In this document: piece by piece, positions 1 through 64,000 of the stretch
Layout of the letters: each line of letters begins with the position of its first letter
Position numbering within the stretch: the stretch's first letter is position 1
DNA from: a virus
Direction: 5' to 3' (one strand)
Length of the DNA: 64,000 bases
Virus record (IMG/VR): IMGVR_UViG_3300035670_000022
Coordinates: 32,001-96,000 of that record
The notes under the pieces: generated by a model
Told to the model about the DNA's origin: nothing
Databases searched by the model: none
The model's input: only the letters and a program-made list of their open reading frames with translations
Made by a program: the position numbers and the translations under genes

Positions 1-643
1 CTTTAAACGTCTTACGAATGCGGATAGCAGCGTCTTTAGTAATAGAAGAAGCCAATCCTTGTACAGCGTGGTTCACTGCGCTTCTAGCTGGAGACTCTCC
101 GGACCCTTTTGCATTTGACTCATCTACGTAGCGCCAAGCACCGTAATAGGGAGTGATAGCATATCCTCTAGCAGCCGCGATGTTACCAAAGTTTTGAGCC
201 CAGCCGTGGAAGTTAGCGTAGGTTTTTTTGTGGTTTTCGACCCAGCCTTTGGCGACCTCTTCTTTGACGTAGTTGTTCTGGGAGATGGCAAGAGCGGTTG
301 CCATAAAAATGATAGAGAAGTTTAACCCCTTCGCAAGTTTTCTATCACCACTGTTATCCGCTAACTCTCGCCACTGGTCTTCAGGTACGTCTTTATATCG
401 TTCTGGATTGATACAATATACGGCACTTAAAGTGTGCATATCTGAGTATGGGTTGACATACTTTGTGCCATCAGGGCGAGTTAGGGTACTTTTCACCAGA
501 AACACTTCTGACATAGATTTGTCAGCAGATATGACAGAAGCAATCTGCGCTTCTTGGTTAGAGAAGTCTAGACTCGCAAGAATTTTACCCTTAGGTGCTA
601 CAAGTCCCATCCTCGGGCTTGCTAGCATTTTGATGTATCCCAC
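1..643 (-). CDS. polA: Family A DNA polymerase, C-terminal polymerase-domain part (runs off window edge)
   Basis: Not in the ORF track; translated by hand. GTG at 643 after AAGGAG gives MGYIKMLASPRMGLVAPKGKILASLDFSNQE (motif A)...DMHT...RKLAKGLNFSIIF (motif B)...RSAVNHAVQG, open to position 1. Confidence 0.9.
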   Translation of the reverse strand, partial: MGYIKMLASPRMGLVAPKGKILASLDFSNQEAQIASVISADKSMSEVFLVKSTLTRPDGTKYVNPYSDMHTLSAVYCINPERYKDVPEDQWRELADNSGDRKLAKGLNFSIIFMATALAISQNNYVKEEVAKGWVENHKKTYANFHGWAQNFGNIAAARGYAITPYYGAWRYVDESNAKGSGESPARSAVNHAVQGLASSITKDAAIRIRKTFK

Positions 644-881
644 GATTTAGCTCCTTTAGTCCTTTTTTTGTTAGTCGATAAGGCGCGCGTCCAACTATGC
701 AGTCCTTGCGTCTCAGACTTTCTAGTAGAGCCACGGTCTTTTCATGGGAAAAGCCGCAGTCTACAGGAAAGCCTAGTTCTTTATCCTGGGGAAAGGCGCT
801 AAGAACGAGATACTCTTCTTCACTTAGAGTGCTGAATCCGTATCCTTTCAAAGCAGCACCTCCACACAAGTTGGATGCCAA
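591..881 (-). CDS. Small winged-helix-like protein inserted between the two polA parts
   Basis: 96 aa. LSEEEYLVL...LLESLRRKDCI...YRLTKKG resembles a wHTH wing. Overlaps both polA parts. Confidence 0.6.
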   Translation of the reverse strand: MASNLCGGAALKGYGFSTLSEEEYLVLSAFPQDKELGFPVDCGFSHEKTVALLESLRRKDCIVGRAPYRLTKKGLKELNRGIHQNASKPEDGTCST

Positions 882-2257
882 GCATCCTCTTCTTTAATCT
901 CTATCTCAACCGTGCTCCGTCCTGTGACCTGTTGAAGGTTCGGGCGCTGGCAGCTTGACCGCGAAGTAGCGGCTCCAATAGTCGTTAGAGAGTAATGAAT
1001 ACGACCAGTGACTGGATTGATATACTTCAGCAGATTCATTCCTTCTTGCTTGGTGTATTTTTTAAAGTCAACGATTTTAGCAATGATAGGAGATATCTCT
1101 TTAAGTCTTCCCATCTCAAACATCTCTAATTCGGAAAACAGGTCTTGTTCGTCTTCGTTAATCAGGATCTCTCCTAGACGTTCTTTACCAACGATGTTTC
1201 CTTCTTTATCTTCGCTTTGGTCTACGAAGAGTCTATCAATGATGTCTAGCAGTCGAGTTAGAGTCGCTTTCTGGGTGTTGTCAATTTGTTTCAGTTTAAG
1301 AGCGCGATTAACCGCTTCTAGGAGACCAGAGCTGCTTCTTAGCTTCTTTAGAGTATCAGGCGTAGGGACTAACTCTCCTGTCCAGTCTAAAATCGGCTCT
1401 TCAATCCCTAAGTCTATACAGAGTTCTGCGCCGAGTTGTTTAACTCGTTGGGATACTTCTTGTTGATAAGCCTCTAGCATCGGTTTAGAAACGCCGATGC
1501 CGCGATACTCTATCTCAGCGGCGACGACTACATACTGCAATTCTATCTCTAACAACCTTTCTGCCCCTAGCCCCCATTCTGCTTCGTTATTATTTGAACC
1601 TAGTAATGGGCTGTTAGGGAGCGGATTAGTAATGGCTGGGCGGAGAATGTTCTCTAAAGGGAACAGGTACTTTACGTCATTAGCGGCGTAGGTTACCTTC
1701 TCTGCCCACCACTCATTGTCTAGATTGCGGTGGCTTACAGGCAGATACCAGGTACTCTCCCTTAAGTCTTTTTTACCGCTAATGTGAACATTAAGATGTT
1801 CACGGCATAGGTCTGCGTAGGCATGCCCTGTAAACTGTGCCGCTTTCGACCCAGTCGCATTGCCTAACATCTTGCTATAAATCATCGTGTCTCGAATGTT
1901 CTCTGGCATAAAGCCGAAGGTTGATTGTAAAAACTTTAAATCATACCTGGCATTGTGCCAGAGAGTGTACTCGATGTTTAATAGCAGCTGCTTTAGCGGT
2001 TCAAAGTCAACTTGGTGCTCTTCGAGCCACAGAATGTCTAGCACATAGGGGATTGTCTTTTTTCCTTTTAGAATCAGAAGACTGATCTTAGCTGTGTGGG
2101 GGTCTAGAGCAGACCCCCCTTTACCCTCCCATTCAGGAAGACAATAAGTTTCGGTATCAGCAGCTAGGCAGGTTGACTGCCCTAAGACTCGCAGACAATC
2201 AAGATACTGTTGAGGTGTTGTTACATACTCAAACTTCAGTTTTTGATTAGTCGTCAT
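848..2257 (-). CDS. polA: Family A DNA polymerase, N-terminal part (3'-5' exonuclease plus thumb/palm start)
   Basis: Exo I ADTET, Exo II HNARYD, Exo III YAAND. Ends TGRIHY...TSRSSCQRPNLQQV, then stops before motif A. Confidence 0.9.
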   Translation of the reverse strand: MTTNQKLKFEYVTTPQQYLDCLRVLGQSTCLAADTETYCLPEWEGKGGSALDPHTAKISLLILKGKKTIPYVLDILWLEEHQVDFEPLKQLLLNIEYTLWHNARYDLKFLQSTFGFMPENIRDTMIYSKMLGNATGSKAAQFTGHAYADLCREHLNVHISGKKDLRESTWYLPVSHRNLDNEWWAEKVTYAANDVKYLFPLENILRPAITNPLPNSPLLGSNNNEAEWGLGAERLLEIELQYVVVAAEIEYRGIGVSKPMLEAYQQEVSQRVKQLGAELCIDLGIEEPILDWTGELVPTPDTLKKLRSSSGLLEAVNRALKLKQIDNTQKATLTRLLDIIDRLFVDQSEDKEGNIVGKERLGEILINEDEQDLFSELEMFEMGRLKEISPIIAKIVDFKKYTKQEGMNLLKYINPVTGRIHYSLTTIGAATSRSSCQRPNLQQVTGRSTVEIEIKEEDAWHPTCVEVLL

Positions 2258-3290
2258 ACAAACTTGCTGCCTCCTCTTCTTCTTCTTTGTCTACGGTTTC
2301 GGCGCTATCTTTACCTAATTTGATACTTTCTAAGACTTGTTGATACAAGTACTCAAACAACGCAGCTTCTTCATTTAGATGCGCGGCGGACTTATCTAGG
2401 GTTCTTGGTAAAGCAGGTTCTATTTGTAGTGCCTCTGCCACTTCGGCTGCCAGCGTAAGATAGCCTCCAGCTTTCTGATGAATCAGACCCAGTTGAATAC
2501 AAGCATCTAAGAGAGACCGTCCGCGATCAACTTCTCTGTTATTTAGAATCAGAGAGGTTTTTTTAAGCGGGGTATAAGTCTTATTCTTGGATGTGATGAT
2601 GTTCTGCGTAATGCACTCTGGATTGTTCTTGTCTTTTTTAGCGCCGGTGACGTGTACAGAAATAGACTGCATAAACTTCAGAGCCGAACCACCTGGGTGG
2701 CTAGGAAGAGAATACATATCTTTAGAGGGGCGTTGTTGATTGATAAAGATGAGAACGCCTTCACACTGCTCTAATGTGATAATGATTTTTGACTGAAGTC
2801 TTTCTAACAGCCCGGCGATGCTAGAGACGTCTCTGTACGTAGAGTCTTTTAGCATTTCGTCTAGGACTTTCTTCGGGCGTAAATAGGGGACTGAATCAAT
2901 AACAGCAATTTCTGCACCTTCCATTAAGGCATCTAGGGCGGTGTCGATTGCATCTTCGCCTCCAACTGGACGATAGAAAACCAGTCGGTCTTTGTCTATT
3001 TGGTGGACATCTAGATCCTCTTGGGTGATAGTCATCTCCGCATCTACGTATAGATAATTTCCTTCTGGATTACGAAGTTGACGTCCTTTAATGATAGATA
3101 GACTTAGAGCTGACTTTCCTGTGGACTCAGGCCCCCAGATTTGCATAACTCGTCCAATGGGCAAACCGCCCCCTAGAATACTGTCTAATCCTGCGATACC
3201 TGTCGGTAGACGCTCTAAATACCCCAATTCAGCGCCAGAGACTAGACCTCTTTTACAGCGTTTCAGTAGACGTTTTTTGAATTCGCTCAT
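2247..3290 (-). CDS. recA: RecA/UvsX-like recombinase
   Basis: PTGIAGLDSILGGGLPIGR, Walker A GPESTGKS, VDAE, VIDSV, IFINQ, PGGSALKF, KNKT. Confidence 0.93.
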   Translation of the reverse strand: MSEFKKRLLKRCKRGLVSGAELGYLERLPTGIAGLDSILGGGLPIGRVMQIWGPESTGKSALSLSIIKGRQLRNPEGNYLYVDAEMTITQEDLDVHQIDKDRLVFYRPVGGEDAIDTALDALMEGAEIAVIDSVPYLRPKKVLDEMLKDSTYRDVSSIAGLLERLQSKIIITLEQCEGVLIFINQQRPSKDMYSLPSHPGGSALKFMQSISVHVTGAKKDKNNPECITQNIITSKNKTYTPLKKTSLILNNREVDRGRSLLDACIQLGLIHQKAGGYLTLAAEVAEALQIEPALPRTLDKSAAHLNEEAALFEYLYQQVLESIKLGKDSAETVDKEEEEEAASLYDD

Positions 3291-3780
3291 TTTTGTGTAG
3301 TGAAATTTTTAATCTGGCTAGTATGTCTGTGAATGTTCCTTCTTCAAGCATATAGACGGTTTGTCGTGTGCCTAAAGGGGTCTCTATCTCTATAGCGTAG
3401 ACGTCTATACCTTGTTTCTTACCTTTGGTTAGTTCTTCCCAAGTCAGGTTCCAGCTCTTTCTGCTGCCCCGACGTTTAACCTCTACTCGTAGATCTTCTA
3501 ACACGCATAGATCTCCGTCTCCCAGAGCGGCGCCGCTTCTTAATGTCTGTTTTGCGATTTGCCTCTCTACTGTTTTTTCTGTTTGTTTAGCTTGTCGCTG
3601 AAGACGCCGATTGGTTCTAACTCTGTCCTCACAGGGATGGGTAGCCAAGTGTTGCTCTTCGTTTATAGGGTCATAGTGTAACGTCTTTGCCCTAGGAACC
3701 ATAGCTTTGCACCGTCTACAACGGATCATAGCATGGGAACAATTATTGTAAAACTCATCGGGACAGGATGCTAACGACAT
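3253..3780 (-). CDS. PD-(D/E)XK nuclease, Holliday-junction-resolvase-like, with Cys-rich N-terminus
   Basis: E...SGA..GDGDL...VEVK pattern; adjacent to recA. Confidence 0.6.
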   Translation of the reverse strand: MSLASCPDEFYNNCSHAMIRCRRCKAMVPRAKTLHYDPINEEQHLATHPCEDRVRTNRRLQRQAKQTEKTVERQIAKQTLRSGAALGDGDLCVLEDLRVEVKRRGSRKSWNLTWEELTKGKKQGIDVYAIEIETPLGTRQTVYMLEEGTFTDILARLKISLHKNERIQKTSTETL

Positions 3781-3810
3781 TAGACTTGGTTTAGAATTTG
3801 GAGTTTGTAA

Positions 3811-4239
3811 ATGACTTACACTGTTGTAGCTTCATCTCGGATTTATAGCTCCGATGATATCAATACGCAAAGAACAGACTTTAAGCTACCGTTGACGGAG
3901 TTTAGAGACGTTAGGACTGTTCAGCTGCCTAACGTTTTAAACTTTAACCTCGAAGAGAATACTACGTTTACGGTGGACTTGACGCAACACGGAACCTATC
4001 TGCGGATTCTAGCTTTGAAGTCCACTCGTCCAGTCGGATTGGAGTTGGTAACTGCTCAGGCTACCTACACTTATCCACCTATGACGTATTTTCAACAACT
4101 TTATGACAGTCCAGAACCTATGAGTGTCTCTCCTACTGCTTTGAACATTATTGTTCCGGCAGCGGCGACTGCTTCCATAAGTCCAGCCCCACCGAGATAC
4201 CCTAGGGCGCTGGTGGAGCTGTTTGTCTTTGCGGAGTAG
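3811..4239 (+). CDS. Hypothetical protein (opposite strand to the replication operon)
   Basis: 142-aa ORF preceded by GGAG and a TAGACT-N5-TAG motif. Confidence 0.6.
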   Translation: MTYTVVASSRIYSSDDINTQRTDFKLPLTEFRDVRTVQLPNVLNFNLEENTTFTVDLTQHGTYLRILALKSTRPVGLELVTAQATYTYPPMTYFQQLYDSPEPMSVSPTALNIIVPAAATASISPAPPRYPRALVELFVFAE

Positions 4240-4818
4240 TTACCACTTAAACTTCATCACCATATCGAAGACGTCGTCTTTCGTTAGGTTTAAGAATCTT
4301 AGGTGCTTAAGTTGCTCGTAAGTGTCTTCGACAGCGGAGATGCCTGCTTCGTTTAAAACATCGGCGGGGATGTAGTCTCTTTCCTCATCATAGGTAAATC
4401 CTGATAGGAAACAAGTCATTCTCATTACTGGTTGGTAATACTGAAGCACAAGTCCGTAAGCAAGATCGTCAGGCAGCGTTTTATCTTTAGGGTAAAGAAG
4501 ATCTAACCTGTCTTTATCTCCTTCTGTACACAGCCAACTATACGCAGCTGCTTCTAGAAATACTCGGTTCCAATCTTCCTCGATAGTGTGACCAAAATAC
4601 TCATTAAAATCCTCCTTTAGACCTAAAATCTCAAATTGGTGTTCAGCCATACGGTACATTACAGTCTTGTACCAGTTTCTTTTTGCAACATACTCCACGT
4701 TAGGAAGATACTTGTCAAAAGGTAGCCCTGATTTTTTGTGTTCTACGCAAACTTTAAGAAGTCGTTCTTTAATTAAAGATACAGGGATTTTAACGTAGGA
4801 AAAGTCGAGTGTCTGCAT
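4240..4818 (-). CDS. Hypothetical protein
   Basis: 192-aa ORF tiled in the operon. Confidence 0.7.
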   Translation of the reverse strand: MQTLDFSYVKIPVSLIKERLLKVCVEHKKSGLPFDKYLPNVEYVAKRNWYKTVMYRMAEHQFEILGLKEDFNEYFGHTIEEDWNRVFLEAAAYSWLCTEGDKDRLDLLYPKDKTLPDDLAYGLVLQYYQPVMRMTCFLSGFTYDEERDYIPADVLNEAGISAVEDTYEQLKHLRFLNLTKDDVFDMVMKFKW

Positions 4819-4833
4819 ATGTGTCCGCCACCC

Positions 4834-5241
4834 TTAGTAATTGATAGCAGCGTAACACAGATCGTACACCTTCTTCAATGTATGCAGACTCAACTCTAAC
4901 CGTTCAATTTCATGTCTTACAGTAGGCAGCTCTTTGTTATTAAGCTGTCGCCATTCTTCACTTTCAATCTTTAATGAATTGATAGCAGCTTTTCTTTGAG
5001 TTTCATTAGTAAGTCGTTTATCTTGAACTACTAATAGCTGCATAGAATTCTCTATTTCTGTGAGTTCTTGTTCTAAATCAACCTGCTGGCGCTTCATCTC
5101 TTGTTGTTCATGCTGCAGTTCTATCATTTTCTTTAGGCTTATAGCAGCTTGCTTCCAGTAGTATTCTTTCTTTAGAAGAGAGTCAGTCTCGCTTAGCTTC
5201 AGACTCTCTTCTATAAACGTCTGCATGTCTTCGTAACCCAT
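4834..5241 (-). CDS. Coiled-coil protein (possible recombination mediator)
   Basis: 135-aa helical ORF in the recA/polA operon; function is inferred from context only. Confidence 0.6.
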   Translation of the reverse strand: MGYEDMQTFIEESLKLSETDSLLKKEYYWKQAAISLKKMIELQHEQQEMKRQQVDLEQELTEIENSMQLLVVQDKRLTNETQRKAAINSLKIESEEWRQLNNKELPTVRHEIERLELSLHTLKKVYDLCYAAINY

Positions 5242-5243
5242 AG

Positions 5244-5633
5244 TTAGTCGGATAGTAAAGTGGATACTTGACTAAGGACGGCACTAAGACTTTCAAGAGT
5301 GTCTTTATATTCTCCCAACTCTTCGAAACTACTAAACAGCGCAGTGCGCTTCTTCAGTAACTGTTCGAGGTTGTACTCTATACCTTCAGCGGATTCTTTT
5401 TCAGCTTCTAGTTGCTCTTTTAAACCCGGAAGGGAGTTGGTCAACTCTTGAATTTGGCGTTCAGTGTCGCTTAGTTTAGCCTCGATACCTTCAACTACTT
5501 GTAGTTGCTCTTCGTAGGCTGCCTCAAACGACGCGATGGATGTGTCTATCTCCTCTCTTTCTGGACTAGACAGGACTTTCTGCTGTATCTCAAGCAGTTT
5601 TTGAACAGCTTCTAAGGTTTTGGTTGTTTCCAT
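5244..5633 (-). CDS. Coiled-coil protein, first gene of the replication operon
   Basis: 129-aa heptad-rich ORF directly downstream of the 14-bp motif. Confidence 0.7.
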   Translation of the reverse strand: METTKTLEAVQKLLEIQQKVLSSPEREEIDTSIASFEAAYEEQLQVVEGIEAKLSDTERQIQELTNSLPGLKEQLEAEKESAEGIEYNLEQLLKKRTALFSSFEELGEYKDTLESLSAVLSQVSTLLSD

Positions 5634-5655
5634 AGTTAAGTGTTTTTTTGTCTTT

Positions 5656-5669
5656 TACTCTTCTCTGTT
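5656..5669 (-). promoter_or_regulatory. Putative phage promoter AACAGAGAAGAGTA
   Basis: Exact copy of the recurrent motif, about 22 nt upstream of the ATG at 5633. Confidence 0.75.
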
Positions 5670-5771
5670 TTGTCTAAACACAGTATTGCCCATAGAAGAG
5701 AGAATGTATTCGCTGATAGCACAGCGAACTATGCCAAGCTAGGCTTAGGTTCCAAGCAGCGGCAATAGCGA

Positions 5772-6314
5772 ATGTTTAGAAATCCAATTCCCCAACCTAA
5801 CGGTTTGGAGCTGGTCTACAAAGGAGAGTTCGAGCAGGATCCAGCGTCTGATTTTGTCGTCGACTTTGTTGATAAGCATAACCACAACATGGAGCATCTC
5901 GATAATGCTCTAGGGGACATCGCTGTTTTGAGAGCAGAGATGGCAATACTCGCTGCTCGGGGGTTGTTAAGTGGCTTCGTTAATGGCGGGTTAGCTGGAA
6001 CACCGCCTTCTGTAGAGGAAGAAAATCCGTTGAGTATTTCAAAGATGTATGTCACGCCGATTACTTACAAGGATACGTTGCCGGTTTTATCAGATGGCGA
6101 CTCAGACCCTGGGCTGCCTTCCGATCCCTGTCGCTCTTCTGTTAATCCTTATATGGTTCTTTATGGTGGCATAGACCCACCTCATTTACAGTTTGAAGAC
6201 CTAGACACTTCTAGTGATCCAGAAGACCCGTGTCCACATGGAGATGACTTTGCTGATCCTAATGACCAACCTGTTGAGGATGAAGGACATAATCCGGATG
6301 GGGGTGTTTACTAA
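5772..6314 (+). CDS. Hypothetical acidic/Pro-rich protein, probably structural
   Basis: 180-aa ORF heading the tail gene block. Confidence 0.65.
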   Translation: MFRNPIPQPNGLELVYKGEFEQDPASDFVVDFVDKHNHNMEHLDNALGDIAVLRAEMAILAARGLLSGFVNGGLAGTPPSVEEENPLSISKMYVTPITYKDTLPVLSDGDSDPGLPSDPCRSSVNPYMVLYGGIDPPHLQFEDLDTSSDPEDPCPHGDDFADPNDQPVEDEGHNPDGGVY

Positions 6315-6381
6315 TAGGTTGATAAAGACGTAGTCAGAATAGTGCGACACTTGATTTAGATTTCAAATCCGTTTTTGCGAT

Positions 6382-9300
6382 ATGAACTGCCCTACAGGAT
6401 TTCTTTGGTATCAGAAAGAAGAGAATCGGTTCCTTCTTAACGAGTCACAAACGCCAGATGGCTGGGCGCCTCTACCAGTCTCTGTTCATCCTAAGGACTT
6501 GAGTAAGGAAGATTTAGAGGCGTTAGCGGAGTCTATCAGCCGAGGAAGTCAATATACTATCCACGTTGACAAGAATTGTCCGTACGCTTCAGACGCTAAG
6601 GACAATAGAGGCAACTCTAGGTTTAGACCTTTTCGCTCTATTGAGCGGGCTTTAATAGAAGCGGCGCGGCGATCGTTCGTCGTCGGTAACACTGCTTCTG
6701 GTGGAGCGGATATAACCCAACGAATTTCTATTCATGTAGCTGCTGGAGAATATGAAGTTGAGAATGGCTACGGCGGACAAATATTTCAATCTGACTTTGA
6801 TCAACGCCAGGACGCAGCGAAGCTGTTAATTGCTAACCGCGACTATCTGGTAGAAGTTGCTTACACTTCCTATCAATCTGACCCGTTGTTTGCCCAAGTG
6901 TTGACAGAGGCTGAAGTGCTAGCCTGCAAGCGGGATTTAAGCTTCTTTGTTGATGCAGTCGCTAAAGACATTGCCGACACTGGCAACTTCTTTATGGTTC
7001 AGGCGGCTCGGACTCTTTTTACCACGCCGGGTGCGTTCATTCCTGCTTACTCTTCTTCTCCTAAACGGCAGAGTACTTTGGAGGCTATTCGGGTATTAAG
7101 AGAAGTATCTCGAGTTGTTATTAAGAATCAAGCGGAAGAGAGTAAAGGTGGGATTAGACTGCGGCATATCACTCCTGACCCGACTTCACTTACGAATCCG
7201 TATCAGGAGATTCAACTAGTCTCAGACAGTCTTTATGACATTCTGATTGATACTTTAAGTGGCTCAGTTGACCCGTTTGCTCTAGAGGTTAATCCAGGAA
7301 GCGATACAGCGAACTTCCCTAATGAGGGAGAGCCTGACGACAGAACACTGCGAGCATACAACAGCGTATACACCCCAGGAATTATTCTTCCTAGAGGTGT
7401 CTCTATTATTGGCTCTGACTTACGTAAAGTCATCATCCGTCCCAAGTATGTGCCTGCGGCCCATGATACGACAGTTGGTCGATCAGCAATCTTTAGGATG
7501 ACTGGCGGGAACTTCATATCTGGGCTCACTATCATGGATAAGAGTGGGCTATCGGAGTCGCATCACAAACTTTCCTGTTTTGAGTTCTGCACTAACGGTG
7601 ATCTTGTTTCCTATTACAACAAGGTTGCTTTAGCCTTCCAAGATAGCTCTAAGTTTAACCGTCTTCAAGATGCTGCTGGCTTGATCAAGGCAAACATCAG
7701 TTGGATTCAGAAGAAGACGTTTAAGTCTTTTGTGGCAGAGACTAGTAATCAGAAGAAATATCTAAACATATTTGAGGCTGAGATACCTGGGTTGTTAGCA
7801 GCTATTGCTATTAACTGCACCAAATTCGGTAACGAAGCAGTCTTAGACTTTGCTGACCGCTTTAAGAGATATCATATCGATCCTATTGAAGATCAGGCTG
7901 CTCTAGACAATGCTTTGGTCTTTTACTCTTCTCTGTTTTCACAGTTAGAGTTATATCTGCGTAAGGCTGTGACTAATGAGGCTAATCCGGCAGAGGGTGG
8001 TTATATCGACGAACGCATTAAAACCGACGCGGCTAGTCCGTCTAACCCATGTCAGGATGTGCAGTCTATTATTAACACCTTTATAGATATCATCCTTAAT
8101 ACTCTTAGAGGGGCAACTATTCCCAGAGTTGGTTTCTTTCCTTGGACGGTATTTGATGTTGGTCCTACGGCTTCTGAAAACCAAATTGTAGGTGCTGCTG
8201 GTCAGAATCCGATTGAAGGCGCTTCTCCTTATGTCTACTCAGTCACCCTCCGCAGCCGCTGGGGGATGTGCGGCATCGATGGGGATGGGAGTATTGTCAC
8301 CGGGCTTAAGTCTTTTCTTGCGGCTCAGTTTACTGTTATCTCGATGCAGTCTGATACTCGGTGTTTCACTGCGCTAGACGTTTTAGGAGAGGTAGAAAAA
8401 CGTTATATAGGGACTCGCGCTGCGGATGCGTCTGACTATCGCCACTTTGGCTATAGAGCGACCAATGGAGCCTACGCGCAGTTGGTTAGTTGCTTCTGTA
8501 TTGCTCCTGCAATCCATTTTTGGACAGCTAGTGGTGGTGAGATGTCCATTACAAATAGCACCAGTAACTTTGGGGATGTAGCTCTCTATGCTGAAGGGTT
8601 CTTAAAGAACGGAGAGGGCGGGGGAGCCTATCCTCAAGACCAGGGACACCGTCTTCTGGGTATTAAGAAGCCTAAGGCAGTTAGCCTCATTGAACGGATT
8701 TTTGTCCTGGGTTATCTAAAAGCAGGGGGCACTACGGTAGACCCTTCTGATAGCGCCAAGGGGACGATTACTATTACAGGCGAGGCTAATACCCACGGTT
8801 ATAACATTACTAACCCTGAGTACCCAACTCGTATTTACGCTCGGGTCTCTGGGGGTGTAGTAGCCGCAGAAGTTATTTCTCACAGTCTTAATTCTAATAA
8901 TGAGACAGTCTTTGAAGTAAAGTATATCGATAACTACGCGCTGAACTGGGTGGCTTCTGAGTACGACGTTAATTACCGTCGTGGATTAATTGGGTCTGCC
9001 ATCTATTTTGAGCGCTATGTCGATGTCCGCAGCTATGAAGATACTCTTTATCATTTAATTATTGAAAAGGCACAATCTTCTACAGAGAAGCGTCGGGAGC
9101 CTGTTTCAAAATACATTTTGCGGCTTTCTAGCGTAGCTAGTGCTCTTGACCAGCCTTTTCGCTCTATGTGGGATCCTACTAGAGGGCGGGCTCCGCTGTA
9201 TTTTATTAATAGTGCGACTGAGACTACTGCGATTCAGCCCTTCGAAGGCAAGACGAACTACGAGTTAACACCTTTATCTGCTTACTCTAATATTGAGCGG

Positions 9301-12300
9301 CAAATGGAGTCTATTGAAGATGCATATGTTACTGCTTCCTTAGACACAATGCTTGATCGGGATCCTCGCCACGGCGTTGTTGTTGATCGAGCCGACAACG
9401 TGACCCGCATTGCTGTCGAGCACATACTTGAACTTTTAGGGCTGTCTACCTACATAAGCTCTCTTAGTTTATCGACCAATAACGTTATTTCTTTTACTCC
9501 TTCTGATCGAAAACTGGTTGATTTTAACAAACCTAGTTTGATTCGCTGCTCCGGACATACTTGGGAGTATGTTGGCTATTACAACTATGACACCGCCATT
9601 CCTTCTGTACAGCCTAAGCAGTTAGGCGAAGGGTTATCTGCGGTTAGACGTGAACAGATGCGTTTCAGCAAGCTACAGACTCAAGTCGATGGAGGGCGTA
9701 TTTACGCCACTGGGATGGACGAAGAGGGAAATCTGTATGCAGGCAGCCGTGTTACAGACTTGAAAAATGGCAATCAGCGTCGGGTAAACTTAGGCACCAC
9801 CCCAGAGGTGGATGAGATGTTTCCCACAGACTTTGACATCTTACGCGTGCGTCTTCTCTACGCAGGTGACGTTTTTGTCTCTGGGGATCTCACTGTAGGA
9901 GGAACAATTTATTGCACTAACCTGATCGCGTCAGACCTGGTACGGGGCTATACCGGAGAGTTTGACATTCTCAAAACGCGAGGGGATTGCATCACCTTAA
10001 ACTCAGATGCTCTAGAAGCCAACAACGACTGGCTCTTCCGACTGTGCCGCTCTTTACTTCAAACACAGAATATTACAATTACCTTCCCGCCTAATAACGG
10101 TTTACCCGGACAGACTTTAATCACTGACGGTACCGGAGTCCTTTCCTGGGGAGACGTATCAAATGTGCCAGAAGGATATATTGCCTTTCCAGGTATTAGC
10201 CCACTAATTCCCATCAACGTGCTGCCTAGGGAGACTCCTGGCTGGAATAACGGAGCAATGAATTTAACGTCTAATGGCTGTTTAGAGATAAGTGTTAATG
10301 CAGCTGAAGGACCTTACAGTCTGGGGCCTGTTGCAATTGAAAATGGAGATAGCCTGTGGGTAAATTGGGCTCCGGGCGTATCCTGCGCTGGGGCTGCTCA
10401 TAATACTCCTATTGTGGGAGAGATTATTAGTGACGGCAATCATAAAGTAGACGGCTTGTTGTTGTTGGATAAACTCCCTTATACATTCACGTTCAACAAC
10501 CTAGGGGATCAAGTTAGAAGCAGTGTTGTTACTTCTAATATTGTCACTCTTGGCGGTATAAACGCACACACTCAACTCTGGGCAACAGGGGCTAACACTT
10601 CTAGCCTTGAGGTCAAAATTAACGGAGGCGACTGGACACCCTTGCCTAACGATGGCGAGACGGTTTTAGATATTCTGTTAATCGCCTCTGGGTCCACGTT
10701 GCAATTACGCATGACTAACAGCAGTAGTTATGCCACGGCTACTAATGTTGATATCGCCGTAGGCGATCGGGCGCTTAACCAATATGTCCCTGCTTCTTGG
10801 ACGTCGACTACGCAACAGGAGCTTATTAACGGACCTGCTATTACTAAACAGCCTGTATCTCAAACTGTTGTAGAAGGACAAAGTGCTACTTTTACCATCG
10901 AAGCTACTGGAACAGACATCACGTATCAGTGGCGTCGAGATAATCAGAATATAGCTGGAGCCACTGCTGACTCGTATACGGTATTCGATGCTACTTTGGA
11001 TTCAGCAGCTGCTTATACATGTACGGTTAGCAATGTTGCGGGAAGTGTTACCTCCAGCTCAGCAACGCTAACAGTAACTCTACGCGCTCCTGTAATAACT
11101 TCTCATCCACAAAGTGCCTTTGTGGTAGAGGGAGACCCAGCCAGCTTTAACGTCGCTGCTACCGGAACTAATCTTTCCTATCAGTGGCAGAAGAACTCAG
11201 TCAATATTTCTGGTGCTACAGCGACTTCTTACTCTATTACTGAGACTACACGACTCGATCAAGCTTCTTACCGTGTCATTGTCAGTAACTCTGGAGGCGC
11301 CGTCACCAGTTTAGGGGCTAACTTGACTGTTGAGCCAGCTTTACCTGACCCTCCGGTTATTGTTCAGCACCCGCAGTCTTTGAGTCTTGCAGAAGGAACT
11401 AATGCGACCTTTAGCGTCGTTGCTACTGGCTCCAACTTAAACTATCAGTGGCAGAAAAACAGCAGTAATATTTCAGGAGCTACTAACTCTACCCTTGATA
11501 TTTATAGTATTGATACCGGTGATGCTGCTAATTATCGTGTTGTCGTAAGTAATACAGGGGGTTCTGTCACTAGTAATCAAGCCTCGCTGTCTGTTACTCT
11601 AGCGGCTCCTGTCATTACTCAGCAGCCTCAAAGTATATCTATTAATGAAGGACAGAGCGCTACGTTTACTGTTGTCGCGGTCGGGGCGAGTCTAACCTAT
11701 CAGTGGCAAAGAAACAACACTCCCATTTCTGGAGCGACTTCGTCGTCGTATACCATTTCAAATGCAACCACGTCTTCTGCCGCGAACTATCGAGTTGTGG
11801 TAACCAACGCAGGTGGCGCTGTCACCAGTAATAATGCTACCTTGACGGTTACTATTCCAGCTCCTGTCATTACACAACATCCAGTGTCTCAAAACGTTGA
11901 GCTGGGTAATTCTGCTACTTTCTCTGTAACAGCTACAGGAGCCGCGCTTACGTATCAATGGCAAAAAGACGGAGCGAATATTAGTGGGGCGACATCTTCT
12001 TCGTACAGTATTCCTAGCACTACTAATGGTAATAGCGGATCTTACCGAGTACGGGTTCAAAACTCTGGAGGAAGTGTCTTTAGTAACTATGCAGAGCTGA
12101 GTGTTTATGAGGCGTATATTCCTTTACGAATAGTTACTCAGCCACAGGATGTGTCTGGTGACCCTAATACTCTTGTCACACTTTCTGTTGTAGTAGCCGA
12201 TGGAGATCAACCCTACTCTTATAAATGGTACAAAGTCGGCAGCTCTACTGTATTAGGTACTCAGCCATCGTTTAGCGTCTCTATTACCCCGCAAAACGTG

Positions 12301-13272
12301 GGTGAGTACCAATGCCGAATCGTGGACTATTATCAACAAGGCAACGTACTCACTCGAAGAGCTGTCGTTTCAGTAACTCCTAGGTTAAAACCTGAAGTTC
12401 TTTATAGTGGACCCTCTGTCATTTATAGTGATCTAAATACTGTCAATACTATTGGGTTTGCTGTCTACGATGAGAGCCCAGGAGGCAGTGGTCCGTATAC
12501 TGCACAATTAAGGCGAGTAACAACAACTTTACCTTATCCTATTATTGCGACTTCTGTAGATACTGGGCTTCTTACGTTTACTACGCAAAGTGCCCACTAC
12601 GGACAAACTTTTCAAATTGTTGTTACTAGCGCGTGGGGCGATAGCAATGTCTTCATACCTACTTTTCGCTTAGAGCCCCCACTACCGACTATCACTCAGC
12701 AACCTGCTGATATTGAGGCGTATTATGGAGGTACAGCGACGTTTAACGTAGTCGCTACTGGATCTAATCTTAGCTATCAATGGCTTAAAGGCACAACTCC
12801 TATTGCTGGTAAAACCAGTCCTACTTTATCTCTTTCTAATCTGGAGGCAGACGACGCGGCCTTCTATCAAGTCAGAGTAAGTAATCCATATGGTGAAGTA
12901 GTCAGTCGAAGCGCAAAGCTTACTCTTGTTTACGGACCTCCTATTGTTCTTACCCTAATTACGAATAAAAGTTTGCAGATAGGAAGTGGAGCTCTCATTC
13001 AGGTCAGCATCTCAGCTCTAGGACAGCAACCATTAAGCTACCAGTGGTATGAAAATTTGAATACTACCACTGCTAACGATACGTCTAAGTATGTAGCGAG
13101 TACGCAAATTTATGCTCCGACTTTAGTCCCTAGTGCTACCAGTACCGGAGGTCCTCGTTCTCCTGTTTACTACTTAGTTGACGTTCCCTCTGACCGTGCC
13201 TACAGGTGCAAAGTCTCCAATAGTTTAGGGACTGCATGGAGTGATCCCATCTTCCTCGACGTATATACTTAG
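6382..13272 (+). CDS. Large tail/fibre protein with CxRD helical inserts and C-terminal Ig-like repeats
   Basis: PFRSIERALIEAA and PRGVSIIGSDLRK motifs of cyanophage tail proteins. About 7 Ig (I-set-like) repeats of the form P.IT.QP.S....G..ATF.V.A.G..L.YQW from ~10830. Confidence 0.85.
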   Translation: MNCPTGFLWYQKEENRFLLNESQTPDGWAPLPVSVHPKDLSKEDLEALAESISRGSQYTIHVDKNCPYASDAKDNRGNSRFRPFRSIERALIEAARRSFVVGNTASGGADITQRISIHVAAGEYEVENGYGGQIFQSDFDQRQDAAKLLIANRDYLVEVAYTSYQSDPLFAQVLTEAEVLACKRDLSFFVDAVAKDIADTGNFFMVQAARTLFTTPGAFIPAYSSSPKRQSTLEAIRVLREVSRVVIKNQAEESKGGIRLRHITPDPTSLTNPYQEIQLVSDSLYDILIDTLSGSVDPFALEVNPGSDTANFPNEGEPDDRTLRAYNSVYTPGIILPRGVSIIGSDLRKVIIRPKYVPAAHDTTVGRSAIFRMTGGNFISGLTIMDKSGLSESHHKLSCFEFCTNGDLVSYYNKVALAFQDSSKFNRLQDAAGLIKANISWIQKKTFKSFVAETSNQKKYLNIFEAEIPGLLAAIAINCTKFGNEAVLDFADRFKRYHIDPIEDQAALDNALVFYSSLFSQLELYLRKAVTNEANPAEGGYIDERIKTDAASPSNPCQDVQSIINTFIDIILNTLRGATIPRVGFFPWTVFDVGPTASENQIVGAAGQNPIEGASPYVYSVTLRSRWGMCGIDGDGSIVTGLKSFLAAQFTVISMQSDTRCFTALDVLGEVEKRYIGTRAADASDYRHFGYRATNGAYAQLVSCFCIAPAIHFWTASGGEMSITNSTSNFGDVALYAEGFLKNGEGGGAYPQDQGHRLLGIKKPKAVSLIERIFVLGYLKAGGTTVDPSDSAKGTITITGEANTHGYNITNPEYPTRIYARVSGGVVAAEVISHSLNSNNETVFEVKYIDNYALNWVASEYDVNYRRGLIGSAIYFERYVDVRSYEDTLYHLIIEKAQSSTEKRREPVSKYILRLSSVASALDQPFRSMWDPTRGRAPLYFINSATETTAIQPFEGKTNYELTPLSAYSNIERQMESIEDAYVTASLDTMLDRDPRHGVVVDRADNVTRIAVEHILELLGLSTYISSLSLSTNNVISFTPSDRKLVDFNKPSLIRCSGHTWEYVGYYNYDTAIPSVQPKQLGEGLSAVRREQMRFSKLQTQVDGGRIYATGMDEEGNLYAGSRVTDLKNGNQRRVNLGTTPEVDEMFPTDFDILRVRLLYAGDVFVSGDLTVGGTIYCTNLIASDLVRGYTGEFDILKTRGDCITLNSDALEANNDWLFRLCRSLLQTQNITITFPPNNGLPGQTLITDGTGVLSWGDVSNVPEGYIAFPGISPLIPINVLPRETPGWNNGAMNLTSNGCLEISVNAAEGPYSLGPVAIENGDSLWVNWAPGVSCAGAAHNTPIVGEIISDGNHKVDGLLLLDKLPYTFTFNNLGDQVRSSVVTSNIVTLGGINAHTQLWATGANTSSLEVKINGGDWTPLPNDGETVLDILLIASGSTLQLRMTNSSSYATATNVDIAVGDRALNQYVPASWTSTTQQELINGPAITKQPVSQTVVEGQSATFTIEATGTDITYQWRRDNQNIAGATADSYTVFDATLDSAAAYTCTVSNVAGSVTSSSATLTVTLRAPVITSHPQSAFVVEGDPASFNVAATGTNLSYQWQKNSVNISGATATSYSITETTRLDQASYRVIVSNSGGAVTSLGANLTVEPALPDPPVIVQHPQSLSLAEGTNATFSVVATGSNLNYQWQKNSSNISGATNSTLDIYSIDTGDAANYRVVVSNTGGSVTSNQASLSVTLAAPVITQQPQSISINEGQSATFTVVAVGASLTYQWQRNNTPISGATSSSYTISNATTSSAANYRVVVTNAGGAVTSNNATLTVTIPAPVITQHPVSQNVELGNSATFSVTATGAALTYQWQKDGANISGATSSSYSIPSTTNGNSGSYRVRVQNSGGSVFSNYAELSVYEAYIPLRIVTQPQDVSGDPNTLVTLSVVVADGDQPYSYKWYKVGSSTVLGTQPSFSVSITPQNVGEYQCRIVDYYQQGNVLTRRAVVSVTPRLKPEVLYSGPSVIYSDLNTVNTIGFAVYDESPGGSGPYTAQLRRVTTTLPYPIIATSVDTGLLTFTTQSAHYGQTFQIVVTSAWGDSNVFIPTFRLEPPLPTITQQPADIEAYYGGTATFNVVATGSNLSYQWLKGTTPIAGKTSPTLSLSNLEADDAAFYQVRVSNPYGEVVSRSAKLTLVYGPPIVLTLITNKSLQIGSGALIQVSISALGQQPLSYQWYENLNTTTANDTSKYVASTQIYAPTLVPSATSTGGPRSPVYYLVDVPSDRAYRCKVSNSLGTAWSDPIFLDVYT

Positions 13273-13459
13273 TGAAACAGCGACAAAATAAACAATTTGC
13301 GCTAAGTAGGCGGTATAATTTTTGGACACTCTTTGCACATAAACATAGCTAATCCCTGTATTTATACGGATTTTAGGTGTTTTAAATACCTTTTCTTCAT
13401 TGCTTTGGCAATAAGCTATTTCTTGCTGTAACAGATCACTGAAACCCCTTCTTACTTTA

Positions 13460-13696
13460 ATGCTTAGCTCTACTTCTACTCTTGAAATTCAGCCTTCGGT
13501 TCTAGACGAGGACAAAGCTCTGCTACGTATGTATACCTACGAGTTATCAGAAGGGTTTATTTATCAGACCAAGTCACAAGCTAGAGATGTTGTTAAGAGC
13601 TACTTACGACTTTTGGGGGCAGATATTCTCTATGACCCTGAGTTTCTAGCTATATTCAATCTCTTAGGTAAGCTTATATCAACACTTGATGACTAA
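13460..13696 (+). CDS. Hypothetical protein
   Basis: 78-aa ORF in the gap before 13806. Confidence 0.5.
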   Translation: MLSSTSTLEIQPSVLDEDKALLRMYTYELSEGFIYQTKSQARDVVKSYLRLLGADILYDPEFLAIFNLLGKLISTLDD

Positions 13697-13805
13697 ACTA
13701 AGCTAAATCCTTCTTTAAATCCTGCTTAAGTTCGATATCCTACTTACGCATTCGGGATTTTAGTGCTAATTTAGGCATATTCCCTATGCAGGTTTTAATA
13801 AAGGT

Positions 13806-15086
13806 ATGAGTCAAGTAACTGAAGTCACTCAAGTTGAGAAGGAACTTACTCTAGACCAATTTCAGAAGCTAGACAGCTATGCTTCTGAAATAAATGGTTT
13901 ATTGCGCTCTACGCTTCTGTCAGCGGTGCGCATAGGTGAAATTCTCAAAGATGTCCGGGATAACATCTTACCGTATGGTGAGTGGATTCCTTGGGTAGAA
14001 TCCCAATTTGAGAGTTCTATCACCTGTAACACGGCTACCAACTTTATCAATCTATACAACTTACACAGTAAGTATGCAGACAAGTATGCTCGGGGATTAG
14101 AGGCTCTCTCGTTGAGTTCTCTTTATATTATTTCTCGGCACAACGTAGATGAAGAAATACAACAGGCTGTGCTTGAGATAGCTGAAGAGCAAGAGGAAGC
14201 CCCCCCATCTCGGGAAGAAGTTCGTAATCTTGTGCAGTCTTACCGCCAAATTAAGATGTCTGAGGCGGGACTGTCTGATGAGATTCAAACGGCGCTGTTA
14301 GAGTCACCTGTAGTAGAAGACCCTAAAGAGGTCAATGCTCTAAAGCGATTGTCAAAGGCAAGACAACTAGAGGTAGCTGAACGGTTAGCAGTTGGTGTAG
14401 CATCAACCACAAAAGAGGCCGTGAAGCAGATCTACCAAGAAAAGAAAGCAGCATCTGATGTAAGTGAGTCTACAAAAAAAGAGCAGTCTGTCGAAGTCGT
14501 CTATGAAAAGATGAAACGACAGACCTTTCGGCAACTTTCAGACGTTCCATCTGAGTCCGTTGACCTAGCTTTCGTAGAGGCACCTTTAAAACTAGCTTAT
14601 ACACAAAATGATCTGCACTCTCTTTGTATAGAGCTGGAAAGAGTCCTTGTCCCTAGCGCCTTTGCTGTCATTACAGTGGGGCATAAAGCAGCTATGTTTG
14701 CTGGTCCCCTGATAGACCCACTAAAACCGGTTCATCTGCTTTGCCTTAGACGCCAGCCGGGGCAGACCCGTTCTATTGTCGGGTTAAATATAATGTCTGC
14801 CTCTGTCTTCGCTCTTTTTTGCTACAAGGCTCCCTATTCTCCTCCTGGAAAGATGTTAGCCGACTTACATACATACGAAGTGACCACTAACAGCGAGGCG
14901 ATCGCTGGATTAGACGAAGTCTATTCTGGATTGGAGAAGTGTATCGAGCGGATCTTTACTCCGCTAATTGCCCCGGGCGGCACGTTATTACACGCTTTAG
15001 TTAGTCCCATGCACTTCAATCTGTCTTCTAGTGTTCACGAAACAGCTGAAAAATTAAGTGTGGGCACTGTCTATACAGTGCGCTAA
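13806..15086 (+). CDS. DUF3102-like N-terminal domain fused to a degenerate DNA-methyltransferase-like domain
   Basis: IGEILKDVR...YGEWIPWVE..F...TATNFINLY (DUF3102-like). DVPSESVDLAFVEAPL...LERVLVPS resembles N6/N4-MTase SVDLIxTDPPY...RVLKP. Confidence 0.6.
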   Translation: MSQVTEVTQVEKELTLDQFQKLDSYASEINGLLRSTLLSAVRIGEILKDVRDNILPYGEWIPWVESQFESSITCNTATNFINLYNLHSKYADKYARGLEALSLSSLYIISRHNVDEEIQQAVLEIAEEQEEAPPSREEVRNLVQSYRQIKMSEAGLSDEIQTALLESPVVEDPKEVNALKRLSKARQLEVAERLAVGVASTTKEAVKQIYQEKKAASDVSESTKKEQSVEVVYEKMKRQTFRQLSDVPSESVDLAFVEAPLKLAYTQNDLHSLCIELERVLVPSAFAVITVGHKAAMFAGPLIDPLKPVHLLCLRRQPGQTRSIVGLNIMSASVFALFCYKAPYSPPGKMLADLHTYEVTTNSEAIAGLDEVYSGLEKCIERIFTPLIAPGGTLLHALVSPMHFNLSSSVHETAEKLSVGTVYTVR

Positions 15087-15206
15087 ACAGCTTACTCTTA
15101 CTGGCTGCAGTCGTTGCTTGTCTAATTTCTGAACCGTTTACAATTTGAAGCAGTGGATTCCCCTCCACTGCTTTATTATTTTTTTGTGTCGTTTGGTATT
15201 TCAACT

Positions 15207-16154
15207 ATGAGCAGCTACTACATCACCTCTAAGCGCGATGGATTTGGACAGTATCTTAATGAGATAGGTATGTATCCGACTCTAACTAAAGAGCAGGAGC
15301 AAGAGTACGGCAAGAAAATTCAAAAGATGATGCTTTTTAATAAGCTGCTAGAGTCAATACCTCTAGATAGCGCAGTGCAGCTAAAGGCTCAAGCCTGTGC
15401 GTGCTCTGTGCAGGAGTTTAATCTTGTTTATCGACATGGTGCTATCTCTCGAGACCGGATGTTAAAACACAACCTAAAGCTGGTTGTGCATATTGCTCGT
15501 CGGTATAACAACAGGGGTGTTGATTTGGAGGATCTTGTGCAAGAAGGTAGCGTTGGGCTGATGCGGGCGGTAGAGAAGTTTAACCCAGACCTAGGGTTTA
15601 AGTTTAGTACCTACGCTGGGTGGTGGATAAAACAATCAATTATTCGAGCTATTGCTAATACCTGTCGATCTATTCGTCTTCCTGTTCATATACATGATCT
15701 TCTAAATAAGATTCGTCGAGTTGAGCGGGATTTTTTTCAACAAACAGGAAGGACGCCTAAGTTGTCAGAAGTTGCTGACATCATTGGTGTACCTGCGGGT
15801 AAGATCAGTCGAGTCCAGCAACATTCTAAAAATGTGTGGAGTTTAGATATAGAGAGTTATGACTCAGATGACTCACCTTCGATTGAGGAGTCGTTTGTTA
15901 ATACGGTTGCTACTCAACAAGCTGAATATCTATTTGATATCCAGCATCTTACTGAGTCGATGTTACAGGAGTTGGACGAGTTGGAGCTGGCAGTAATGGT
16001 TCGTCGTTACGGATTAAACACCGGAATTAATCTGTCTTACCAGTCCATAGCTGATGAATTGGGTTTAAATACCCAAACAGTCAGAAAGATCAGTCTTGGC
16101 GCCTTTGAAAAGTTAAAGAACCACGTGGTTCAGTCTGGTATCTCCATGTTCTAA
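15207..16154 (+). CDS. Sigma70-family (RpoD/group 2-like) RNA polymerase sigma factor
   Basis: YLNEIG.YP.LT.EQE, NLKLVVHIARRY, DLVQEG.VGL.RAVEKF.P..GFKFSTYA.WWIKQ, R.IRLPVH. ATG at 15207 preferred over GTG at 15153. Confidence 0.93.
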   Translation: MSSYYITSKRDGFGQYLNEIGMYPTLTKEQEQEYGKKIQKMMLFNKLLESIPLDSAVQLKAQACACSVQEFNLVYRHGAISRDRMLKHNLKLVVHIARRYNNRGVDLEDLVQEGSVGLMRAVEKFNPDLGFKFSTYAGWWIKQSIIRAIANTCRSIRLPVHIHDLLNKIRRVERDFFQQTGRTPKLSEVADIIGVPAGKISRVQQHSKNVWSLDIESYDSDDSPSIEESFVNTVATQQAEYLFDIQHLTESMLQELDELELAVMVRRYGLNTGINLSYQSIADELGLNTQTVRKISLGAFEKLKNHVVQSGISMF

Positions 16155-19100
16155 TTATGCATAGCGCATAATATAGGCTAATGCATAGTAGGGAGGAAGG
16201 TTAGTTATCGGCTCATTCTCCCCTTCAGTCTCAGTTATGACTGTGACCGCTTCTTCTGTATCTAAGCTAGGTACTTGTAGACTTGCCACCAGCGCTAAGG
16301 TCTGTCCTGCGGGAACTTGCGATAAATCTCCCGGCGCGAATGACTCTGGATACTTGACGCCTACAACGTACTCTTGAGCGATATCCAGTTCATGCCCATG
16401 GGAAGGTAGGTGTGACTTTGTTAATCTGGTCTCTTGCTCTCCTCCTGTTGCTGTCAGTCCGTATGATCCGCCAGCACCGATAATAAAGCGATTTCTTAAG
16501 TCTGGAGTGTTGTTTTCTCCATCGCATAAGTAATACCCTACGGGGATCGCGTCGATATCACCACTCCACATGATGATCCCCCCAATAGGTACGGCACCTC
16601 CTGTGCTAACTTGACTCTCAGGGAGTCCGCCAACACCAACTAGCTCATCAATACGGGCGCTTAACGCTTGAAGTAACTCTTCTGCATAGAGATGTCTCTG
16701 TTCCGCTAACTCTGTGTAAAGGTCTTTAATTGTTTTTACCTGCGCCGGAGTCGCTGCCAGGTTACTAGAGTCGAAGTCGGTTGGCTCTGCTATTTGGATA
16801 AACCCAGGTTGAGTAACGGAAGCGTAGGTCTGTGCAGTCTTTGGAATTGGATAGGAGAATCGCGTCTCATTATCTATTAATATTGTTGACCGAGACAGAT
16901 CTAGAGTCGCATTAGCGGCAACATCTAGTCCACTAGAGACCACCATTTTGTTGAAGCGCTGCGTGGCAATCGATCCATCATTAGATAGTGACTCCTCTTC
17001 CCCGGTCAATAGGTTGATGTATTTATCTCCCATGATGTACGTACCGTTATGGTTCATACCTGTGTGATAAATCTTGCCACCCTTAGTCTCTCGTTTTAAT
17101 TTGACTCTTTCTTCTTCTTTTGTCAGAGATACGTCTTGATACTTGAGCAGCCCAGTGTCGTAGTTACCGTAGCCTATCCACTCCGTAGTGGTATTAAATG
17201 CTCGAATGGTAGACGGTTTTGTAAAAGATACCCGTAGAGTAACACTCTCTCCCTGTAAGTTTTTAATCGTTTGTGGCTCTGTCTGAGGAGTCGTATAGGT
17301 AACAGATGTCTCTTCATTGACACCGATCGCCTGCAGAATGGCTTTTACAGCTAAATACGTCAGACTATTCGGAGGGTTGTCATCTGGCTCGTTTGGGTCT
17401 GAGTTTGGATAAAGACTAACCGGCTTCTCTACTATGCTGGAGGCTTTCATTACCCCCAGATAGCAACTGCCACTTGGAGCTGCACTTCCGTCGGGGGCTG
17501 TGCTGGTAACCTCTACTATTGAAATAGGCTCTAAGTTGCTGTAATCGTCCAATCTTAAAACATAACTTTGCGGCGGCAGTCTTTTTGAAGATGTAATACC
17601 AGATAGTTCAAGCCAGAAGATTTTTTGCTGGTTGTTACGCTGATCTGGGAGTCGTTTAAAGTAGACCCGTTTACCCGCCAGGTTTTGAATTTGGCCTGCA
17701 ATCAGATTTTCTTCTGTTTCTACTTGAGCGTAATGAGTGCCGTCAGACTCTACACCAAAGTTTCCTGTCGCTGTGGCTGTGTAAACTGCGCCGTCATCTC
17801 CGTCTACGTATAATTTATCTCCACTCTCTACGATATAGGGAGATAAAGAGGATAGATTAAGTGCTTCAGAGAACAGCAGGCGGAGAGTCCCGTTTACTCC
17901 AGCTAAGGTGCCTAACGTATATTTCACCTCGTTTGTGTCTAGAGGGAGTGGGGGTATAAACCTGGAGATGGTGAACCCAGTATCCTGGGGCATCGGGTTA
18001 AGGCTATGACCCTCTGCACTAAAAGCCGTTTCTCCAAAGTTGGTAAAGCAGTTGGCTAAAGATAATTCCCCGCCTGATTTAACTCTGTAGTGTTCAGCAG
18101 CGCAAACAGTAAACGAGGATAGAATCTGTCCAAAGCCATCATTGGTTGCTTCTATACCTGTATGTCGCCAAGCCTCTTTATAGATGCGAATATCCTGTGC
18201 GGTGGTAGCTTCTAGAAAGGCCCTTTCATCTTCTTGAGTAGAGATGTTGGTGTATTTCTCTATCGTCATTGACTTAAAGCCTTCGACCAAGGCGCCATCT
18301 ATCTTTAGTCCACAGGCGCCAAATCTTGATACCAGAGAGCAGTTAGATAAATAAGGACTTGTGCCAACTATGTTATTTACGTTTAAGAATCCGTCTGAGT
18401 CTCTGTCTTCTTTACCTGCTTCTAAAACAGCAATGCTGGTCTCTAACGCTACAGATGTAAAAGAGGCAGCATCAAAGTCTGGAGAAATCGTTCTTCCTAA
18501 ACCCGCTCCTACTTTGGAGTAGTAACCGTAGTCTGGGTTGCTCAAGTCGGAGGTAGAAGCAAAACTAAAGCCGACACAGAGGTGGTGAGTTTCTCTTTTT
18601 AGAGGATTGTCTTTGAGCGTTATGTTAGCAATGTAGCTAGACCCCGTTAGTTTAAACCGCGACGTAGTTCCCTCTTCGCTACAAGAGCATGGTCCTAAAC
18701 TCTCTTCCCATTTCTCAAAGTCTCCTAGATAACGGGGGCGGACACTACACTTGGCTAAGTCTTGTCCAATAATAGATACACCACGAGGGACTATAACACC
18801 CCCTGTTGGTGGATTAAAAACAGAGTAGTCACTGTAAATAACTGCATCGCCGTTACCCCAGGCTCCTCTAACGCTGCGAACAATGATGACGTTATCTTCT
18901 TCAAAGGCATCAATAATTGCAGAGCCTCCGCTGGTGTTATATATCTGAGTATGACGAAAGACTTGCCCAACGACACTCGTGCTCAAAGTGACTCGCCCCG
19001 TCTGCGGTTCGATCGCCGTGACTGTCGCTTCGCTATCTATAGGATTAATAGGACCTACATTACCAAAATCATGTTTAAAGAGATTCTCTAAGTTAGGAGC

Positions 19101-19871
19101 CCCAGGGCGATTATCTAAGAAGTAATCTCCTGGACGCAGCAGTATAGAGACTTCTTGAAACCGGTCATTATCTTCGTCTTCTTGAGTATCAGCAACATAG
19201 GAGCTAAGAGCCGCTTCGAGGAGCGCACGTTCAATAGTCAAGAAAGGATATCTGGGATCTCTTCCGTCGTTCTCTAGACTGTCGTCACCAATAGCTTGAT
19301 CCACATAGATGGTCGTGCCACTGTGATTCCGAGAGACAAGTTCTCGTTCGTTCTTCCAACTTTCTAGGTAGGACGGAGTCACCGCTGTTAGTTTGCTGGT
19401 CGCACTTAAGACTTCATTCTCTGTAGCGATGCGAATAGTTCCGTCTACTTCTTCTGTTGCCTCTAGCGGCGTTACTCTTAAATACTTGGTGCCATCATGG
19501 ACAAAGAAGGCCTGATCCGTGGTCCGTAACCACATCTCTCCTGTCTCTAGGAGCTTAGCCCGACCTGGACCTTGTCTATGGGGAACAGTGGGAGATGTTG
19601 TCCCCGACGTGTCGTTGGTGACGATTACTTTACCGATACGAATAACTTCGTCTTCCAACGCTTCTTTAGACTCTTCTCCGACGCGGAGATAGATACCCGG
19701 CGCGCTGTTCAATCCTCCCTGTTTACTAAACGAGTTAACTGTAATCTCATTTTTATACATCGCATCGTCGCCGGCGGATCGTGGGATGCCCACGGCGGGG
19801 ACGACATCCTCTTCGGAGGTGCGGCGGAGGATAATTCGCGTCGTATCGTATTCTTGAGGATGCTGCGCCAT
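16155..19871 (-). CDS. Tail protein paralogous to 6382..13272, with C-terminal tail-collar domain
   Basis: PFLTIERALLEAA, PRGVSIIGQDL. C-terminal VPIGGIIMWSG...LCDG...TPDLRNRFIIGAG...NLPPYYALAYIM. Confidence 0.85.
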   Translation of the reverse strand: MAQHPQEYDTTRIILRRTSEEDVVPAVGIPRSAGDDAMYKNEITVNSFSKQGGLNSAPGIYLRVGEESKEALEDEVIRIGKVIVTNDTSGTTSPTVPHRQGPGRAKLLETGEMWLRTTDQAFFVHDGTKYLRVTPLEATEEVDGTIRIATENEVLSATSKLTAVTPSYLESWKNERELVSRNHSGTTIYVDQAIGDDSLENDGRDPRYPFLTIERALLEAALSSYVADTQEDEDNDRFQEVSILLRPGDYFLDNRPGAPNLENLFKHDFGNVGPINPIDSEATVTAIEPQTGRVTLSTSVVGQVFRHTQIYNTSGGSAIIDAFEEDNVIIVRSVRGAWGNGDAVIYSDYSVFNPPTGGVIVPRGVSIIGQDLAKCSVRPRYLGDFEKWEESLGPCSCSEEGTTSRFKLTGSSYIANITLKDNPLKRETHHLCVGFSFASTSDLSNPDYGYYSKVGAGLGRTISPDFDAASFTSVALETSIAVLEAGKEDRDSDGFLNVNNIVGTSPYLSNCSLVSRFGACGLKIDGALVEGFKSMTIEKYTNISTQEDERAFLEATTAQDIRIYKEAWRHTGIEATNDGFGQILSSFTVCAAEHYRVKSGGELSLANCFTNFGETAFSAEGHSLNPMPQDTGFTISRFIPPLPLDTNEVKYTLGTLAGVNGTLRLLFSEALNLSSLSPYIVESGDKLYVDGDDGAVYTATATGNFGVESDGTHYAQVETEENLIAGQIQNLAGKRVYFKRLPDQRNNQQKIFWLELSGITSSKRLPPQSYVLRLDDYSNLEPISIVEVTSTAPDGSAAPSGSCYLGVMKASSIVEKPVSLYPNSDPNEPDDNPPNSLTYLAVKAILQAIGVNEETSVTYTTPQTEPQTIKNLQGESVTLRVSFTKPSTIRAFNTTTEWIGYGNYDTGLLKYQDVSLTKEEERVKLKRETKGGKIYHTGMNHNGTYIMGDKYINLLTGEEESLSNDGSIATQRFNKMVVSSGLDVAANATLDLSRSTILIDNETRFSYPIPKTAQTYASVTQPGFIQIAEPTDFDSSNLAATPAQVKTIKDLYTELAEQRHLYAEELLQALSARIDELVGVGGLPESQVSTGGAVPIGGIIMWSGDIDAIPVGYYLCDGENNTPDLRNRFIIGAGGSYGLTATGGEQETRLTKSHLPSHGHELDIAQEYVVGVKYPESFAPGDLSQVPAGQTLALVASLQVPSLDTEEAVTVITETEGENEPITNLPPYYALAYIMRYA

Positions 19872-19901
19872 AATAAAAAGTTAGATTAAGTCTAAGTTGT
19901 C

Positions 19902-20264
19902 TTAAGCGGTGAATTGAAAGTCTAAGAAGCTATTGTCGTCTAAATACCAGGATGGATAGCCTTGTATAAAGGACACCACGACATCTCCATCTGATTCCAC
20001 ACTTTCCGGCTTAAGAATACTGTTAAAGGTAGCTAACACCCAACTATTGTTAATATACTGCCACCACTCTCCTGTAGCTCTTACATAAACTAATGGCTCT
20101 CCATTGCCGAGTCGAAGAGCTGACAAGGATGAAAGACTCTCTACTGTGTCAACTGCTAGAAGTCCCCCCGCACCGTATTGGGAGAAATGAGTTGGGTAGG
20201 TATCTCGATCATCTAGAGGCGCGATGGGGCCTGTTAGTCCAATGGAGTTAGGTATATTAGCCAT
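19902..20264 (-). CDS. Small virion structural protein
   Basis: 120 aa. The DDRDTYPTH...GG motif and LVYV....WWQY are typical of phage tail accessory domains. Confidence 0.6.
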   Translation of the reverse strand: MANIPNSIGLTGPIAPLDDRDTYPTHFSQYGAGGLLAVDTVESLSSLSALRLGNGEPLVYVRATGEWWQYINNSWVLATFNSILKPESVESDGDVVVSFIQGYPSWYLDDNSFLDFQFTA

Positions 20265-20353
20265 TACTCATTTGCTTCAGTTCTTAATCTAGCTTAGTCG
20301 AGCTATTGGATAAGCTGAGTTTAGGTTCCCTGCTGTTGTTAAATGGTACTTTT

Positions 20354-22792
20354 ATGACTGACTACACTTCATACAAGATAGAGATTATTGAAGGAATCAA
20401 TGATGATCCGGTTCCTGCCAATTTTAACAATAACGGTCGGGGACCTAATGGCTCATACTTTATCCAGAAGTACAACGCATTCCTAGATGCAGCTAGTGCC
20501 ACAGTTGATGCGGATGAAACTGTTAAAACCTCAGCGACTGACACCACAGCTGGCTTTTTACAGGACAAGTTAGTTGCTGGCGATAATATTACGATTACAC
20601 TGACTGCTCCGGGAGAGAACGAGTCTTTAACTATTGCTGGGGCTGAACCCCATGCTATTAAGAATGGATTAAGTGAAGCCGGCTTTTTTACGGTGGATGG
20701 GTTGTTTGAAGTGACTATCGCCGGAGCAACCTATGCACGCTGGGATTTAGGTAATCCAGTAGGATCTACCGGCTGTATAGCTATTGGTGAAGATGCTCTC
20801 TTAACACCAGATGTTGCTGCCTATAACATTGCTATTGGTACCGAGTGCTTAAGATTAACGACTGAGGGAACAGATAATGTAGCCCTTGGGAGTTATGCTT
20901 TATCGGCTAATACTACAGGCTGGCAGAATACTGCCGTAGGATCCTACTCGCTTTTACTCAACACCTCTGGTAGTGATAATGTGGCGATCGGTTGCTTTAG
21001 CCTATGGAATAATACTGTGGGCGTAAAGAATATCGCTTTGGGCGACTATGCTCTGCGGGACGCAGTAAGTGCCAGCGCTAACGTGTGTGTCGGACACTCT
21101 ACAGGATTAAAAACAACTGGTGAGACAAACACTTATGTTGGGTCTGAGTGTGCGATGGCGAATACATCAGGAGGAGCCAACACTGCTCTTGGTTATTATG
21201 CTTTAGCTAACAGCGAAACAGGCAATTGGAATGTAGCTGTTGGTAGGGACGCAGCGTTTGGAACGGCAGGCGTAAGTGTCGGCGGGCTTGTTGCTGTCGG
21301 TGCGCAAGCTCTTAAAGTTACAGCTGCTTCCGACAACACTGCAGTGGGGTATCAAGCACTAACAGATACCACTACTGGGGTTAATAATGTGGCTGTTGGG
21401 CACACCGCTGCTTCAACTTTGACCACAGGCAGCAATGTTATATGTATCGGACAAAACGCTCAGCCCTCAGCGACTACGGTTTCTAACGAGATAACGTTAG
21501 GTAACGCGTCTATCGCTTCTTTAAGAGTGCCTGGACTTGGCTTTGAATTAGGGAATTGCTCTGCTGCTACAGATGGGCAGATTTTAACTTACGATGACGT
21601 GTCTGGTAATTGGATTCCAGGGACAGCAGCGAGCGGTGGAGGAACAGCGGTGCCTCCTGGTTATCTGCAAGTTTACGCTGCAGGTGATGTTATAGGTCTG
21701 ACTAGTAGTAACGAGTGGTACGGTGGAATAGTTGAGCTTGGCTATAACGCATCATTCGAAAGTAACGTATTTTTTGGGCACAATTCTCTAAAAGAAGCGT
21801 ATAACAACATAGATGGTCCGCTTTTCACGTCTGTTGTTAATAGTGTGTCTATTGGACGTGATTGCAATACTCAACCTCTAGCTGATGGATACATCGCTAA
21901 TAGCGTGTCTATTGGTTATTTAGCTGGTACTAGCTACAGTATGCTTAACGGTTGTGTATTTGTAGGTAACACTGTTGGACCGCAGCAAACGGCTGAAGAA
22001 AACGGAATCTGGCTTCAGGGTTCTGTAGTAATCGGTGCAGGCAGTGCTACTAATGCGACTGCGTTGGATGGTTCAGTTATTATTGGCAAATCCGCTGCAA
22101 ACTATTTAACAGACGGTTTAAGTTGGAATACTGTCGCAATAGGCTCTTCTGCTCTTCAAAATACAACAAGTTCAGCAGATGCAGTAGCTATTGGGTCTGC
22201 AGCCGGACAGTATACAACCTCAGGTACCCAAAATGTTTTTGTTGGACGCTGGGCTGGACAAAGATGCACCACAGGTTCTTACAACGTCTATGTAGGTCCA
22301 GAGTCGGGACTTTATGCTTTAGGCACAACTACGAATACAACAGGAAGCAACAATATCTGTATAGGTAGACGAGCCTATTTATCGGCTGCTGATGTCAGTA
22401 ACGAGATAACTTTGGGTAACACATCTATTACTTCTTTACGCTGCGCTGTTACTTCTATTACGTCTCTCTCTGATGTTAGAGATAAAAAGGATATACAAAC
22501 GCTGCCTGTAGGGCTTGACTTTGTTAATACTTTGAATCCCGTCCAATTTACCTGGAACACTCGTGACGGGGCTAAAGTCGGACAGCAGGCAGCTGGGTTT
22601 ATTGCTCAAGATTTACAAGAGGCTCAATCAGGCAATGAGTATCTCAATCTTGTTCTTGATAACAACCCTGATCGGTTAGAAGCCACACCCGGTAACCTGA
22701 TTCCTGTCTTAGTCAAAGCAATACAAGAGCTGGCTGAAAAGGTCGAGCAGCAGTCTTTAGAGATCGAAGCGCTAAAAGCACAAGTTGCTTAG
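20354..22792 (+). CDS. Tail fibre with NxAxG beta-roll repeats and C-terminal S74 intramolecular chaperone
   Basis: Many N(T/V)A(V/I)G..AL repeats. SDVRDKKDI...LNPVQFTW...GFIAQD...LVKAIQEL. Start placed at ATG 20354. Confidence 0.88.
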   Translation: MTDYTSYKIEIIEGINDDPVPANFNNNGRGPNGSYFIQKYNAFLDAASATVDADETVKTSATDTTAGFLQDKLVAGDNITITLTAPGENESLTIAGAEPHAIKNGLSEAGFFTVDGLFEVTIAGATYARWDLGNPVGSTGCIAIGEDALLTPDVAAYNIAIGTECLRLTTEGTDNVALGSYALSANTTGWQNTAVGSYSLLLNTSGSDNVAIGCFSLWNNTVGVKNIALGDYALRDAVSASANVCVGHSTGLKTTGETNTYVGSECAMANTSGGANTALGYYALANSETGNWNVAVGRDAAFGTAGVSVGGLVAVGAQALKVTAASDNTAVGYQALTDTTTGVNNVAVGHTAASTLTTGSNVICIGQNAQPSATTVSNEITLGNASIASLRVPGLGFELGNCSAATDGQILTYDDVSGNWIPGTAASGGGTAVPPGYLQVYAAGDVIGLTSSNEWYGGIVELGYNASFESNVFFGHNSLKEAYNNIDGPLFTSVVNSVSIGRDCNTQPLADGYIANSVSIGYLAGTSYSMLNGCVFVGNTVGPQQTAEENGIWLQGSVVIGAGSATNATALDGSVIIGKSAANYLTDGLSWNTVAIGSSALQNTTSSADAVAIGSAAGQYTTSGTQNVFVGRWAGQRCTTGSYNVYVGPESGLYALGTTTNTTGSNNICIGRRAYLSAADVSNEITLGNTSITSLRCAVTSITSLSDVRDKKDIQTLPVGLDFVNTLNPVQFTWNTRDGAKVGQQAAGFIAQDLQEAQSGNEYLNLVLDNNPDRLEATPGNLIPVLVKAIQELAEKVEQQSLEIEALKAQVA

Positions 22793-22844
22793 GCTTAGGA
22801 CATAGCTAAACTGTATTTATTCCCGTAGGTAAAACTATTATCTT

Positions 22845-23111
22845 ATGCCTCTACATAGCGAACGAACCCCGGAAGAGATTTTGGCGCAAGACATTGCTGG
22901 CATGGACGACAGCAAACTGCTTCTTGAGCAGCTCTTAGCAAATTCAGTAACTGAACAGGACGACTTAGACACTATTTACCGCAATTATAGACATCTTGAG
23001 ATTCTATTACAGCGTGAGAATATTGTCGCTAGTGCCTTAGACGCTGCGCCTTACCAAGTTGTTATTGATTCATCGTCTGCCTATTTGACTTCTCTTAACT
23101 ATGCACCTTAA
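22845..23111 (+). CDS. Small tail-fibre-associated protein
   Basis: 88 aa directly after the fibre gene. Confidence 0.6.
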   Translation: MPLHSERTPEEILAQDIAGMDDSKLLLEQLLANSVTEQDDLDTIYRNYRHLEILLQRENIVASALDAAPYQVVIDSSSAYLTSLNYAP

Positions 23112-23218
23112 TGTGGAAACAGAGAGTAGTACAAAAGCAAACGACCCAGTTCTCGCCTCTGTTACTCTGGGTTTAGGCGTGCTCACAGCCATACCAAGTC
23201 GAGGCGGGAATAAATAAA

Positions 23219-23977
23219 ATGCCTACTGTGTGGAAAGACTTAGCAGGTACTCTGCAGACGATGTTGAAGTTTGGCTCTCATCGTCTGTTTTCGAATGCGG
23301 ATAATAACGCCGTCGAGGTACAGAGCCGCTTTGGGACACAGACTTTGATGACAGTGGGAGTAGACAGCTATGTTTTAGCTGGGGTTAACTTCTACGCAGC
23401 AACTGAACCTCCGACGACTGGAGACTACACAGAAGGTTCTATTGTCTGGAATAAAGAACCAAGTGCTACAGGAATTATTGCTTGGTATTGTCAGGCATCT
23501 GGGACCCCAGGTAGTTGGCTGCCTATCAACTCTTCAGGGCAGTTGTCTGTACAGACTCACGCAGACTTATTAGCTATTAATCCGCTGCTACTTAAGCAAG
23601 GGTACATCGCCTACGTTATAGACGAGGGGCTGCGCTACGAGTATTTAGACGGTAATTGGGTAGTTTTAAATACTGCTGGGAACTTAATCAACTATCAAGT
23701 TATTACGACGGCGAGCATCACCTTAGGTGCTAACTCTTCTTATATTCATCATTTAGACCCTAACGGAGAATCTAGAGATATTTTGATAGATACCGGCTCG
23801 AGCAGAGAGTTTAAGATACTGAATTTAGACGGAGCATATCCTTTAAGAATTATGGATGGAGAGACTGCGGTTTTTGAACTCAGTACTTTATCAAACGTCC
23901 TAGAGGCAACAGTTAGTTTCTCTAATAACACAATACGAGTCTCAACCTATCCAGGGGCGCTATTAACCCTGGGCTAA
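23219..23977 (+). CDS. Tail-associated structural protein
   Basis: PTTGDYTEGSIVWNKEP...W.C..SGTPGSW motif of phage tail proteins. Confidence 0.7.
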   Translation: MPTVWKDLAGTLQTMLKFGSHRLFSNADNNAVEVQSRFGTQTLMTVGVDSYVLAGVNFYAATEPPTTGDYTEGSIVWNKEPSATGIIAWYCQASGTPGSWLPINSSGQLSVQTHADLLAINPLLLKQGYIAYVIDEGLRYEYLDGNWVVLNTAGNLINYQVITTASITLGANSSYIHHLDPNGESRDILIDTGSSREFKILNLDGAYPLRIMDGETAVFELSTLSNVLEATVSFSNNTIRVSTYPGALLTLG

Positions 23978-24003
23978 GCTAGTTTTATCTGAACCCTAAT
24001 TGT

Positions 24004-24588
24004 ATGCCTCTAGTTGCTGTCTTATCACCTGACGACGAGAACCGTATCCTACGCTTTAGTGATACGGACGAAGTGTTGTTTAATGTGCCACTAAACGAGG
24101 GTCTATTTCCTATGGGCTTCACTGTATTTTTGGTCTCTTCTGGAGCAACTACGATCGACGTTGTTCCTGAAGAACCTGGCGTTAGTCTTCCTGTTTATAC
24201 GCCTCAACTGAATAACCCTAATGACTTAGGCGTGCTTCGCAATGTAGACGGCTCAAACTCATGGTCTTACGTGGTAGCCAGACCGTATACCGGGGGTGAT
24301 ATCAACGAAGAGTCTATGACTGGAAACTTAGTCCTCGATGATAGTGCTTCTATGTGGCAGGTGCTTAAGTGTAATGGCAGCAGCCGCGTTGTTAATATTA
24401 CAGCTACGATTCGGAGCAAAGAGTTCTTAATCATCAACGACGATGATAGCGGCGATAACACCTTAACTCTTCAAGACGCGGGAGTCCCGTTTGATACGTT
24501 ACGCCCCGGAGAATCTCTCTGGTGTAAGCGGTTGACCACTAAATGGATAGCATTGAGGTTTGCACAGCATGGCATTTCAAGTACTTGA
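24004..24588 (+). CDS. Tail-associated beta-rich protein
   Basis: 194-aa ORF in the structural operon. Confidence 0.65.
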   Translation: MPLVAVLSPDDENRILRFSDTDEVLFNVPLNEGLFPMGFTVFLVSSGATTIDVVPEEPGVSLPVYTPQLNNPNDLGVLRNVDGSNSWSYVVARPYTGGDINEESMTGNLVLDDSASMWQVLKCNGSSRVVNITATIRSKEFLIINDDDSGDNTLTLQDAGVPFDTLRPGESLWCKRLTTKWIALRFAQHGISST

Positions 24589-25318
24589 TCGCAGGATTAC
24601 TTACCGAACTAAAGAGATAGCCTATTCAGATACAGTGGGTGGGACTTACGTGTTGACCCAAGAGGATTACGCGTATTGGCTAAAAGTTGATACTTCCTTA
24701 GGGCAGATCAACCTGAGTCTCCCCTCAGATTTACAGTCCGGCTATTACAACATTGTCGAAAATGTTGGTCCTTATTATGTCATGTTTGTCACTGATGCCG
24801 GGCAGACTCTACAAGCCACTCATAACTACATAGGCGTTACAAATTGCACGGGTCACGTCTTCTATGAAGGAGACAATATGTGGCGGCTGCAGGGAGCGTT
24901 AGGAAATCTTGATAGCAGTTCTCTAACAGACGTTGTTATTCCTGTTGGGGCTAGACAGGACCGGTCAGTAATGACCTATAACCAGACCGTCGACAAAATT
25001 ATTTTATCTTCTGGTGTACCCCGGCGTTTTCACCGCTTTGAATATAATAACTACACTACAGCGAACAACGACTTCGGCTATGTCTTGTTATTTGACTCTA
25101 CGTCAGCGGGGTCAGATATCACTGTATATCTAGAAGACGGTCTTGAATTTCTGATTGACTATAATATTACCTTTCATAACCTAGGACCCCATAACGTTCT
25201 GATCACTACCAGCGGCTTAATCTTGGGAAGTTCTTCTACTACTATTCCAGTAAACGGACGGGTAGAAGCGGAGCTAGTAGACACAGGTAAATGGGTCATT
25301 TGGGGGGATCTAGTGTAA
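24569..25318 (+). CDS. Tail-associated protein with two similar beta modules
   Basis: Two modules ending WRLQGAL and WVIWGDL. ATG at 24569. Confidence 0.65.
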   Translation: MAFQVLDRRITYRTKEIAYSDTVGGTYVLTQEDYAYWLKVDTSLGQINLSLPSDLQSGYYNIVENVGPYYVMFVTDAGQTLQATHNYIGVTNCTGHVFYEGDNMWRLQGALGNLDSSSLTDVVIPVGARQDRSVMTYNQTVDKIILSSGVPRRFHRFEYNNYTTANNDFGYVLLFDSTSAGSDITVYLEDGLEFLIDYNITFHNLGPHNVLITTSGLILGSSSTTIPVNGRVEAELVDTGKWVIWGDLV

Positions 25319-26196
25319 TGTTCTCCTTTCCTACAGTATTTAAGCAAGGATCCGTTGGGGACCCTGAAGTTTACATCTGGTTCTATGACGGTGAAGGTGG
25401 TTGGTCCTATGGTTATACCTTTGATGGTGTTAACTACACTCCGGCCAGTGAGACCGTTCCTAAGCTGTCAGACTATAATCCTGTGCCTAAACGCCCAGTT
25501 ATAAAACCGCGTAACGTCACAGGAGGCGGAGGCGGAGGCGGAGGCGGAGGGGCGCCCACCAGCACGTTTTCTCCATCTATATCTGTTCCAGATGGGACTA
25601 TAGTTTCTTACTTTCCTCCTGTCAGCTATACCGTTACCTGTGAGGAAGTAACTGTATCCGGAGGGCAAGAAGAGACTCTATATAACTTAGACTTCATTGT
25701 CTCGATGAAAGTTATAGATCCAAACACCCCTAACTACACGAACCCAACTCTGAATGGGCAGGTCATATTAGACGCTTACTCTTCTATAAGAATGTCTTGT
25801 GCTGGACCTATTTGGGGGTACGGTGTCTTTGCAGATAACACAACGCATCCCAGTAGAGTTTATCTCTTCGCTAAACACCAAACAGGAACAACAGTGGATG
25901 AAAACGGAGTAGAGTCTCCTGTGTTGGCGGAGCAAAGAACTTACGTTACCAGCCCTTTTTTAACATCTGATCCTAGGGACGGTGTTAGTCCTGTCGCCTT
26001 TCTTTCTGGAGACTATGAGATATACGACGTTAAGGTCCTTTCTAGTTCTATAAAACGTGCCGATGGACTTGAAGATCCAGTAGGTGTAACTCTCACGGCT
26101 AAAATATGCACTCTAATTATTCGAGATCGAAGCGGTGTGCTCTTTGAAAGGCAATACTACGGTGAGCCCCGTGTAGGATTTGGCTCTTGGCTGTAA
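25318..26196 (+). CDS. Structural protein with poly-Gly linker
   Basis: TAATG coupling to the upstream gene at 25316-25320; GGAGGC repeat encodes a 10-Gly run. Confidence 0.65.
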   Translation: MFSFPTVFKQGSVGDPEVYIWFYDGEGGWSYGYTFDGVNYTPASETVPKLSDYNPVPKRPVIKPRNVTGGGGGGGGGGAPTSTFSPSISVPDGTIVSYFPPVSYTVTCEEVTVSGGQEETLYNLDFIVSMKVIDPNTPNYTNPTLNGQVILDAYSSIRMSCAGPIWGYGVFADNTTHPSRVYLFAKHQTGTTVDENGVESPVLAEQRTYVTSPFLTSDPRDGVSPVAFLSGDYEIYDVKVLSSSIKRADGLEDPVGVTLTAKICTLIIRDRSGVLFERQYYGEPRVGFGSWL

Positions 26197-26254
26197 GCGA
26201 TTAAGCTTGGTGTAGGTCCGGTTCAGGTTGTATTCGAACAAAAAAAAAAAAACA

Positions 26255-26593
26255 ATGACTACTAAAGTTATCCAAGCGTCCTCCGGCGACTTACCCTACG
26301 GGGGTTTTATTGAGTCTATAGCTAATCGGACCTACCCACTTTTTAAACCAGATAAAACCTATATCATTAAGTCTCTACGCGTAAAAAGTGGGAGCGGCAC
26401 TTGTACATGGTCGATTCAAATTGATGACGTTGATGTAACTGGCTTAAGCGCTATTGCTGTTTCAAGTGTTGAGCAGGTATTAACTGCAACAGCAGCCAAC
26501 CTGATCTCCCCTGGACAAAGAGTCACTATTGTCTCCATCAACAACGATAAAGCAATCGATGTTGAGTTCACCATTATGTTAGAGACAGCGTGA
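26255..26593 (+). CDS. Small beta-sandwich structural protein
   Basis: ATG at 26255 after an A13 run. Confidence 0.65.
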   Translation: MTTKVIQASSGDLPYGGFIESIANRTYPLFKPDKTYIIKSLRVKSGSGTCTWSIQIDDVDVTGLSAIAVSSVEQVLTATAANLISPGQRVTIVSINNDKAIDVEFTIMLETA

Positions 26594-27021
26594 TGCGATG
26601 GTACTTTATCCAAAATCTGATCCAACCTGATTGGCCTTTTTACTGCCCTCAGGAAATTCCTGATTACTTAGTAGACTTTAATATAGTCTATAGTTTTACA
26701 GACACTAATTATTGTCTGCAAACACTGCCTGACTATGAGATTTCTGGTGTAGGGGTTATTCAGACTCAAACCGATACAGATTATTGTCCACAGGATACGA
26801 CTGGGTTTTTTGATATTGATTACGAACTTATAACAGAAGTGCAAGCAGATACAGACTACTGTCCACAAAACACTAATCTATTCTTTAATATAGACTTAAC
26901 TTATTGTGCTCAGGACTTAACGGTATTAAATCGGGACATCATAGGTGCGCCGCCTTACAATATGGCTAGTGAATTGGTCTATTGTCAACAAGATTTAACT
27001 GTATTAAATAGGACTCCTTAA
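26590..27021 (+). CDS. Protein with internal YC(P/A/Q)Q(D/E/N) repeats
   Basis: About 6 YCxQ repeats; GTGA/ATG overlap with the upstream stop. Confidence 0.6.
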   Translation: MMRWYFIQNLIQPDWPFYCPQEIPDYLVDFNIVYSFTDTNYCLQTLPDYEISGVGVIQTQTDTDYCPQDTTGFFDIDYELITEVQADTDYCPQNTNLFFNIDLTYCAQDLTVLNRDIIGAPPYNMASELVYCQQDLTVLNRTP

Positions 27022-27023
27022 TT

Positions 27024-27956
27024 ATGCCTTTACCTGATTATTCTCCCCGTTCCGACAGCTTTGGCAATTGGTATTTTGGTGGGTTCCAACTGGATAGTCA
27101 GGTGGAAGCTGGTTATGGGGCAAATATAAATTTAGTTGCAACCGTATCCGATTGGGAAACTTATCTGGATGCTGCTTTAGGATCAACCAATTGGACAAAT
27201 ATTGCTCCTACGACTACTACTGCTAATTGGTATTTCAGGTTTGCTAACCCGTGGGAACCATCTACTGATACAATGAGCCATCTTAATTACAGGTTTTGGC
27301 ATAGTGTCCAGTACAATAGAAACTATTTGAATACCAAACTGTCAGGAACGCCCAATGGAGGCACTTATGGAGGGTCTGGGTTTGCTCCTTATGGGACTGG
27401 CTTTTGTATATTTGCTGTGGCTAACCTGTATGGCCTGTGGATAGTCCGCGCCCAAAATTCAACCAATTTAGGACAGTTGACCTCCAGCGTAAATTCCACT
27501 TACTATGGGTGGGTAAAAGATCCTGTATTCCCCACAAATACCAGCGACAGAATTAGAAACTGCGTGACAGGGCAAGGAATTGGTAACTCAGGCGGAGTCA
27601 GCAGTTCATTTTTAAGCTGCAGCGGTGAAGGCACAGTCGCACTTACACCTGTAGTGACAAACTCAGTAATTACCTGTCAAACATCGACGCCTAACGCAAA
27701 CGTCACTGACCTTTGTGTTCTTGATCCTGCCGTTTCTTACCTAAATATAGGGTCTTTACACAACTCTCTATTCTATCCTGGCACCGGCTTAACCGTTGGG
27801 CAGATTTATCGTATCCCCCCAGCGTCAGACCCCGACGGAAATACCGAACAAAATATATGGCTTTGTGCTGGACAGGTTTATGGATGGAATGGTAGTGCGG
27901 GGACCACTAATGCTGGTTATAAGCTAATCCGTGTCTGGTCTAATAACATCACTTAG
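27024..27956 (+). CDS. Putative receptor-binding/tail-tip protein, paralog 1
   Basis: Distant similarity to the next two ORFs (SD..GN.Y.G N-terminus; TD..V.D...Y..IG; L.R.WS C-terminus). Confidence 0.6.
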   Translation: MPLPDYSPRSDSFGNWYFGGFQLDSQVEAGYGANINLVATVSDWETYLDAALGSTNWTNIAPTTTTANWYFRFANPWEPSTDTMSHLNYRFWHSVQYNRNYLNTKLSGTPNGGTYGGSGFAPYGTGFCIFAVANLYGLWIVRAQNSTNLGQLTSSVNSTYYGWVKDPVFPTNTSDRIRNCVTGQGIGNSGGVSSSFLSCSGEGTVALTPVVTNSVITCQTSTPNANVTDLCVLDPAVSYLNIGSLHNSLFYPGTGLTVGQIYRIPPASDPDGNTEQNIWLCAGQVYGWNGSAGTTNAGYKLIRVWSNNIT

Positions 27957-27969
27957 GAGGTAACTAACC

Positions 27970-28893
27970 ATGACCGTGTATTCCGACGCACTCAACAATA
28001 AGTTTCTGGGTAATTGTAAGTGGGGTAATCATGATATTAATTACTCCACTGCGAACTACCCAAAATTCGTATCTGAAAGGGTTTGGTACACAGATTGGTA
28101 TCAAGATATGATAGACTTATTTTCAGCGGCGAGTTATACAAATATATCTTCTATTGTTCCTACGAGTCGAAATGGGTCTGGTGAATGGAGAGCGACACCT
28201 CCCGACGTCTCTAGCGAGTATTTTTACTACGGTCAAAGTAGTTACAATCTCACAACACTAGGTATTTCAAATAAGTTGATAAAAACTGGACATTACCATT
28301 TTTATGAGAATGGTGGCGGTTCTCCAGGTATTGACTACGCTGCTTGTATTAACAGTAAGTCTTTAGCTTTACAGACACTAACTGTTTCAGACAACAGAAG
28401 TAACACTTTAAGTGCTAGTGCCCGGTTTACTTATATGGGAAAGCTGGAAGACGTCAATAACAATTTTAATTACTATTCTGCAGGTGTTATAAATCATTGT
28501 ATTCTTATTTATCTATACATGAATAATAACCTGTCGTTTTCGTCGGCATCTCTAGTCGGCATCGACTCAAGTCGTAGTAAGCAGAGCCATTATATTGTTA
28601 GTGCCCAAAAAGAGCTACTTCAAACAGGCGATGCCATCTACCCCATAGCTTGTTCTAACGGTGCTACCCCCACAGGGCAATGGGCAACAGATATGTACGT
28701 CTTCGACAATAACCCCGACTTAGGTTATCCCTGTATCGGTCGTGTTCCTAATATGCTATTAGGGGTCGGGACGTTTACTTACCTCAAACCTGTTGAGTTG
28801 ATTACCGCACCCGATGCCGGTAGTAACCTGTGGTTGCCTGTGGGAAGCTGGGGTGGGAGTCGTACATTATTAATGCGCTGTTATTCCGAATAA
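27970..28893 (+). CDS. Putative receptor-binding/tail-tip protein, paralog 2
   Basis: RBS GAGGTAACTAAC; conserved termini shared with 28907..29866. Confidence 0.7.
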   Translation: MTVYSDALNNKFLGNCKWGNHDINYSTANYPKFVSERVWYTDWYQDMIDLFSAASYTNISSIVPTSRNGSGEWRATPPDVSSEYFYYGQSSYNLTTLGISNKLIKTGHYHFYENGGGSPGIDYAACINSKSLALQTLTVSDNRSNTLSASARFTYMGKLEDVNNNFNYYSAGVINHCILIYLYMNNNLSFSSASLVGIDSSRSKQSHYIVSAQKELLQTGDAIYPIACSNGATPTGQWATDMYVFDNNPDLGYPCIGRVPNMLLGVGTFTYLKPVELITAPDAGSNLWLPVGSWGGSRTLLMRCYSE

Positions 28894-28906
28894 GAGGTAA
28901 CTAACT

Positions 28907-29866
28907 ATGACCGTGTATTCCGATGCCGCTGGAAACAAATACCTGGGCGATTGCCGCTGGGGTAATCATGATATTAATTATCCGACGACTAATTGGTTGA
29001 AGTCTAGAGAATATGAAGTTGGAGATGAATTGTGGTTAACAGAGTTGACTCAATTGGTTATGGCAGCAGGATTTACCAACACAACATATACTATGCCCTA
29101 TATACATGGTAGTCCTAGTAGCTCTTCTATTACGCCTTTCTTTACCTCTACTCCTCCGTTTGTTGGAGCTACTTCTTTTACTTTAGGAAGAGGATGGGCT
29201 CAACGTGCTGTTACTTTTCAGAATAGTATTATAGGCAGTTTTCCAAACACATCACAAAATGATGCTTCGGCTTTTTTAGGGACTCATTTTTACTTTAGTG
29301 GTTGCGCTAGTGAGTATGGGCTTCATTTTATATTGCATTCAATAAATACAAATAAAACCCCTAGAACTTTAGGGATTATGACTTTTACTAAATTATTGGA
29401 TGTCAACCCTAACTTTAATTACTATAATGCCACTGTCAACAATCATATTATTTGGATAAGTTTTACGCATGGAACTACTTATGGCGGAATTTTAAGAGAT
29501 ATATCTCTTGACGTAGGAGGAGGTGGGGGTACAGGAACTCTTGGTTATTATCGTCATTACATAGTAAATACCTCAAAAAGTTTATTGCTGACGGATGCAG
29601 CCGCATACACCATTTCTTGTTCCGATGGACAAACCCCTGGCAGTCAATGGGCGACAGATATGTGGGTATATGACAACAACGTCACTTTTGGTTATCCGGT
29701 AATCGGTAGGGTTCCTAACATGCTGTTGGGAGTTGGAGACTATACCTACTTAAAGCCAGTTAAGATTCAAGGAACTGCGTTCCCAGACAACGGTAGCCCT
29801 TGGTATCTCCCGGTAGGCACCTTTAGTGGTAAAGTATTATTGATGCGCTGTTATTCTTCGATGTAG
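28907..29866 (+). CDS. Putative receptor-binding/tail-tip protein, paralog 3
   Basis: Same RBS. MTVYSDA..NK.LG.C.WGNHDINY and QWATDM...GYP.IGRVPNMLLGVG..TYLKPV...LLMRCYS shared with paralog 2. Confidence 0.7.
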   Translation: MTVYSDAAGNKYLGDCRWGNHDINYPTTNWLKSREYEVGDELWLTELTQLVMAAGFTNTTYTMPYIHGSPSSSSITPFFTSTPPFVGATSFTLGRGWAQRAVTFQNSIIGSFPNTSQNDASAFLGTHFYFSGCASEYGLHFILHSINTNKTPRTLGIMTFTKLLDVNPNFNYYNATVNNHIIWISFTHGTTYGGILRDISLDVGGGGGTGTLGYYRHYIVNTSKSLLLTDAAAYTISCSDGQTPGSQWATDMWVYDNNVTFGYPVIGRVPNMLLGVGDYTYLKPVKIQGTAFPDNGSPWYLPVGTFSGKVLLMRCYSSM

Positions 29867-29879
29867 CTGAAGCTATTGT

Positions 29880-30431
29880 TTAGCTCTTGTCATTCTTGTT
29901 AGCCCGGCAAAATAGATTCACTCTAACTGGGTCTTTTAGATACGCAGTCAAGATGGAAGACACTTCTGCGTTGATACTTTCTATGATTGACTCTAACTTT
30001 GTCTCTTGAACTTCAATGCGCGTGTTGATTTTTCCTATCTCTTCTGTAATATAATCTAGCTCCTGTTTTAGTTCTTTGTCTTCTAACTTACCCTGCTTCA
30101 GCTCGTTTACTAGGGTCTGCAGCGCGTATTGAAGTGGCTTTAGACGCTCGTCTATCATTTCTCGACGTTCTAGCTCTATCTCTCTAATTGTGTTGTTTAA
30201 TGAGTCGACGATCTCTTCTTTGAAGAGTCTTCTGCCTAGTTCTTGGTCTTTACGCACGTAGTCTTTTAAAATCCAGGCTAACGCCCCTCCTATGGGAATA
30301 CCTAAAGTGACTATAACTTCCGGCGTATTGAATCTGTTTAACCAGCTGTTCTGGCTGCTTTTAGACTCTTGAGAAAGAATAACGGTCGGGAAGATTAGCG
30401 CTAAAACAATAGACAGTAGCAGGATACGCAT
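29880..30431 (-). CDS. Membrane protein with two hydrophobic segments and a coiled coil (possibly holin/spanin-like)
   Basis: MRILLLSIVLALIFPTVILS and VIVTLGIPIGGALAWIL, then a heptad region. Confidence 0.55.
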   Translation of the reverse strand: MRILLLSIVLALIFPTVILSQESKSSQNSWLNRFNTPEVIVTLGIPIGGALAWILKDYVRKDQELGRRLFKEEIVDSLNNTIREIELERREMIDERLKPLQYALQTLVNELKQGKLEDKELKQELDYITEEIGKINTRIEVQETKLESIIESINAEVSSILTAYLKDPVRVNLFCRANKNDKS

Positions 30432-30484
30432 TGTAAGAGTCCTTAGCAAGATGTTCTTAATCCAGCTTAGGTGTTTAGCGACTA

Positions 30485-31639
30485 TTAGCTGAGAGTCAGA
30501 GTAAAGGCTCCGCTGGTGGCAAACTGCATTCTATAGATTCTGTACGTAACAGACGCCCCTAAACGTGTCTCTGTCGTCTCTGTAACCGATGCCATTACTG
30601 CGTCAATGTTGTTGACTTTGAAGGTGTTGTAGGCGCTGTAAGATGTGGGTAGAAAAATGTGTAAGTACGCGTCGTTATCCGTGATAGGTTTTGTCACTGA
30701 TGTAGGTCTATATAAACCATCTCCTATAAGAGTCAACTCAGCAACAGATGTGACAGGAGCGTCCGCCCAACCCCAAAACGCTCTATGGGCCCACTTCACA
30801 GTGTGAGTATCCCCCAGGTATTCATCCCCGTTAGTGTTTCTTACCACTGCAGACCACGTGCGGGTGGCAGGTGTCAAATAAATATTCGGCTCGGCTGTGT
30901 AGGAAGAGAGTTGATACGCAAAAGTCGTTCCTAACGTTATCTGCGAAGACACTGCTACATTGTCTTCTTCGAAGACACAATAAGATAGATTGTTTGAGAA
31001 CGTAGAGGTGAAACTTAACTCCACATCTGTGTCTACTTCTAGAGCAGCGGCGCCTACTTCTACTGTTGTCGGTAGATTCGTTATCAGCGTGACAACTGGG
31101 TTCACATACGGATAAAGCAGTTTATCTAACACTTCCGTAATCGGAATGTTGTCGAAGGTCTCCCCTGCGCTTATACCCCCTACAGGTAAAGGTACCTCGT
31201 CCGTATTATTATACGTCTCCTGGACAAGTTCGAATAAAGCAGTCCAGGTGCCACTTTGTCTGTTATTAGAGACGTATATGCCTCCCTTGCGGAGACTTAG
31301 TCCTTCAATGTTAAGAGTGAGTTCGTGCCCGTCAGGCGTGGTTAAACTCTCACTGATTCCCGTGTTGTCTTGAATGTGTATCTTGTAGTCTTTTGTCGTA
31401 AACGCTGTGGCAAACGGTACTTCTCTGTTTAGACGCGCTTTTATCTGCGTGTACAACACATCTAGCAACTCTAGAAATTCAGATACAGTCTCTACCCGTA
31501 GGTACTCCTCCGCTTCTAGGGCAGATTCGACAATATCTAACAGCAGCGTCTGCATTACGCTGGCAGTAATCAGATGTTTCTTATTGTCTAAAACCTGCCG
31601 AACGATGGTCAGCTGTAGGTCATTAAGCGGTCTAAGCAT
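30485..31639 (-). CDS. Virion structural protein
   Basis: VGGISAGETF...LDKLLYPYVNP motif, beta-rich C-terminus. Confidence 0.65.
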   Translation of the reverse strand: MLRPLNDLQLTIVRQVLDNKKHLITASVMQTLLLDIVESALEAEEYLRVETVSEFLELLDVLYTQIKARLNREVPFATAFTTKDYKIHIQDNTGISESLTTPDGHELTLNIEGLSLRKGGIYVSNNRQSGTWTALFELVQETYNNTDEVPLPVGGISAGETFDNIPITEVLDKLLYPYVNPVVTLITNLPTTVEVGAAALEVDTDVELSFTSTFSNNLSYCVFEEDNVAVSSQITLGTTFAYQLSSYTAEPNIYLTPATRTWSAVVRNTNGDEYLGDTHTVKWAHRAFWGWADAPVTSVAELTLIGDGLYRPTSVTKPITDNDAYLHIFLPTSYSAYNTFKVNNIDAVMASVTETTETRLGASVTYRIYRMQFATSGAFTLTLS

Positions 31640-31661
31640 AAGAGTAAAAGAGAGGGCTAAG

Positions 31662-32369
31662 TTAGATTCTGTGTCGTTTACGCATCAGACCTGTTAATTC
31701 TTTGTCCCATAGATACTCCAATAGACGTTTGGAGAGCTCCGGCGACAGGGGAATCTTATCTAGGCTGCGATAAGTCACAATTTCATACAGATCCTGGAAG
31801 GTATAACTGGGTGACTTATCTTCGTAAATTATCTCTTCTGTCTCCGGTAGCCCCTCAAAAGATACCTCGTCTAAGTCCTCTTTAGTGTCCTCGACGTAAC
31901 ACTCTAAATAGTCGATCGTGTCGTCGATGGTCTCTTGACTGAGATGCTCCCCATTTACAGCAACGAAAAATAGATAGTTAGCTCCCAAGGCATAGCGCGC
32001 CTCTTGGTGTAGCTCGTTGCTCTTGTTGTGGCAGTAAAGGTGGGCGTCTTCTGTACAGAAAACAACCAGAATACCACTATCAGTAAGCGCAGCATGTTTA
32101 AGTTGCTTTGCCAGGGGCGGGTGGTTCTTTGAAAGAGTCTCCATAAATGACTTAAGTGTTATAGATAGCAACTCAGTCTTAGAACTACTCTTACTGTCTT
32201 TCTTTGACTCATACTTGCCTTTGCCCTCTATGAAGTCTTCTTCGTCGGCTGTTAGCCCTTCTTCAGGTGCGGCGCTGTTAATAAGAGCAGAAGACTCCGG
32301 AGGCTTAAAGGATATGTTTACATTGACGGTCTCTAACAGCGTACAGATCCCTTTAAATAGGTCATCCAT
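31662..32369 (-). CDS. Hypothetical protein
   Basis: 235-aa ORF preceded by AGGAG. Confidence 0.7.
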   Translation of the reverse strand: MDDLFKGICTLLETVNVNISFKPPESSALINSAAPEEGLTADEEDFIEGKGKYESKKDSKSSSKTELLSITLKSFMETLSKNHPPLAKQLKHAALTDSGILVVFCTEDAHLYCHNKSNELHQEARYALGANYLFFVAVNGEHLSQETIDDTIDYLECYVEDTKEDLDEVSFEGLPETEEIIYEDKSPSYTFQDLYEIVTYRSLDKIPLSPELSKRLLEYLWDKELTGLMRKRHRI

Positions 32370-32410
32370 TGATTCTGCTCCTAGATGCTTTTAAGACCAG
32401 CTTACCTAGT

Positions 32411-32427
32411 TTCTGAACGGTTCAGAA
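32411..32427. promoter_or_regulatory. 17-bp palindrome TTCTGAACnGTTCAGAA, copy 1
   Basis: Arms extend to 11 bp (32408-32430); same element at 38154 and 54613. Confidence 0.55.
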
Positions 32428-33786
32428 ACTGAAGCGGCTTTCTGCCTCCATAGATAGGGTAGACCGCACATTCTTCTGAAGGCTGATATGCCCATAGACT
32501 TCACTCCCTTTCCACCTGTCTATCGTTACACTCAGCCCGTTTGAATGCTCGTCTAAAAAACGCGGCGATACACAGTCTATCTGCTTCACATCTCCCTCTA
32601 GCACAACCTTGGCATGTGTCCCCGCTCGCGTGACTAATGTCTTGATGATAGATGGATGGCAGTTCTGCGCCTCTGTCATCACAATATATGAGTCGTAAGT
32701 CGTCCCCCGTACATAGGCTAAGGTCTCCGGAACTACAATCCCTGTCGATAAATAATACTCGTAGGGCTTGTTAATACTCCCGTCTAAGTTCGGTTGGTGA
32801 CTCTTCGCTATCTTATTTAAACAGTGATAGATCCCCTTTAACCACGGATCCTGTTTCTCTTGTAACGGCCCGGGTAACCAAGGCTGCTTCTCTCCCCCAA
32901 CAGCTACCTCCTGTCTCGTTACAATAACACTCTCGTAAACTGAATCCGTTGTCTGCTGTATCCCCGCCGCTAAACTCATCATCGTCTTGCCTGACCCCGT
33001 AGACCCATTAATCGTTACTAACTTGATGTCCGGGTCCAATAGCAAATGCATCGCATACCGCTGCTCACTATTCAACGGCTTCACTCCACACAATCTTGCT
33101 CCCTTAAATGACTTGATTAGAGAAAAGTACTTCGCGTCTCTGCTGATGATACACAACGCCGACTGCTTCGGGTCTGAATCGGAAATTAACGTTAAACATT
33201 GATTCGGATACAACCCCTGCGTATTGTCAAATATCTCTAGCAACGAGTAAATACCCCTCTCCCCCGTCTTATGCCCAGAGTAGATGTCGTCGATTAAATC
33301 CGCCGGGGCTAACGTCTCTATATGCCCGCTGTAATCATTCTTAACTAAGTCATGCTCATACGTCGCATTGTCTATCCCTAACGTCTCCGCTTTGATTCGT
33401 AAATAATTATCCTTACTCACTACTACACCACTATACTGCTCCGCTAACTTCAATAGATAGTCATCTACCTCCACCCCACAGTCCTCTACACTCCCCGGTC
33501 TCTCGATTACTAAAATCCCCCCATACGCGTTAAGCGGTATCCCCTCCCCTAAATCTCCCCCTAAATCTCCCCCTAAATCTCCCCCTCTTCTATGCTGCAC
33601 ACATAAATTTAAAATCGTTCTCGCAACTTGCCTCGAATGCTTACCTATTAGCCCCGGCTCCGTCTTCTTCCTGTCTAACTCCTTAATCACCCCTAAACAA
33701 AGAACGATCCGGTTATCCCCAAAGGCAAAGATAGAATCCGGATCGTGTAACAAGACGTTCGTGTCGAGAATAAACGTTTTAGACAT
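32422..33786 (-). CDS. phoH: PIN-PhoH (PhoH2-type) protein
   Basis: PIN: FILDTNVLLHDP, ELDRKK, VSKD..LRIKA. PhoH: GSTGSGKT, RGTT, EAQN, TRAG...GDVKQID, NGLS. Confidence 0.92.
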   Translation of the reverse strand: MSKTFILDTNVLLHDPDSIFAFGDNRIVLCLGVIKELDRKKTEPGLIGKHSRQVARTILNLCVQHRRGGDLGGDLGGDLGEGIPLNAYGGILVIERPGSVEDCGVEVDDYLLKLAEQYSGVVVSKDNYLRIKAETLGIDNATYEHDLVKNDYSGHIETLAPADLIDDIYSGHKTGERGIYSLLEIFDNTQGLYPNQCLTLISDSDPKQSALCIISRDAKYFSLIKSFKGARLCGVKPLNSEQRYAMHLLLDPDIKLVTINGSTGSGKTMMSLAAGIQQTTDSVYESVIVTRQEVAVGGEKQPWLPGPLQEKQDPWLKGIYHCLNKIAKSHQPNLDGSINKPYEYYLSTGIVVPETLAYVRGTTYDSYIVMTEAQNCHPSIIKTLVTRAGTHAKVVLEGDVKQIDCVSPRFLDEHSNGLSVTIDRWKGSEVYGHISLQKNVRSTLSMEAESRFSF

Positions 33787-33898
33787 GCTGCACACAACAC
33801 TCTGTTGCTGTTTTAATGTTTTACAAAACGCGCGGCTCTAACCTATAGACAAGATAACCCGCCGCGCTAAAGCTATCTCACTTCTTCACACTACTACT

Positions 33899-34186
33899 CT
33901 ACTCCCCCACACTACTCCCCCACTCTAATGTCTTAGATGGACAAAACTTTAATACCTTCTTCGCCGGAATTACTATCTCTTCCCCCGTATTCGGGTTCCG
34001 CCCCCTCCGCTCCTTTCTGTCCATAACCGTAAATCGACCAAACCCAAGCAGCGTTACTTCCTCCCCCTTCTCTATACAGTTGATGATCTCCTGCAACACT
34101 GCATTCACAGATTCCGCAGCTTTCTTGTTACTCGTGTCCATAGACACCGCTACTCGCTCAGATAATTCCTTCTTTGTGACTTTCAT
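33899..34186 (-). CDS. hup: HU/IHF-family DNA-binding protein
   Basis: TKKEL, V.L.GFG.F, R.GRNP.TGEEI.IPAKKV.KF. Confidence 0.93.
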   Translation of the reverse strand: MKVTKKELSERVAVSMDTSNKKAAESVNAVLQEIINCIEKGEEVTLLGFGRFTVMDRKERRGRNPNTGEEIVIPAKKVLKFCPSKTLEWGSSVGE

Positions 34187-34260
34187 AAATTAATAACCTA
34201 GTTAGATTCGATTCCAGACTTCACAGCCTACAAATAGCTTAACTCACTATCCACACTATC

Positions 34261-34314
34261 TTCTCTCTACTCCACTCTCTACTCTCTACTCCACTCTCTA
34301 CTCCACTCTCTACC
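34261..34314. repeat. Short tandem repeat of CTCTCTACTCCA-like units
   Basis: Seen directly upstream of the HU gene in a ~700-bp non-coding gap. Confidence 0.7.
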
Positions 34315-34860
34315 TCAATACAATATTCATATCACTGTCTTGTGACATCTCTCTTTTTTATGTATATTGGACTGTATAAGCTGATTGTTAAGTTGTAGTT
34401 TACGGAGCAGTACATTGTGTATGGATATGAAAAAATGACCTAGAAATACAGCATAGGCTCGTCAATGAGTTCGTGTATTGATATTGTAGTTTCTTGACTA
34501 TATACCTTACTGAGAAGTGCCTACAGGACGTGGATTACGCTATTGCTGTTTTATTGAACGGTTTTGTTTAACTGAACTCCCGATGGATCGTGTGGGAGGA
34601 TATGGTTTAAGCACAAACTGAACTAGAAAATAGTGAAGATAAAAGGTAGGACAGATGACTTGGTTTTGGAAAGATACGGATTTTCCAGCCTAACATAGCT
34701 TTTAGCTTTTCTAATGATGAGTTTACACAAGAATTTGGAAAATGGCAAGGGGTCTGGGAATATTTTTTTTCTGAGTGTGTTGGGGGGTGACGTAAGAGCC
34801 TATTGGTCCGGCTGTCAGGGGAGATACTTAAGAGAGTTAGGGTTCGGCTGTGGCGTCTTA

Positions 34861-34891
34861 AAAAAGAAAAAAAGGGGAGTCAGAGACTCCC
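34861..34891 (-). terminator. Intrinsic terminator
   Basis: GGGAGTC-tct-GACTCCC followed by a T-run on the minus strand, just after the stop at 34902. Confidence 0.7.
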
Positions 34892-34901
34892 GGACAGAAA
34901 A

Positions 34902-36023
34902 CTAGAAAGAAACTGGGACAAGAATAGAGAGAGAGTTAATGGAGTTACCCGCAGGGAGGGTAGCTCGGTTTAGGGAGTAAGTGATAACCCCGACTATTAG
35001 GAGAGGTATGCAGTAGAGCTTTAAGCAGACAACCGCTTGAGTTATAAGAGAGAACAGTAAGAGGTTGCGATAGACCTTGGTAGACACGATAACACGACCG
35101 CGCCAGAAGGCGAATAGCTTAAAACAGAGAAGTAGGACTAGACCGAACAGTAGGAGTAGGTAGAGAGAGAGAGCTACAGGGAACTCTGAAGTACCTGCGA
35201 GAATTGGTTTAGCTGCGAGTAAGTCACCTAAGGGAGTCTTAGCAGCGATGGTATTGCGGGAGAGTTGGTGAAGAACCCAGCCTTCTGTACAGCCTTCTAT
35301 CAGAGAGTGATAGAGAGACCTACCCTGGTTATTAGGGAAGAAAGCGCTACAGATAGCGCCTACTGAGTAACCGGGCGTGCATAGACAGATAGCAATAGCT
35401 AATAGAAGGGAAAGGATTCTAGGGGGACAATAGCGACTCATCTTTGGGTATACGACTCTATCTTCCATAAGAAGAGCGGGTATAGCTAAACAGGAGATGA
35501 GACCTAATGATTGGTTAGGGAGGTCTTGTGGGAGAATAGCCATAACTGCCAGAAGGCAGACAGACTGAATAATAGTGACGATAATAGCTGCTTTAGCGCT
35601 ACCGCGTTCTGGCATAAATGAGACAGAGAGAGCTGCCAGTCCGGCGGCGAGCACAAAGATAATGGGACCAGTGAAGATAACGGGTTTAGGTATAGGAAGT
35701 ATCCATATAGCTAGGATGCCGAGTATCTTAAGAATCAGAGCCTTCTTCTGGATCTTACTAGAGAAGTCTTGTTGGGGACAGACTGCGGCTAGTTGGGAGT
35801 TGGATAACTCTTCTTTAGAGCCTAGAGTCTGAAGAATCAAACAGCACATATATGTGCAGAATACGAGCACAACGAGGCTCATAGCGGAGAGTTTGAATAG
35901 GTAACCCAGTAGGATTACAAAGGCGCAGGCTACGTAGGGAGAGACCAGCCCATAAAGGGCTAGACTTCCCAAAGTTACGCAGCTACCGAATGCGAGCAGA
36001 GTGGCGAGGAGTAGGGGTAGCAT
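34902..36023 (-). CDS. Polytopic membrane protein
   Basis: 373 aa with about 10 hydrophobic segments. Confidence 0.75.
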   Translation of the reverse strand: MLPLLLATLLAFGSCVTLGSLALYGLVSPYVACAFVILLGYLFKLSAMSLVVLVFCTYMCCLILQTLGSKEELSNSQLAAVCPQQDFSSKIQKKALILKILGILAIWILPIPKPVIFTGPIIFVLAAGLAALSVSFMPERGSAKAAIIVTIIQSVCLLAVMAILPQDLPNQSLGLISCLAIPALLMEDRVVYPKMSRYCPPRILSLLLAIAICLCTPGYSVGAICSAFFPNNQGRSLYHSLIEGCTEGWVLHQLSRNTIAAKTPLGDLLAAKPILAGTSEFPVALSLYLLLLFGLVLLLCFKLFAFWRGRVIVSTKVYRNLLLFSLITQAVVCLKLYCIPLLIVGVITYSLNRATLPAGNSINSLSILVPVSF

Positions 36024-36321
36024 CTTTTTCTGTTCCGTATAGTAAAGTGTTGTCTTTAACTGAGAATGGACCTAGACGAAGAACACCCGCTGGCGGGTCT
36101 CCTTTGACAGTAATGTTGTGTTCTTTGCCTTCATAGTCAGTAGCTTCAATCGTATATGTATAGGGTCCAGGGTCCCGAATGATATTGCCTTCTTTGAAGG
36201 TCCCCCGGGTGCTTGTGTTTTCGAACCCTGTTCGCTTGGCTGCTTCATACCTTGGATTCAGCAAGTTAGCTACGAACAGTAAGGCTAAGGCAGTCACAAT
36301 GAATTGAATGGGTTTATACAT
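35983..36321 (-). CDS. Small exported/membrane-anchored protein
   Basis: N-terminal hydrophobic helix; GGAG upstream. Confidence 0.65.
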   Translation of the reverse strand: MYKPIQFIVTALALLFVANLLNPRYEAAKRTGFENTSTRGTFKEGNIIRDPGPYTYTIEATDYEGKEHNITVKGDPPAGVLRLGPFSVKDNTLLYGTEKDATPTPRHSARIR

Positions 36322-36431
36322 GGTTTAGTAGTACTCCAAAATTCAGGATTTTTTCTTTAGAGAGGTACCTATTTGTTAAAACAAGTCTCTCAAACTCTTT
36401 TTAGCTTCCATTTCCTCAAGTACTATTCTGT

Positions 36432-36692
36432 CTATTTACAGATAGTATCTGGACCGGAGATGAGTAGTTTATTAAACAGACCGGGTTTGGTGCATTCCAT
36501 TTTGAGACCGTCGACGTTGGTTGACGTAGTGCGTGGAGTAAGGTCTAGGGAGACATTACGTAGCGAAGCACCTCCGCGTTGATAACGCAGAGACTCTTCT
36601 AAGGAGTCTGGAGTAGCAAAAGACATCAGGGTATGTAACCCTGCGATGAGGTTGATAGCAATAACGACGGGAGTCAGAGAAGAGCCTTTCAT
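36432..36692 (-). CDS. Small membrane-anchored protein
   Basis: 86 aa; directly downstream of the motif at 36717. Confidence 0.6.
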   Translation of the reverse strand: MKGSSLTPVVIAINLIAGLHTLMSFATPDSLEESLRYQRGGASLRNVSLDLTPRTTSTNVDGLKMECTKPGLFNKLLISGPDTICK

Positions 36693-36716
36693 AGGTAGAT
36701 ACCTGTTGATTGCTTT

Positions 36717-36730
36717 TACTCTTCTCTGTT
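36717..36730 (-). promoter_or_regulatory. Putative phage promoter AACAGAGAAGAGTA
   Basis: Exact copy, intergenic. Confidence 0.75.
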
Positions 36731-36737
36731 TAAGTCG

Positions 36738-37226
36738 TTACCTGGTCAAATAGTCGGGGAGTTTATAGGGAGTCTTTCTAGGTTTACTGTATGCTGTGCG
36801 ACACAGCATATCAGCAAGCAGATTGCACTTTCTGGGTATCCAATACATCTCTGGGTTAATCTTTTGAGCTGTAAGGATACTGAGTCCAGTTTTTGCAATT
36901 GACGATAGGAAAGCGGTACGCTGACATTTCGTCACGGAGCTGCCCCGTATGTGTCTAAATAGCACTTGGGAGTCTCCGTAAAATCGGATGATAGACAACT
37001 CGGGGAGTTGTTTTAGTTGGGAGATGACTGTATCTAGGGCTAAGATAAATGCCATCTGTTCTGCCTCGCCAGAGCGCTGGACGGAGAGGTGCTCCCTTCT
37101 TAATAAGAAGGGAGACTTATCTTTCAGGTACAGAACACAGGATGCTGTTGCTCTTTTGTAATCTGGAAGTGATGATCCGTCGAACTTGACGTACAGAACG
37201 GGCGTCTCGACGTCGTTTAACTGCAC
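36738..37226 (-). CDS. rnhA: RNase H (RNase HI-like)
   Basis: FDGS, AEQMA, GDSQV and WIPRKCNLLAD catalytic pattern. Confidence 0.8.
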   Translation of the reverse strand: MQLNDVETPVLYVKFDGSSLPDYKRATASCVLYLKDKSPFLLRREHLSVQRSGEAEQMAFILALDTVISQLKQLPELSIIRFYGDSQVLFRHIRGSSVTKCQRTAFLSSIAKTGLSILTAQKINPEMYWIPRKCNLLADMLCRTAYSKPRKTPYKLPDYLTR

Positions 37227-37795
37227 GGGGATTCACTAGGGGTAGGTGGTTTCTGAGTAAGGGGAGTAGATGCTACAGGAACAGAGTCCTGCACAGCGAT
37301 AGGTACATAATTTAGACGACATAGCGTCGCATTAGACAATCGCCAGATCTTACGACTATTCTCCCAGTTAGGCGGCGCAGAGCGCATATGTAAACCATCT
37401 ACCTTCCGGTATTTAGGCGTTAACTCCAGGTTATTTACAAGAAACTCGAGTTCCACCTGACTATCGAAATTCACTACTAAACTACCTATTTGGGTAATTA
37501 ATTGTAGAACCTTGCTGTCCGGCAGCTTTGGATAACTCATTGTCGAACCATCTTCAAGACGGCACCCACAGATATACTCCGCTAGAAGAGAGTTATATGT
37601 AGTCCCGTCATCGTCTACCTCAATGCAGTCAAGCACCCGCTCCGGCGTTTCTAGGTCAGTAAAGTGTGTTAACAACACCCGTAACTGAAGGGGTTGTACA
37701 TCTTGACCTAAACTGTGACAGAGCCCGGCTTTAAGTCGAGCTGATTTCACAACAGAGATTTCTGTTACGGTGCCTGTATAGATAAACAGAGACAT
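37217..37795 (-). CDS. Hypothetical protein
   Basis: 192 aa, downstream of two motif copies. Confidence 0.7.
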   Translation of the reverse strand: MSLFIYTGTVTEISVVKSARLKAGLCHSLGQDVQPLQLRVLLTHFTDLETPERVLDCIEVDDDGTTYNSLLAEYICGCRLEDGSTMSYPKLPDSKVLQLITQIGSLVVNFDSQVELEFLVNNLELTPKYRKVDGLHMRSAPPNWENSRKIWRLSNATLCRLNYVPIAVQDSVPVASTPLTQKPPTPSESPCS

Positions 37796-37841
37796 AGTAT
37801 CTCAAGGCGGTGTCGCCCTGTATAGTTTTTCTTTTGTCTTT

Positions 37842-37855
37842 TACTCTTCTCTGTT
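37842..37855 (-). promoter_or_regulatory. Putative phage promoter AACAGAGAAGAGTA (1-mismatch copy at 37897-37910)
   Basis: Exact copy; shares 25 nt of context with the copy at 5656. Confidence 0.75.
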
Positions 37856-38153
37856 TGACTAGACACCCTAGATATCCCCTAACCACCCGTTCAGCGTACT
37901 TTTCTCTGTTTTTAAAAAAGGCTAATAAAAAGCCCTCTTATTTTGAGGGCTAACTTGAACGGGTCTTTATCTGCGTGTTAAAATTAACATACACTTCTAG
38001 AAATCTAATATGTGAAAAGTTGTCTATTGACAGTAGACAACTTCTGTACAGAATTATAGCATCGAGTAAAGAGACAAAGCAGTGAAGCTCCTCAGTAATA
38101 GGGGAGCTTCTTGTTTGGGAAAGGAAGAGTCTCTATTACGTAACTCAAAAGAT

Positions 38154-38170
38154 TTCTGAACCGTTCAGAA
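38154..38170. promoter_or_regulatory. 17-bp palindrome TTCTGAACnGTTCAGAA, copy 2
   Basis: Intergenic, just upstream of a TATACT -10-like hexamer. Confidence 0.55.
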
Positions 38171-38218
38171 TTTTACTTGCTTTGTTGGTTTTGTGTATAC
38201 TCTATTTAGACGTAGCAA

Positions 38219-38382
38219 CTGCTTTGTCGAAGTCTCCCAAATGTCAAGGTTATGACCTACGGGCCCGCTGTCGAATTCATCGGAGACTGGAACAAAGAGT
38301 AGGCGCTGAGTCTAGCCTAGATTCTGTAACACTAAAGATTTCCGTCGCACTGGTTGAGAAAGCGATTAGAGCTAAGTGTTAA
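38219..38382. ncRNA. Candidate ~170-nt structured RNA
   Basis: Nested stems CTTTGT..AGTCTCC/GGAGACT..ACAAAG, GAGTCTAG/CTAGATTC and TAACACT..TCGC/GCGA..AGTGTTA; strand uncertain. Confidence 0.35.
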
Positions 38383-38496
38383 AGAAAGTAAGCAACCCAG
38401 TCGATACCCTCTAAATACAGCAAATGCTGAAGACCGTTTAAGAAACGGTCTAAGAAAGCGACCAACCAATTAGGGTTGAGTCGGTTTTGTTGTATC

Positions 38497-38757
38497 TCAT
38501 CCTCTATATCTTTTAAGAGGACGAGGTAATCTATCGTGTTTCCATTGTTGTTTGGTTTCATATAGAGCGGCGATACAAATATCGTCGTAGGGTTCAGGAA
38601 CGTCTCCGAAGAGAGCCCGGTTCCCTAAATTGATTTTGAAGTCAAAGACATCGTCACTGACGATGTCTTTTAGCATAGCTTTTTGCACTTTATGCGGATG
38701 GTTTGCTTGAGTACGCAAACACATCCCGCTGTGGTATTTGCGGATAGTTCTAGCCAT
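38497..38757 (-). CDS. Small basic hypothetical protein
   Basis: MARTIRK start after GAGG. Confidence 0.6.
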   Translation of the reverse strand: MARTIRKYHSGMCLRTQANHPHKVQKAMLKDIVSDDVFDFKINLGNRALFGDVPEPYDDICIAALYETKQQWKHDRLPRPLKRYRG

Positions 38758-38968
38758 GTTGTAATACCTCGTTGATTTCGTCTTGATGTTGAAGCAGGAG
38801 GGCATGCTCCTTATTACCTTTACCAGTATCCATGCCTGTCTGCCGTGGGTTACGGCAAGACCAGCAGTGACACTTCTTCCTGTTTTTGCGGAAGAATTTT
38901 TGTTGTTCGGGGGTTAACCACCAAATCTGTTTAACTTTACGGTCATCAACTACTTTACGGTGCCACAT
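38750..38968 (-). CDS. Small basic protein with CxCxxCxNPR motif
   Basis: AAGGAGG RBS; KCHCWSCRNPR. Confidence 0.65.
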   Translation of the reverse strand: MWHRKVVDDRKVKQIWWLTPEQQKFFRKNRKKCHCWSCRNPRQTGMDTGKGNKEHALLLQHQDEINEVLQHG

Positions 38969-38993
38969 AAGACCTCCTTAGCTTGATGTCTTG

Positions 38994-39007
38994 TATTCTT
39001 CTCTGTT
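38994..39007 (-). promoter_or_regulatory. Putative phage promoter (AACAGAGAAGAATA, 1 mismatch)
   Basis: Lies between a hairpin terminator (39018-39042) and the RBS of 38968. Confidence 0.7.
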
Positions 39008-39049
39008 GTAGCAAAAAACAGCTTGGGGCAATCCAAGCTGTTTGGTTTC

Positions 39050-39283
39050 TTAACGGTAAATAAGATCTTCCCGTTTAGGGAGTTGATCAAGGAGCGTCGC
39101 AGCTCCTATGTAGGCGTCTAGGGCGCCGAATGTGTAAGATAACTCATGTTCACTTACATTTGGGAGACCCATTACAAAAGTGTAGGCTTGGAAGTAACTC
39201 AAGCCGTAGGTGTCTCGTAAGAACTCTTCTGCCGCATCTTCTGATGTGGCTAGCAGCGTTTTGAAAGTAGTGTAGTTATCCAT
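39050..39283 (-). CDS. Hypothetical protein
   Basis: AAGGAGG RBS, 77 aa. Confidence 0.7.
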   Translation of the reverse strand: MDNYTTFKTLLATSEDAAEEFLRDTYGLSYFQAYTFVMGLPNVSEHELSYTFGALDAYIGAATLLDQLPKREDLIYR

Positions 39284-39284
39284 G

Positions 39285-39407
39285 TTAGACCTCCTTTAGT
39301 CTTTTGATTAACTGCTTGGTTTTAGCCTTAACGGCTTTGAACTTGGCAGGAGCAAGGCGCTCCCGCTTCTTCTTGGCACCATCACGGTGCCAGTGTTTAA
39401 CAATCAT
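39285..39407 (-). CDS. 40-aa Lys/Arg-rich peptide
   Basis: Hand-translated MIVKHWHRDGAKKKRERLAP...; ATGA coupling to the upstream ORF and GAGG RBS. Confidence 0.55.
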   Translation of the reverse strand: MIVKHWHRDGAKKKRERLAPAKFKAVKAKTKQLIKRLKEV

Positions 39408-39523
39408 AAGACCTCGTCGGTGTAGCCATTTTTCATGGCGTGGATTAGCACCGTTAAAGTAGCGATGCCGCTACCGAAAATGAATCCAAGTGTCATTCCA
39501 AGTGTGAGTAGAAAAATAGTCAT
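39404..39523 (-). CDS. 39-aa single-TM peptide
   Basis: Hand-translated MTIFLLTLGMTLGFIFGSGIATL...; AGGAG RBS. Confidence 0.55.
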   Translation of the reverse strand: MTIFLLTLGMTLGFIFGSGIATLTVLIHAMKNGYTDEVL

Positions 39524-39533
39524 TATGATACTC

Positions 39534-39695
39534 CTAGTTAGAGTTAGCTAAACAGTTTTCGAGATGCTCCCACACAGCTAGGAGCTGTGCTTTTTGTTGG
39601 GCAATTTCGAATGCATCCTCGTACGATGTACGAGGCGCCGCAGCTAGAAGCTGCAAATATTCGAATAGTGTTATGTTCTCCGGCAGTGTATGCAT
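39534..39695 (-). CDS. 53-aa hypothetical protein
   Basis: Hand-translated MHTLPENITLFEYL...; AGGAGG RBS. Confidence 0.6.
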   Translation of the reverse strand: MHTLPENITLFEYLQLLAAAPRTSYEDAFEIAQQKAQLLAVWEHLENCLANSN

Positions 39696-39714
39696 GGAGA
39701 CCTCCTATATAATG

Positions 39715-40738
39715 ATGGACAATACCCCCAGGTGGACACGATCCACAATTCCAGCCTACCTATGCGGCACTGGGGATCAACTTCGACTTCCTCACGGGTC
39801 TAGCCTTGTACAGTCGTCTAGATATACATTCGGGAGATATCAGCCTATCTACTGCTACCAGTAGCCAACACACAACGTTTTCCCTAATCCCCCGTAGAGG
39901 ATTGTGGGTATCGATCCCACGCCGTTGTGTGGATATATAACTTCTATCCGAAGATATGGCGGCTGGATACCCAGCTTGTGACCAGTCTTTACACGTAGGA
40001 AGGGCGACGGCCCTATAAAGTAGTTGTGGAAATGCGCCGTACAGGTACTGCCCCTGTCTACGCCACCTTATGAGGGTGGAGCCTCCCTTCTCGGCCAACG
40101 GCGCGGGTGTCCGGCTTAGTGTGTACAGCACTTGCCGGGCGTGTGTGACCTATAGAGCCTGTAATCCAACCAGTCACGTTCTCGTTGGCAGACCGCTATT
40201 CCCTTCCTCTACAAACTACTCAGAATAGCCAGTGTAGTTTGCCCCTTAACCCCAGGGCGGGTATACCTCTTAGATGACGAGTCTAAGAGGGATTCTAGCA
40301 GTTCGCTCAATTGAACGTTCACTATCGAGACTCCTTAGTGTGTTAGTGCCTCGATAGCTAGCTAGGAACTACTTATATTTCTGCCCGAAGGGCACGGATC
40401 AACACACTACCGATCTTTCAGTCACGAGGGCGACGGCCCCATTATAAAGATGTGGAGGGGTTTGATACCCCCAAGGATTCTGCAGTTGGTCAGACTACAT
40501 ATCCAACCACAGCTTTGTCTGTTCAAAGTGTCTTGCTCGCCATATCAGGTCCGCACACTCTTTTAGGTGTATATAGCCTTGCGAGCATCACCTAAACTAC
40601 AATCTTGACTGACCAAGCCCTAAGATTCTGACAGATTTGACTGTATCGCGTTACTTCCGCGCACACATCAACGTATCCATTTTAGAAGGCATTATCCCCC
40701 GAATACTAGAGGGGCCCATATGAGAGTTATCTCTCATG
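39715..40738 (-). ncRNA. Structured non-coding RNA cassette (about three ~300-nt units plus one tRNA)
   Basis: No credible ORF, dense hairpins and several 7-9 bp loop pairings. Begins right after a promoter motif. Repeated GGGCCGTCGCCCT unit starts. Confidence 0.6.
40033..40104 (-). tRNA. tRNA with CAT anticodon (probably Ile2, possibly elongator Met) and non-canonical T-loop
   Basis: GCGCCGT/ACGGCGC acceptor, GCC/GGC D-stem, CCACC-CTCATAA-GGTGG anticodon arm, ACAGG-GGCAGTA-CCTGT T-arm, A73. CCA is not encoded immediately after. Confidence 0.82.
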
Positions 40739-40752
40739 TACTCTTCTCTGTT
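40739..40752 (-). promoter_or_regulatory. Putative phage promoter AACAGAGAAGAGTA driving the ncRNA/tRNA cassette
   Basis: Exact copy. Confidence 0.75.
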
Positions 40753-40800
40753 GTAGAAAAAGAAAGAGTATCGGTTAAGACGACACTCTTCTTTGACTAA

Positions 40801-41187
40801 TTAAGCGAAAGATTCAGTTACAACTTTGACTTCAATAAGCCGTTCCCAGCCTGCGAATTCAAAGTAGAACTCACCTTCTCGGTTGACCCGATTGTTTTTA
40901 GCAAAGATAACCGGGCGGTCTCCCGCAATGCCTAAGACTTGTTGTTGTAAGTTGATAGGGCAGACAACTGCCAAGATATCAAACTCAGCTGCTATAGCTT
41001 TGAATGATTCGATTTGTACAGTATTAGGTGCCTCACCATGAGGCGTAATTTCAGCCTCAAACTGAACGTGTACATTAGGCATGGTGCCGTTGACTTGTAC
41101 AACTTCGATAGCGCCTAGTTTGGCTTTTAAAGCAGTAAACTGCTCATAGCTCATTTCATGGCGACTGAACCACATTACTTTGGTCAT
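40801..41187 (-). CDS. Small alpha/beta protein, weak resemblance to Csx16/Csx15/Csx20-type ring nucleases
   Basis: WFSRH...EQ and DILAVVCPINL. The ORF is solid (AAGGAG RBS); the function is speculative. Confidence 0.45.
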   Translation of the reverse strand: MTKVMWFSRHEMSYEQFTALKAKLGAIEVVQVNGTMPNVHVQFEAEITPHGEAPNTVQIESFKAIAAEFDILAVVCPINLQQQVLGIAGDRPVIFAKNNRVNREGEFYFEFAGWERLIEVKVVTESFA

Positions 41188-41209
41188 AAGATATCTCCTT
41201 AATTTCGTG

Positions 41210-41223
41210 TACTCTTCTCTGTT
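41210..41223 (-). promoter_or_regulatory. Putative phage promoter AACAGAGAAGAGTA
   Basis: Exact copy after a terminator hairpin (CTAGCAGGTT/AACCTGCTAG). Confidence 0.75.
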
Positions 41224-41268
41224 GCTTTAAAAAACACTAGCAGGTTATTAACCTGCTAGCGTTTAACA

Positions 41269-41439
41269 CTATCGGAACTTCTTGGTGGCTGCTATATAAG
41301 CAGCCACGTTCCGGCGATGCTCTTCACGAGCCTCCGCCATTTGGCGGATAAACTCCTCCGTCTCCCGACGGACAGCTTCTTTATGTGCTTCAATAGATGC
41401 GGCAAATTCTTCCGGATGATAGACCACAGATGTAGACAT
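41269..41439 (-). CDS. 56-aa helical peptide
   Basis: Hand-translated MSTSVVYHPEEFAASIEAHKE...; AGGAG RBS. Confidence 0.55.
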   Translation of the reverse strand: MSTSVVYHPEEFAASIEAHKEAVRRETEEFIRQMAEAREEHRRNVAAYIAATKKFR

Positions 41440-41470
41440 AGTTTAGACTCCTAATTTGAATATGAATACG

Positions 41471-41492
41471 AAAAGCCCCCGAAGGCGGGGGC
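41471..41492 (-). terminator. Intrinsic terminator
   Basis: GCCCCCG-loop-CGGGGGC plus TTTT after the stop at 41501. Confidence 0.65.
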
Positions 41493-41500
41493 AGTAGCAA

Positions 41501-42271
41501 TTAGCGGCGACGACGACCGCTGGTGACAACTTTAGTCGCGCCACGGTTTACCGCAGGTAAGTCTACTTGAGACTTCCGTGCGGTCGGTGCGCCAGCTTTA
41601 ACGGCGGCTTGTTTGGCAACACCTACGGTACTGCCAATCAATTTACAGTCAGCCCATGCGACATTGGATAAGCCGACGGCGGGTTTTTTGGTCTGCGGAT
41701 TTAACCGCAATACCATGTCAAAGGTGACAATCCCGTCCGGGTTGGCTGCTACCACCCATAACCGCTTCGAAGAATGTTCGGTTGTGTACATGCACCCACG
41801 ACCGAAGTCTTCTTCATACTCTTCCCATAGTTCCGCATAGCGGATCAGGGATTCGAAGTCAGATTGGCTGATAACACCATTGTCAACAGACTCTTGACTG
41901 AATTCGATGGGCAAAGACCGCAGTCCTTTAATCCACTGTTGCCCTTTCGTCAGGGTTTTGCCTGTGGTGGCAGGCTGCATAGACCCATCAGGGTTCATAA
42001 CCCCTGACAGTCGTACTTTGACGGACACTTTTTCGGTGTTTTCGTCGTAGAAGGGGTCTTCTAAGACGATGCGAATCAAGTCGCATGATCCGTCTTCTGG
42101 TGCAAACTGCGAACGAGACATCAGACTTGTGTCAACAAAGAACTGATCGTACGCATCGCGCGCCTGCTCGATAAAACACTCGGGAATCCCCGCCAGTACT
42201 GTTTGCAGATCAGGATCTGCATATAGACCAGCGATGAACATTTCGGTGTTGGCGGCTTTGGCTTCTAACAT
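41501..42271 (-). CDS. Hypothetical protein with basic C-terminal tail
   Basis: 256 aa ending ATKVVTSGRRRR. Confidence 0.75.
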   Translation of the reverse strand: MLEAKAANTEMFIAGLYADPDLQTVLAGIPECFIEQARDAYDQFFVDTSLMSRSQFAPEDGSCDLIRIVLEDPFYDENTEKVSVKVRLSGVMNPDGSMQPATTGKTLTKGQQWIKGLRSLPIEFSQESVDNGVISQSDFESLIRYAELWEEYEEDFGRGCMYTTEHSSKRLWVVAANPDGIVTFDMVLRLNPQTKKPAVGLSNVAWADCKLIGSTVGVAKQAAVKAGAPTARKSQVDLPAVNRGATKVVTSGRRRR

Positions 42272-42300
42272 AGGTATAATCTCCTAATTGTTTATTCATG

Positions 42301-42314
42301 CACTCTTCTCTGTT
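42301..42314 (-). promoter_or_regulatory. Putative phage promoter AACAGAGAAGAGTG (variants at 42373-42386 and 42474-42487)
   Basis: Cluster of three motif copies in a 260-bp gap. Confidence 0.7.
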
Positions 42315-42535
42315 GTTAGACAGGGTAGAGCAGGGCTATTTAGAACCCTAAAGGTTCTTTTTTATTCCCGTTTACTTCTCTCTGTTGTTCGTCTAGGTTG
42401 TTCTAGGTTGTTCTAGGCTTAAGCAGACACGCTCAGGTTGTCTGTCTTTGGGTTTTTAAGGAACGTGGCAACGTACTCCTCTCTGTAAAAAAAGGGGCAT
42501 GCGCCGCTGCATATGCAGGGGCGCATGCCAGCGTC

Positions 42536-43240
42536 CTATTTAGGACGCCGTCCGCTTCCGACCACTTTCGTGGTGGGAGCGGACTTTGCCCCTTTAGGGG
42601 CACCGCCCCCGAAGAGGGCGGAAACGTCCTCTACTGCAACGCAGTCGAGGGCGGCGTGCTCGGAGGGCTCTGCCCCTCCCGAGCCGCAAAAGACTGCATC
42701 ACTGCAGTCGAGGGCTGAGATATACAGCCCGTACTTGCCGCCGGCGGCAAGTTGGAACCGTACGGTTCCTTGCACCCACACAGGGTGCTCCTTTTGCCGA
42801 ACGGCAAAAGACTTCGAGTCTGCTTTAGCCTCGAAGTGATATTTGACCAGTTGGTCAAATATCTCCTCTGCCCCTTCTGGGGCAGAGTCGAACGCCACCT
42901 TGGCGTTCAACGTGAACCATTGGGGTTTACCCCCAAGGTTCGCGTCCTTCTGCGGAAGGACGGATTTTGGGTCGACAGACCCATAATCCACAGCCTTTCC
43001 GTGAAGGCTGATGCACGTAAGTGCAAACGACAGCACGTAAGTGCCGTCGTCGTACAGCGACGCGTCGGTAACGGTAAGCCCGAAGGGCTTCCGTTGACCG
43101 AAGAGATCGGGACCGATCTCTATGCAACTGTGTCCCGTTAGGAGACACAGTTGCATAGGCAGTCCGGAGGACTGCAGGTAGGCAGCGGCTGCTGCTTTGT
43201 CTTCGCCGAAGGTGGAGATAACGGAAGTGACGGTAGTCAT
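42536..43240 (-). CDS. Hypothetical beta-rich protein with basic C-terminal tail
   Basis: 234 aa ending TTKVVGSGRRPK. Confidence 0.75.
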   Translation of the reverse strand: MTTVTSVISTFGEDKAAAAAYLQSSGLPMQLCLLTGHSCIEIGPDLFGQRKPFGLTVTDASLYDDGTYVLSFALTCISLHGKAVDYGSVDPKSVLPQKDANLGGKPQWFTLNAKVAFDSAPEGAEEIFDQLVKYHFEAKADSKSFAVRQKEHPVWVQGTVRFQLAAGGKYGLYISALDCSDAVFCGSGGAEPSEHAALDCVAVEDVSALFGGGAPKGAKSAPTTKVVGSGRRPK

Positions 43241-43277
43241 GACGTTGACGGCTCGTAGAGCCGTAAGAAAGTGCTTG

Positions 43278-43360
43278 CACTTCTCTCTGTTTCTCCGGAC
43301 CCGAAGGGTCTGGAGACTCTCTCGAAGAGAGAGTTAAGAGTGCTTGCACTCTTCTCTGTT
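43278..43360 (-). promoter_or_regulatory. Tandem pair of putative phage promoters (43278-43291 and 43347-43360)
   Basis: Near-identical 22-nt repeats AACAGAGA(AG/GA)AGTGCAAGCACT. Confidence 0.7.
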
Positions 43361-43452
43361 CCGCTCGTTAGAGCGGCATAGAAGACTTAGGGACCCGCGC
43401 GGAATAGGTAATGAGTTAGCTAGTTAGCGGGGCTAACTAGCAGAGGGTGATA

Positions 43453-46400
43453 TTACGAGAATTGGGTCTCCATCCAATCCAAAGCGATATCTGAAGTGTG
43501 GTAGGAGTCGACTAGCATGCTCCACATTTGCTCTGATGTAAGTTCGGAGTTAAATTCACAGTCTGTTGCAAAGTAGACTAAATCAGCTTTAGGAAAGCGA
43601 CTAGGTCCGACATACAAAGCAGCTTTATGCTGAGCCGGAATAGCTGTTACTTTACCTTTGCTGACGTAATACATATGCAGAACTCCCGGGCGGTTTATAG
43701 TCAAACCCTGGCTTTTCATTAGAGTCATAGCAAAACAAGGGTGCGCCGGGATTTGTCGGAAGGTTCCTATGGGACGACCCGACTTATCTTTAGGCCCTTC
43801 AAAGTCTGCATAGTCTAGAGTGATGACTTGCTTAGTAGTGTCTAGACGCACGTTGATAGAGTTTTTACCTAGTTTGGTAACTACTCCTGTGCTTCCATTA
43901 GCTGCAATAAGTGCACCGCCTCCGTTCTGTATGTTCTTACGAATCATTACAGGCATATCGACGCAGAAAGTCATCTCTTCTTCAATTGGATTAAAGATAG
44001 TGACAAACTCTTGCTTCTCGCCGTCGTAGGCTTTCTTCAGATACCAGTCTCCGAATTTACCTGTGACGTGGGCGCGATACGACTTGTTGTCTGCACCGTT
44101 AGCGATCATCTCAGCGGTCTTGCGGCTATTGTGCCGTTTTACTCCGATATTGTTGAAGTAGATGTGGATAGCATCTTCCGGAGCTTTGGTGGTAACACTA
44201 GCATCAAAGCGGTCTTTGATTAAGTTACCTTTCACGCCGGTTAATTGCAGCCGGTCCATACGTAACAGGTTAAGACAATCTACCCAGGCTTTATCTCCGT
44301 CGGCACGGATATTGTGCTTCAGGTTTATCATGACGAAGTCTCGGCGCTTAACAAAACTGCCGTAGCTGACATTGTTCTTTGCCCCTTTGATGAACACAGG
44401 TTCAAAGAAGAGGGAGCCTTTAACAGGTAAGAACTGCATTGGATCCCCTACTAACAGCCATTGAATGTTGATACCTTCTTCTATCGCAGCATCTTCGATG
44501 ATGTTTAAGAAGCGGTTGTCTACCATGCTGACTTCATCAACGATGACCATGAGTGGGCGTTTACCCAGGTAGTTCTTGGCGCTCTTGAAGAAGCGACTGT
44601 CTTTAACGTCTGACTTGAGTAGGTGGTACTCTTCGTACTCGCTACACTTTTTGCTCTCTGTTTTTTCGAATCCCAATTTGAGACCGAACATTGAGTTAAT
44701 TGTGCCGTCCCCACCGACGTTCATCACTGAAGTACCTGTAGAGCCAACAATGACGTAGGGGAGTTTGAGTAAGTCAAAGATGTGACGCGCTACTTCGACA
44801 CTGTAAGACTTGCCGCCTCCGCCTACACCGGTCAGCATAATATTGCTGCCATTAATAGCTTCAGCTACGACGTCTAACTGTCGAGCAGTCATGGTTTCTA
44901 GAGCGGGTAGGTAAGACTCCTCGTCTATAGTCGCATTGACGTTGGTGATTGCGTCGATAGCGGCTTGTAGAGCCTCGGGCTTACGTTTACGGTCTGCTTC
45001 TATCTCCATTTGGACTTTGGTCTCCTCTTGCTTAGCTTTTTTCTGTGCGTGTTTGCGTACCTTTTTAAGTGAGGGTACGATCTTTTTGCCTTTGCTGTTG
45101 ACAACAGGCTTAACAGATCCTACCTCTACTGTTTTAGGTTCTACAGATTTCTGTTTTTCCGCAACAGGGGTGGGAGTCTCTACTTTAAGAGACACTGCTT
45201 TAGAAAGAGGGATGTCTTCTGGTTCATCCTCGGGGGCATACATCTCAAAATCAGAAGATGTATCTTCGTCCTCGATTTGATCTTCAGACTCTTCAGGCGC
45301 TGTTAATACGTCAGACGCGTCTTCTGTGGTCATAGGTTTATCTTCGACCACTTTTACCGATGACAAAGAGACAAAATTAGAGATAGGGATCTCGTCATCC
45401 ATCTCGTAGTCATCATCAAAGTATACGCCTGTAGACTGATCTTCTTCTGTTTCGGGAACAGCAGCGTCAAAGCTGTCGTCTTGAGTACTTGTACTTTTCT
45501 CTGTTTCTACTAGAACCACAGGAATAGACTTGTATAAGTCGGTGATCTTTGTATGTAGAGTCTCAGGCATATCAGGCACTGTCTCAAGAATCATTAGCAA
45601 CATAGCAGCAACTTGGTTACCAGGATCAGGAGTCGACATAGGCTCTGCTTTGATAGCGGCAGAAGTGGGTTCAATCACTTCCGGCTGGTTGGGAGTAGTT
45701 GTTACCTCAACAGCAGGTTGCTCGTCAGCTGCTTCATCAAGTTCTATTAGAGCAGCTAACAAGTCTTCCTTCTTGCCGTTTAACTTAGGAACGGTATGCC
45801 CCGCGTCACGGTACTCTTTTAGCGCCTCTTTGATATCAGAGTAAGACAGAGAGGAGTACACGTCAGAAACAGAAGAGTCAACATCAGCTTCGACTTCAGC
45901 TTCGACTTCAGCTTCGACTTCAGCTTCATCTACTGGTTTAAGAGCAGGGTGATTAGTGTCGACCATCCAGTTGAGCATCTCAATGATGAGATCGCCGTGG
46001 CAAGGCAAAGGTGCGCAGAAGCAGACTAAGTCTTTTTGCTCTGCGTAGAGGCGGGCTAACTCATTCAGCACAACGCTGTCATTAGCATCTACCTTCTCTT
46101 GTAGCCAAACACGGTACAGTTCATAACACTCTTTCCGTGTGCCGTGTTTTCCAACGACAGCCTTGTTTGCTAGAACGCTACCTTTCTTGCCTTTACCAGG
46201 ACGTCCTATATACTCACCAAATACGCTGTCACCGTTTTTGATGTTTAAGACTTTCATAGTGCAGTGTCCTTCAGAAGATGTAGGAGGCTCAGAGTCTGAT
46301 TTAGGTTTAACCATACGTACAGTGACGTTATAGCGGACACCTTCACCACCTTCGTTGCCTTCATAGCCGTGGCGGGCGTAGCGTTTGTTGCCATAGAAGA

Positions 46401-49400
46401 CAATCAAATCACCATCGCCTACCTCGTATTTCTCTCCGTCTATTTGGAAGATACCGCTCTGGCCGAAGCTGAAAGACACAATAGGAGCATCTACTTCTTC
46501 GTCTTTATCGACGTGAAGGTTCAGCTTCTGTGCGCCTGCATATCGATTAATTAGACAGGTTTGAGCCTCGTACCCATCAAAGATGTCCAGTTGGGCGACT
46601 ATCTTTTCAGCAGTCTCTTTTAGAATGTTAGGCATCTCAACCACAGGCGAACCAGACGGCTGAGTGTTAAGGTATCGACCTTTACCTTTATTCCATACCC
46701 AGAATTGCTGACCAGCACAGGTATAACTGTAGCTCTTGGCTGTAAAGCGCGTCTTCTCACCATCTTCAAAGGTCTCTTCAATGGCTGCTCGTAGCTCATC
46801 ATAGATTCCCTCGTCTTGGCAATAGGATTGCTGAATGTACAGCCCGTCTTCGGTGTATACCGTCAACTCTTCTTTGTCGGACTCGGTGCGAAGCGCGTCT
46901 CGAACTTTCATAAGAAGGACGCCTTGCATGTTCTTACCTTGACGTTTCTTATTCACGCCCCAGAACGTGTCCCAGGGAGAGAGGTGTACAAGGTCGATAT
47001 CTTCTGTTTCTAACAGTTGAGTACGAGCAGGCTCATGGCTGAATTTGCCAAGCAGGACCTCGTACATTACATCGACTTTTACTTGTTCCCAGTCTTTTCG
47101 TAGCCTTACTTTTGCACCTTTAGCCTTTGCCTGTTTACCGTTCATAGCCGCGAACTCTTTAATAAGAGCGTGGCTCGGGTTGAGCACTTTGGCACACTGA
47201 TAGGCTCCCTCTGCTGTTGCATACTCTACGCCTTTGTATGTACAGGGTGCCCCCAGGAAGTTACTAAACTCTTTATACGTAGGCGTATAGGAGTTAAATA
47301 AGATGCAGTCGCCTTCCCAAGTGTCTTTATCTGCCGGATGCTCTTGTTGGGCTTCTACTTCCTGTTGTGCTTTAAGCATAGCCACGTTGATCACAGTGGT
47401 GTTCTTAACACGTTTGATGTTCTTCTTGCTACCAGGAGAAACGCCGTCCCAGATGACGAGACTCTCATCACAGTTACGATGCATCTTTTCATCCCGAGCA
47501 GTGAAGTCACCGTAGACAGCATAGGTTTCAAAGTCACCTACATTGTTGCGGCATCCTTTGCGGGAAGAGTACCAAACGCGCACGTTGGTGACACCTTGCT
47601 CAAAGAGATAGCTTTGTACAAGCATGTCTACACCAGCAGCATCACCAACGTTGAAGTTAAAGCCCTGATCGATATAGCTGTCGATCACATCTAAGGCTTC
47701 TTCAGGTAGACGTTTGATAGAACGGCTGCCAGAGATCACCACTTGGGTGTGATTTACCTCTAACTCTTCCGTAGACGTATCCTCTTCAGTGTCAGAAGAG
47801 TCAACAGATTCACCGCCGTCTCCATCGTCGTTAGGCTCATCGTCGGTCGGCTCTACACCGCCGTCAGAGTCATCTTCATCAGAGTCGTCTTCTTCTTCTT
47901 CGGTAATACCATCGTTAAAGTTATGGATCACAGAGAAGAAGTTGTCTTTACTCTCTTCGACAGAGTGGATCTCTTTCAAGAAGAAGTTTAGGTCGGCATC
48001 AGACCACTCGAGAGTGCTGATTTGAGTGTAGTCGTACATCTCTTTACCGAGAACTTCGTCTAGCTGAGAGAGAGACATTAGCGGAACGTTGGTTTGAAGC
48101 ACTTTAGCCCCTGTGGGGTGAGACTTAAGTGCGTTTAGCCACGCTATACTTTCTTGATAGATGACAGTATCCCCAAAGTAGAAGTTACCGCGGCCACCTT
48201 GGAAGATCGTATAAAGCAAGTAGGAAATCCCGTAGGTGGGGGTCTCTTTACCTCGCTTAACTACGTAATAGTCTTGCAGGAGGTGCATAGCAATTGTTAC
48301 CTCTTCCGCTAATTCGCAGTTAGCGCCGAGTTCAGCCAACGTTTCTTCTACTTTGTCCTCTAGGGCACGCTCTAAACGCATTTCTCCCAGCAGGGTTTCT
48401 AGAACTGTGCAGTTAGCAACAGCAACCTCATCGGTAACATTGCATTCTCGCAGGTTCAGAACCATGAGGTCGATCGTCTTGGTGCGAGGCATATCCAGAC
48501 GGGTGCTACGTAGACGATCATAGGCTTCTGCTACATCAAAGCGAATAAACTCGTCATCCCAGTTGGATAGGATTCCATGTAGCTCTTGAGTAACTTCAGC
48601 ATTGGCAAAGTCTTTAATCTTAACGGACTGTTTGCTGCAGCCGTCGTAGATAGATTTACCAAACATGATCGGCTTTAAGAATCGTTCCCAGAGAGATACA
48701 CCGCCGGGGCTGAATCCGCCGAGCATAATCTCGTACACTTCTGCCAAGACCAGCATGAGTTTGTTGATCTGAGTTTGACGATACTTGTCTAGCTCTAAAG
48801 GCACGAATGCACTTAGACCTTCAACACCGTCTTCACCAAACAAGTCCAACTTATCTAACTCGCCGATGATGCTAACCGCAAGCATACCGAGCATGTATGC
48901 AGCGTACATAACACCAACACCGACGTGCTGAATGCTGTATGCCAGGAAGTTGTATTTGACTAGATCTGAGCTGTTGATCATAGCCTTCTCTGGCAGTGCT
49001 TCTGCTAACTTGTTGATAACTACAGATGCATCTTTGTAAGACTTGATGGTGTAGTGGTCAGCAGCGTAATCCCCGCATGTGGGAGAGAACATGTCCATAC
49101 CTATAGCAGCGGAGCGCAGTTCACGAACCTTTTCATAGGTGGTGATGTGCTTAAGGCTCAGGTGCTTACAGTGAGTGATAAAGTGGTTATCACCATCATC
49201 GTCACCACCGTCTAGGTTGACAGACATAGCACTGACGCCGAATTGTACGGGGCTAATCTCGTACGCAAGAAGAGTATTGTCTTGAACCTCATCAGCAAAA
49301 GGTACACGTCGTTGTCCAAGATAGACCTCGACAGTTTCTTTACCGGTTTCGGTCTCGACTTCAACTTTCTCCCATACCTCTTCGATTAAACGAACCCGTT

Positions 49401-52400
49401 CAATCGGACCCATAGGCATAGGCGCACGGTTACCGCACGTAATTACACCTTCGGCTACAGACTGGCGGTCTAGAGGAATACCGCTACGTAGACACTCTTG
49501 ATATGGAGAGGAGACGACGTTGGTTTCTAGAATCCAGACTTCTCCTACAGGAATAGCAGGGTGACCGATACGCTTCGCACCGACTGCTTTATCGCCAGAG
49601 AAATACTTGCGGGAGTTCTTAGATGTAGCTAGAGAGTTAAGCACACCGCCGACCTGGTTAAGGGCGATCTGTTGCTTTTCGCTACCACCATTGATACACG
49701 GGATAAGTATTTCGAAGAAGAACATGGAGACGAAGTCCAAGTTATCATCGCTCTTGCGAGTCAGCTTAGAAAAAGCCAGCATGGCAGGGAGCCACATGGA
49801 CACTTTACCTTCTCCGGTTTCAAAGACGAAGACCATATCCTGAGTTGCTTCGGCAACCAGGCGGAAGAGGTTGTCTTGATGCGGATCAATCTGTCCAGGC
49901 TCAATACCGACTTTGCGTAGACGCTCATCCATAAGATCCTGACACTCGTTGCTGGTGTCATCTCCACCAAAGCAGATGCCTTCTTCATCAACGATGATGG
50001 ACACTACTTTGAGATTAGGATTAATGGTATTCCCAGCATTGAACGCGGCTAGCGCTTTAGCACGGTACAGCGCTTCTTTACCGCAGGACACCATACGACG
50101 CTGCTCAGCCAATACATCTTCGTCGTCCCCAGCTACAATGCTCAAGGACATGATATAAGGCAACAACTGAACGGAGGTCGTTACGGCTTCTGCTACCGTA
50201 GAAGACTCGAATAGCTCTACGTTGTAGAGTTGAGCTTCAGGTACGGAGAGGTACATTACGCCACGTTGTGCGACTTCTACCACTTTTCCGTCTTTAAGAA
50301 CAAAGGCGAGAATGTTGCTTTCCCACTCAATTTCTTTCTGCTCAGAGACTACGTAGAGGTTATCTCCTAAGTTGGCTAATTCAGGTAGGTACTCTAAATA
50401 GTTCTCTACGTGATACCACGCTGCCTTCCGTGCTTTTTCGTTCTCTTCGGTGTCAGGAAGTAATCCGGCGGCTACTTTCTCTTGGTAGAGGTCATACATA
50501 ACACGACCCATACCTTCAGCCTGTATCCAGTGAAGCCAGCGGGCTTGACCGAAGATGCTGTCGAAGTACTTATACATCTCATCATAGATACCAGCAGCAA
50601 CAGCAGCGGGCTCGATGATAAGCACGGGTTTGCCGTCGACCAGATTCTCGTGTCCTACCAACTGACGGTTGATGTCAGAGATATATTCACGAAGGGTCTT
50701 AACCACGTCTGTTTCTACTTCGTTGTAGAACGCAGTGTTGGCAATTATGAAGCACATCGCATAGCCCAAGTCGAGCTTAAGGCTATCTTGCAGGTGTAGT
50801 CCGTGTACAGTGATCTCGTCCGAGTTAAGGTCAGAGTTTAGATCATTGAACAAGATAGCAGGCGTAGCCGTAAAGAACTGCGACTTGTTAACACTACGAG
50901 ACTTCATATCAAACTCGCGGCGTTTGATGAAGTACTCGATGCTGAGATACTCAGTGCTGTTATCCATACCGACAACAACGCGCCAGCGGAAGTAGGTTAA
51001 CTGACCCTCTACACGGTGTTGATGGTAGATGGGAATCGTTCCGTGTACGCCGAAGAGGATCTCTTTACCTGTTCCGTTAACGAGCACCTCATCTTGCGGA
51101 GTGACATACATCCAGCCGTCTTCGCTCTCTACACTGTCCCAGGTGTTTTCGATCACACCGGTAACATTAGTTTGAGTAAAGTCGAACGGAGAACCGTCTA
51201 CTATATCAAACGTGTTACGGACAATTAGAATGCGTTGATCCGGGTTTGCTTCCGGTTTGTCTTTCTGTTCACCCAAGAACGCGGACATACCAGGCAGGTT
51301 AACGTGGCTCGGCGCATAGGCAGTCTTATCTAACCAGCCGTAGGTGGCATACTTCTGGTCGATAAGTTTAGCCGCAGAAGGCTGCTCGTCTTTGACGCTC
51401 TCAGCTTGAGCCATCCACAAAGACACCCGCTTCAGGAGTTTCTTCGCCTTCAACGAGTTGACGATTACTTTTCCTGCTTCGATTTCGCAGCCAAAGTTGC
51501 TGACGATCTTAGCGAACAGGTTCGGTGCATGCTTGCTGACCAAGTCTAGATTGACGTGACCCAAGGCACCAGCAACAAACTGTCCTTTGGTGTGGTGGAA
51601 GTCTAACCCATACTGCTCATGGGCCATTTCCATCACAATGTCCATCACTTCAGCAATTTCGATAGAGTCATCAAAGACAGCTGCAGTTTCGATCATTTGA
51701 AACTCTTCGTCTATGTCTGCCTCTACACCGCTGTAGCGTTCAGGTAGGACTTTAGCAGCCTTACCCTCTAGAGCAACCCACTTCCCATTACTGTTCAGCG
51801 GTGTGCGCTCTTTGAACATCACGGTGGAGAAGGTGTTGATGAGCAAGTGGTGTGCAGCACCGTTTTGGTCTAACACTCGGTCCGTAGTCATCTTAAAGAT
51901 GTTGCCCATCTTTTGCAGACATGACTTCACATTCTCTAATGTGGTAGAGAAAATGCCGGCGCTGCCAGACCAGTTAGAGAGGATAGGCAAGTACACGAGC
52001 CAGATGAAGTACATAAACATACTCAGGCTGGTGACTAACTTGATTTCTACCTCGTAGGGGCTGCCCTTAGGATCGGCTTTCTTCTCTTCTTTTGTCTTTT
52101 TACGTCCGTTGACAACAAGACAGCTATTGAAAGCACGACCACGCCAGTCATAGACAGTACCGTCGTCATCGAAGTAGAAAGCAGCAGCGCCGTCTATCTT
52201 AAGCGCTTTCATGCCATCTATCTCTACGAAGTCCAAGACTCCTTTGATATCGACAGCCTTACGGTTACGGCTCCGCTTTGTCTTCTTACCAGCGACTTCC
52301 ATCATGTCTTGAATGATGGTGATAACACCTTCAATCTCAGACAGTTGCCAGTCGTAGTCTAAGATTGGCATGTCGATGGTTGAGCAGGCATACTTGTCCC

Positions 52401-55400
52401 GCTCAGAGCAGAACCCACGTAAGTAGTAGGCTACTGCGTAAGCAGCTTTTTGAGCAGCACTACATTTCGTAGGGGGCTCTTGTCCCCGGAACAGCTCTTC
52501 AAAGACTGCCGTTTCGTTCAGCATCATGTCGTTTACGACTTCTTCTACTGTATAGAAGTCCTCGCTACGATTTCCGCTGGTCGGGTGATTTAACGCCTCG
52601 TACAGACTTTGTAGCTCTTCAGCGTAACCAGCTAGAACTTTGGGTTCTGCTTTAGCCGCAGGAGGTGTCGGAGGAGTAGAAGTGACAGGAGGAGTAGCGG
52701 GCGGAGCAGCTATTTTAGAAGGAGTAGAAGTAGCTACTTTAGAAGGAGTAGACTTTGTCACTTCCGCTTTAGACTTCACGCGACGACGACCACTCTTAGG
52801 TAGAGAAGTAGTAGTCTTAGCAGAGCGCTCTAAGAACGTGAAGTAGTTGTTATCGCTCCGGGGAGTTTCGAAGTCGATTAACTCTTCTACTACATCGCAC
52901 GGAACGAAGTAGGCTTCAATCCGGTCGCAGTACGGACGGTATTGTCCTTGACTGAGAACACCGTTCTCGTCTGGACGACGATTATCCGTCAGAATATCTA
53001 CTCGTCCGACGAGAAGCAAATAGTATTGCTCCACTTCTAACCCAGGGATGCCTCCATGTTCGCTCTGCAGGTTATCTAACGAGTTGTGGACAACGATCGT
53101 TTGCCCATGTTTTTCTAGAGCGGAAACAAACCGTGTATTTCCTGTGTACACGGCTTTACGGATGATGTTCCGAACGGAAGAAGCGGTAGCGCCTGCTTCC
53201 GCACGACCTGCGACTTTGTCTTTAAGGTCGTGCTCGTTATTAACCAACGACTCGAAGTTCATATGGTGCGACACCTTGTCGTTAAACACCACATTTTCGA
53301 TGTTGGTGTAGGCAGCATCGCGGAACTGCCAACTTGCCTTCTTGGCGTTGGCGATCGGAGCATACAAACGAGCCGGGGTCGCTCCGATAGTAGAAGCAGT
53401 CCAACCTTCTTTAGCTTCTTGTTTGTAGTCGAAGCCTAAGAAGTTGCTGATGGGCAGCACCCGATGTTTGCTGTCGTCCGCCGCAGCATATAACTCGGCA
53501 TAGTGCGGTTTTGCTTTCGGCACAGGGTTAAAGTGTGCGTTAGCGTTACACCGCTGCTCTCCGTAGCGACAGAGGACTACATAGAGAGGATCGCTCTCTT
53601 GAATGGGAGCTGCGTCTACGTGCATTAATGTGAACGCAGGGATGCAACCCATCTCTTCAGGAGACTTAGTAAAGTGCATAGGAGCACCTACTTTTATCTC
53701 CATGTTTTTGTTTGCGCTATTACTGGTGCGACGCTTCATTGTTTGCTCCTTATTAATGGTAGCCAGTCCTATTTCTAGGGGTGTTACGCCTAGTTCGCTG
53801 ACAATGTCAGACCATTTAGATCCGTTTGTCAGCAAGGACCGAATGTTGCTTGCTGTCTCAGCGTCTACCAAGTCAGCTGGGTCAAAATGACCAGCACGGT
53901 AGACCTCCAGCAAATAGCTGGCGACAGTATCATCCTTGGTCTCACTCTTCGCCTCCTTACGGTAGGTAGATGCCAAGTCTGCTAGCATGTCCTCTAGCTT
54001 TTCTTCTGTTTTCAAGACACGTGTCCAGATGTCAATCACGATCTTGTGACGATGACTTAGCTGATTTTGTTCAGCTTTTGGTTTTTCTGTCTTTTTACTC
54101 TTCTCTGTTTTTGCTACAGGCTGTTTGTTAGGCACCCCGTAGTTGAGAGCCACTTCTAGGGAAGTAACTCCCAATTCCGTCTCTAGGTCTTTATAGGCCA
54201 CTCCTTCTGCCTTCAGATCTTGAATCTGCTCGTGTATCTCTGTAGATACATAGGCAGAGCAGTCTACCAACCCAGCGTCGTATGCTTTCTTTAGATACCC
54301 GACGATGGTTGAGTATGCCGCCTCACTTTTGTTAATTGCTCGGTAGCGTCGGACTAAGGAGTCCAACTTCTGCTGCAGATCGACGTTTTTAGCGTCTATC
54401 TTCTCCCACAGTTCAGCTATCTGCTGAATTGATGATGGAGTTTTCTGTGCGGACGTGGTCGGAGTTCCTCGTTTTTTGGCATACTTACTCATTGGACGCG
54501 GAGTTTTGCTCCGCTTGAAGACCATAGTTGCCTCCGGTACACCCTCTGCCGATGCAGCACATCGTGCCTCGGCGAGAGCCATAAACTCGGCCGGTACGGC
54601 CACGGGTTCAGATTCTGAACCGTTCAGAATCTCAGCCATGATGGCTGTCCCTGCGGCGTAGGCGGCTTCTGCCTTTTGTTCTTCCGTCTTATTGGCTAGG
54701 TAGACGGTTTTGTCTACCTTTTTGATGTTGCCAATCATCTTCCGACCTTCCGCCGCCCGGCGACGGTTTTGGATAGCGAGAGGCAACTCCGCCTCCTCTT
54801 GGGCGCGAAGGGCCCGTTGGCGACGGACTACAGAAGCCGGGATGGGGGCCTCGGTGCCGTTCGCCAACCAAATGGCGTTGTTACCTGCACGGAGGGCAGC
54901 GGACTTAGCGGCTTTGGTGATGACCGCATACTTAGCCGCCCGCTCGGATGCAATGTAAGCAGCCAGGAGTTTAGCCTCCGCCCGACGTTGGGCTTTGGCT
55001 AGTTGCTTCTCATACCCGGACTTAGTCTGGGGTTTGAGGTTACGGCGTTGTACCGCTTTGTTGCGACGTTGACGTTTAACCCGCTGGGTGCGGGCAATTG
55101 ATTGATTCACAGTCATTGATTTACGGACACGACGACGTGCCCGGGTAGAGGTGGTACCAACAGTGGTAGCGATGTCGGCAATGACATCAGCTACGGCGAC
55201 CATTACGGTCACGTTGGCATAGGCAAAAGTGCCCACACCGCCTGCACGTTTTTGTGCAGTGCCTTTGCGGGGGGCAGTGAGACGGAGAACCGCGTCCAAG
55301 GTGAATGCGGCACGGTTAGCCGTGCGGCGCTCAGTGTAGTGAGCAGAGATGACATCAGAGATGTCATTGGCTACGGCACCAGCGAATGCCATAGTAGCAG

Positions 55401-56001
55401 CGGTAGTGAGGGTAGCAGGGGCAAAGCGTACAACTTTGTGCGCAGTGTAGACACGGGGAGCACCCGTGGGGGTGCTGACGGTGTGGGTAGGGGCAACCCA
55501 GGAGGGTGCCGGAGTGGTGAATACACCTTTGAATCCGGGGGCAGCTTGCTTAGGAGCAGCTTTGGGAGCCCACACTACACGAGTGTTCCAAGCTGCTGCT
55601 TGGGCTGCCATAGGGTCAGCAACACCCCATCCTTTGATCTCCGCCATGCGGAGGTCAATATCACCAGCAGCGGTGATAGCGTCAGCGGTAGCTACAGCGG
55701 CAGCTACAGAAGAGGAAGCAGGAGCCTTGTAGCCAGTCCAGGTGCGGACTACATCCACCTTCTTGCCTTTCTTCTGCACGTGTACGTGCACTTTCCCGTA
55801 GTAGGAAAGGAACTCTTGGCGGGGTAGGCGGGCACCTACCGCAGAGTTCTTAATTACAGCGCCGGCGTTCCAGCGTTGGCTGGAACGGCTCCAGCTGTTA
55901 GTGTGTACGGTGCGCGGGGAGACCTCACGGACAGCTTGCTGAATCGAGCGAGCGAAGAAAGAGATAACGGAAACGGAAACGGACATTTTGAAGTTAGACA
56001 T
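43453..56001 (-). CDS. 4182-aa polyvalent protein: 2x HTH, putative single-chain two-barrel RNA polymerase, SLOG, NADAR, AlkB-like dioxygenase, DUF4326 and Pif1-like SF1 helicase
   Basis: DMKSRSVNK (~50881-50910), NRAP (49420-49431), GGDDDGD (49189-49209). ISGSR..VGDAAGVD; FSNF..TAEGAYQ..WG..GKNMQG.LLM.VR; LINRY..HVD..HG..RYNVTVR; YIGRP..LVCFCAPLPCHGD; GVGGGGKS, DEVSM, GDPMQF, KSQGLT. Confidence 0.85.
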   Translation of the reverse strand: MSNFKMSVSVSVISFFARSIQQAVREVSPRTVHTNSWSRSSQRWNAGAVIKNSAVGARLPRQEFLSYYGKVHVHVQKKGKKVDVVRTWTGYKAPASSSVAAAVATADAITAAGDIDLRMAEIKGWGVADPMAAQAAAWNTRVVWAPKAAPKQAAPGFKGVFTTPAPSWVAPTHTVSTPTGAPRVYTAHKVVRFAPATLTTAATMAFAGAVANDISDVISAHYTERRTANRAAFTLDAVLRLTAPRKGTAQKRAGGVGTFAYANVTVMVAVADVIADIATTVGTTSTRARRRVRKSMTVNQSIARTQRVKRQRRNKAVQRRNLKPQTKSGYEKQLAKAQRRAEAKLLAAYIASERAAKYAVITKAAKSAALRAGNNAIWLANGTEAPIPASVVRRQRALRAQEEAELPLAIQNRRRAAEGRKMIGNIKKVDKTVYLANKTEEQKAEAAYAAGTAIMAEILNGSESEPVAVPAEFMALAEARCAASAEGVPEATMVFKRSKTPRPMSKYAKKRGTPTTSAQKTPSSIQQIAELWEKIDAKNVDLQQKLDSLVRRYRAINKSEAAYSTIVGYLKKAYDAGLVDCSAYVSTEIHEQIQDLKAEGVAYKDLETELGVTSLEVALNYGVPNKQPVAKTEKSKKTEKPKAEQNQLSHRHKIVIDIWTRVLKTEEKLEDMLADLASTYRKEAKSETKDDTVASYLLEVYRAGHFDPADLVDAETASNIRSLLTNGSKWSDIVSELGVTPLEIGLATINKEQTMKRRTSNSANKNMEIKVGAPMHFTKSPEEMGCIPAFTLMHVDAAPIQESDPLYVVLCRYGEQRCNANAHFNPVPKAKPHYAELYAAADDSKHRVLPISNFLGFDYKQEAKEGWTASTIGATPARLYAPIANAKKASWQFRDAAYTNIENVVFNDKVSHHMNFESLVNNEHDLKDKVAGRAEAGATASSVRNIIRKAVYTGNTRFVSALEKHGQTIVVHNSLDNLQSEHGGIPGLEVEQYYLLLVGRVDILTDNRRPDENGVLSQGQYRPYCDRIEAYFVPCDVVEELIDFETPRSDNNYFTFLERSAKTTTSLPKSGRRRVKSKAEVTKSTPSKVATSTPSKIAAPPATPPVTSTPPTPPAAKAEPKVLAGYAEELQSLYEALNHPTSGNRSEDFYTVEEVVNDMMLNETAVFEELFRGQEPPTKCSAAQKAAYAVAYYLRGFCSERDKYACSTIDMPILDYDWQLSEIEGVITIIQDMMEVAGKKTKRSRNRKAVDIKGVLDFVEIDGMKALKIDGAAAFYFDDDGTVYDWRGRAFNSCLVVNGRKKTKEEKKADPKGSPYEVEIKLVTSLSMFMYFIWLVYLPILSNWSGSAGIFSTTLENVKSCLQKMGNIFKMTTDRVLDQNGAAHHLLINTFSTVMFKERTPLNSNGKWVALEGKAAKVLPERYSGVEADIDEEFQMIETAAVFDDSIEIAEVMDIVMEMAHEQYGLDFHHTKGQFVAGALGHVNLDLVSKHAPNLFAKIVSNFGCEIEAGKVIVNSLKAKKLLKRVSLWMAQAESVKDEQPSAAKLIDQKYATYGWLDKTAYAPSHVNLPGMSAFLGEQKDKPEANPDQRILIVRNTFDIVDGSPFDFTQTNVTGVIENTWDSVESEDGWMYVTPQDEVLVNGTGKEILFGVHGTIPIYHQHRVEGQLTYFRWRVVVGMDNSTEYLSIEYFIKRREFDMKSRSVNKSQFFTATPAILFNDLNSDLNSDEITVHGLHLQDSLKLDLGYAMCFIIANTAFYNEVETDVVKTLREYISDINRQLVGHENLVDGKPVLIIEPAAVAAGIYDEMYKYFDSIFGQARWLHWIQAEGMGRVMYDLYQEKVAAGLLPDTEENEKARKAAWYHVENYLEYLPELANLGDNLYVVSEQKEIEWESNILAFVLKDGKVVEVAQRGVMYLSVPEAQLYNVELFESSTVAEAVTTSVQLLPYIMSLSIVAGDDEDVLAEQRRMVSCGKEALYRAKALAAFNAGNTINPNLKVVSIIVDEEGICFGGDDTSNECQDLMDERLRKVGIEPGQIDPHQDNLFRLVAEATQDMVFVFETGEGKVSMWLPAMLAFSKLTRKSDDNLDFVSMFFFEILIPCINGGSEKQQIALNQVGGVLNSLATSKNSRKYFSGDKAVGAKRIGHPAIPVGEVWILETNVVSSPYQECLRSGIPLDRQSVAEGVITCGNRAPMPMGPIERVRLIEEVWEKVEVETETGKETVEVYLGQRRVPFADEVQDNTLLAYEISPVQFGVSAMSVNLDGGDDDGDNHFITHCKHLSLKHITTYEKVRELRSAAIGMDMFSPTCGDYAADHYTIKSYKDASVVINKLAEALPEKAMINSSDLVKYNFLAYSIQHVGVGVMYAAYMLGMLAVSIIGELDKLDLFGEDGVEGLSAFVPLELDKYRQTQINKLMLVLAEVYEIMLGGFSPGGVSLWERFLKPIMFGKSIYDGCSKQSVKIKDFANAEVTQELHGILSNWDDEFIRFDVAEAYDRLRSTRLDMPRTKTIDLMVLNLRECNVTDEVAVANCTVLETLLGEMRLERALEDKVEETLAELGANCELAEEVTIAMHLLQDYYVVKRGKETPTYGISYLLYTIFQGGRGNFYFGDTVIYQESIAWLNALKSHPTGAKVLQTNVPLMSLSQLDEVLGKEMYDYTQISTLEWSDADLNFFLKEIHSVEESKDNFFSVIHNFNDGITEEEEDDSDEDDSDGGVEPTDDEPNDDGDGGESVDSSDTEEDTSTEELEVNHTQVVISGSRSIKRLPEEALDVIDSYIDQGFNFNVGDAAGVDMLVQSYLFEQGVTNVRVWYSSRKGCRNNVGDFETYAVYGDFTARDEKMHRNCDESLVIWDGVSPGSKKNIKRVKNTTVINVAMLKAQQEVEAQQEHPADKDTWEGDCILFNSYTPTYKEFSNFLGAPCTYKGVEYATAEGAYQCAKVLNPSHALIKEFAAMNGKQAKAKGAKVRLRKDWEQVKVDVMYEVLLGKFSHEPARTQLLETEDIDLVHLSPWDTFWGVNKKRQGKNMQGVLLMKVRDALRTESDKEELTVYTEDGLYIQQSYCQDEGIYDELRAAIEETFEDGEKTRFTAKSYSYTCAGQQFWVWNKGKGRYLNTQPSGSPVVEMPNILKETAEKIVAQLDIFDGYEAQTCLINRYAGAQKLNLHVDKDEEVDAPIVSFSFGQSGIFQIDGEKYEVGDGDLIVFYGNKRYARHGYEGNEGGEGVRYNVTVRMVKPKSDSEPPTSSEGHCTMKVLNIKNGDSVFGEYIGRPGKGKKGSVLANKAVVGKHGTRKECYELYRVWLQEKVDANDSVVLNELARLYAEQKDLVCFCAPLPCHGDLIIEMLNWMVDTNHPALKPVDEAEVEAEVEAEVEADVDSSVSDVYSSLSYSDIKEALKEYRDAGHTVPKLNGKKEDLLAALIELDEAADEQPAVEVTTTPNQPEVIEPTSAAIKAEPMSTPDPGNQVAAMLLMILETVPDMPETLHTKITDLYKSIPVVLVETEKSTSTQDDSFDAAVPETEEDQSTGVYFDDDYEMDDEIPISNFVSLSSVKVVEDKPMTTEDASDVLTAPEESEDQIEDEDTSSDFEMYAPEDEPEDIPLSKAVSLKVETPTPVAEKQKSVEPKTVEVGSVKPVVNSKGKKIVPSLKKVRKHAQKKAKQEETKVQMEIEADRKRKPEALQAAIDAITNVNATIDEESYLPALETMTARQLDVVAEAINGSNIMLTGVGGGGKSYSVEVARHIFDLLKLPYVIVGSTGTSVMNVGGDGTINSMFGLKLGFEKTESKKCSEYEEYHLLKSDVKDSRFFKSAKNYLGKRPLMVIVDEVSMVDNRFLNIIEDAAIEEGINIQWLLVGDPMQFLPVKGSLFFEPVFIKGAKNNVSYGSFVKRRDFVMINLKHNIRADGDKAWVDCLNLLRMDRLQLTGVKGNLIKDRFDASVTTKAPEDAIHIYFNNIGVKRHNSRKTAEMIANGADNKSYRAHVTGKFGDWYLKKAYDGEKQEFVTIFNPIEEEMTFCVDMPVMIRKNIQNGGGALIAANGSTGVVTKLGKNSINVRLDTTKQVITLDYADFEGPKDKSGRPIGTFRQIPAHPCFAMTLMKSQGLTINRPGVLHMYYVSKGKVTAIPAQHKAALYVGPSRFPKADLVYFATDCEFNSELTSEQMWSMLVDSYHTSDIALDWMETQFS
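54096..54109 (-). promoter_or_regulatory. Intragenic copy of the putative phage promoter
   Basis: Exact AACAGAGAAGAGTA inside the giant ORF, upstream of TAAGGAG-N6-ATG at 53739. Confidence 0.55.
54613..54629. promoter_or_regulatory. 17-bp palindrome TTCTGAACnGTTCAGAA, copy 3 (intragenic)
   Basis: Arms extend to 10 bp (54611-54631). Confidence 0.5.
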
Positions 56002-56113
56002 AATAAATGCGCCCCTAATATGGCGCTTTAAGGTTTTTATTTAGACACTTCACTTTTGAGAGGCTGTGAGAACCTACAACGACTAATACGCCTCGTTGCT
56101 GGCAAGACAGCTT

Positions 56114-56347
56114 CTAGCCAAAGTACCGGGGGCTAGCCGTAGCTTTGCCCTCGGTGATGTTGGCAATGACGCTAAAAACAAAGTTGGGGGCCAGTTTAGC
56201 GGCCAAGGAGACCTCGGCCAAGATCGAGGCATAGGTATGCCCCGTAACTTGAGCGATTGCTCGCTCTACTGAGATGGCTACGCCGTAGGCGACGTAGAGT
56301 ACCGCCAAGACGGCGGTGTAGATGAACAGAATGTTGAGAATGTCCAT
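56114..56347 (-). CDS. Small membrane protein
   Basis: ATG 56347 after GGAG; TM helix. YGVA.SV...TGH shared with 57256..57561. Confidence 0.6.
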   Translation of the reverse strand: MDILNILFIYTAVLAVLYVAYGVAISVERAIAQVTGHTYASILAEVSLAAKLAPNFVFSVIANITEGKATASPRYFG

Positions 56348-56515
56348 AGTTGTTTCTCCAACTAGAGGTTTACATGTAGTTTTGAGTGGTTCTACAAACC
56401 AATCGGGACTAATAGCCCACCCGACTGGGCACAACAAAAGGGGACCCGCCTAAGCGAGACCCCTAGATAGACATAGCAAGCTATAATCTACTTATTCAAT
56501 TTAGAGGTAATAAGT

Positions 56516-57136
56516 ATGACTGATATAGCCCGCTTTGAGCAACCCCTTGACTTTGAAGTGCTTCAGCAAAGACTCCAAACAGAGGTTAAAGAGAAGAACG
56601 GAACATACTCTTGCACAATCCGTGGTGTTGCCCGTCTTCTCGGTATCAGTGCAGGCAGTCTTACAGATAACCGCGTGCTTGCTAATGGCTCTCCGCACGG
56701 ACTTCTGCAGAAGGTTAAACACTGTACGCTTGAAGAGTTGCCTTCTTCCTTGAAACCCATACAGGGCTTTGATTTCGCCGATCAGAAAGACGGCGCAAAG
56801 CGTACAGGGAGTCACTGCACTGACATGATGCTGCCTGAAATCGTAGTAAGTTGTATCATCAAATACTATGCCTATGATGCTCGTCTTAAAAGACCTCAGG
56901 CAGTGGTGTTGGATAATCTCTTTTCTGCTATGGGTATCCGTTCCTTCTTTGCTTCTTTGTTGAAGCAGGAGGAGTCGAAAGACGAACAGGTCGTGCATCC
57001 AGTAGCTGTAAAGACTACGCAACCCTGTGACTCCGATAACCGTGTAGCTGTGGTTAAAGAGGTCTTGGACGTACTCTCCAACTGCACCCCAGACTATAAA
57101 GAGAAAGCTCTCCTGACTCTGCTGGGTGTGATTTAA
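56516..57136 (+). CDS. Antirepressor-like DNA-binding protein, paralog A
   Basis: YSCTIRGVARLLGIS...LPEIVVSCIIKYYAYDAR...AMGIR, shared with 61460..62251. Confidence 0.75.
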   Translation: MTDIARFEQPLDFEVLQQRLQTEVKEKNGTYSCTIRGVARLLGISAGSLTDNRVLANGSPHGLLQKVKHCTLEELPSSLKPIQGFDFADQKDGAKRTGSHCTDMMLPEIVVSCIIKYYAYDARLKRPQAVVLDNLFSAMGIRSFFASLLKQEESKDEQVVHPVAVKTTQPCDSDNRVAVVKEVLDVLSNCTPDYKEKALLTLLGVI

Positions 57137-57255
57137 AGAGTATTTGTTGCGGCTGTTACCTGGTTGGGTATCCAAGTCGGTCCAGAAGAACCCAGCCAAT
57201 ATGTTTAGCAGCTTCACCCACTGCATTGTGAGTACCTCGCGGTACAGGGGCAACA

Positions 57256-57561
57256 TTATTGAAAGTACCGCATGCTGCGTGCGGTAGGAGAAGGATTCAC
57301 CTTCTCCATCACATCCCACGCCCAGGTGGGGTTGCATACCCCCCAGACCCAGACGTGATTGATTCCGCCAGTGATGGCGGTGTATGCGCCTTTTAGGAGG
57401 GCAAGGGCCACTTCGTCTATGTGGTGCCCGGTGGACTCCCGCACGGAGCGGGCGACGCCGTAGCAAATAGCGTCGATGAAGTACAAAGCGATCAGCCCGA
57501 GGCAGACGCCCCAGGCTGTTAACAGAATCGTATCGAGAACAAACATCGTGAAATCAGACAT
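57256..57561 (-). CDS. Small membrane protein
   Basis: N-terminal TM helix; preceded by the repeated 42-nt leader. Confidence 0.65.
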   Translation of the reverse strand: MSDFTMFVLDTILLTAWGVCLGLIALYFIDAICYGVARSVRESTGHHIDEVALALLKGAYTAITGGINHVWVWGVCNPTWAWDVMEKVNPSPTARSMRYFQ

Positions 57562-57566
57562 TTAAT

Positions 57567-57636
57567 TAGAGGCCGGGGTAAAGAAGAGTCCGGATGTTCC
57601 TCGTAAAAAGGTGCCCCCTCTATATAGAGGGGGCAC
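57567..57636 (-). repeat. Hairpin/T-run/leader module (26-bp perfect palindrome plus a 42-nt leader repeated at 59868-59909)
   Basis: GTGCCCCCTCTATATAGAGGGGGCAC at 57611-57636; leader 38/42 identical to the second copy. Confidence 0.75.
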
Positions 57637-57809
57637 GGCTGTTATACCTAGGACTGAAGCAAGTCAGTCCTAGGGAACTCAGCCTACCTTTAAGAAGTGT
57701 TTGACCTGTTTCGAGAAACATTAAAGTTGATCACAGCCGTAGGTAAAGAATTGGTGGCTGTCCTCCTGTAAAAGGTGCCCCTATGCTTGTTAGGCACAGG
57801 GGCAATACT

Positions 57810-59183
57810 CTATATACGATTAAGCTCTACCATCGGTGGAGGTCCTGCGCGTCGGGACATCTCTGCGAGGACAACCTCGTGGCGGATTTGACGCTGCCAT
57901 GAGTATGAGTCGCAGAAGCGTTGGAAGTACACTAAACGATTGATGAGTGCACGGTCATCTAGTGTTGCGTACTGTTCCTCAACCTCGAGGCGGAACATCT
58001 CTTCCACCGTAAGGGCCTGTACTATCTCCTGAGGAGCTCGAGACTCGAAACCGCCTAGGGGAGCTTCATATGCCTCCTCGTCGAAGACCTCCCAGCCCCG
58101 GTGGGCGAGGGAGTTTGCTGTGGTGACAGGTGGTGTCTGCCATCCTTCTTTCCACTCTTCCAGCCGACCCATATCGGGAGTGTATTCTGGACAGACCTTT
58201 AGCCACTCATCCATGTGGTCTACCCACGTTTTGATGAGTTTGAGATTGTCCAGTACCCCTTGTGCAGAGGAAGGGGAGAGGAAGGCACGGATCTCCACCG
58301 TGTTTTTGTTCCCCTCATTCAAGGCCACATATCGTGACTCTGAATATTGGCGATACTCGCACCACTTATTGGGATACCGCCCACACAGGAGGCTGATATA
58401 GGGAGTTACAGACCCATCAAACAACCCTCGTAGAAACTCGAGTTGTTCTTGAGTCAAGCCCTTACGGCTCAAATGCACGTGCATCCCAACCCCGGAGTGG
58501 GCGTCGAGAGTGGTATTAGCCGAGAGCAGCTTATCGAAGCTGCTTGCCACCTCGGTAATACGACGAACCATATCGTCATAGGTATAGGGGAGAGTGACAT
58601 ACTCCCCGTCTACCGACGAATCAGCTTTAAAGATGCCCATCCCGAGCAAAGGATAGAGGTCCTGCAAAGAGTAGTTGGAGTGATTAAACTCCAGCTCCAC
58701 ACCGTACAACAACTCTTTCGAGTTGATTACCTCCTCCCGTTTGTGGGAGTGAGCAAGAGACAAGACGTCCTTGCTGTAATTCCACACTTTCTGCTCGGGC
58801 TGAGCAATGTCTCCATACCGTACAGCGGGGACATACTGCTGAGCGGAGGGAAGCAAAGATGCCACCTCCTCTATACAGACCTCGATGAGATCTGACAGAA
58901 TATGGTAGGCCTCCCCGTTTACGCCCATCTCAGGTAGACGTTGCGTGTCATACCCTCCGCATTCGACTCCATTCTCATTCACCTCCATATAGAAGGAGTT
59001 GGAGAATTCGTTATCCCCGAGGGAGATAACGATGGTTTGGGCAGCAGCGTTGGAGGTAGATACGAAAGACATAATTGATCCTGGCACTATTGCAGTTCCC
59101 GCATAGGTTAATAACCTGTCTTCTTTTCCACCGTGTATGGACAGGTAAACACGACAGACTTTGTTTGGAATCGCGTCTGCCAC
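57810..59183 (-). CDS. Putative amidoligase (COOH-NH2 ligase type 2)
   Basis: YGVELEF, DSSV.GEYVT, GMHVHLS, RY.ALN...TVEIR.F. Confidence 0.75.
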   Translation of the reverse strand: MADAIPNKVCRVYLSIHGGKEDRLLTYAGTAIVPGSIMSFVSTSNAAAQTIVISLGDNEFSNSFYMEVNENGVECGGYDTQRLPEMGVNGEAYHILSDLIEVCIEEVASLLPSAQQYVPAVRYGDIAQPEQKVWNYSKDVLSLAHSHKREEVINSKELLYGVELEFNHSNYSLQDLYPLLGMGIFKADSSVDGEYVTLPYTYDDMVRRITEVASSFDKLLSANTTLDAHSGVGMHVHLSRKGLTQEQLEFLRGLFDGSVTPYISLLCGRYPNKWCEYRQYSESRYVALNEGNKNTVEIRAFLSPSSAQGVLDNLKLIKTWVDHMDEWLKVCPEYTPDMGRLEEWKEGWQTPPVTTANSLAHRGWEVFDEEAYEAPLGGFESRAPQEIVQALTVEEMFRLEVEEQYATLDDRALINRLVYFQRFCDSYSWQRQIRHEVVLAEMSRRAGPPPMVELNRI

Positions 59184-59336
59184 GATTACTTACGCCGGTT
59201 CAGATACAGCACCGGGAACTCTCCACTGATTTGACGTGTGTGTCGACACGACCTACTTAGATTTAGGTAGCTGAGCCATCTACCACCCTTTTACTCAGCC
59301 GGGCCTGGCCTATCCTCATACCCGTTGTTGGGTCGT

Positions 59337-59363
59337 AAAAAAAGCCCCTCTATATAGAGGGGC
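59337..59363 (-). terminator. Terminator-like palindrome GCCCCTCTATATAGAGGGGC plus T-run
   Basis: 20-bp perfect palindrome followed by T7 on the minus strand. Confidence 0.65.
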
Positions 59364-59414
59364 AGTCATATAGGTGCAGCTTATTTACCCTCCCCTGCAC
59401 TGGGAGACCAAGCA

Positions 59415-59537
59415 TTACTGCTTGGGTTGGAAGGCCTCTTTGGCCTTCTCTTCGAGTTGAGCTTCCTCCATAGCGGAGGGTGCGCGCCCCCCGCAGAAGA
59501 AGAAACCGAATAAAGCCAGAAGAATGAGCATTTCCAT
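59415..59537 (-). CDS. 40-aa peptide with hydrophobic N-terminus
   Basis: Hand-translated MEMLILLALFGFFFCGGRAPS...; sits within a hairpin-bounded module. Confidence 0.4.
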   Translation of the reverse strand: MEMLILLALFGFFFCGGRAPSAMEEAQLEEKAKEAFQPKQ

Positions 59538-59587
59538 TTTCTAAAGCCGGTTGGTATAAAGAAGCAGCCTATGGCTGTGACCGGCAT

Positions 59588-59620
59588 AAAAAAAGCCCCT
59601 ACACCTAGTGGTGTAGGGGC
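59588..59620 (-). terminator. Terminator-like hairpin GCCCCTACAC/GTGTAGGGGC plus T-run
   Basis: Same stem recurs at ~61062-61090. Confidence 0.65.
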
Positions 59621-59640
59621 AAAGAGTGTACGAGTAGCTT

Positions 59641-59862
59641 CTATTCAGCTACCCGTACGAGGACTGCCAAGCAGTCCTCACGCTTGGGCCACCCGAAGGT
59701 GTGGGGGGTTGTGCATACCCACCCTTCTCCCAGACCGGGGAAAGAGGGGTCGCAGGTACCCCCCGTTTGCCCCCCGCAGGGGGCGTAGGCCCGGCCGATC
59801 GCCCGCCGGGCGATGGTGGTTGCGGGGGTGGTGGAAGCGGAGGTGTTGTTAGCGGTAGACAT
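59641..59862 (-). CDS. Small Cys-containing protein
   Basis: 73 aa with 4 Cys; preceded by the repeated leader. Confidence 0.55.
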   Translation of the reverse strand: MSTANNTSASTTPATTIARRAIGRAYAPCGGQTGGTCDPSFPGLGEGWVCTTPHTFGWPKREDCLAVLVRVAE

Positions 59863-59958
59863 GGTAATAGAGGCCGGGGTAAAGAAGTATCCGGTTGTTC
59901 CTCATAAAAGGGGGCCCCTATACAGGGGGTTCCTGTATAGGGGGACGTGTTAGGTGGG

Positions 59959-60537
59959 CTACATTAGTAGCTTCTTAGCTATAGCCCACTTCTGGGCAGA
60001 TACCTGCCCTTCGAATGAGCGCAGTAGGAGCGCCCAATCGTGTTTTACCCGCTTTTCCCACATGTTAGGTGGGAGGTGGTGCCCCTCCTCCGCAAAGGAG
60101 AGGTCTATCAGTCGTGCCCCTTCGGGCCAGACCAATATGTTGTTCGCATGGCTATCGCCATGCGTCCAACCGTGGGCATGTAGCCCACTTAGGGCTGCAC
60201 AGGCGTGCAGTAAGAGCACGCCAAAGGTATACGGGGAGGTTCCCGTAGAGGTAGCAACCTCTAGCAAGGTGCGCCCCCGCACCTTCTCGAGCACCAGCCG
60301 TGTGCGGCTGGAGTCTGGGTGCATCTTTGGGATGATGCTTCCCTGAAGAGGGTGGAGTACTCCATATATGAGATACTCCTCTTGGAGTTCATCCTCTGCC
60401 CAGCTATCCCCGGGCTTAGCGTTTTTAACCACCCATCCCCGGGTGGTAGATTCGGTCACGAGACCGAATCGCCCCGACCCAATGAGGGGGGTAGTAGCGG
60501 TAGTAGCGGTAGTAGCGGTAGTAGCGGTAGTAGTCAT
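59959..60537 (-). CDS. Ser/Thr protein kinase-like protein
   Basis: IGSGRFG, VVK, E (helix C), HGDSHANN, IDLS. N-terminal (TAT)n from a 9-bp repeat. Start is 60537 or 60561. Confidence 0.8.
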   Translation of the reverse strand: MTTTATTATTATTATTPLIGSGRFGLVTESTTRGWVVKNAKPGDSWAEDELQEEYLIYGVLHPLQGSIIPKMHPDSSRTRLVLEKVRGRTLLEVATSTGTSPYTFGVLLLHACAALSGLHAHGWTHGDSHANNILVWPEGARLIDLSFAEEGHHLPPNMWEKRVKHDWALLLRSFEGQVSAQKWAIAKKLLM

Positions 60538-60616
60538 TTGATATGCACTGTCACAGGGCATGGATTAGCTCGGCTGTGATGGCATAAAAAAGGCCCCCTA
60601 GAAGGGGGCTATATTT

Positions 60617-61018
60617 TTATTCAGAATAGGGTTTGATACTTGGCTTACTCTGTTCTTCGTAATAGAGCTCAGCCATTGCCTCGGCGAGGCGCTTGTTATA
60701 TGCGTCCTCGAGCCAAGTAGACATCTCTACGTAGAGGTAGTAGATGTCAGAATCCTTCCGGATTCTGTCTTCAGAAGGAAAGGTTCCTTCAATGTAGCGA
60801 TGAGCGAAATACGCCATAGCTTCTTTGGTCCGAAGCGTGTTATAGTCGTCGGCGTTTAAGTCCACAAGGGACTTCTTGCCCCAGACTATATAGGCGAGGC
60901 CATGGTCACCGCCATCATGGCGGTCATATCCGGTGCCTTTGTTGGCACCTATTTGTTGGGAGAAGTGTCCCAACATTTCGGACCAAACTAAACGGGCGAT
61001 GGATTTGAAGTTAAACAT
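60617..61018 (-). CDS. Hypothetical protein
   Basis: MFNFKSIAR start fits the module spacing. Confidence 0.65.
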   Translation of the reverse strand: MFNFKSIARLVWSEMLGHFSQQIGANKGTGYDRHDGGDHGLAYIVWGKKSLVDLNADDYNTLRTKEAMAYFAHRYIEGTFPSEDRIRKDSDIYYLYVEMSTWLEDAYNKRLAEAMAELYYEEQSKPSIKPYSE

Positions 61019-61223
61019 TAGGAACTCCGGGGTGTGAAAGGTAATTAGCCCCATAAAAGGGGGCCCCTACACTGATTAGGTGTAGGGGCCAAAGAGAAGA
61101 TGAAGTCTTGCGGATTTATTGCAAAAACGGGTTCTGCATATGGGCAAGACTGTTATATGACCCTCTTAAAAATCGCGGCATATTTTCATTTCCTATACGC
61201 CCATTAGTACAAAATGTAGTAAT

Positions 61224-61363
61224 TGACCAACCAATCGACCAGTGACCAACCAATCGACCAGTGACCAACCAACCAATCGACCAGTGACCAACCAACCAAC
61301 CAACCAATCGACCAACCAATCGACCAACCAATCGACCAGTAACCAACTTAGCCAATTAACCAA
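61224..61363. repeat. Tandem repeat of GACCAA(CCAA)nTC(GACCAGT) units
   Basis: About 5-6 imperfect units in a divergent intergenic region. Confidence 0.85.
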
Positions 61364-61459
61364 TACGTATACAGTCAAACAAAAAGCTCTTTCTAGGCGC
61401 CTAGAAAGAGCAGTAATCACCAAGCTATAATGACCGTGTAATTTATTCACCTTTGAAGT

Positions 61460-62251
61460 ATGACACAGTTGACTGTCCCGCAAACTTCTTTGTCTTATGA
61501 AGAGTTAAACGCTTTACTCCGCTTAGAGTTGAAAAAATCAGACAGTGGCTATCTATGTACGGTTAGGGGTCTAGCTCGATTATTAGGGCTTAGTGTTTCT
61601 ACTATCGTAGATTCTAGGAAACAGCAGAATGGTATACCAAGGGGTGTGCTCCGCCGTTTGTTTGAGTGTTCGCCTAGCATTTTGCCAGAATCGCTACAAC
61701 CTATATCAGGCTTTGATTACAGGAGTTCTGCGTTGTTAGGTAAGGCGAACACTCACACATATCTGTTACCTGAAGTTGTTGTTTCAGGTGTAATCAAGTT
61801 TTATGCGTATGATGCGCGTAAGCCAATTCAGCGAGCTAAGCAACTTGATTATATGCTGAGCGCTATAGGTATAAGAGCGTTGTTTGATAGAGTTATGTCT
61901 TCTGAGTCGTCTTCTTTTGCTGTAGCGGCATTAGAGGTGACTTCTCCTGCTACTGAGGATACGCCGTGTGACAAGTTACTTTATCTCATACAGAAGCTAG
62001 AGTCTTTAAGATTTAGGCGAGAAGAGATTGTTTCCATATTTCGTACGAATGGAGTCGTTCAGCAGGAGTCTGGAGGTAATAGTTCCTATCGTGGTGTAGT
62101 GCCACATAAGAAGAAGTGGCGGGCGCAAATTAATGTTAATGGTGCTACTAGAGTCATTGGTGGCTATGATACCGAAGAAGAGGCAGCTAGGGCATATGAT
62201 GCATATGCTAAGGTTTTGTACGGTTCTGCTGCAAAGTTGAATTTTTGTTGA
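61460..62251 (+). CDS. Antirepressor-like DNA-binding protein, paralog B, with C-terminal AP2 domain
   Basis: N-terminal domain as in 56516. SSYRGV...KWRAQI...IG.YDTEEEAARAYD...YG..AKLNF is an AP2 domain. Confidence 0.85.
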   Translation: MTQLTVPQTSLSYEELNALLRLELKKSDSGYLCTVRGLARLLGLSVSTIVDSRKQQNGIPRGVLRRLFECSPSILPESLQPISGFDYRSSALLGKANTHTYLLPEVVVSGVIKFYAYDARKPIQRAKQLDYMLSAIGIRALFDRVMSSESSSFAVAALEVTSPATEDTPCDKLLYLIQKLESLRFRREEIVSIFRTNGVVQQESGGNSSYRGVVPHKKKWRAQINVNGATRVIGGYDTEEEAARAYDAYAKVLYGSAAKLNFC

Positions 62252-62326
62252 TATCTGTTTATTGATTGTTGGTTAGACTTTTACACATCTATGTGTAGAA
62301 GTCTTTTTTTCTTTGTTTTGCGGCTG

Positions 62327-62340
62327 TACTCTTCTCTGTT
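62327..62340 (-). promoter_or_regulatory. Putative phage promoter AACAGAGAAGAGTA pointing leftwards
   Basis: Exact copy, intergenic, antisense to 61460..62251. Confidence 0.6.
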
Positions 62341-62392
62341 TTTGTTCTGTGCCGTTGTAAGCTAGGTGTAGTATTCTTTCTTTTTTCCGACT

Positions 62393-62827
62393 ATGGACGA
62401 ACAGTTATATAAGGGTTTATCGACTGTGCTTTGTTCTTTGCAGGTATATCGGATTAAGTTGTTAGGGTTTCACTGGAATTGTAGGGGGGACTCATTTTAC
62501 GCCACGCATTTGTTAATGGAGAGGGCGTATGAAGCGGTGGATGGATTCATTGACCGTTTAGCGGAGTGTCTTCGTAAGTTTGGAGTAGTTCCTGCGGCGT
62601 TATCTGTGTATGCGTCATGTAGTGTTATCAAGGATGAGTTGAGTGTGCCGTCTATTCCTAGCATGTTAGTTATGGCTTCGGAGGATGGGGCAGTTTTATT
62701 TGAGTTAGCGCAGAGTATTATCAGTGTTGCTTCGCAGTCTAAACAGGAGGGTGTTGTTAACTTATTAGGAGACTTATGTGAGACGTTAGATACAGTGGTA
62801 TATCTATTGAAGAGTGGGACGCTTTAG
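62393..62827 (+). CDS. dps: Dps-family ferritin-like protein
   Basis: FHWNCRGDSFYATHLLME..Y...IDRLAE ferroxidase signature. Confidence 0.88.
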   Translation: MDEQLYKGLSTVLCSLQVYRIKLLGFHWNCRGDSFYATHLLMERAYEAVDGFIDRLAECLRKFGVVPAALSVYASCSVIKDELSVPSIPSMLVMASEDGAVLFELAQSIISVASQSKQEGVVNLLGDLCETLDTVVYLLKSGTL

Positions 62828-62830
62828 GTT

Positions 62831-63976
62831 ATGGCGGAGTATGACTTTATAGATCCGAAGCACCCTAAGCTTGAGGATACGATGATCTGGGCGGAGATCT
62901 TGCCGTTTGATGTTATTCCGCAGATTGGTTATCTTAACGCCAAGTTTTATTCGGATCAGCAGTCTGCTGTTTATTACGATAGGAATAATGTTAATAGTTC
63001 TGTGGGGGGTGGGGTGTTGCGCACCCACAACAACTATTACATGACTTTAGCGGATTTACCGCTTAAGCTCCGAGCACGGGAGACGTTGGCGGATATGGAG
63101 ATCTATATAGATACACACACGTATGTTACAGGTACGCCGAGCATAACGAAATTTAGCACTGGTAAGGCTAGTCCTCCAATGGGGAACGGTTCGAGGTTAG
63201 AGCGATCTACATCTGTGCATGTATTTAAGGACATTCCGATACCCAAACCCAGCAATATGATTTGGGATGGCAGATTGCCATTTGCCATTAATACAGGAAG
63301 TATAGGAACGTCTTTAGCGTCTTCTATAGGTTCAGTGATTTTAGGGGGAGTTGGGGGTGCGTTAGGATCTGTTGCTGGGTCTTTATTTTCTGGGAGTATG
63401 GTGGAGGCTATTCGAAAGAAAGCGCGGGATGCGTTGGAGTCACCAAATCAAACGCCGTTTATCATATCTCACATAGGCGGGCTAGGGCATACAACTAAAG
63501 CGCCGGCTTTGAACAGGAATTATGACGAGTATGACAGAATCATGCGGAAGTGGTTAGAAGAGACTTACAACGGCTCTGGGATTCCTGCGTTGCCAGGTTT
63601 AGGGAGTATTTTACCAAGTGCTATTATGCAGATCCCTTTTTTAGACACTGATATTTTGTCTGGCACAGGATTTGTGGAGAAAGTGTTTTCCGGTGTTGCT
63701 GCAATTACGGACGGTCCGTATTTTACGGGGTGGAGTAATTTGAGTGTCTTTAAGGAGCTAGGCGAAGAGGTTCTTGACGGAGGATTAGATGCTATTACAA
63801 ATCCTATTTATGAAGTATTAAAGACAGGGTTAGAGGATTATACGTATAATCTGATTTCAGAGGTAGTGCCTCCTGTTGTTGGCGACCAGATACAGAAAGT
63901 TATTTCTCCTGGTATTGACACGGTGCTCGATTATGCACAAACCGGCACAGACATTATAGAGGGTCTATTTAAATGA
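62831..63976 (+). CDS. Hypothetical, probably structural, protein
   Basis: 381 aa with a Gly/Ser-rich central segment; coupled to dps. Confidence 0.65.
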   Translation: MAEYDFIDPKHPKLEDTMIWAEILPFDVIPQIGYLNAKFYSDQQSAVYYDRNNVNSSVGGGVLRTHNNYYMTLADLPLKLRARETLADMEIYIDTHTYVTGTPSITKFSTGKASPPMGNGSRLERSTSVHVFKDIPIPKPSNMIWDGRLPFAINTGSIGTSLASSIGSVILGGVGGALGSVAGSLFSGSMVEAIRKKARDALESPNQTPFIISHIGGLGHTTKAPALNRNYDEYDRIMRKWLEETYNGSGIPALPGLGSILPSAIMQIPFLDTDILSGTGFVEKVFSGVAAITDGPYFTGWSNLSVFKELGEEVLDGGLDAITNPIYEVLKTGLEDYTYNLISEVVPPVVGDQIQKVISPGIDTVLDYAQTGTDIIEGLFK

Positions 63977-64000
63977 GTTTACCTGTTGCTCAATTACACG

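Follow-up and report, generated by a model that had tools for sequence, protein, structure and literature searches.

The window, a stretch of 64,000 nucleotides from the genome of an uncultured phage (155,913 bp, ~156 kb), contains a giant gene encoding a 4,182-aa protein (giant protein 1; 43453–56001, minus strand), a gene for a complete phage sigma-70-family factor with regions 1.2, 2, 3 and 4 (15153–16154, plus strand) and repeated copies of a short DNA motif. A sequence-only reading had described this motif as a 14-bp element and a candidate promoter of the phage polymerase. That length proved too short, as information content runs past the 14-mer on both sides (aA-[14-mer]-[A/C]A[A/G]G), and the full motif is a strand-specific element of ~18 bases, aAACAGAGAAGAGTA[A/C]A[A/G]G. 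All 15 positions listed in that reading do bear the motif on the minus strand: nine copies are exact to AACAGAGAAGAGTR (5656, 36717, 37842, 40739, 41210, 42301, 43347, 54096 and 62327), three have one mismatch (37897, 38994 and 45492) and three have two (42373, 42474 and 43278). The window holds 19 matches with at most two mismatches, compared to 1.28 ± 1.15 expected from 100 dinucleotide shuffles, none of which reached 19. The enrichment held when the full 155,913 bp were scanned with a PWM, which returned 31 sites of at least 12 bits versus 0–3 in 20 shuffles. About 26–28 of the genomic sites are strong and nearly all are on the minus strand, where 26 matches to the 14-mer with at most two mismatches are found. 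Plus-strand copies occur at genome positions 7954 (exact, 32.3 bits) and 149180 (23.8 bits), with weaker ones at 55118 and 77845. The motif is real, non-random and strand-specific.

Seven of the 16 minus-strand copies in the window stand 22–46 nt before a start codon. The exact copy at 5656–5669 is placed 22 nt upstream of the ATG in a 129-aa gene heading a minus-strand operon that leads to a UvsX-like recombinase and DNA polymerase; that at 36717–36730 lies 24 nt before an 86-aa ORF, and that at 37842–37855 is 46 nt before a 192-aa gene with an RNase H-like (RVT_3) gene behind it. The copy at 38994–39007 (one mismatch) abuts a terminator hairpin and precedes a 72-aa ORF (38750–38968) by 25 nt, while exact copies at 41210–41223, after a terminator, and at 42301–42314 (R=G) are found 22 nt before a 128-aa gene and 29 nt before a 256-aa gene, respectively. 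The seventh, at 43278–43291 (two mismatches), is 37 nt before a conserved 234-aa gene and is the second member of a tandem pair that follows the giant gene. Four further copies are tandem upstream partners: the first member of this same pair, an exact copy at 43347–43360 that lies downstream of an invariant box, GGGTCCCTAAGTCT; 37897–37910 (one mismatch), which abuts a hairpin and T-run; 42373–42386 (two mismatches, PWM 25.2 bits); and 42474–42487 (two mismatches), a weak match of 13.9 bits behind a GC-rich terminator hairpin that is doubtful as a functional site. Two exact copies precede ORF-poor stretches. That at 40739–40752 follows a hairpin and T-run and lacks any credible minus-strand ORF in the ~600 nt behind it, where transcription could therefore yield a non-coding RNA; the intergenic copy at 62327–62340 is followed by an ORF-poor stretch of ~840 nt that holds an iteron-like tandem repeat.

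Two copies fall inside the giant gene. The exact copy at 54096–54109 is at codon 632, in a low-complexity linker, and 369 nt downstream of it is an in-frame ATG (codon 755) with an AAGGA Shine-Dalgarno-like sequence; the copy at 45492–45505 (one mismatch) is at codon 3500, in the linker before a Dda/PIF1-like helicase domain. The sixteenth, an exact copy at 7924–7937 (PWM 33.9 bits), had been overlooked. It runs antisense within a 2,296-aa tail-fibre gene, where it is a candidate antisense promoter, and because of it the earlier statement that the motif is "essentially absent" from the structural block does not hold. A plus-strand copy at 23118–23131 (two mismatches, PWM 21.9 bits) is intergenic, 87 nt before a plus-strand gene of the structural block, and its function is uncertain.

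Genome-wide, 21 of the 31 PWM sites (~2/3) are intergenic, a sevenfold enrichment given that intergenic DNA, taken as the remainder after a crude gene call, makes up 9.5% of the genome. The usual position is 22–50 nt 5′ of a co-oriented start codon, and at least 15 sites in the genome lie 22–106 nt upstream of one. The spacing of ~20–50 nt ahead of a start codon, initially given for most copies, is true of only 7 of the 16 window copies. As had also been noted, the motif often sits just 3′ of a terminator, with a hairpin and T-run abutting the copies at 37897, 38994, 40739, 41210 and 42474; terminator-like sites number 30 between 33 and 46 kb of the window versus 11.4 expected. Sigma-70-like sites are not enriched (13 versus 15.8 expected), and the motif indeed bears no resemblance to a sigma-70 promoter: the –35 region is unconserved and the TA[A/C]A[A/G]G tail is without the final T of TAnnnT. 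The proposed link to replication was upheld as well, as copies are found ahead of genes for DNA polymerase, UvsX, DNA helicase, clamp loader, dUTPase and an RNase H-like protein, a coherent regulon of replication and nucleotide metabolism. Co-orientation, proximity to start codons, position behind terminators, the missing –35/–10 elements and the nature of these genes together support the view, drawn from sequence, that the motif behaves as a phage-specific promoter.

The giant protein had been taken for an RNA polymerase, and its predicted fold agrees. It is composed of an N-terminal region, a two-barrel RNAP core, NADAR, 2OG-Fe(II) oxygenase and DUF4326 domains and an SF1 helicase. The predicted single-chain core (~aa 1510–2448, about 1510–2450; 48658–51474, minus strand) carries an invariant K..R..K, the segment NRAP and GD-D-DGD at aa 2266–2271, and across 22 homologues GDxDGD, R..P and K..R..K do not vary. 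An AlphaFold model of aa 1500–2650 (pLDDT 75, pTM 0.72) retrieved almost exclusively RNAP beta/Rpb2 and beta′ chains from the PDB with Foldseek, with probabilities up to 1.00, and VIA-align gave Z scores of 12.2 against QDE-1 over model residues 14–947 and of about 11 against Rpb2 over residues 15–443. In BFVD the best match was a protein of Microcystis phage MaMV-DC (E 4.5e-12), with poxvirus and giant-virus RNAPs ranking next. TM values are low (0.15–0.3) because the alignments are limited to the conserved cores. By predicted fold, therefore, the core is a two-barrel RNAP of the cellular/QDE-1 type. To our knowledge, its fusion to NADAR, AlkB-like and helicase domains is unprecedented among transcribing RNAPs, which weighs against it as the reader of the motif. 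No T7-like RNAP emerged from a six-frame search with PF00940 or from family scans of the large ORFs; the earlier label "T7-style" thus names the wrong enzyme family, the candidate polymerase being of the two-barrel type.

Four related contigs carry lineage-specific versions of the motif (CACAGAGRA.AGT; ACAAAG.ATAAAG) in equivalent places. The first of these is the strand-specific version of L122; L170 has CAACAAAG.ATAA.GAA (14 forward, 1 reverse), L171 AACAAAGg.TAAAGGA (7:0) and L116 AACAAAGTTAA.AAACTG (6:0). The giant-protein homologues of the motif-bearing contigs are 47, 37–38 and 29% identical. Three places are shared. First, the tandem pair after the giant gene aligns in register, with the copy at 43278 matching copies in L122, L170 and L171. 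Second, the motif precedes the orthologous 128-aa gene, the L171 orthologue of which is 52% identical and has its own lineage's motif ahead of it. Third, it recurs at two homologous linker positions within the giant gene across five lineages (this phage and the four relatives), where the DNA tracks the lineage motif while the encoded peptide varies (TEKS, TEDS, TKNK, TKGK, NKVN). As the relatives were retrieved by homology to giant protein 1, the co-occurrence of motif and giant protein is partly by construction. A distant 190-kb relative, G001, keeps giant protein 1, a second giant protein (giant protein 2) and the sigma-70-family factor, and contains no motif of this phage's family. That absence, and the expectation that all three of these proteins would co-vary with the motif, are points against assigning it to giant protein 1.

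We consider the likeliest account, held at slightly less than even confidence, to be that the motif is the core promoter of phage-encoded, sigma-independent transcription, with the two-barrel core of giant protein 1 as its likeliest reader. In the scheme we infer, which extends to promoter activity, start site, temporal class and reading polymerase, an earlier polymerase (host RNAP or giant protein 2) would make giant protein 1, whose core would then bind the contiguous ~18-bp element and initiate RNA synthesis at its 3′ end or immediately beyond. The shortest distances from motif to start codon are 22 nt, at three independent sites, and 24–25 nt at three more. The core would transcribe ~20 short minus-strand units, presumably of the middle class, each delimited by intrinsic terminators and encoding DNA polymerase, the UvsX-like recombinase, helicase, clamp loader, dUTPase, the RNase H-like protein, a Ubl/E2/JAB/E1 operon and small accessory genes. 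Initiation at the copies internal to the giant gene could yield shorter proteins, one beginning near Met755 and perhaps another comprising the helicase part, and the copies that run antisense within two late genes may hold down late-gene expression early on. These two exact minus-strand copies inside plus-strand late genes count against the account to a degree, and they fit antisense promoters and a strand-fixed DNA signal equally.

The strongest alternative, which we nevertheless regard as unlikely, is that the motif is read by giant protein 2 (3,989 aa; genome 99630–111599, outside the window), acting as a tail-module and probably virion-carried two-barrel RNAP that enters the cell along with the DNA; the genes marked by the motif would in that case be early ones, not middle ones. 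Giant protein 2 contains NRQGAPSG and LGDYDGDS, 60 residues apart and invariant in five homologues, and its gene adjoins tail and baseplate genes, with PAAR, portal and capsid genes nearby on a homologue's contig. It is also weakly similar to Ma-LMM01 gp080, and a PLD-domain protein of Ma-LMM01 is among the structural matches of the giant protein 1 model. A precedent exists in P23-45, where the virion RNAP is fused to the tape measure and uses a motif of its own (PMC10770324). Moreover, there is no motif copy before the start of giant gene 1, which has a distinct conserved leader instead, so the order of use is unreadable from the DNA. However, the giant protein 2 model has a pLDDT of 47.5 and yielded no fold, and its polymerase nature consequently rests on the two short motifs. 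In addition, ~25 promoters before replication genes over more than 110 kb are more typical of a non-virion polymerase, and the motif clusters around and inside giant gene 1, with no copy within 4 kb of either end of giant gene 2.

We give a smaller chance to the motif being a promoter for host core RNAP carrying the phage sigma factor, in which TA[A/C]A[A/G]G would be an unusual –10 and the upstream AACAGAGAAGAG an extended recognition element. A complete sigma factor is encoded, G001 has one too, the motif has TA and A-rich bases 4–6 nt from its end, and spacings of at least 22 nt to start codons would leave room for a short leader. Against this, a conserved –35-like element at 16–18 bp is absent although the factor has region 4, the would-be T(–7) is G in most copies, and a near-invariant 12-bp block directly upstream of the –10 is unlike known sigma-70-family promoters. 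The versions in the relatives keep TAA while the remainder of the "–10" varies. Furthermore, a better TAnnnT candidate, TAAGCT, sits before structural genes (11 of 59 non-motif upstream regions versus 0.92 expected, p about 2e-9), and its fit to TAnnnT offers the sigma factor an alternative job. The factor is thus a candidate either as a rival reader of the motif or as the reader of the TAAGCT class.

There is only a slim chance that the motif is something other than the core promoter, either a site bound by a phage activator or repressor or a signal acting in RNA, for example for processing of the 5′ leaders of these genes. Its asymmetry and fixed short distance to start codons would suit such a role, and in the tandem pair behind the giant gene its 3′ half can pair with the next bases (AGAGTG..CACTCT), which would be understandable for an element that is transcribed. 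Yet copies abut terminators, and because these directly precede the motif most copies would be absent from RNA derived from upstream. The consensus RNA fold of the cassette after the giant gene is weak (–5.5 kcal/mol), no other conserved promoter-like element is found near the motif, and a regulator bound across –10 to +10 would be expected to repress, not activate. A strand-specific DNA signal outside transcription (a nicking, priming or recombination site), of which the single-strand interruptions of T5-like phages are an example, is very improbable: the 26 matches on one strand and the two exact copies in late genes, co-oriented with no gene, would fit, but the intergenic enrichment, constant short start distance and post-terminator position are unexpected of such sites, and high-scoring plus-strand copies occur (genome 7954 and 149180).

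Among known enzymes, the best structural match of the giant protein 1 core is QDE-1 of Neurospora/Thielavia (PDB 5FSW, 7Y7R; Z 12.2, 388 residues, both barrels), at about 11% identity. QDE-1 is a eukaryotic RNA-silencing enzyme that uses single-stranded templates and is promoter-free, and the match to the model supports the fold, not promoter function. The best viral structural match is the MaMV-DC protein. MaMV-DC and Ma-LMM01 (genus Fukuivirus) are contractile-tailed Microcystis phages of about 160–180 kb. In Ma-LMM01, gp080 (3,562 aa) is weakly similar to giant protein 2 around DYDGD, while neither a sequence-level match to giant protein 1 nor a motif of this phage's family was found; the only promoters described in its transcriptome study are host sigma-70-like ones, which were predicted with BPROM (PMC5780444).

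T7/T3/SP6-type promoters, which are served by single-subunit, Pol A-like RNAPs, abut the transcription start. They resemble the motif in being contiguous, asymmetric, conserved elements (~18–23 bp) with many copies per genome, in co-varying with phage lineage and in frequently following terminators. Unlike those systems, this phage has two-barrel polymerase candidates, no T7-like RNAP gene and a motif unrelated in sequence to T7-type promoters. The jumbo phages phiKZ and AR9 encode non-canonical multisubunit RNAPs and have separate early (virion) and late (non-virion) promoter classes, and the AR9 RNAP requires uracil-containing DNA and a dedicated promoter-recognition subunit (PMC4666361, PMC5449584, PMC7598289). 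Shared with them are a phage two-barrel enzyme, predicted here, the lack of sigma-70-type –35/–10 elements and a phage-specific motif near the start; the phiKZ and AR9 motifs are, however, shorter, and their enzymes have 4–5 subunits, whereas the beta-like and beta′-like halves are in one chain here.

Thermus phage P23-45 has two two-barrel RNAPs with separate contiguous promoter motifs, AT-rich for the virion enzyme gp96 and GC-rich for the non-virion enzyme gp64 (PMC10770324, Chaban et al. 2024). There is no detectable sequence similarity to P23-45 in polymerase or motif, and the present system, known from sequence alone, differs in having its core within a 4,182-aa chain with NADAR, AlkB-like, DUF4326 and helicase domains, in encoding a sigma factor and in carrying motif copies inside the polymerase gene. 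Like P23-45, it has two candidate single-chain two-barrel RNAPs, one of them in the tail module, predicted contiguous motifs of about 15 nt or more directly upstream of starts, and motifs common only to related phages that retain the polymerase.

All 15 minus-strand positions that the sequence-only reading had listed for the strand-specific 14-mer, a candidate phage promoter, were verified in the window (5656, 36717, 37842, 37897, 38994, 40739, 41210, 42301, 42373, 42474, 43278, 43347, 45492, 54096 and 62327), and one exact copy had been overlooked at 7924-7937, antisense within a 2,296-aa tail-fibre gene. At two or fewer mismatches the window contains 19 matches versus 1.28 expected, a count reached in 0 of 100 shuffles, and the whole contig contains 26 on the minus strand and five on the plus strand, two of the latter with at most one mismatch. 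The motif is the top over-represented word of the genome. A genome-wide scan with a 22-column weight matrix bore out the enrichment, with 31 sites at ≥12 bits versus 0-3 in shuffles. Twenty-one of these 31 sites are intergenic, in the 9.5% of the genome that a crude gene call assigns to intergenic sequence, and two of those scored as genic fall in doubtful small ORFs. At least 15 sites lie 22-106 nt before a co-oriented start codon, the shortest gaps being 22, 22, 22, 24, 25 and 25 nt at independent sites, and a hairpin with a T-run immediately precedes five of the window copies. Outside the window, exact copies at genome 7913 (-) and 7954 (+) stand back to back at a distance of 27 nt, with the plus-strand one directed antisense into a minus-strand gene; a further exact antisense copy is found in a late gene at genome 139812.

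Alignment of the copies revealed that the conserved block exceeds 14 bp, reading aAACAGAGAAGAGTA[A/C]A[A/G]G, with two sub-types that end in ...GTAAAAGA and ...GT(A/G)CA(A/T)G. The aligned copies define a contiguous conserved element of ~18-20 bp, and every position farther than 2 nt upstream of the 14-mer has an information content of ~0-0.3 bit.

The source contig, an IMG/VR virus record (155,913 bp, linear, 88% complete by CheckV estimate) of which the window is bases 32001-96000, comes from a subsurface metagenome and encodes a contractile-tailed phage with genes for a tail sheath, a major head protein and a protease; megablast of 10 kb found no match and no near relative among GenBank phages. 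Replication and accessory genes form minus-strand blocks (genome 0-37.6 kb and 62-94 kb) and tail-fibre and structural genes form plus-strand blocks. Pfam/PHROG scans of ORFs ≥440 aa identified tail fibres, sheath, ribonucleotide reductase (RNR) and helicases among the products, and the window gave no match in Rfam and tRNA scans. Intein splicing domains are present in the RNR large subunit (L117:13723-16143, genome 13723-16143) and in a 747-aa protein of the structural block (L121:6430-8673, genome 142430-144673). Over the last 10 kb of the contig (genome 145500-155913), table 11 yields no long ORF but only short TTG/GTG frames with large gaps; this end may be non-coding, recoded or error-rich.

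The genes preceded by the motif include an operon that ends with a UvsX-like recombinase and DNA polymerase, as well as genes for a DNA helicase, clamp loader, dUTPase and RNase H-like protein, along with numerous small ones whose function is unknown. A strong motif copy stands before none of the plus-strand structural operons. A second word, TAAGCT(A/G), is located 14-29 nt (in a few cases up to 100 nt) before the start codons of structural genes and of some others (window 13412, 13699, 20291, 23975, 26202, 30464, 32399 and 62358; genome 3113, 111649, 128054 and 144671). Of 59 upstream regions that lack the motif, 11 contain TAAGCT versus 0.92 expected (p about 2e-9). The word fits TAnnnT, and it is a candidate for a late promoter used by the sigma-70-family factor of the phage.

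Several further elements were observed. Downstream of the motif copy at 62327, an ORF-poor stretch holds an iteron-like tandem array of GGTCGATTGGTTGGT (window 61226-61340, six exact copies), a possible replication origin that this promoter would transcribe. Beyond the copy at 40739, the downstream stretch (window 39700-40738, minus strand) contains no credible ORF, begins with a perfect hairpin and gave no Rfam or tRNA match; it may specify a phage non-coding RNA. A 19-bp perfect palindrome, ATTCTGAACGGTTCAGAAT, is present in 8-9 copies (window 32412, 38155, 54614 and, weakly, 15128; genome 2268, 16588, 25125 and 123271), several of them intergenic and two 30-40 nt upstream of motif copies, and may be the operator of a dimeric regulator.

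Scans for the motif itself yielded no close relative in IMG/VR or JGI metagenome contigs: across IMG/VR the 14-mer gave single chance matches only and the 18-mer none, and the 18-mer gave 35 single matches in the JGI contigs, none with a second copy nearby. Relatives were found through the gene for giant 1, a 4,182-aa protein (window 43453-56001, minus strand), whose region with polymerase-like motifs has ~50 cluster representatives among 1.8 billion proteins; tblastn of its core matched no GenBank phage. Four family members, contigs L122, L170, L171 and L116, formed the comparative DNA set. L122 (47% identity) has CACAGAGAAGA-type copies, and L170 (37%), L171 (38%) and L116 (29%) have strand-specific intergenic motifs based on ACAAAG..TAA, often directly after terminators. 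The form ACAGAG(AAG)AGTAAAAGA aligns with ACAAAGAATAAAGAA once three bases of the motif of this phage are skipped. In these four contigs, all recovered via the polymerase gene, the motif accompanies the polymerase and has diverged along with it, in lineage-specific versions at syntenic places. The L116 word TTACTATGTCTA was rejected as a relative of the promoter, as it is start-codon context; many L116 genes start inside the conserved word TTACT-ATG-TCT-A, an unusual context.

Conservation extends to position. A tandem motif pair follows the giant gene in four lineages, aligned in register 3' of an invariant box, GGGTCCCTAAGTCT, and precedes a conserved gene of ~230 aa; orthologues of a 128-aa gene (52% identity) in this phage and L171 each have the local motif in front. 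The ~230-aa product, 234 aa here (window 42536-43240, minus strand), has its gene immediately behind the giant gene in four lineages, at 35, 27 and 14% identity; it has no family match and may be a polymerase accessory factor. The box (window 43383-43396, minus strand) lies just past the giant gene stop codon, is invariant in four lineages and single-copy; possible roles are those of a sequence-specific terminator or a TAAGCT-like element. For the cassette that follows the giant gene, the consensus RNA fold came out weak. At the other end of the gene, the non-coding leader (window 56030-56100, minus strand) contains a short hairpin, AACGA...TCGTT, and is 83% identical to that of L122 versus 47% for the proteins. 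It was rejected as a promoter class, as the genome has no second copy, and may be a regulatory RNA or a promoter for a first-acting polymerase.

The giant gene also holds the local motif internally, at two equivalent linker positions in five of five lineages: in an N-terminal low-complexity linker (codons 632, 680, 438/458, 475 and 151) and just before the helicase domain (codons 3500, 3423, 2752, 2792 and 2395). At these sites the encoded peptide varies by lineage and the DNA tracks the intergenic motif of each lineage. Taken over all these placements, such conservation is difficult to account for without selection on the DNA or RNA element itself, and it is as expected of a promoter in co-evolution with a phage-encoded reader. 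The presence of conserved copies at the linkers in five lineages suggests sub-genic expression of a multidomain giant protein, which is unusual for phage genes.

Giant 1, proposed at first reading as a giant RNA polymerase (RNAP), indeed has a predicted RNAP fold, of the two-barrel kind, as judged from fold matches and an invariant GDxDGD, which contains the DxDGD metal-binding loop. This identity is visible by fold comparison only: for residues 1500-2650 no solved structure could be matched by sequence, and sequence and profile searches of the PDB yielded no RNAP, their only matches being PIF1-type helicases at the C-terminus. The model of residues 1500-2650 (21 homologues; pLDDT 75, pTM 0.72) matched RNAP second-largest and largest subunits almost exclusively in Foldseek searches of the PDB, and VIA-align gave Z scores of 12.2 for QDE-1 (model residues 14-947) and about 11 for Rpb2 (residues 15-443). 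The best match to the core in BFVD was a protein of Microcystis phage MaMV-DC (E 4.5e-12), with RNAPs of poxviruses and giant viruses coming next. Among the invariant residues are K..R..K, R.P and GDxDGD, the last invariant in 22 homologues. The C-terminus carries NADAR, 2OG-Fe(II) oxygenase, DUF4326 and Dda/PIF1-like helicase domains.

The motif is probably a promoter of a phage-encoded polymerase. Sigma-70-family promoters have -35 and -10 elements separated by 16-18 bp, the -10 being TAnnnT, and single-polypeptide phage polymerases use a contiguous near-invariant element at the start, with no -35 partner or TAnnnT. The motif is unlike the former, being a contiguous near-invariant element of 18 bp that likely adjoins the start and has neither a -35 partner nor TAnnnT. 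Its tail, TA[A/C]A[A/G]G, places G at the T(-7) position. As to the reader, we tentatively favour giant 1, at a little under an even chance, arguing by placement and elimination: in every lineage the copies are concentrated in and near its gene, and the regulon is the replication ("middle") set. Among the alternatives, recognition by the phage sigma factor (window 15153-16154, plus strand) with altered specificity is possible, as the phage encodes a complete sigma-70-family protein; the TAAGCT class is the more natural target for it. Giant 2, a 3,989-aa tail-module protein encoded outside the window (genome 99630-111599), is a second putative two-barrel RNAP on its motifs NRQGAPSG and LGDYDGDS, invariant in five homologues, its fold model (pLDDT 47.5) being unusable. 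Giant 1 and giant 2 are not alike by BLASTP, and giant 2, in the virion module, better fits an injected early enzyme. Co-occurrence separates none of these three as reader; all are kept in a distant 190-kb relative (27% identity), in which a motif of this family is absent and no promoter-like word is clearly over-represented. Host-type recognition is disfavoured: bipartite -35/-10 architecture is absent from the aligned copies, and sigma-70-like sites are not enriched in a consensus scan (13 versus 15.8 expected). T7-like promoters are contiguous conserved elements of ~17-23 bp that end at the start site, and the sequence-only reading had called the motif T7-style; its promoter-like motif and RNAP fold were borne out, and membership of a T7 system was not, as no T7-like RNAP was found by Pfam/PHROG scans of ORFs ≥440 aa or by a six-frame PF00940 search of the 155,913-bp contig, 88% complete, for which the control genomes lacked the family and were uninformative. 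Sigma-54 promoters have GG at -24 and GC at -12 with 10 bp spacing, and this GG-N10-GC is not in the motif.

A fuller scheme, speculative and rather unlikely to hold in all its parts, would join three readers in a relay. Giant 2, as an injected tail-module two-barrel RNAP, would act first; the RNAP-NADAR-AlkB-helicase giant 1 would then read the AACAGAGAAGAGTA class; and host RNAP would be brought to the TAAGCT late promoters by the phage sigma factor. Giant 1 would transcribe parts of its own gene from the two internal promoters kept in all lineages, yielding a shorter, self-amplifying polymerase that begins at about Met755 and, separately, a helicase product, and antisense motif copies would keep late genes down.

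To our knowledge, the two-barrel class has been characterised so far only in P23-45, crAss-like phages, YonO and jumbo phages. What is new is the motif, together with its conservation and its occurrence within the polymerase gene. If this reading is true, a promoter is defined for an undescribed family of giant single-chain two-barrel RNAPs, the motif offers an 18-bp template with which the phage two-barrel class could be tested directly in vitro, and transcription units of these uncultured phages become annotatable by motif.

The Ma-LMM01 group has been published as wholly dependent on host sigma-70 (PMC5780444). Ma-LMM01 has no giant 1 match by sequence and no AACARAGNNTAA, and its gp080 (3,562 aa; NC_008562) is weakly similar to giant 2 around DYDGD; the regions concerned are NC_008562 57700-68388 and 43811-48832. 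The group may encode its own RNAPs, as the modelled structural link to the MaMV-DC protein suggests. P23-45, with two two-barrel RNAPs and two motif classes (PMC10770324), is the direct precedent for a motif class read by a phage two-barrel RNAP, and the motif would work like the promoters of P23-45, phiKZ/AR9 and T7-type polymerases. This phage family shares with the two-barrel systems of P23-45, phiKZ/AR9 and crAss-like phages both the presence of a polymerase, predicted here by fold, and a lineage-specific, syntenic motif.

Follow-up and report, generated by a model that had tools for sequence, protein, structure and literature searches.

Here we show that one gene-free gap of about a kilobase in a large phage genome holds two uncatalogued RNA genes, namely a non-canonical tRNA(CAU), which belongs to a family represented in IMG/VR by 34 distinct sequences, and a structured RNA, here termed RNA X, whose secondary structure is conserved between phage lineages. 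The gap is non-coding and follows a terminator and a recurrent promoter-like motif. We consider it probable that it constitutes a promoter-driven non-coding unit, in which a single precursor would be cut at tRNA-like elements to give the non-canonical tRNA together with stable RNAs.

The window analysed here, 64,000 nucleotides in length, comes from a phage record of 155.9 kb in IMG/VR, of which it covers bases 32001-96000; the completeness of the record is estimated at 88%. Since the flanking genes on both sides are encoded on the minus strand, the cassette is described on that strand, with descending coordinates. Between the stop codon of an upstream 128-aa gene (40801) and the start codon of a downstream 53-aa gene (39695) lie 1105 nt without a credible open reading frame (ORF) in any of the six frames, in agreement with a first-pass annotation of this DNA made from the letters alone. 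The first downstream gene (53 aa; 39695-39534, minus strand) has a positive codon score and heads an operon of small genes encoding 53, 39, 40, and 77 aa. Among the other products of this phage is a protein of 4182 aa in which NADAR, AlkB-like, DUF4326, and helicase domains are combined.

Hidden small proteins or an alternative genetic code are extremely improbable explanations of this stretch, even though it contains a 37-aa ORF (40322-40209) with a strong ribosome binding site (RBS) and a longest ORF of 123 aa (39760-40131, minus strand). In the natural variant L028 the 37-aa ORF has acquired a TAG stop and otherwise only non-synonymous changes, and the 123-aa ORF has a codon score of -0.13 versus +0.06 to +0.29 for the flanking genes. 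Each minus-strand frame of window positions 39696-40800 contains 12-27 stops of all three kinds, so that reassignment of a single stop codon opens no frame. Pfam searches with the internal ORFs and a tblastx comparison of the region with every locus retrieved revealed no similarity, and the counterpart of the region in contig L146, which is ORF-free over ~975 nt, differs by substitutions without 3-base periodicity. Short translated ORFs, which had been named as a possible alternative explanation, are therefore very unlikely to account for the gap.

The upstream 128-aa gene ends in an intrinsic terminator (40791-40763, minus strand) consisting of an 11-bp stem followed by a T run. Right after it stands the promoter-like motif AACAGAGAAGAGTA (40752-40739, minus strand), the first 13 bases of which are found in ~22 exact copies genome-wide. 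Most of these copies are on the minus strand, most precede a start codon by 20-50 nt, and a terminator frequently stands just ahead of them. Only for the copy at 40752 was a gene-free kilobase noticed behind the motif. The equivalent block in L146 is preceded, as judged by eye, by a GC-rich hairpin that resembles a terminator and has a T run, and by a sigma-70-like box. The earlier description of the cassette as promoter-driven is thus upheld in so far as the non-coding stretch does follow a terminator and a recurrent promoter-like motif, which would presumably act as its promoter. Directly after the motif comes a 7-bp hairpin (40737-40720; pairing probability 0.88), the beginning of a 5' leader, U0 (40738-40457, minus strand), the sequence of which is the same in all natural variants. 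The 3' end of U0 (~69 nt, 40513-40445) may tentatively be given a tRNA-like outline, which would include a T-arm-like hairpin (40474-40458) and an acceptor-like helix paired at six of seven positions.

The tRNA that had been recognised within the cassette is real, conserved, and non-canonical. It occupies positions 40104-40033 (minus strand) and forms a perfect cloverleaf, with a perfect 7-bp acceptor stem, G1-C72, A73, 5-bp anticodon and T stems, the anticodon CAU in a 7-nt loop, U8, U33, the pair G53-C61, and C56; the minimum-energy fold of 40104-40029 is this cloverleaf. The cloverleaf, the CAU anticodon in its 7-nt loop, U33, U8, G53-C61, and C56 are common to the canonical tRNAs(CAU) (elongator Met, initiator fMet, and lysidine Ile2; RF00005). 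Whereas canonical tRNAs combine a UUCRANY T-loop with a G18G19 D-loop, the element described here combines the T-loop GGCAGUA with an AAG-based D-loop, AGAAGGG(A), and scores below detector thresholds. ARAGORN in its default mode called no tRNA in the whole genome, and the element was reported neither by Rfam, at the gathering score or at E up to 10, nor by a whole-genome search with RF00005. Only the mitochondrial mode of ARAGORN calls it, and with relaxed thresholds this program returned as much noise on one strand as on the other. A competing 12-bp helix (40107-40096 / 39927-39916) disrupts the cloverleaf when the full length is modelled thermodynamically. Contigs L027 and L215, which come from one sample and overlap by 20 nt, were treated as a natural variant; in L027 the tRNA element is unchanged while its flanks differ. 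A separate tRNA 3' fragment is found elsewhere in the same genome.

Further members were sought in IMG/VR with a pattern composed of the anticodon loop CUCAUAA and the T-arm GG-GGCAGUA-CC. This pattern matched 49 loci, whose spacer lengths cluster at the tRNA value and not across the allowed range, and 34 distinct cloverleaves remained after duplicates and four poor cases (L108, L131, L149, and L150) had been dropped. Across the 34 sequences 98.3% of stem cells are paired, and each of the 14 stem pairs left free by the search pattern occurs in 3-6 pair types. All members have a D-loop of AAG- or UAG-type, often a bare tetraloop, and most encode ACCA. Position 1-72 is an initiator-type C1-A72 mismatch in some members and G1-C72 in others, the window included, and several members sit within arrays of canonical tRNAs. 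The closest relative of the window tRNA, located on L146 (a 205.5-kb contig), shows compensatory changes in three tRNA stems.

None of 38 family sequences was called by ARAGORN, and the Rfam tRNA model at its gathering score called one of eight tested family loci, several of the missed genes lying inside ordinary tRNA arrays. Given that ARAGORN and the curated Rfam threshold miss the family nearly always in the cases tested, phage tRNA repertoires, and with them codon-adaptation analyses, are undercounted. In a prokaryote set of 185,579 species, about 10 cloverleaves occur among the 50 matches listed, five of them in Acidobacteriota MAGs, of which four are Blastocatellia; with so few cloverleaves among the listed prokaryote matches, the family of GGCAGUA-loop tRNAs looks mainly viral. 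The literature searched yielded no description of this family and nothing usable on non-canonical phage initiator tRNAs. The tRNA(CAU) most likely decodes, and the leading guess, suggested by hints only, is that it would read AUA as a lysidine-type tRNA-Ile2: ATA makes up 21.7% of the Ile codons of the phage, and C4-G69 and C5-G68, which we take to be TilS determinants, would fit a lysidine tRNA-Ile2.

The second RNA gene lies on the 3' side of the tRNA, where a unit spanning ~40016-39725 has homologs in three further lineages (L146, L267, and, in part, L266). Its conserved core, RNA X (39942-39822, minus strand), corresponds to L146:3936-4056 (minus strand) and L267:372-492 (plus strand). The stretch of 215 nt that immediately precedes the tRNA in L146 can be aligned to window positions 39942-39728 with a score of 135. 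There, RNA X sits 6 nt upstream of a GGCAGUA-type tRNA, on the other side of the tRNA as compared with the window. A covariance model of the 123-nt core was built from the window and L146 and run on contigs obtained by a profile search with the 53-aa protein. It scores 139.8 bits in the window, 137.8 bits in L146, and 91.1 bits (E 2e-25) in L267, with a partial match of the last 26 model positions at the contig start of L266. Sequence scans with the two conserved blocks of RNA X returned L146 plus chance matches in coding DNA only. RNA X is known from four or five lineages, of which three provide full sequences for the counts given below. The L267 copy has no GGCAGUA-type tRNA beside it; ARAGORN calls a tRNA-Ile(UAU) ~1 kb downstream of it, 88 nt long, an odd length for tRNA-Ile.

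The aligned copies have a conserved secondary structure. RNAalifold, applied to the window and L146, predicts 59 pairs, of which 12 have changed on both sides, seven on one side, and none is broken. With the structure fixed beforehand and the L027/L215 variant added, 94.4% of cells are paired versus 33-45% in slid controls, and double-sided changes occur at 13 pairs versus 1-4 in the slid controls, a value reached by none of 500 shuffles. For the three full sequences (window, L146, and L267), 16 of 55 pairs have changed on both sides versus 3-4 in slid controls, and again none of 500 shuffles attains the observed value. As the tested structure was derived from the same sequences, the contrast with slid controls is inflated, and the independent 91-bit match in L267 is the cleaner evidence. 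The 3' unit is clearly under structural selection. The expectation of covarying homologs is thus borne out for this unit, and of the proposed family of ~300-nt structured RNAs the part that stands is the 3' unit, which is conserved, covaries, and lies outside Rfam; the 5' unit, which by covariance model is no structural homolog of the 3' unit, is not supported.

Within the core, support falls on P3 (39931-39923/39877-39869) and the two hairpins that it encloses, P3a (39920-39904) and P3b (39903-39886), which together include eight pairs changed on both sides. Two features listed in the first-pass annotation reappear here, the 8-bp match 39870-77/39923-30 being P3 and the T-arm-like hairpin 39904-39920 being P3a, and in both the pairing is kept through changes on both sides. 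The T-loop-like loop of P3a reads AUCGAUA, UCCGAUA, or UUCGAUA (AUCGAUA in the window and UUCGAUA in L027), and the loop of P3b is UACG or UGCG. Support extends further to a group of hairpins at 39866-39825 and to an imperfect hairpin termed helix 8 (39818-39785, minus strand). Helix 8 carries the block GACCCGUGAGGAAGUC, which is the same in the window and L146; its outer pairs GAC/GUC change to GGU/ACC in L215 and to GGC/GCU in L267, the latter also having inner pairs CUC/GAG. P1 and P2 are present in the two-sequence fold and absent from the three-sequence fold, and the outer helices differ between alignments. In the L027/L215 variant two pairs are lost from the tentative P2 and one from P3a, and the closing helix CCTAC/GTAGG that had been suggested earlier is not kept in L146.

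The 3' end of the unit is a tRNA-like minihelix, TLD1 (39776-39725, minus strand), in which an acceptor-like stem of 7 bp is combined with a small D-like hairpin and, at 39746-39732, a hairpin resembling a T-arm, while an anticodon arm is absent. Its acceptor-like stem is UCCCCAG/CUGGGGG in the window versus GGGCUGG/CCAGUCC in L146, so that four of the seven pairs have changed on both sides while all remain paired, and the minimum-energy folds of the two sequences have the same shape. L266 retains the element with one mismatch, and L267, which carries ~150 nt extra at the T-arm-like end, is not alignable there. A G3-U70 pair is found in L146 and L267 and not in the window.

Another possibility is that the stretch is a long, cis-acting 5' leader of the small-gene operon, the folded parts of which would not be freed as individual RNAs and would control mRNA stability, termination, or translation. 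Such a leader would be consistent with the failure to find any terminator-like site on the way from the motif (40752) to the start codon (39695), with the end of the minihelix ~20 nt before the RBS of the 53-aa gene, and with the 53-aa homologs that stand directly after the L266 copy of RNA X and near the L146 copy. Homologs of both the 53-aa and the 40-aa genes are common to the window phage and L146. The link between RNA X and the 53-aa gene is loose, since other genes intervene in L146 and in L267, in the latter of which the 53-aa homolog lies ~1.9 kb downstream. A complete, family-conserved tRNA in the middle of the stretch also speaks against a leader that acts in cis, as tRNAs are released by processing, and we regard this explanation as unlikely.

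The 5' two-thirds of the cassette (40738-40105) make a weak case for a structured RNA. A 30-nt repeat, GGGCCGTCGCCC, occurs in exactly two copies in the 156-kb record, copy 2 (40456-40427, minus strand), in which TCCACA..TTTATA leads into GGGCCGTCGCCCT at the start of unit U2 (40441-40105), and copy 1 (40030-40001, minus strand), at the start of U1. The likeness around the two copies reaches ~85-100 nt and has a score of 44 versus 22 +/- 3 for shuffles, the body of U2 (40426-40105, minus strand) resembling U1 over this first part only. Exact-pattern scans of IMG/VR and JGI metagenomes with the 30-nt repeat gave chance matches or nothing. The covariance model of the U1 core matched neither U2 nor loci with other members of the tRNA family, and where L146 aligns, the repeat module that U1 and U2 share, with its GGGCCGTCGCCCT hairpin, cannot be recognised. 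The earlier picture of two units beginning with an identical GGGCCGTCGCCCT hairpin is thus correct as regards the repeat copies themselves and does not extend to the aligned stretch of L146, where the hairpin is not seen. An arrangement of three tandem degenerate units was rejected because alignment statistics did not support it.

Among the natural variants, L027 has a 182-nt insertion at 40117/40118 and a 10-nt deletion that removes most of the TTTATA box before repeat copy 1, so that the TCCACA..TTTATA boxes are dispensable in at least one natural lineage. These boxes may be promoters, processing sites, or duplication scars. Two hairpins of U2 keep their pairing through double changes, namely 40290-40266, in which A-U becomes G-C in L028, and 40132-40118, in which U-A becomes A-U in L027. 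Across the U0/U2 region of the near-identical variants, stem-breaking changes are as many as compensating ones.

These observations bear on another explanation, in which the stretch is mostly a decaying tRNA cluster with duplicated spacers, selection being confined to the tRNA and perhaps the 3' RNA, and U0 and U2 being near-neutral filler. Homologs of the upstream 128-aa protein occur in phages that lack nucleotide similarity to the region, and in phages having that protein ordinary tRNA-Met genes adjoin its homolog. The scattered T-arm-like hairpins, the tRNA 3' fragment noted above, the indels and stem-breaking changes of the variants, and the divergence of the P3a T-loop between the window and L027 would likewise fit decay, as would the fact that no homologs of U0 or U2 (~60% of the cassette) were found in other phages. 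Searches of GenBank phages by blastn and tblastn gave no match. However, the structural selection on the 3' unit and the two U2 hairpins that retain pairing speak against decay, as do the promoter-like motif dedicated to the stretch and the rarity with which filler of 600 nt persists in phage genomes. On balance, we judge decay improbable as the main account of the stretch.

A single ornate RNA of ~1 kb with an embedded tRNA, in the manner of GOLLD and ROOL, was among the ideas raised at first. GOLLD and ROOL occur in phages or prophages, are long and ORF-free, often lie beside tRNA genes, and, in the case of ROOL, average 581 nt in length (PMC5737381). The genomic setting is the same, a phage location near tRNA genes being found here as well (adjacent in the window and L146, and ~1 kb from tRNA-Ile in L267), and the stretch contains many exact long-range complementarities. 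All eight of the sequence relations that had been listed are indeed exact. Perfect inverted 7-mers number 54 versus a mean of 32.5 in dinucleotide shuffles and 8-mers 19 versus 8.2; when 1-kb tiles from across this genome are ranked, such an excess is no more than a top 6-9% value. With eight 8-bp matches expected by chance per kilobase, no weight can be given to single "kissing" matches of 7-9 bp, and the three pairings put forward as pseudoknots or kissing contacts, like the proposed 5-bp closing helices, occur at chance frequency. Sliding-window folding z-scores average -0.91 inside the region versus -2.44 in the flanks, and the three sub-units have z = -1.5, -2.1, and -0.5; with such ordinary values, thermodynamics alone gives an ornate RNA no support.

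Comparison with catalogued families leads in the same direction. No family of Rfam 15 matches the region at the gathering score or at E up to 10, and GOLLD and ROOL have no match in the rest of the genome at the gathering score, nor any in the L146 homolog region. The cassette is accordingly not explained by known Rfam families, and the likeness to GOLLD and ROOL is limited to the setting in a phage beside tRNA genes. The RNA X module is far smaller than the ROOL average, and neither conserved pseudoknots nor a multi-junction architecture on such a scale emerged here. The conserved module is moreover separable from the tRNA, given its position on the opposite side in L146 and the lack of a GGCAGUA-type tRNA beside it in L267. 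Taken together, a single ornate RNA appears very unlikely. The original idea as a whole holds for about half, that is, for the tRNA and the 3' RNA, the remainder (the 5' unit, the long-range pairings, and the resemblance to GOLLD/ROOL) being unsupported.

The reading that we favour, a promoter-driven non-coding unit giving rise to one processed precursor, can be outlined as follows. Transcription would start at the promoter-like motif (40752-40739) and cover ~1 kb before reaching the first gene. The transcript would be punctuated by three elements of tRNA-like shape: the tentative element at 40513-40445, the tRNA at 40104-40033, and the minihelix at 39776-39725. Host enzymes would be expected to cut at these points, RNase P on the 5' side and a 3' endonuclease on the other, freeing the tRNA as well as two or three structured RNAs and detaching them from the mRNA of the small genes downstream. 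The best-defined product would be an RNA of ~215 to 290 nt (from 39942 or 40016 to 39725), in which the core is combined with two hairpins of the T-loop type and a 3' end that resembles a tRNA.

Parallels for such a product are available. Stable non-tRNA RNAs are derived from the tRNA gene clusters of other phages, including the species 1 and 2 RNAs of T4 and the stable RNAs of T5. These resemble the present case in that structured RNAs lie beside phage tRNA genes, with presumed co-transcription and tRNA-like ends that host enzymes could use, and are set apart from it, by description, by the larger size (~215-290 nt), the multi-helix core of its own, and the non-canonical tRNA partner found here. 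RNA X with its tRNA-like tail thus extends the short list of RNAs from phage tRNA clusters, whose functions have been obscure since the T4 era. Processing signals of tRNA-like form are also exemplified by the mascRNA of MALAT1 and by the tRNA-like domain of tmRNA, the latter differing from the present element in that no tag reading frame is found here. Plant mitochondrial t-elements are a further example of tRNA-like processing signals (PMC1920247). With t-elements and mascRNA the minihelix shares, in shape and position only, a tRNA-shaped element that lacks a decoding anticodon arm, stands at an RNA junction, and would suit RNase P or RNase Z.

As regards the role of RNA X, a tRNA-related one is the most economical guess, since its neighbour in L146 is the odd tRNA and, in L267, a tRNA-Ile gene is called at a distance of ~1 kb. 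A more specific proposal, which we regard as unlikely, is that RNA X represents a new class of functional RNA in large freshwater-type phages that acts with AUA-reading tRNAs, of which two lineages have the GGCAGUA-loop tRNA(CAU) and a third has tRNA-Ile(UAU). The pair of T-loop modules in RNA X might, for instance, bind a tRNA elbow, or the RNA might serve as a decoy or as a scaffold, either for a tRNA-modifying enzyme or for a tRNA-targeting defence of the host. If RNA X did act with AUA-reading tRNAs, the altered elbow of the non-canonical tRNA would be an adaptation to the same conflict.

Two other tRNA-associated RNAs were considered and rejected for the region. RNase P RNA has no Rfam match here, and tmRNA has neither an Rfam nor an ARAGORN match, and the window and L146 copies, when read in alignment, showed no tag frame that is conserved. 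A phage tmRNA is present in contig L136, and its T-loop is of the ordinary type.

The gene directly upstream of the cassette (window 40801-41187, minus strand) encodes a 128-aa protein that belongs to no family in Pfam or PHROG. Its relatives comprise 27 metagenome homologs and 66 related IMG/VR loci, residues W6, F7, S8, R9, and H10 are invariant across the family, and in several of these relatives tRNA-Met genes directly adjoin the protein gene. L019, a phage that shares this protein family, carries two ORF-free stretches of 2.8 kb (L019:464-3249) and 1 kb (L019:6302-7295), the sole contents of which are tRNA-Leu and tRNA-Met genes; Rfam searches of both stretches returned tRNA and no other family, and neither displays sequence similarity to the window cassette.

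A near-identical natural variant of the cassette (contig L027, JGI sample 3300036770) contains a 182-nt insertion (approximately L027:4079-4252) at a site corresponding to window 40117/40118. Short direct repeats, AAGCCGG and AAGCAGG, bracket the insertion, which terminates in a G-rich hairpin with a T-rich tail. The same sample also holds the window-type allele (L104) beside the insertion allele. In L267, a contig of another phage lineage with a homolog of the structured RNA, the tRNA-like tail of that RNA (L267:520-750) appears to be approximately 150 nt longer, the additional sequence separating the T-arm from the D-like part, and a GGTACAAGGCA block appears to be duplicated within it. The acceptor-like stem of this tail, as read by eye, includes the same G3-U70 pair as the homolog in L146, a contig of a further lineage.

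Five Acidobacteriota MAGs (L225, L227, L232, L234, and L249), four of which are Blastocatellia and one contig of which is 3.3 Mb in size, carry almost identical tRNA(CAU) genes that are initiator-like and have GGCAGUA, the mark of the non-canonical phage family, as their T-loop; these genes could be either prophage-borne or native to the clade. Elsewhere in the phage genome, outside the window, a tRNA 3' fragment (genome record L033, bases 10558-10617, minus strand) consists of an anticodon arm of the GUG type, a T-arm with canonical sequence (GTGGG-TTCGAAT-CCCAT), and the acceptor 3' strand. It scores 19.5 bits against the Rfam tRNA model, no 5' half matching it was found, and it could be what is left of a decayed tRNA, or else a core of the attP type.

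Given that it is conserved between the window phage (39285-39407, minus strand) and L146 (L146:3347-3469, minus strand), a 40-aa ORF rich in lysine and arginine is probably a real micro-gene. The window also encodes a 4182-aa ORF (43453-56001, minus strand), in which the NADAR, 2OG-Fe(II) oxygenase, DUF4326, and AAA_19 helicase domains all lie within the C-terminal third.

Follow-up and report, generated by a model that had tools for sequence, protein, structure and literature searches.

A giant phage protein joins a two-barrel RNA-polymerase-like core to a Pif1/Dda-type helicase through a variable cassette of SLOG, NADAR, AlkB, and DUF4326 domains

An uncultured phage with a 156-kb genome carries a single uninterrupted gene for a protein of 4,182 residues, in which an RNA-polymerase-like core is followed by SLOG, NADAR, AlkB, and DUF4326 domains and by a C-terminal helicase. 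Among relatives, it is the helicase that stays with the core, and the intervening domains form a variable, permuted cassette, a pattern that the initial annotation of this DNA had not described. We propose a polymerase-helicase machine whose swappable cassette would rid the single-stranded template or RNA of adducts inflicted by the host, a proposal in which we place about equal belief and doubt. Coordinates refer to the window, the 64,000-nucleotide stretch of phage DNA that was analysed (Table 1), unless genome positions are stated.

Results

The initial annotation had described one fused reading frame, and this was borne out: the frame contains no stop or frameshift, and Logan contigs from three runs span it with zero insertions or deletions. 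Population substitutions from other samples are largely silent (10 of 12 synonymous). The gene occupies genome positions 75453-88001, 24 kb from the head genes for portal, protease, and capsid (genome positions 112983-119769), and its operon also holds kinase-like, amidoligase-like, and small genes with no assignment. Family searches with the two directly flanking genes returned no match, although both have counterparts in relatives; the upstream gene is 47% identical to L002 466-789 and 32% identical to L001 6823-7056, and the downstream gene is 39% identical over 213 residues to L002 13225-13899. A second giant protein of the phage is encoded next to the head genes instead. The genome also encodes a family-A-type DNA polymerase and a UvsX-like recombinase.

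Table 1. Features of the giant gene and its direct neighbours within the window
Feature	Position	Strand	Residues	Basis or remark
Whole gene	43453..56001	-	4,182 codons	ORF analysis and Logan contigs
107-residue gene directly upstream	56114..56437	-		Kept beside the giant gene in relatives
Two-barrel RNA-polymerase-like core	48082..51204	-	1600-2640	Fold and motif
Acidic linker 1	47758..47910	-	2698-2748	53% D+E, no K/R
SLOG domain, YAcAr/DUF2493-like	47371..47745	-	2753-2877	Fold and transitive HMM
NADAR, AdfN/gp30.3-like variant	46867..47310	-	2898-3045	PF08719
AlkB-type 2OG/Fe(II) dioxygenase	46306..46746	-	3086-3232	PF13532
DUF4326	45979..46221	-	3261-3341	Cys/His motif CFCAPLPCHGD
Short helical motif read as SAP-like	45739..45852	-		Pfam SAP not significant
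Acidic, Pro/Ser/Thr-rich linker 2	45082..45726	-	3426-3640	24% D+E, 29% P/S/T
Pif1/Dda-type SF1B helicase	43456..44904	-	3700-4182	Motifs I-VI
234-residue gene directly downstream	42536..43240	-		Kept beside the P0002 giant gene

The premise that the enzymatic domains lie behind an RNA polymerase is supported by both fold and motif. In the core, a bridge-helix region comes after two DPBB domains, and the structures that match the core best are those of RNAP largest subunits, QDE-1, and RDR2; PolD was absent among the matches listed. The second barrel carries a DxDxD-type motif that reads GDDDGD, GDYDGD, GDFDGD, and GDWDGD in P0001-P0004 and is encoded here, as GDDDGD, at 49189-49206 on the minus strand. 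Its G, D, D, G, and D positions do not vary among 13 giants, and across 25 sequences G667 is nearly invariant. Searches of the core against Pfam, PHROG, and PDB profiles returned no match to a characterised RNAP, and hhalign of the core against phi14:2 gp66 gave a probability of 0.05.

The identities and order first proposed for the following domains (SLOG-NADAR-AlkB-DUF4326-Pif1) agree with Pfam, PHROG, PDB, and fold comparisons, and the positions agree within a few tens of bases. NADAR, AlkB, DUF4326, and the helicase each scored above the relevant cut-offs in per-domain HMM searches, SLOG was recovered only via homologues and fold, and alignments and motifs revealed intact catalytic signatures in all five. 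The acidic linkers, also described earlier, are evident from their composition. However, the short helical stretch that had been read as a SAP/Rho-N-like HeH motif did not reach significance against Pfam SAP, where it scored 13.5 bits (cut-off 23.9; E 0.057) and matched only positions 21-36 of the 37 in the profile; the stretch is about 35% identical in P0002.

The NADAR domain matches PF08719 over residues 2906-3038 (E 3e-24; 86.6 bits against a cut-off of 35.1) and TIGR02464 (80.3 bits against 73.7), and its PDB match by sequence is YbiA (1.2e-15). The E...K of TAEGAYQCAK is kept in the alignment with YbiA, and the last strand reads LVH where YbiA has LVE, so that His stands in place of Glu. 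His at this position is a feature of AdfN-type phage NADARs (PMC11125620, PMC11257639). With the Pfam model Phage_30_3 the domain scored just 19.6 bits, below the cut-off of 36. We assign the domain to the phage AdfN type and predict from its sequence that it acts as an ADP-ribose-base glycohydrolase. Phage NADARs strip ADP-ribose from DNA and defeat DarTG1 (PMC11257639), but when taken out of their native context neither T4 AdfN nor E. coli YbiA relieved the toxicity of DarT1 (PMC11125620, PMC11257639), and sequence therefore does not reveal the specificity of a NADAR.

The AlkB domain matches 2OG-FeII_Oxy_2 (PF13532) over residues 3089-3229 (E 1.7e-21; 77.8 bits against a cut-off of 31.2), with E. 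coli AlkB as its PDB match by sequence (7e-12). The Fe(II) triad HxD...H and the 2-oxoglutarate arginines of RxNxTxR are all kept (LHVDKDE, ARHG, and RYNVTVR against LHQDKDE, YHG, and RYNLTFR in E. coli), as they are in P0002 and P0003. NCBIfam equivalog cut-offs for AlkB were not reached (66.9 against 267), and the domain is therefore regarded as a family member and not as an orthologue of E. coli AlkB. DUF4326 follows with matches to PF14216 (E 3.6e-14; 53.6 bits against a cut-off of 25; profile positions 11-82 of 82) and PHROG 464 (1.9e-22). At the C terminus, residues 3496-4138 match PHROG 325, a Dda-like helicase (E 5.5e-39), and residues 3708-3860 match AAA_19 (E 2.3e-7; 31.5 bits against a cut-off of 25.1), whereas Pfam PIF1 gave only 17.7 bits against 25.9. 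The PDB match by sequence is Bacteroides Pif1 (8e-9), and motifs I, II, III, IV, V, and VI are present as GVGGGGKS, DEVSM, GDPMQFLPV, NIR, KSQG, and YVGPSR.

Direct searches with the SLOG stretch were negative, with YAcAr in Pfam at E 0.14 (12.4 bits against a cut-off of 28.2) and no match in NCBIfam. Homologues of this stretch (P0005-P0007 and a domain of P0004) match PF10686 (YAcAr; 7.9e-14) or PF02481 (DprA; 3.2e-6), and the motifs GSR, GDAAGVD, and WDGxSPGS are present, with G11, G39, A41, G43, and D45 invariant, including the glycines and Asp of the ligand loop. An AF2 model (pLDDT 91) is Rossmannoid, with strands 1 and 2 each leading into a Gly-rich loop, and its top PDB folds are YpsA, ShosA, LOG, DprA, and the ThsA SLOG domain (probability 0.94-1.0). 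Homologues, motifs, and modelled fold thus support, in three ways, the SLOG-like identity suggested by the initial annotation.

The family was surveyed through 92 representatives at 50% identity, some of which are fragments. A C-terminal helicase lies behind the core in 32 of these and in all 13 further giants. The fusion is not obligatory, because about 60 representatives, fragments among them, have no visible fused helicase. It is nevertheless retained between proteins with as little as 29% identity, which argues that the physical linkage is beneficial. By contrast, NADAR, AlkB, SLOG, and DUF4326 occur sporadically and in permuted order among relatives and are gained or lost independently of each other; AlkB is placed in front of the core in one relative, and a decayed SLOG remnant is found in one relative.

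Discussion

In our explanation, the protein is built on a conserved pair, a two-barrel RNA-polymerase-like core in a single chain with a Pif1/Dda-type 5'-3' helicase at the C terminus, and the flexible acidic linkers between them carry swappable small enzymes. The cassette of this phage comprises a SLOG domain of the nucleotide-binding or N-glycosidase type, an AdfN-type NADAR, an AlkB demethylase, and DUF4326. Pif1-family helicases travel 5'-3' on single-stranded DNA, and both AlkB and DarT1/NADAR work on single strands. In the mechanism that we propose, the helicase would track 5'-3' along the non-template strand and expose single-stranded template for the core, with the tethered enzymes cooperating, within what would be a full-length protein, on the exposed strand and possibly on nascent RNA. 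Their predicted targets are DarT1-type guanine-ADP-ribose and methyl adducts of the 1-meA/3-meC type, and the cassette may also process the released ADP-ribose products. If unwinding and adduct removal were to occur in this way, transcription of the phage genome could therefore go ahead even where the host marks or damages DNA that enters it. The lesion-clearing, unwinding transcription machine envisaged in the initial annotation would fit these single-stranded DNA and RNA-adduct substrates as well as the polarity of Pif1.

A stronger version, which we hold only tentatively and consider rather unlikely, is that the protein represents a new family of single-chain two-barrel RNAPs fused to a co-directional helicase and cleaning its template while unwinding, in a transcription-coupled manner. 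If this were true, two direct-reversal repair enzymes, the AlkB demethylase and a glycohydrolase for ADP-ribose-guanine, would allow transcription of DNA that the host had chemically marked for silencing. For the polymerase-helicase machine that we favour, if it is correct, a helicase in cis would explain how phage single-chain two-barrel polymerases cope with duplex DNA despite their preference for single strands. The transcription machine itself could then carry counter-defence enzymes, and the rapidly changing cassette would read out natural attacks on DNA or RNA, ADP-ribosylation and methylation among them. Almost nothing in the family is annotated; it offers NADAR, AlkB, DUF4326, and SLOG variants as a source of enzymes and gives a testable context for DUF4326.

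Alternatively, the cassette may act as a scavenger of small molecules, which we judge unlikely. SLOG, NADAR, and DUF4326 would bind and degrade soluble immune signals or toxins derived from ADP-ribose, such as the cADPR isomers of Thoeris-type systems or ADPr-1''P; the tether would only secure their early presence in the right place, and AlkB would be an unrelated addition. Iyer et al. 2022 found that SLOG-Macro-NADAR-DUF4326 fusions recur in DNA viruses and predicted that they process soluble ADP-ribose derivatives, which differs from the lesions on DNA that our mechanism would address (PMC9503650). The match of our SLOG model to the cADPR-binding ThsA domain and the independent appearance and disappearance of cassette members are also consistent with scavenging. 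However, AdfN-type NADARs are known to act on ADP-ribosylated DNA (PMC11257639), and this one is flanked by AlkB and placed between polymerase and helicase, all of them nucleic-acid enzymes. Moreover, neither a Macro nor a Nudix domain was found in the protein by Pfam.

Retention of the core-helicase fusion across distant relatives also weighs against the view, improbable in our estimation, that the long ORF serves for delivery or expression and not as a working unit, its parts acting separately after cleavage at the acidic linkers or expression from internal promoters. The disordered acidic linkers are long, many relatives lack the fused helicase, and the genome encodes a head-maturation protease, but no protease site was seen in the protein itself and no protease domain was found there by Pfam. 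A promoter-like 14-mer occurs in 13 copies in this phage (about 0.06 sites would be expected by chance in the whole window), and two copies lie on the coding strand inside the giant ORF, at 54096 and 45492, where they could yield shorter products. The latter (45492-45505) is located in linker 2 just before the helicase, yet no convincing ribosome-binding site with a start codon follows it. Activation of gp66 by cleavage or refolding has been proposed, and crAss-like phages have both fused and split forms (10.1101/2020.03.07.982082). It is very improbable that the core is a two-barrel replicative or priming polymerase of primase-helicase-like type with a cassette for replication-coupled repair. 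In favour of this view, fusion of a polymerase to a helicase is characteristic of replication, PolD, a DNA polymerase of archaea, belongs to the two-barrel superfamily (PMC7281927), and the operon lies outside the structural module. However, the structural matches of the core favour RNA polymerases, the phage has its own DNA polymerase and recombinase, and the 13-copy phage-specific motif calls for a phage-encoded transcriptase.

The polymerase-helicase machine that we favour resembles several known systems in part. Viral SLOG/Macro/NADAR/DUF4326 fusions (PMC9503650; also PMC7824862) place the same domain families in one phage chain; sporadic SLOG-SF1 helicase fusions are mentioned in that work (PMC9503650), in which a counter-defence role was predicted. 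Those proteins are mostly small and stand alone, whereas here AlkB is present, Macro is absent, and the set lies between a two-barrel core and a helicase in 4,182 residues. T4 AdfN (gp30.3) and the anti-DarTG1 phage NADARs share the NADAR fold and a catalytic Glu and Lys spaced as E36/K43 of AdfN, and the His that replaces the last-strand Glu of YbiA is common to T4 AdfN and the giant protein; AdfN, however, is a single-domain early protein, and the NADAR described here is embedded in a giant chain. Polyvalent proteins (Iyer et al. 2017, PMC5512222), whose name the initial annotation applied to this train of domains, are likewise very large, with several unrelated effector domains on linkers and rapid domain turnover, but they are defined by portal/MuF linkage and virion delivery, and the giant gene is distant from the portal; the text of that paper makes no mention of AlkB, NADAR, or SLOG.

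Betaflexiviridae replicases, arranged as MTR-(AlkB)-protease-SF1 helicase-RdRp, also combine a polymerase, an SF1 helicase, and a sporadic AlkB in one product, and in carlaviruses AlkB occurs sporadically next to the SF1 helicase and polymerase (PMC6364481). The role assumed for this AlkB is to protect the template from methyl damage (PMC6364481, which cites van den Born 2008, PMC2553587). These are plant RNA viruses, however, whose palm polymerase is RNA-dependent and whose replicase is processed by proteolysis, and a link to the giant protein, if any, would be convergent. The two DPBB domains per chain, the DxDxD-type motif, and the giant size are shared with phi14:2 gp66 (6VR4), P23-45 gp96 / gp64, and P74-26 gp62, although neither sequence nor profile comparison links the core to gp66 or to any chain in the PDB. 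As in the virion and non-virion pair of P23-45, a second giant polymerase candidate is found here beside the head genes. Finally, phi14:2 gp66 makes transcripts from single-stranded or denatured DNA but not from double-stranded DNA, and the eukaryotic QDE-1 depends on the QDE-3 helicase and RPA (10.1101/2020.03.07.982082); QDE-1 needs its helicase in trans, whereas the giant protein carries its helicase in cis.

Results

The giant gene lies on a single contig of 155,913 bp from a tailed phage, of which the window is a part and which also encodes tail fibres, a PhoH-like protein, a family-A-type DNA polymerase, a UvsX-like recombinase, a sigma-like protein, a portal, a head protease and a major head protein. 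It forms a single open frame, covered without indels by Logan contigs from three runs of one subsurface-metagenome study. Missed stops or frameshifts, which the initial annotation had considered as a source of artefact, were not found against these contigs, and thus the ORF is one real gene. Short contigs from an oyster metagenome of another study differ from it at 11 sites. When all runs are pooled, 10 of the 12 substitutions are synonymous; the GDDDGD codons hold two of these silent changes, and the helicase and the second linker hold one each. The gene is under purifying selection along its whole length. The listed sequencing runs include no RNA data set.

Near-identical pieces of the giant gene, with 0-3 differences per 151-239 bases, were observed in oyster metagenomes (window 43300-56200; runs X5, X8 and X9), where the shares of X8 and X9 are small (0.07 and 0.05) and the base-level comparison comes from X5. 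This phage, or one very closely related to it, occurs beyond one habitat, in oyster samples as well as in the subsurface samples of a different study, which contain the whole contig. Directly after DUF4326, a short EAEV-coding tandem repeat is present at which the Logan contigs from each of the three runs break off, and this repeat is common to unrelated contigs. A 784-letter joint at 49434/50198 was attributed to another organism and not to the giant gene, because the match of its high-depth contig spans only 32 letters, 3 of them mismatched.

Features of the giant gene and its surroundings (L002, locus of the related giant protein P0002; L001, locus near the related giant protein P0004)
Feature	Window position (strand)	Residues	Position elsewhere	Remarks
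Sigma-factor-like gene	15153-16154 (plus)			PHROG 351, 7e-64
Gene directly downstream	42536-43240		L002 13225-13899	~234 aa
Giant ORF	56001 to 43453 (minus)			4,182 codons
Core (modelled part)		1600-2640
SLOG-like stretch		2753-2877
NADAR		2898-3045
AlkB-type domain		3086-3232
DUF4326		3261-3341
Helicase		3700-4182
Internal 14-mer	45492-45505 (minus)			coding strand
EAEV repeat	45886-45927
Tandem duplication	about 53707-54420	528-640, 655-765
Internal 14-mer	54096-54109 (minus)			coding strand
Gene directly upstream	56114-56437		L002 466-789; L001 6823-7056	77-107 aa
Amidoligase-like gene	57810-59183		L001 4267-5346 (48% identical)	two genes upstream
Protein-kinase-like gene	59959-60561 (minus)			200 aa
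Second giant ORF			genome 99630-111599 (outside window)	3,989 aa; DYDGD motif
SLOG remnant of P0003		2984-3026 (of P0003)

The N-terminal 2,750 residues have no match in Pfam, PHROGs, NCBIfam, PDB or GenBank phages. Searches of GenBank phages by tblastn returned none for the N-terminal 2,700 residues or for the related giant protein P0022, relatives were not found in an IMG/VR scan with the core alignment as query, and a PDB profile search with the 25-sequence core alignment was empty. In the genome of Microcystis phage Ma-LMM01, the core profile had no match and the helicase domain matched just one separate frame of 392 aa (1e-6), which may reflect limited sensitivity. Three giant relatives were obtained from a large protein collection, and the core profile gathered 92 representatives at 50% identity, of which 63 score under 1e-10. 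Among the core relatives GDxDGD is invariant, and both an R-x-P-M motif 75 residues upstream of it and a K-x-R-x3-K / D-x2-K-x-D pair N-terminal of R-x-P-M are conserved. The AF2 model of the core, built from 25 sequences, has a pLDDT of 79.8 and a pTM of 0.78. Foldseek E-values for this model were all non-significant; the list consists mostly of RNAP beta-prime-type subunits, AR9 nvRNAP, vaccinia RNAP, P23-45 gp96, QDE-1, RDR2 and 6VR4, with moderate and mutually consistent scores, and the conserved Asp motif falls in the second barrel. Judged by its predicted fold, the core is very probably a two-barrel RNAP. It was not filed as a crAss-type virion RNAP, since hhalign against phi14:2 gp66 found nothing. 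The N-terminal region also carries a tandem duplication of a helical module of ~110 residues, whose copies are 31% identical over 113 aa (E 2e-14) and for which a family search was empty.

Behind the core, per-domain searches reproduced the domains of the initial annotation almost base for base, with the exception of its SAP/Rho-N motif, which was not significant and gave no convincing alignment with the N-terminal tandem repeat. Both linkers described there as acidic are strongly acidic in composition. NADAR scores 86.6 bits in Pfam and lies above the TIGR02464 cut-off; in the alignment with E. coli YbiA, the Glu and Lys equivalent to T4 AdfN E36/K43 are kept, and a His occupies the position of the last-strand Glu of YbiA, which is the mark of the AdfN/gp30.3 group of phage NADARs (PMC11125620, PMC11257639). 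The AlkB-type domain retains HxD, the second His and RYNxTxR in alignment with E. coli AlkB; since it scores far under the equivalog cut-off of NCBIfam, it belongs to the family without being an orthologue. DUF4326 is well over its cut-off with its Cys/His motif retained, and the helicase has all six SF1 motifs, with matches to the Dda-like PHROG 325 (5.5e-39) and to Pif1 structures (8e-9). The SLOG-like stretch is the sole domain without a direct Pfam call. Its homologues, collected by searching the stretch alone and aligned, match YAcAr in three of six members (best 7.9e-14) and DprA in two, and its AF2 model (pLDDT 91) has YpsA, ShosA, a LOG protein, DprA and the ThsA SLOG domain as best PDB matches. 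On these grounds we accept it as a predicted SLOG domain of the YAcAr/DUF2493 kind.

When 97 collected proteins were searched with each domain of the giant protein, the helicase was found behind the core in 32 relatives, and a Pfam scan placed it in 13 of 13 further giants. The domains between core and helicase are sporadic and permuted in order: NADAR-AlkB-SLOG in P0002, AlkB with a 34-residue SLOG remnant in P0003, AlkB-NADAR in P0008, NADAR only in P0009, AlkB ahead of the core in P0018, NADAR ... DUF4326 in P0025, SLOG only in P0030, and DUF7831, RNase H or amidoligase domains in others. Polymerase plus helicase is thus the constant unit, and the intervening domains form a fast-turnover cassette. 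In P0003, only the first ~34 residues of SLOG (VVISGSRSIKEIPDEALDV) are left, followed by unrelated sequence; this is a cassette member in decay, and it shows directly that a domain has been lost in place.

PHROG and Pfam searches of the neighbouring genes were almost empty, and the small partner genes beside the giant gene are each without a known family. Distant relatives nevertheless share the order of genes here, with the small gene directly upstream of the giant gene, the ~234-aa gene directly downstream and the amidoligase-like gene. An Amidoligase_2 domain is fused into the giant protein of one relative, which argues for a functional link between the amidoligase and the polymerase-helicase. 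The operon of the giant gene, which also contains the amidoligase-like and kinase-like genes, precedes a series of small promoter-headed genes. The kinase-like product matches Pfam Pkinase (1.7e-5) and Kdo/WaaP (5.6e-5), both near or under cut-offs.

Discussion

Each domain family of the giant protein is already known, as are SLOG-NADAR-DUF4326 fusions, single-chain two-barrel phage polymerases and giant multi-domain phage proteins. A two-barrel polymerase joined in a phage to a Pif1-type helicase and NADAR or AlkB was not found in our literature search, and the family of the giant protein is sizeable and appears to be undescribed in the literature searched.

Pif1/Dda helicases travel along single strands in the 5'-3' direction, which on the non-template strand is also that of the polymerase. 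The substrate of AlkB, DarT1 and NADAR is single-stranded nucleic acid. The helicase would feed template to the polymerase and expose the very substrate of the tethered enzymes. Single-chain two-barrel polymerases of phages and eukaryotes transcribe ssDNA well and duplex DNA poorly, and QDE-1 requires a helicase and RPA (10.1101/2020.03.07.982082). Phage NADARs have been shown to free phage DNA of ADP-ribose and to overcome DarTG1 (PMC11257639). In carlavirus replicases, a sporadic AlkB adjoins an SF1 helicase and a polymerase, a convergent precedent for this arrangement (PMC6364481). Because of these properties we favour, at about an even chance, a transcription machine with on-board cleaning of template or RNA.

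It is rather unlikely that the cassette instead handles soluble ADP-ribose signals, as was predicted for SLOG/NADAR/DUF4326 fusions (PMC9503650). Separate products, arising by cleavage or internal starts, are less probable still. They are favoured by the promoter-like 14-bp motif of this phage (AACAGAGAAGAGTR, also written AACAGAGAAGAGTA), which occurs 13 times in the window, each time on the minus strand, versus 0.06 expected. The giant ORF itself contains two copies, both encoding T-E-K-S in low-complexity linkers; the copy just upstream of the helicase is identical to an intergenic variant at 37897. These internal copies may be promoters that yield shorter products. A replicative role for the core is improbable.

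Polyvalent proteins are virion-delivered by definition (PMC5512222), and AlkB, NADAR and SLOG are absent from the text of that paper. The second giant ORF is divergent from the portal, head protease and major head protein genes, and after it comes a PHROG 'virion structural protein'; no sequence relation between the two giant proteins was detected. Packaging of the giant protein is put no higher than one half, since the head module adjoins the other giant ORF and the giant gene is 24 kb away; as a packaged polymerase, the product of the second giant ORF is the stronger candidate. Among the tail-fibre genes, a sigma-factor-like gene is present, and therefore the phage may also redirect the host polymerase, besides having two polymerase candidates of its own. 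The kinase-like gene of the operon is reminiscent of kinases for host takeover, T7 gp0.7 among them, and the layout of the two giant ORFs resembles that in P23-45, where a virion polymerase is paired with a non-virion one.

Follow-up and report, generated by a model that had tools for sequence, protein, structure and literature searches.

A candidate single-chain two-barrel RNA polymerase within a giant polyvalent protein of a contractile-tailed phage

The uncultured, cyanophage-like myovirus analysed here very probably encodes a transcription enzyme itself, one whose family has no name in any database. The window under study was the whole stretch of 64,000 nucleotides from position 32,001 to 96,000 of IMG/VR record IMGVR_UViG_3300035670_000022, and the enzyme lies within P0001, the product of a giant ORF (Table 1), where it is joined to a DNA helicase and to enzymes of repair or anti-defence. 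Judged from the structure model and the motifs, residues ~1553–2450 are with high confidence a catalytically competent two-barrel polymerase, and most probably a single-chain two-barrel RNA polymerase (RNAP) with a role in transcription. The case for an RNAP stands on predicted structure plus motifs; the modelled fold, the order of the motifs and the conservation of residues are its demonstrated part. A preliminary description of the window had proposed a hidden, divergent single-polypeptide RNAP of about 1900 aa in this protein. The modelled barrels, the motif order and the conservation among homologues support this proposal, but the polymerase takes up only ~900–1400 aa, with a confident core at bp 48652–51345.

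The giant ORF and its domains

P0002, a homologue of 4038 aa, could be aligned to P0001 from residue 3 through to the end with ~48% identity, which shows that both the reading frame and the start codon are genuine. Matches in Pfam, PHROGs and NCBIfam were confined to the C-terminal third (NADAR, 2OG-Fe(II) oxygenase/AlkB, DUF4326 and a Dda/PIF1-like helicase), in agreement with the earlier statement that the region 47950–53739 (aa 755–2684) is without annotation. The NADAR domain was also matched by NCBIfam models, a NADAR anti-phage model among them; the NCBIfam AlkB models matched the AlkB-like domain below their own cut-offs. The small alpha/beta domain was found in 2 homologues, and we take it to be possibly SLOG/YpsA-like. 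P0001 thus combines unrelated enzymatic domains (RNAP core, NADAR, AlkB-like, DUF4326 and SF1 helicase) in one polypeptide, as polyvalent proteins do. In the N-terminal part, the two repeat copies share 34% identity over 99 aa (blastp, E 2e-13). The conserved extension upstream of the core holds a nearly invariant K..K..KR motif (aa 1518–1525), and in close relatives it reaches aa ~860.

Table 1. Features of P0001, with positions in the window
Feature	Residues (aa)	Position	Strand	Basis
Giant ORF P0001, polyvalent protein with putative polymerase	4182 aa	43453..56001	(-)	
Arg/Lys/Ala-rich N-terminal conserved region	~180-430	54712..55464	(-)	matched in 6-8 giant homologues; composition
Tandem repeat, ~100-aa helical unit	542-640 + 669-765	53707..54378	(-)	
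Conserved extension upstream of core	~1070-1552	51346..52794	(-)	covered by 8-17 homologues
Beta-like barrel region DPBB-B (model residues 4-196)	~1553-1745	50767..51345	(-)	
Basic loop K1700-x-R1702-x3-K1706, counterpart of beta R-H-G-N-K	1700-1706	50884..50904	(-)	conservation
Second conserved DPBB-B motif D1739-x2-K1742-x-D1744	1739-1744	50770..50787	(-)	conserved in 45/46, 45/46 and 43/44
Connector and insert between barrels, ~390 aa	1746-2130	49612..50766	(-)	
Beta'-like catalytic double-psi beta-barrel DPBB-A (model residues 586-756)	2135-2305	49087..49599	(-)	
Switch-2/GKR-like block SKNSRKYF...GEVWI (SKNSRKYFSGDKAVGAKRIGHPAIPVGEVWI)	2127-2157	49531..49623	(-)	
N-R-A-P motif	2191-2194	49420..49431	(-)	R2192 46/47, P2194 47/47
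Catalytic G-D-D-D-G-D loop (D2267, D2269, D2271), predicted Mg2+ binding	2266-2271	49189..49206	(-)	
Helical region after barrel	2306-2450	48652..49086	(-)	secondary structure of model
Small alpha/beta domain, G-D-A-A-G-V-D motif	~2790-2900	47302..47634	(-)	phrog_11222, weak PHROG match
NADAR domain	2906-3038	46888..47286	(-)	Pfam PF08719, E 3e-24
AlkB-like 2OG-Fe(II) oxygenase domain	3089-3229	46315..46737	(-)	Pfam PF13532, E 1.7e-21
DUF4326 domain	3261-3341	45979..46221	(-)	Pfam PF14216, E 3.6e-14
SF1 (Dda/PIF1/RecD-like) helicase, C-terminal	3496-4138	43588..45516	(-)	phrog_325, E 5.5e-39; AAA_19 + PIF1

Motifs and conservation of the polymerase region

An exhaustive search recovered 49 relatives (representatives at 50% identity), most of which sit in proteins of 1400–4500 aa. 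All four motifs named in the preliminary description were present in the ORF. FDMKSRSVNKS (aa 1697–1707, bp 50881–50913) and NRAP were exactly where they had been placed, and the GKR-like block, given as ~49535–49625, was located at the position in Table 1. Because the motifs are conserved in the homologues, they are more than chance resemblances. At the basic loop, whose counterpart in E. coli beta reads GDKMAGRHGNKG, the homologue alignment showed conservation of K1700 in 39/39, R1702 in 37/39 and K1706 in 37/37 sequences. Mapping on the model assigned aa 1550–1940 to a beta/Rpb2-like part. Conserved positions of the connector are Q1912-R1913, E1932 (in ELFESSTV) and WLP2072.

The switch-2/GKR-like block has K2132, G2136, K2143 (41/46), P2148 and P2151 as conserved residues; the stretch of E. 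coli beta' compared with it runs to ...GLP. The A-K-R/P..P block was invariant or nearly so among the relatives. Equivalents of N-R-A-P are NRAP in E. coli beta', NRRP in P23-45 gp64, FRNP in gp96, LRSP in YonO and YRIP in gp66. The sequence VNLDGGDDDGDNHF (aa 2261–2274, bp 49180–49221) contains DDDGD at 49189–49203, and the model places this catalytic loop between strands 704–707 and 723–728. The DxDGD motif, on whose conservation in homologues the original proposal had been made to depend, was kept across the 49 relatives (G2266 44/44, D2267 44/44, D2269 43/44, G2270 44/44 and D2271 41/43), with Asp as the middle residue in P0001 versus Phe or Tyr in most relatives, a difference that counts against the polymerase reading. 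The attribution of GGDxDGD to YonO-like enzymes was incorrect, as YonO has FDNDGD.

The helical region after the barrel starts from a barrel-proximal YAADHY.IK motif and includes a helix of 45 residues that resembles a bridge helix (aa 2344–2388, model residues 795–839); among the helices that follow, those with E.YE..LGG are a candidate trigger-loop region. Its conserved residues are Y2312, D2315, H2316, V2362, G2363, Y2423, E2424, L2427 and G2428. Structural alignments with beta'/Rpb1 reach model residues 880–931, at the level of the fold and not of single residues.

Modelled fold and relation to known polymerases

The structure model of the core (pLDDT 88.5, pTM 0.87) contains the pair of double-psi beta-barrels that had been expected. 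As in the two-barrel superfamily, a beta-type barrel with conserved basic residues lies N-terminal to a beta'-type barrel that carries the catalytic loop with its D-x-D-x-D triad; this order is the same in QDE-1, YonO and crAss gp66. Nearly all of the best 50 Foldseek matches were RNAP beta, beta', Rpb2 or QDE-1, and the modelled barrel stretch superposes on isolated DPBB domains as well.

The region had no match to a known RNAP in Pfam, PHROGs or NCBIfam. Searches of PDB sequences with phmmer or a profile found no known RNAP and neither QDE-1 nor an RDR, and hhalign against YonO, gp66, gp64, gp96, beta and beta' gave no link to the polymerase region. Since no sequence method reaches a known RNAP, we place the relatives in a new sequence family of their own among the single-chain two-barrel RNAPs.

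Membership of several established families was considered and rejected. For the eukaryotic RdRP/QDE-1 family (PF05183), Pfam listed no RdRP match anywhere in the protein at E up to 0.1. The crAss-like gp66 family has a DFDxD motif with Ile/Val at position 4, where 44/44 relatives have Gly, and the hhalign probability was 0.1%, as it was for the YonO family. With P23-45 gp64/gp96 the profile similarity ends at the catalytic loop. The protein has no PF00940 match, as an N4-like (T7-type) virion RNAP would; a search of the phage genome for a PF00940-type RNAP was likewise empty, in a comparison where the control genomes themselves lack such a gene.

In structure, P0001 comes closest to QDE-1 of Neurospora crassa and plant RDR2, both of them eukaryotic RNAi polymerases (PDB 2J7N, 7Y7P, 5FSW, 7W82, 7ROZ). 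There is no detectable sequence similarity to them, the connector is ~390 aa long as against ~140 aa in QDE-1 and gp66, and the polymerase of P0001 is embedded in a polyvalent protein of a bacterial virus and not of eukaryotic origin. Thermus phages P23-45/P74-26 have a non-virion RNAP, gp64/gp62, and a virion RNAP, gp96 (PDB 8F72, 8F5M, 8H2M; 10.1101/2022.12.01.518664). The latter is fused to the tape measure with a metallopeptidase, whereas P0001 has helicase, NADAR, AlkB-like and DUF4326 partners and belongs to a contractile-tailed phage with a cyanophage-related capsid. The gp66 of crAss-like phi14:2 (PDB 6VR4) seems to be of the same kind, a giant protein of the virion type built around a QDE-1-like two-barrel core, and it was also found via its conserved Asp motif. 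That motif is DFDID, with Ile at position 4, versus DDDGD in P0001, and gp66 is not fused to a helicase or to repair domains. YonO of Bacillus SPbeta is also a single-chain two-barrel DNA-dependent phage RNAP with an R-x-P motif, but it is a stand-alone protein; no solved YonO structure was among the matches listed. Polyvalent proteins, N4 gp50 included, likewise join an early-acting polymerase and effector domains in one giant chain, and NADAR-type and helicase domains are typical of them (Iyer et al. 2017, PMC5512222). As RNAP modules, the survey lists N4-like single-subunit enzymes of the T7 type that are joined to zincin peptidases; the two-barrel polymerase of P0001 is unrelated to these enzymes.

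Phage context, proposed action and significance

The phage is a contractile-tailed myovirus whose nearest capsid relatives are cyanophages. Its DNA primase, DNA polymerase and exonuclease are encoded together with two more helicases in a module separate from the giant gene. The giant gene is located among minus-strand non-structural genes, outside the head and tail operons, and shares its strand with the replication and small-gene blocks. Next to the portal gene lies the gene of another giant DxDGD protein, which is unrelated to P0001. The phage also encodes a sigma-70 factor, which implies that part of its programme runs on host RNAP. A 14-bp motif that is not sigma70-like occurs in more than 20 copies on one strand, 25–55 nt upstream of start codons, and precedes the replication and small genes. 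Its sequence and placement fit a phage-specific promoter and so speak for a phage transcription enzyme, though the motif might be that of the sigma-70 factor or of the other giant DxDGD protein. The motif does not precede the giant gene, which therefore belongs to another expression class.

At least 25 of the 49 relatives have an SF1 helicase C-terminal to the polymerase, as do all 12 of the giant relatives that were scanned. The fusion extends to distant relatives, including a 2319-aa protein on a 190-kb viral contig. The accessory set of NADAR, AlkB-like and DUF4326 domains differs between relatives.

In the mechanism we propose, the catalytic Mg2+ would be bound by D2267, D2269 and D2271, and K1700, R1702 and K1706 in the basic loop of the beta-like barrel would touch the NTP and the 3' end of the RNA, in the manner of cellular RNAPs and QDE-1; the RNA would be made on the phage's own DNA. 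There is about an even chance that the helicase opens duplex DNA and supplies the polymerase with a single-stranded template. This is proposed because QDE-1 and gp66, the nearest structural relatives, prefer or need such a template: gp66 transcribes ssDNA and not native dsDNA, and QDE-1 requires the helicase QDE-3 and RPA (10.1101/2020.03.07.982082). The known giant phage proteins with an RNAP, N4 gp50, crAss gp66 and P23-45 gp96, are delivered by the virion. It may equally well be true as not that the whole of P0001 is also carried in the virion, is ejected alongside the DNA and starts early transcription, while the NADAR and AlkB-like domains reverse DNA or RNA modification inflicted by the host.

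Virion delivery has to be weighed against a real two-barrel RNAP that is made after infection and reads middle or late genes, as P23-45 gp64 and YonO do, with early genes left to the other giant DxDGD protein or to the RNAP of the host, perhaps aided by the sigma factor of the phage. This reading differs in delivery alone, the polymerase identity being common to both, and it is quite possible, if not our preference. The strand and location of the gene, the phage sigma-70 factor and the portal-adjacent second giant protein point towards it, and gp62/gp64, a non-virion enzyme, was the second-best structural match. However, a chain of 4182 aa that also carries NADAR, AlkB-like, DUF4326 and helicase domains is in keeping with the polyvalent proteins predicted to enter with the DNA, the single-chain phage RNAPs known as non-virion enzymes are small (gp64 616 aa, YonO 839 aa), and the 14-bp motif does not precede the giant gene.

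A role in replication or recombination, as a primase-helicase analogue laying RNA primers or R-loops on unwound DNA, would accord with the logic of fusing a polymerase to a helicase and with the short RNAs that QDE-1-type enzymes give on ssDNA with helicase and RPA. We nevertheless consider it improbable because the phage already has its own primase, two other helicases, DNA polymerase and exonuclease in a separate module; in addition, the archaeal PolD chain was absent among the structural matches listed, and all characterised phage two-barrel enzymes transcribe genes. An RNA-dependent enzyme like QDE-1/RDR2, copying phage or host transcripts, seems very improbable: a dsDNA myovirus has no known need for dsRNA, QDE-1 itself is better on ssDNA than on RNA, the motor joined to the polymerase is a DNA helicase of the Dda/PIF1 type, and a Pfam RdRP match is absent. 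Equally improbable is that the barrels lack polymerase activity, as a structural relic or as a module for nucleic-acid binding, with the motifs kept for another reason. The activity of P0001 is deduced from sequence and model, and the fragmentary relative P0008 has GDFAGG at the catalytic motif, but all classes of catalytic residues are strongly conserved among relatives at 20–30% identity, which is unexpected for a relic.

To our knowledge, phage single-chain two-barrel RNAPs come from a few lineages only: YonO, crAss gp66, and P23-45 gp64 and gp96. Each was found via a lone Asp motif, and the present family adds a further lineage with 49 representatives unrecognised by annotation libraries; giant 'helicase/NADAR' ORFs of cyanophage-like myoviruses can now be labelled as probable polymerases. 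The class of polyvalent proteins would be widened to a second, unrelated polymerase type, and the constant DNA-helicase partner offers a testable answer to how ssDNA-preferring enzymes of the QDE-1/gp66 type read duplex DNA. More tentatively, P0001 might be a self-sufficient injected machine in which a QDE-1-like polymerase is tied to a duplex-opening SF1 helicase, perhaps reeling DNA in, and to template-demodifying enzymes, within a three-tier cascade that includes the second DxDGD giant and the sigma factor. The fold resembles that of the eukaryotic RNAi polymerases, which likewise depend on a helicase, more closely than that of other DNA-dependent enzymes. This is relevant to the proposal that the RNAi polymerases arose from a phage; the family could conceivably be the closest bacterial-virus model so far of their proposed phage ancestor.

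The giant ORF and its conserved motifs

The IMG/VR record, of which the window covers bases 32001-96000, is 155,913 bp long, with a completeness estimate of 88%. The preliminary description had proposed that the product of its giant ORF, designated P0001, hides a single-chain two-barrel RNA polymerase, and all four motifs quoted for this enzyme were found in the ORF, either exactly where they had been placed or a few bases away (see Table). The claimed lack of annotation held as well: Pfam, PHROGs and NCBIfam models matched the C-terminal third of P0001 only, leaving the first ~2800 residues without a family assignment, and Pfam RNA_pol_Rpb1_2 had no match in the whole genome. Near the N-terminus a helical unit of ~100 aa is duplicated in tandem (34% identity, E 2e-13); the Arg/Lys/Ala-rich stretch preceding it is kept in several giant relatives.

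Table. Positions of the features discussed (nucleotide positions refer to the window unless indicated otherwise; aa, residues of P0001)
Feature	Position	Strand	Remarks
Giant ORF (P0001)	43453-56001	minus	4182 aa
Tandem duplication	aa 542-765 (53707-54378)	minus	
Arg/Lys/Ala-rich stretch	aa ~285-440		
FDMKSRSVNKS	aa 1697-1707	minus	in giant ORF
SKNSRKYFSGDKAVGAKRIGHPAIPVGEVWI	aa 2127-2157	minus	in giant ORF
NRAP	aa 2191-2194	minus	in giant ORF
GGDDDGD	aa 2265-2271	minus	in giant ORF
NADAR	aa 2906-3038		family-model match
AlkB-like 2OG-Fe(II) oxygenase	aa 3089-3229		family-model match
DUF4326	aa 3261-3341		family-model match
Dda/PIF1-like SF1 helicase	aa 3496-4138		family-model match
AACAGAGAAGAGTR sites	5656, 7924, 36717, 37842, 37897, 38994, 40739, 41210, 42301, 43347, 45492, 54096, 62327	minus	
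GC hairpins	56009-56026, 57611-57636, 59344-59363, 59595-59620, 60593-60609, 61062-61090	minus	
Amidoligase-like gene	57810-59183	minus	weak PHROG match
Sigma-70 family factor	15153-16154	plus	regions 1.2, 2, 3, 4
Second giant ORF (P0051)	L003:3630-15599 (genome 99630-111599)	minus	3989 aa
Third giant ORF	L005:9337-19913 (genome 145337-155913)	plus	at least 3525 aa

Relatives of the polymerase part were collected by an exhaustive HMMER search of 1.84 billion cluster representatives with aa 1550-2700 as the query. This yielded 49 relatives (34 scoring below 1e-10), the majority of them proteins of 1400-4500 aa, and the only name given to them at source is 'hypothetical protein'. The core common to the relatives spans query positions 4-910 (aa 1553-2459); homology continues upstream of the modelled core, in many relatives as far as aa ~1070 and in the closest ones up to aa ~860.

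For conservation counts, the matching portions of the relatives were excised and then aligned. The DxDGD motif of the predicted catalytic loop proved to be conserved in the homologues, as the preliminary proposal required: G2266 (44/44), D2267 (44/44), D2269 (43/44), G2270 (44/44) and D2271 (41/43). Conservation extended to R2192 (46/47) and P2194 (47/47) of the R-x-P motif, to the basic block preceding it (K2132, G2136, K2143, P2148 and P2151), to the first basic loop (E1696, K1700 in 39/39, R1702 in 37/39 and K1706 in 37/37), to a second motif of the first barrel (D1739, K1742 and D1744) and to the downstream motifs Y2312-x2-D2315-H2316, V2362-G2363 and Y2423-E2424-x2-L2427-G2428. Placed side by side with reference enzymes, the sequences of which were taken from GenBank records, P0001 has the motif layout of the beta' barrel. 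Its order is SRKYFSGDKAVGAKRIGHPAIP, NRAPMPMGPI and LDGGDDDGD, and that of E. coli beta' is a block ending in GLP, NRAPTLHRLG and NADFDGD. The KSRSVNKS loop is the counterpart of AGRHGNKG in beta.

Predicted fold and comparison with known polymerases

Residues 1550-2480 were folded with a 40-sequence alignment, resulting in a model with a mean pLDDT of 88.5 and a pTM of 0.87 (pLDDT at least 90 in 631 of 931 residues). The E-values from a Foldseek comparison to the PDB were weak (1.6e-3 at best), but the best 50 hits consisted almost entirely of RNAP beta, beta', Rpb2 and QDE-1 chains. VIA-align, run on the structures in Foldseek's list, gave 12.5 for the RNAi polymerase QDE-1 (286 residues, rmsd 4.1, model residues 4-899), 11.5 for maize RDR2, 10.1 for Arabidopsis RDR2, 9.7 for P74-26 gp62, 9.6 and 9.0 for P23-45 gp64 and gp96, respectively, and about 9 for many beta'/Rpb1 chains over model residues about 585-880. 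The structural matches listed did not include crAss gp66 (6VR4), YonO or archaeal PolD. The likeness to known polymerases put forward in the preliminary description was thus borne out for the predicted fold, which matches beta/beta' and QDE-1, and for the motifs, but sequence profiles gave no such link: hhalign of the family profile to YonO, phi14:2 gp66, P23-45 gp64/gp96 and E. coli beta/beta' gave insignificant probabilities (at most 1%), with the GDxDGD loop alone being placed on P23-45 gp64/gp96.

No match was obtained by tblastn of aa 1550-2700 against 50,697 GenBank phage records, and phmmer and the family profile retrieved only noise from the PDB sequences. A related-locus search with the single P0001 protein found none; a broad alignment of relatives (A6) contained no conserved stretch suited to such a search, and a closer one (A7) found one related locus in IMG/VR. 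In the closest relatives in culture by capsid protein, Microcoleus phage My-WqHQDG and Microcystis phage Ma-LMM01, the family profile had no match, an uninformative result since the search had no positive control. An ESM-Atlas feature search pointed to helicase-like clusters; its best score (0.89) was under the trust level and the result was discarded.

The model and the alignments show the predicted fold of the putative polymerase, the order in which its domains follow each other and that every catalytic-type residue is conserved. By comparison with known families, the three aspartates would bind Mg2+ and the basic loop would touch the substrate.

Helicase partner and accessory domains

All 12 giant relatives scanned contained AAA_19/AAA_30 helicase domains, and a 2OG-Fe(II) oxygenase (4/12), DUF4326 (4/12), NADAR (3/12) or an amidoligase domain (1/12) occurred in some. 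Direct comparison with the parts of P0001 placed the helicase C-terminal to the polymerase in at least 25 of the 49 representatives, including ones with polymerase parts only ~20-25% identical to that of P0001; the accessory domains were variably present or absent among the 49. A minimal form, consisting of the polymerase and a PIF1-like helicase, is encoded by a 2319-aa ORF on a 190-kb IMG/VR contig. Judged by these sequence comparisons, the constant core of the family is therefore polymerase plus helicase, and NADAR, the AlkB-like domain, DUF4326 and a small alpha/beta domain are exchangeable cargo, a pattern as described for polyvalent proteins (Iyer et al. 2017, PMC5512222). The RNAP modules in that survey are only of the N4-like, T7-type, whereas the one in P0001 is of the two-barrel type.

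The neighbourhood found here recurs around a relative on a 121-kb contig, where PhoH is likewise encoded downstream of the giant gene. A gene with a weak match to amidoligase enzymes is situated two ORFs upstream of the gene for P0001, and one giant relative has an Amidoligase_2 domain fused inside the polyprotein, which suggests an accessory set common to neighbouring genes and fusions.

Candidate transcription signals and proposed role of the polymerase

The phage is contractile-tailed, with genes for a portal, major head protein, tail sheath and terminase and large fibre genes; its capsid protein is nearest to those of Microcoleus phage My-WqHQDG and of the Microcystis Ma-LMM01 group (28% identity), which hints at cyanobacteria as hosts. 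Of the 14-bp motif AACAGAGAAGAGTR, the window contains 13 copies (0.06 expected) and the genome 24 (22 on the minus strand), usually extended by A-A/C-A-A/G-G. Many copies are located 25-55 nt upstream of the ATG of replication or small genes and two lie within the giant ORF. The motif is a candidate phage-specific promoter, with no matching polymerase assigned. The giant gene is not preceded by AACAGAGAAGAGTR, and has a small GC hairpin directly before its ATG, 8 nt upstream of the start codon. Strong GC hairpins, often of the form GCCCCT...AGGGGC, precede a T-tract that leads straight into an ATG, and 46 terminator-like sites were counted in 43000-62500 (16.7 expected). These sites may act as terminators that also serve as start elements.

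P0051, 3.6 kb past the window end, and the portal gene are divergently oriented neighbours. All eight relatives of P0051 keep LGDYDGDSFQ and RQGAP unchanged, and some of them have PLD-like domains (PF13091). P0051 is a candidate second two-barrel polymerase. Its family and that of P0001 gave an hhalign probability of 2.7%, and blastp and hmmsearch found no similarity of the giant ORFs to each other. Pfam assigned no family to the third giant ORF, which follows the terminase gene and is cut by the contig end; a DxDGD motif is absent from it as well.

A phage single-chain two-barrel RNAP concealed in a giant protein is a kind of enzyme already known. For the sequence family, its obligatory pairing with a helicase and its cargo of NADAR, AlkB and DUF4326 domains, the literature searched contained no description, nor did it describe any two-barrel RNAP-helicase fusion.

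The phage encodes its own DNA polymerase, primase, two helicases, exonuclease, ribonucleotide reductase and thymidylate synthase, and this replication set argues against a replicative role of the fusion. By analogy with N4 gp50, crAss gp66 and P23-45 gp96, which are delivered in the virion (PMC5512222; 10.1101/2020.03.07.982082; 10.1101/2022.12.01.518664), we infer that P0001 would be delivered likewise, and the cargo-like accessory domains fit this route. That P0001 instead acts outside the virion is possible, if somewhat doubtful; such a role would agree with the location of the giant gene outside the structural operons and with the full-length sigma-70 family factor encoded between fibre genes, by which the host RNAP would be used or redirected too. 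The polymerase would make RNA on the phage DNA. Since crAss gp66 uses single-stranded or denatured DNA and not native duplex, QDE-1 requires the helicase QDE-3 and RPA (10.1101/2020.03.07.982082), and the helicase is constant in the family, this partner may supply the template.
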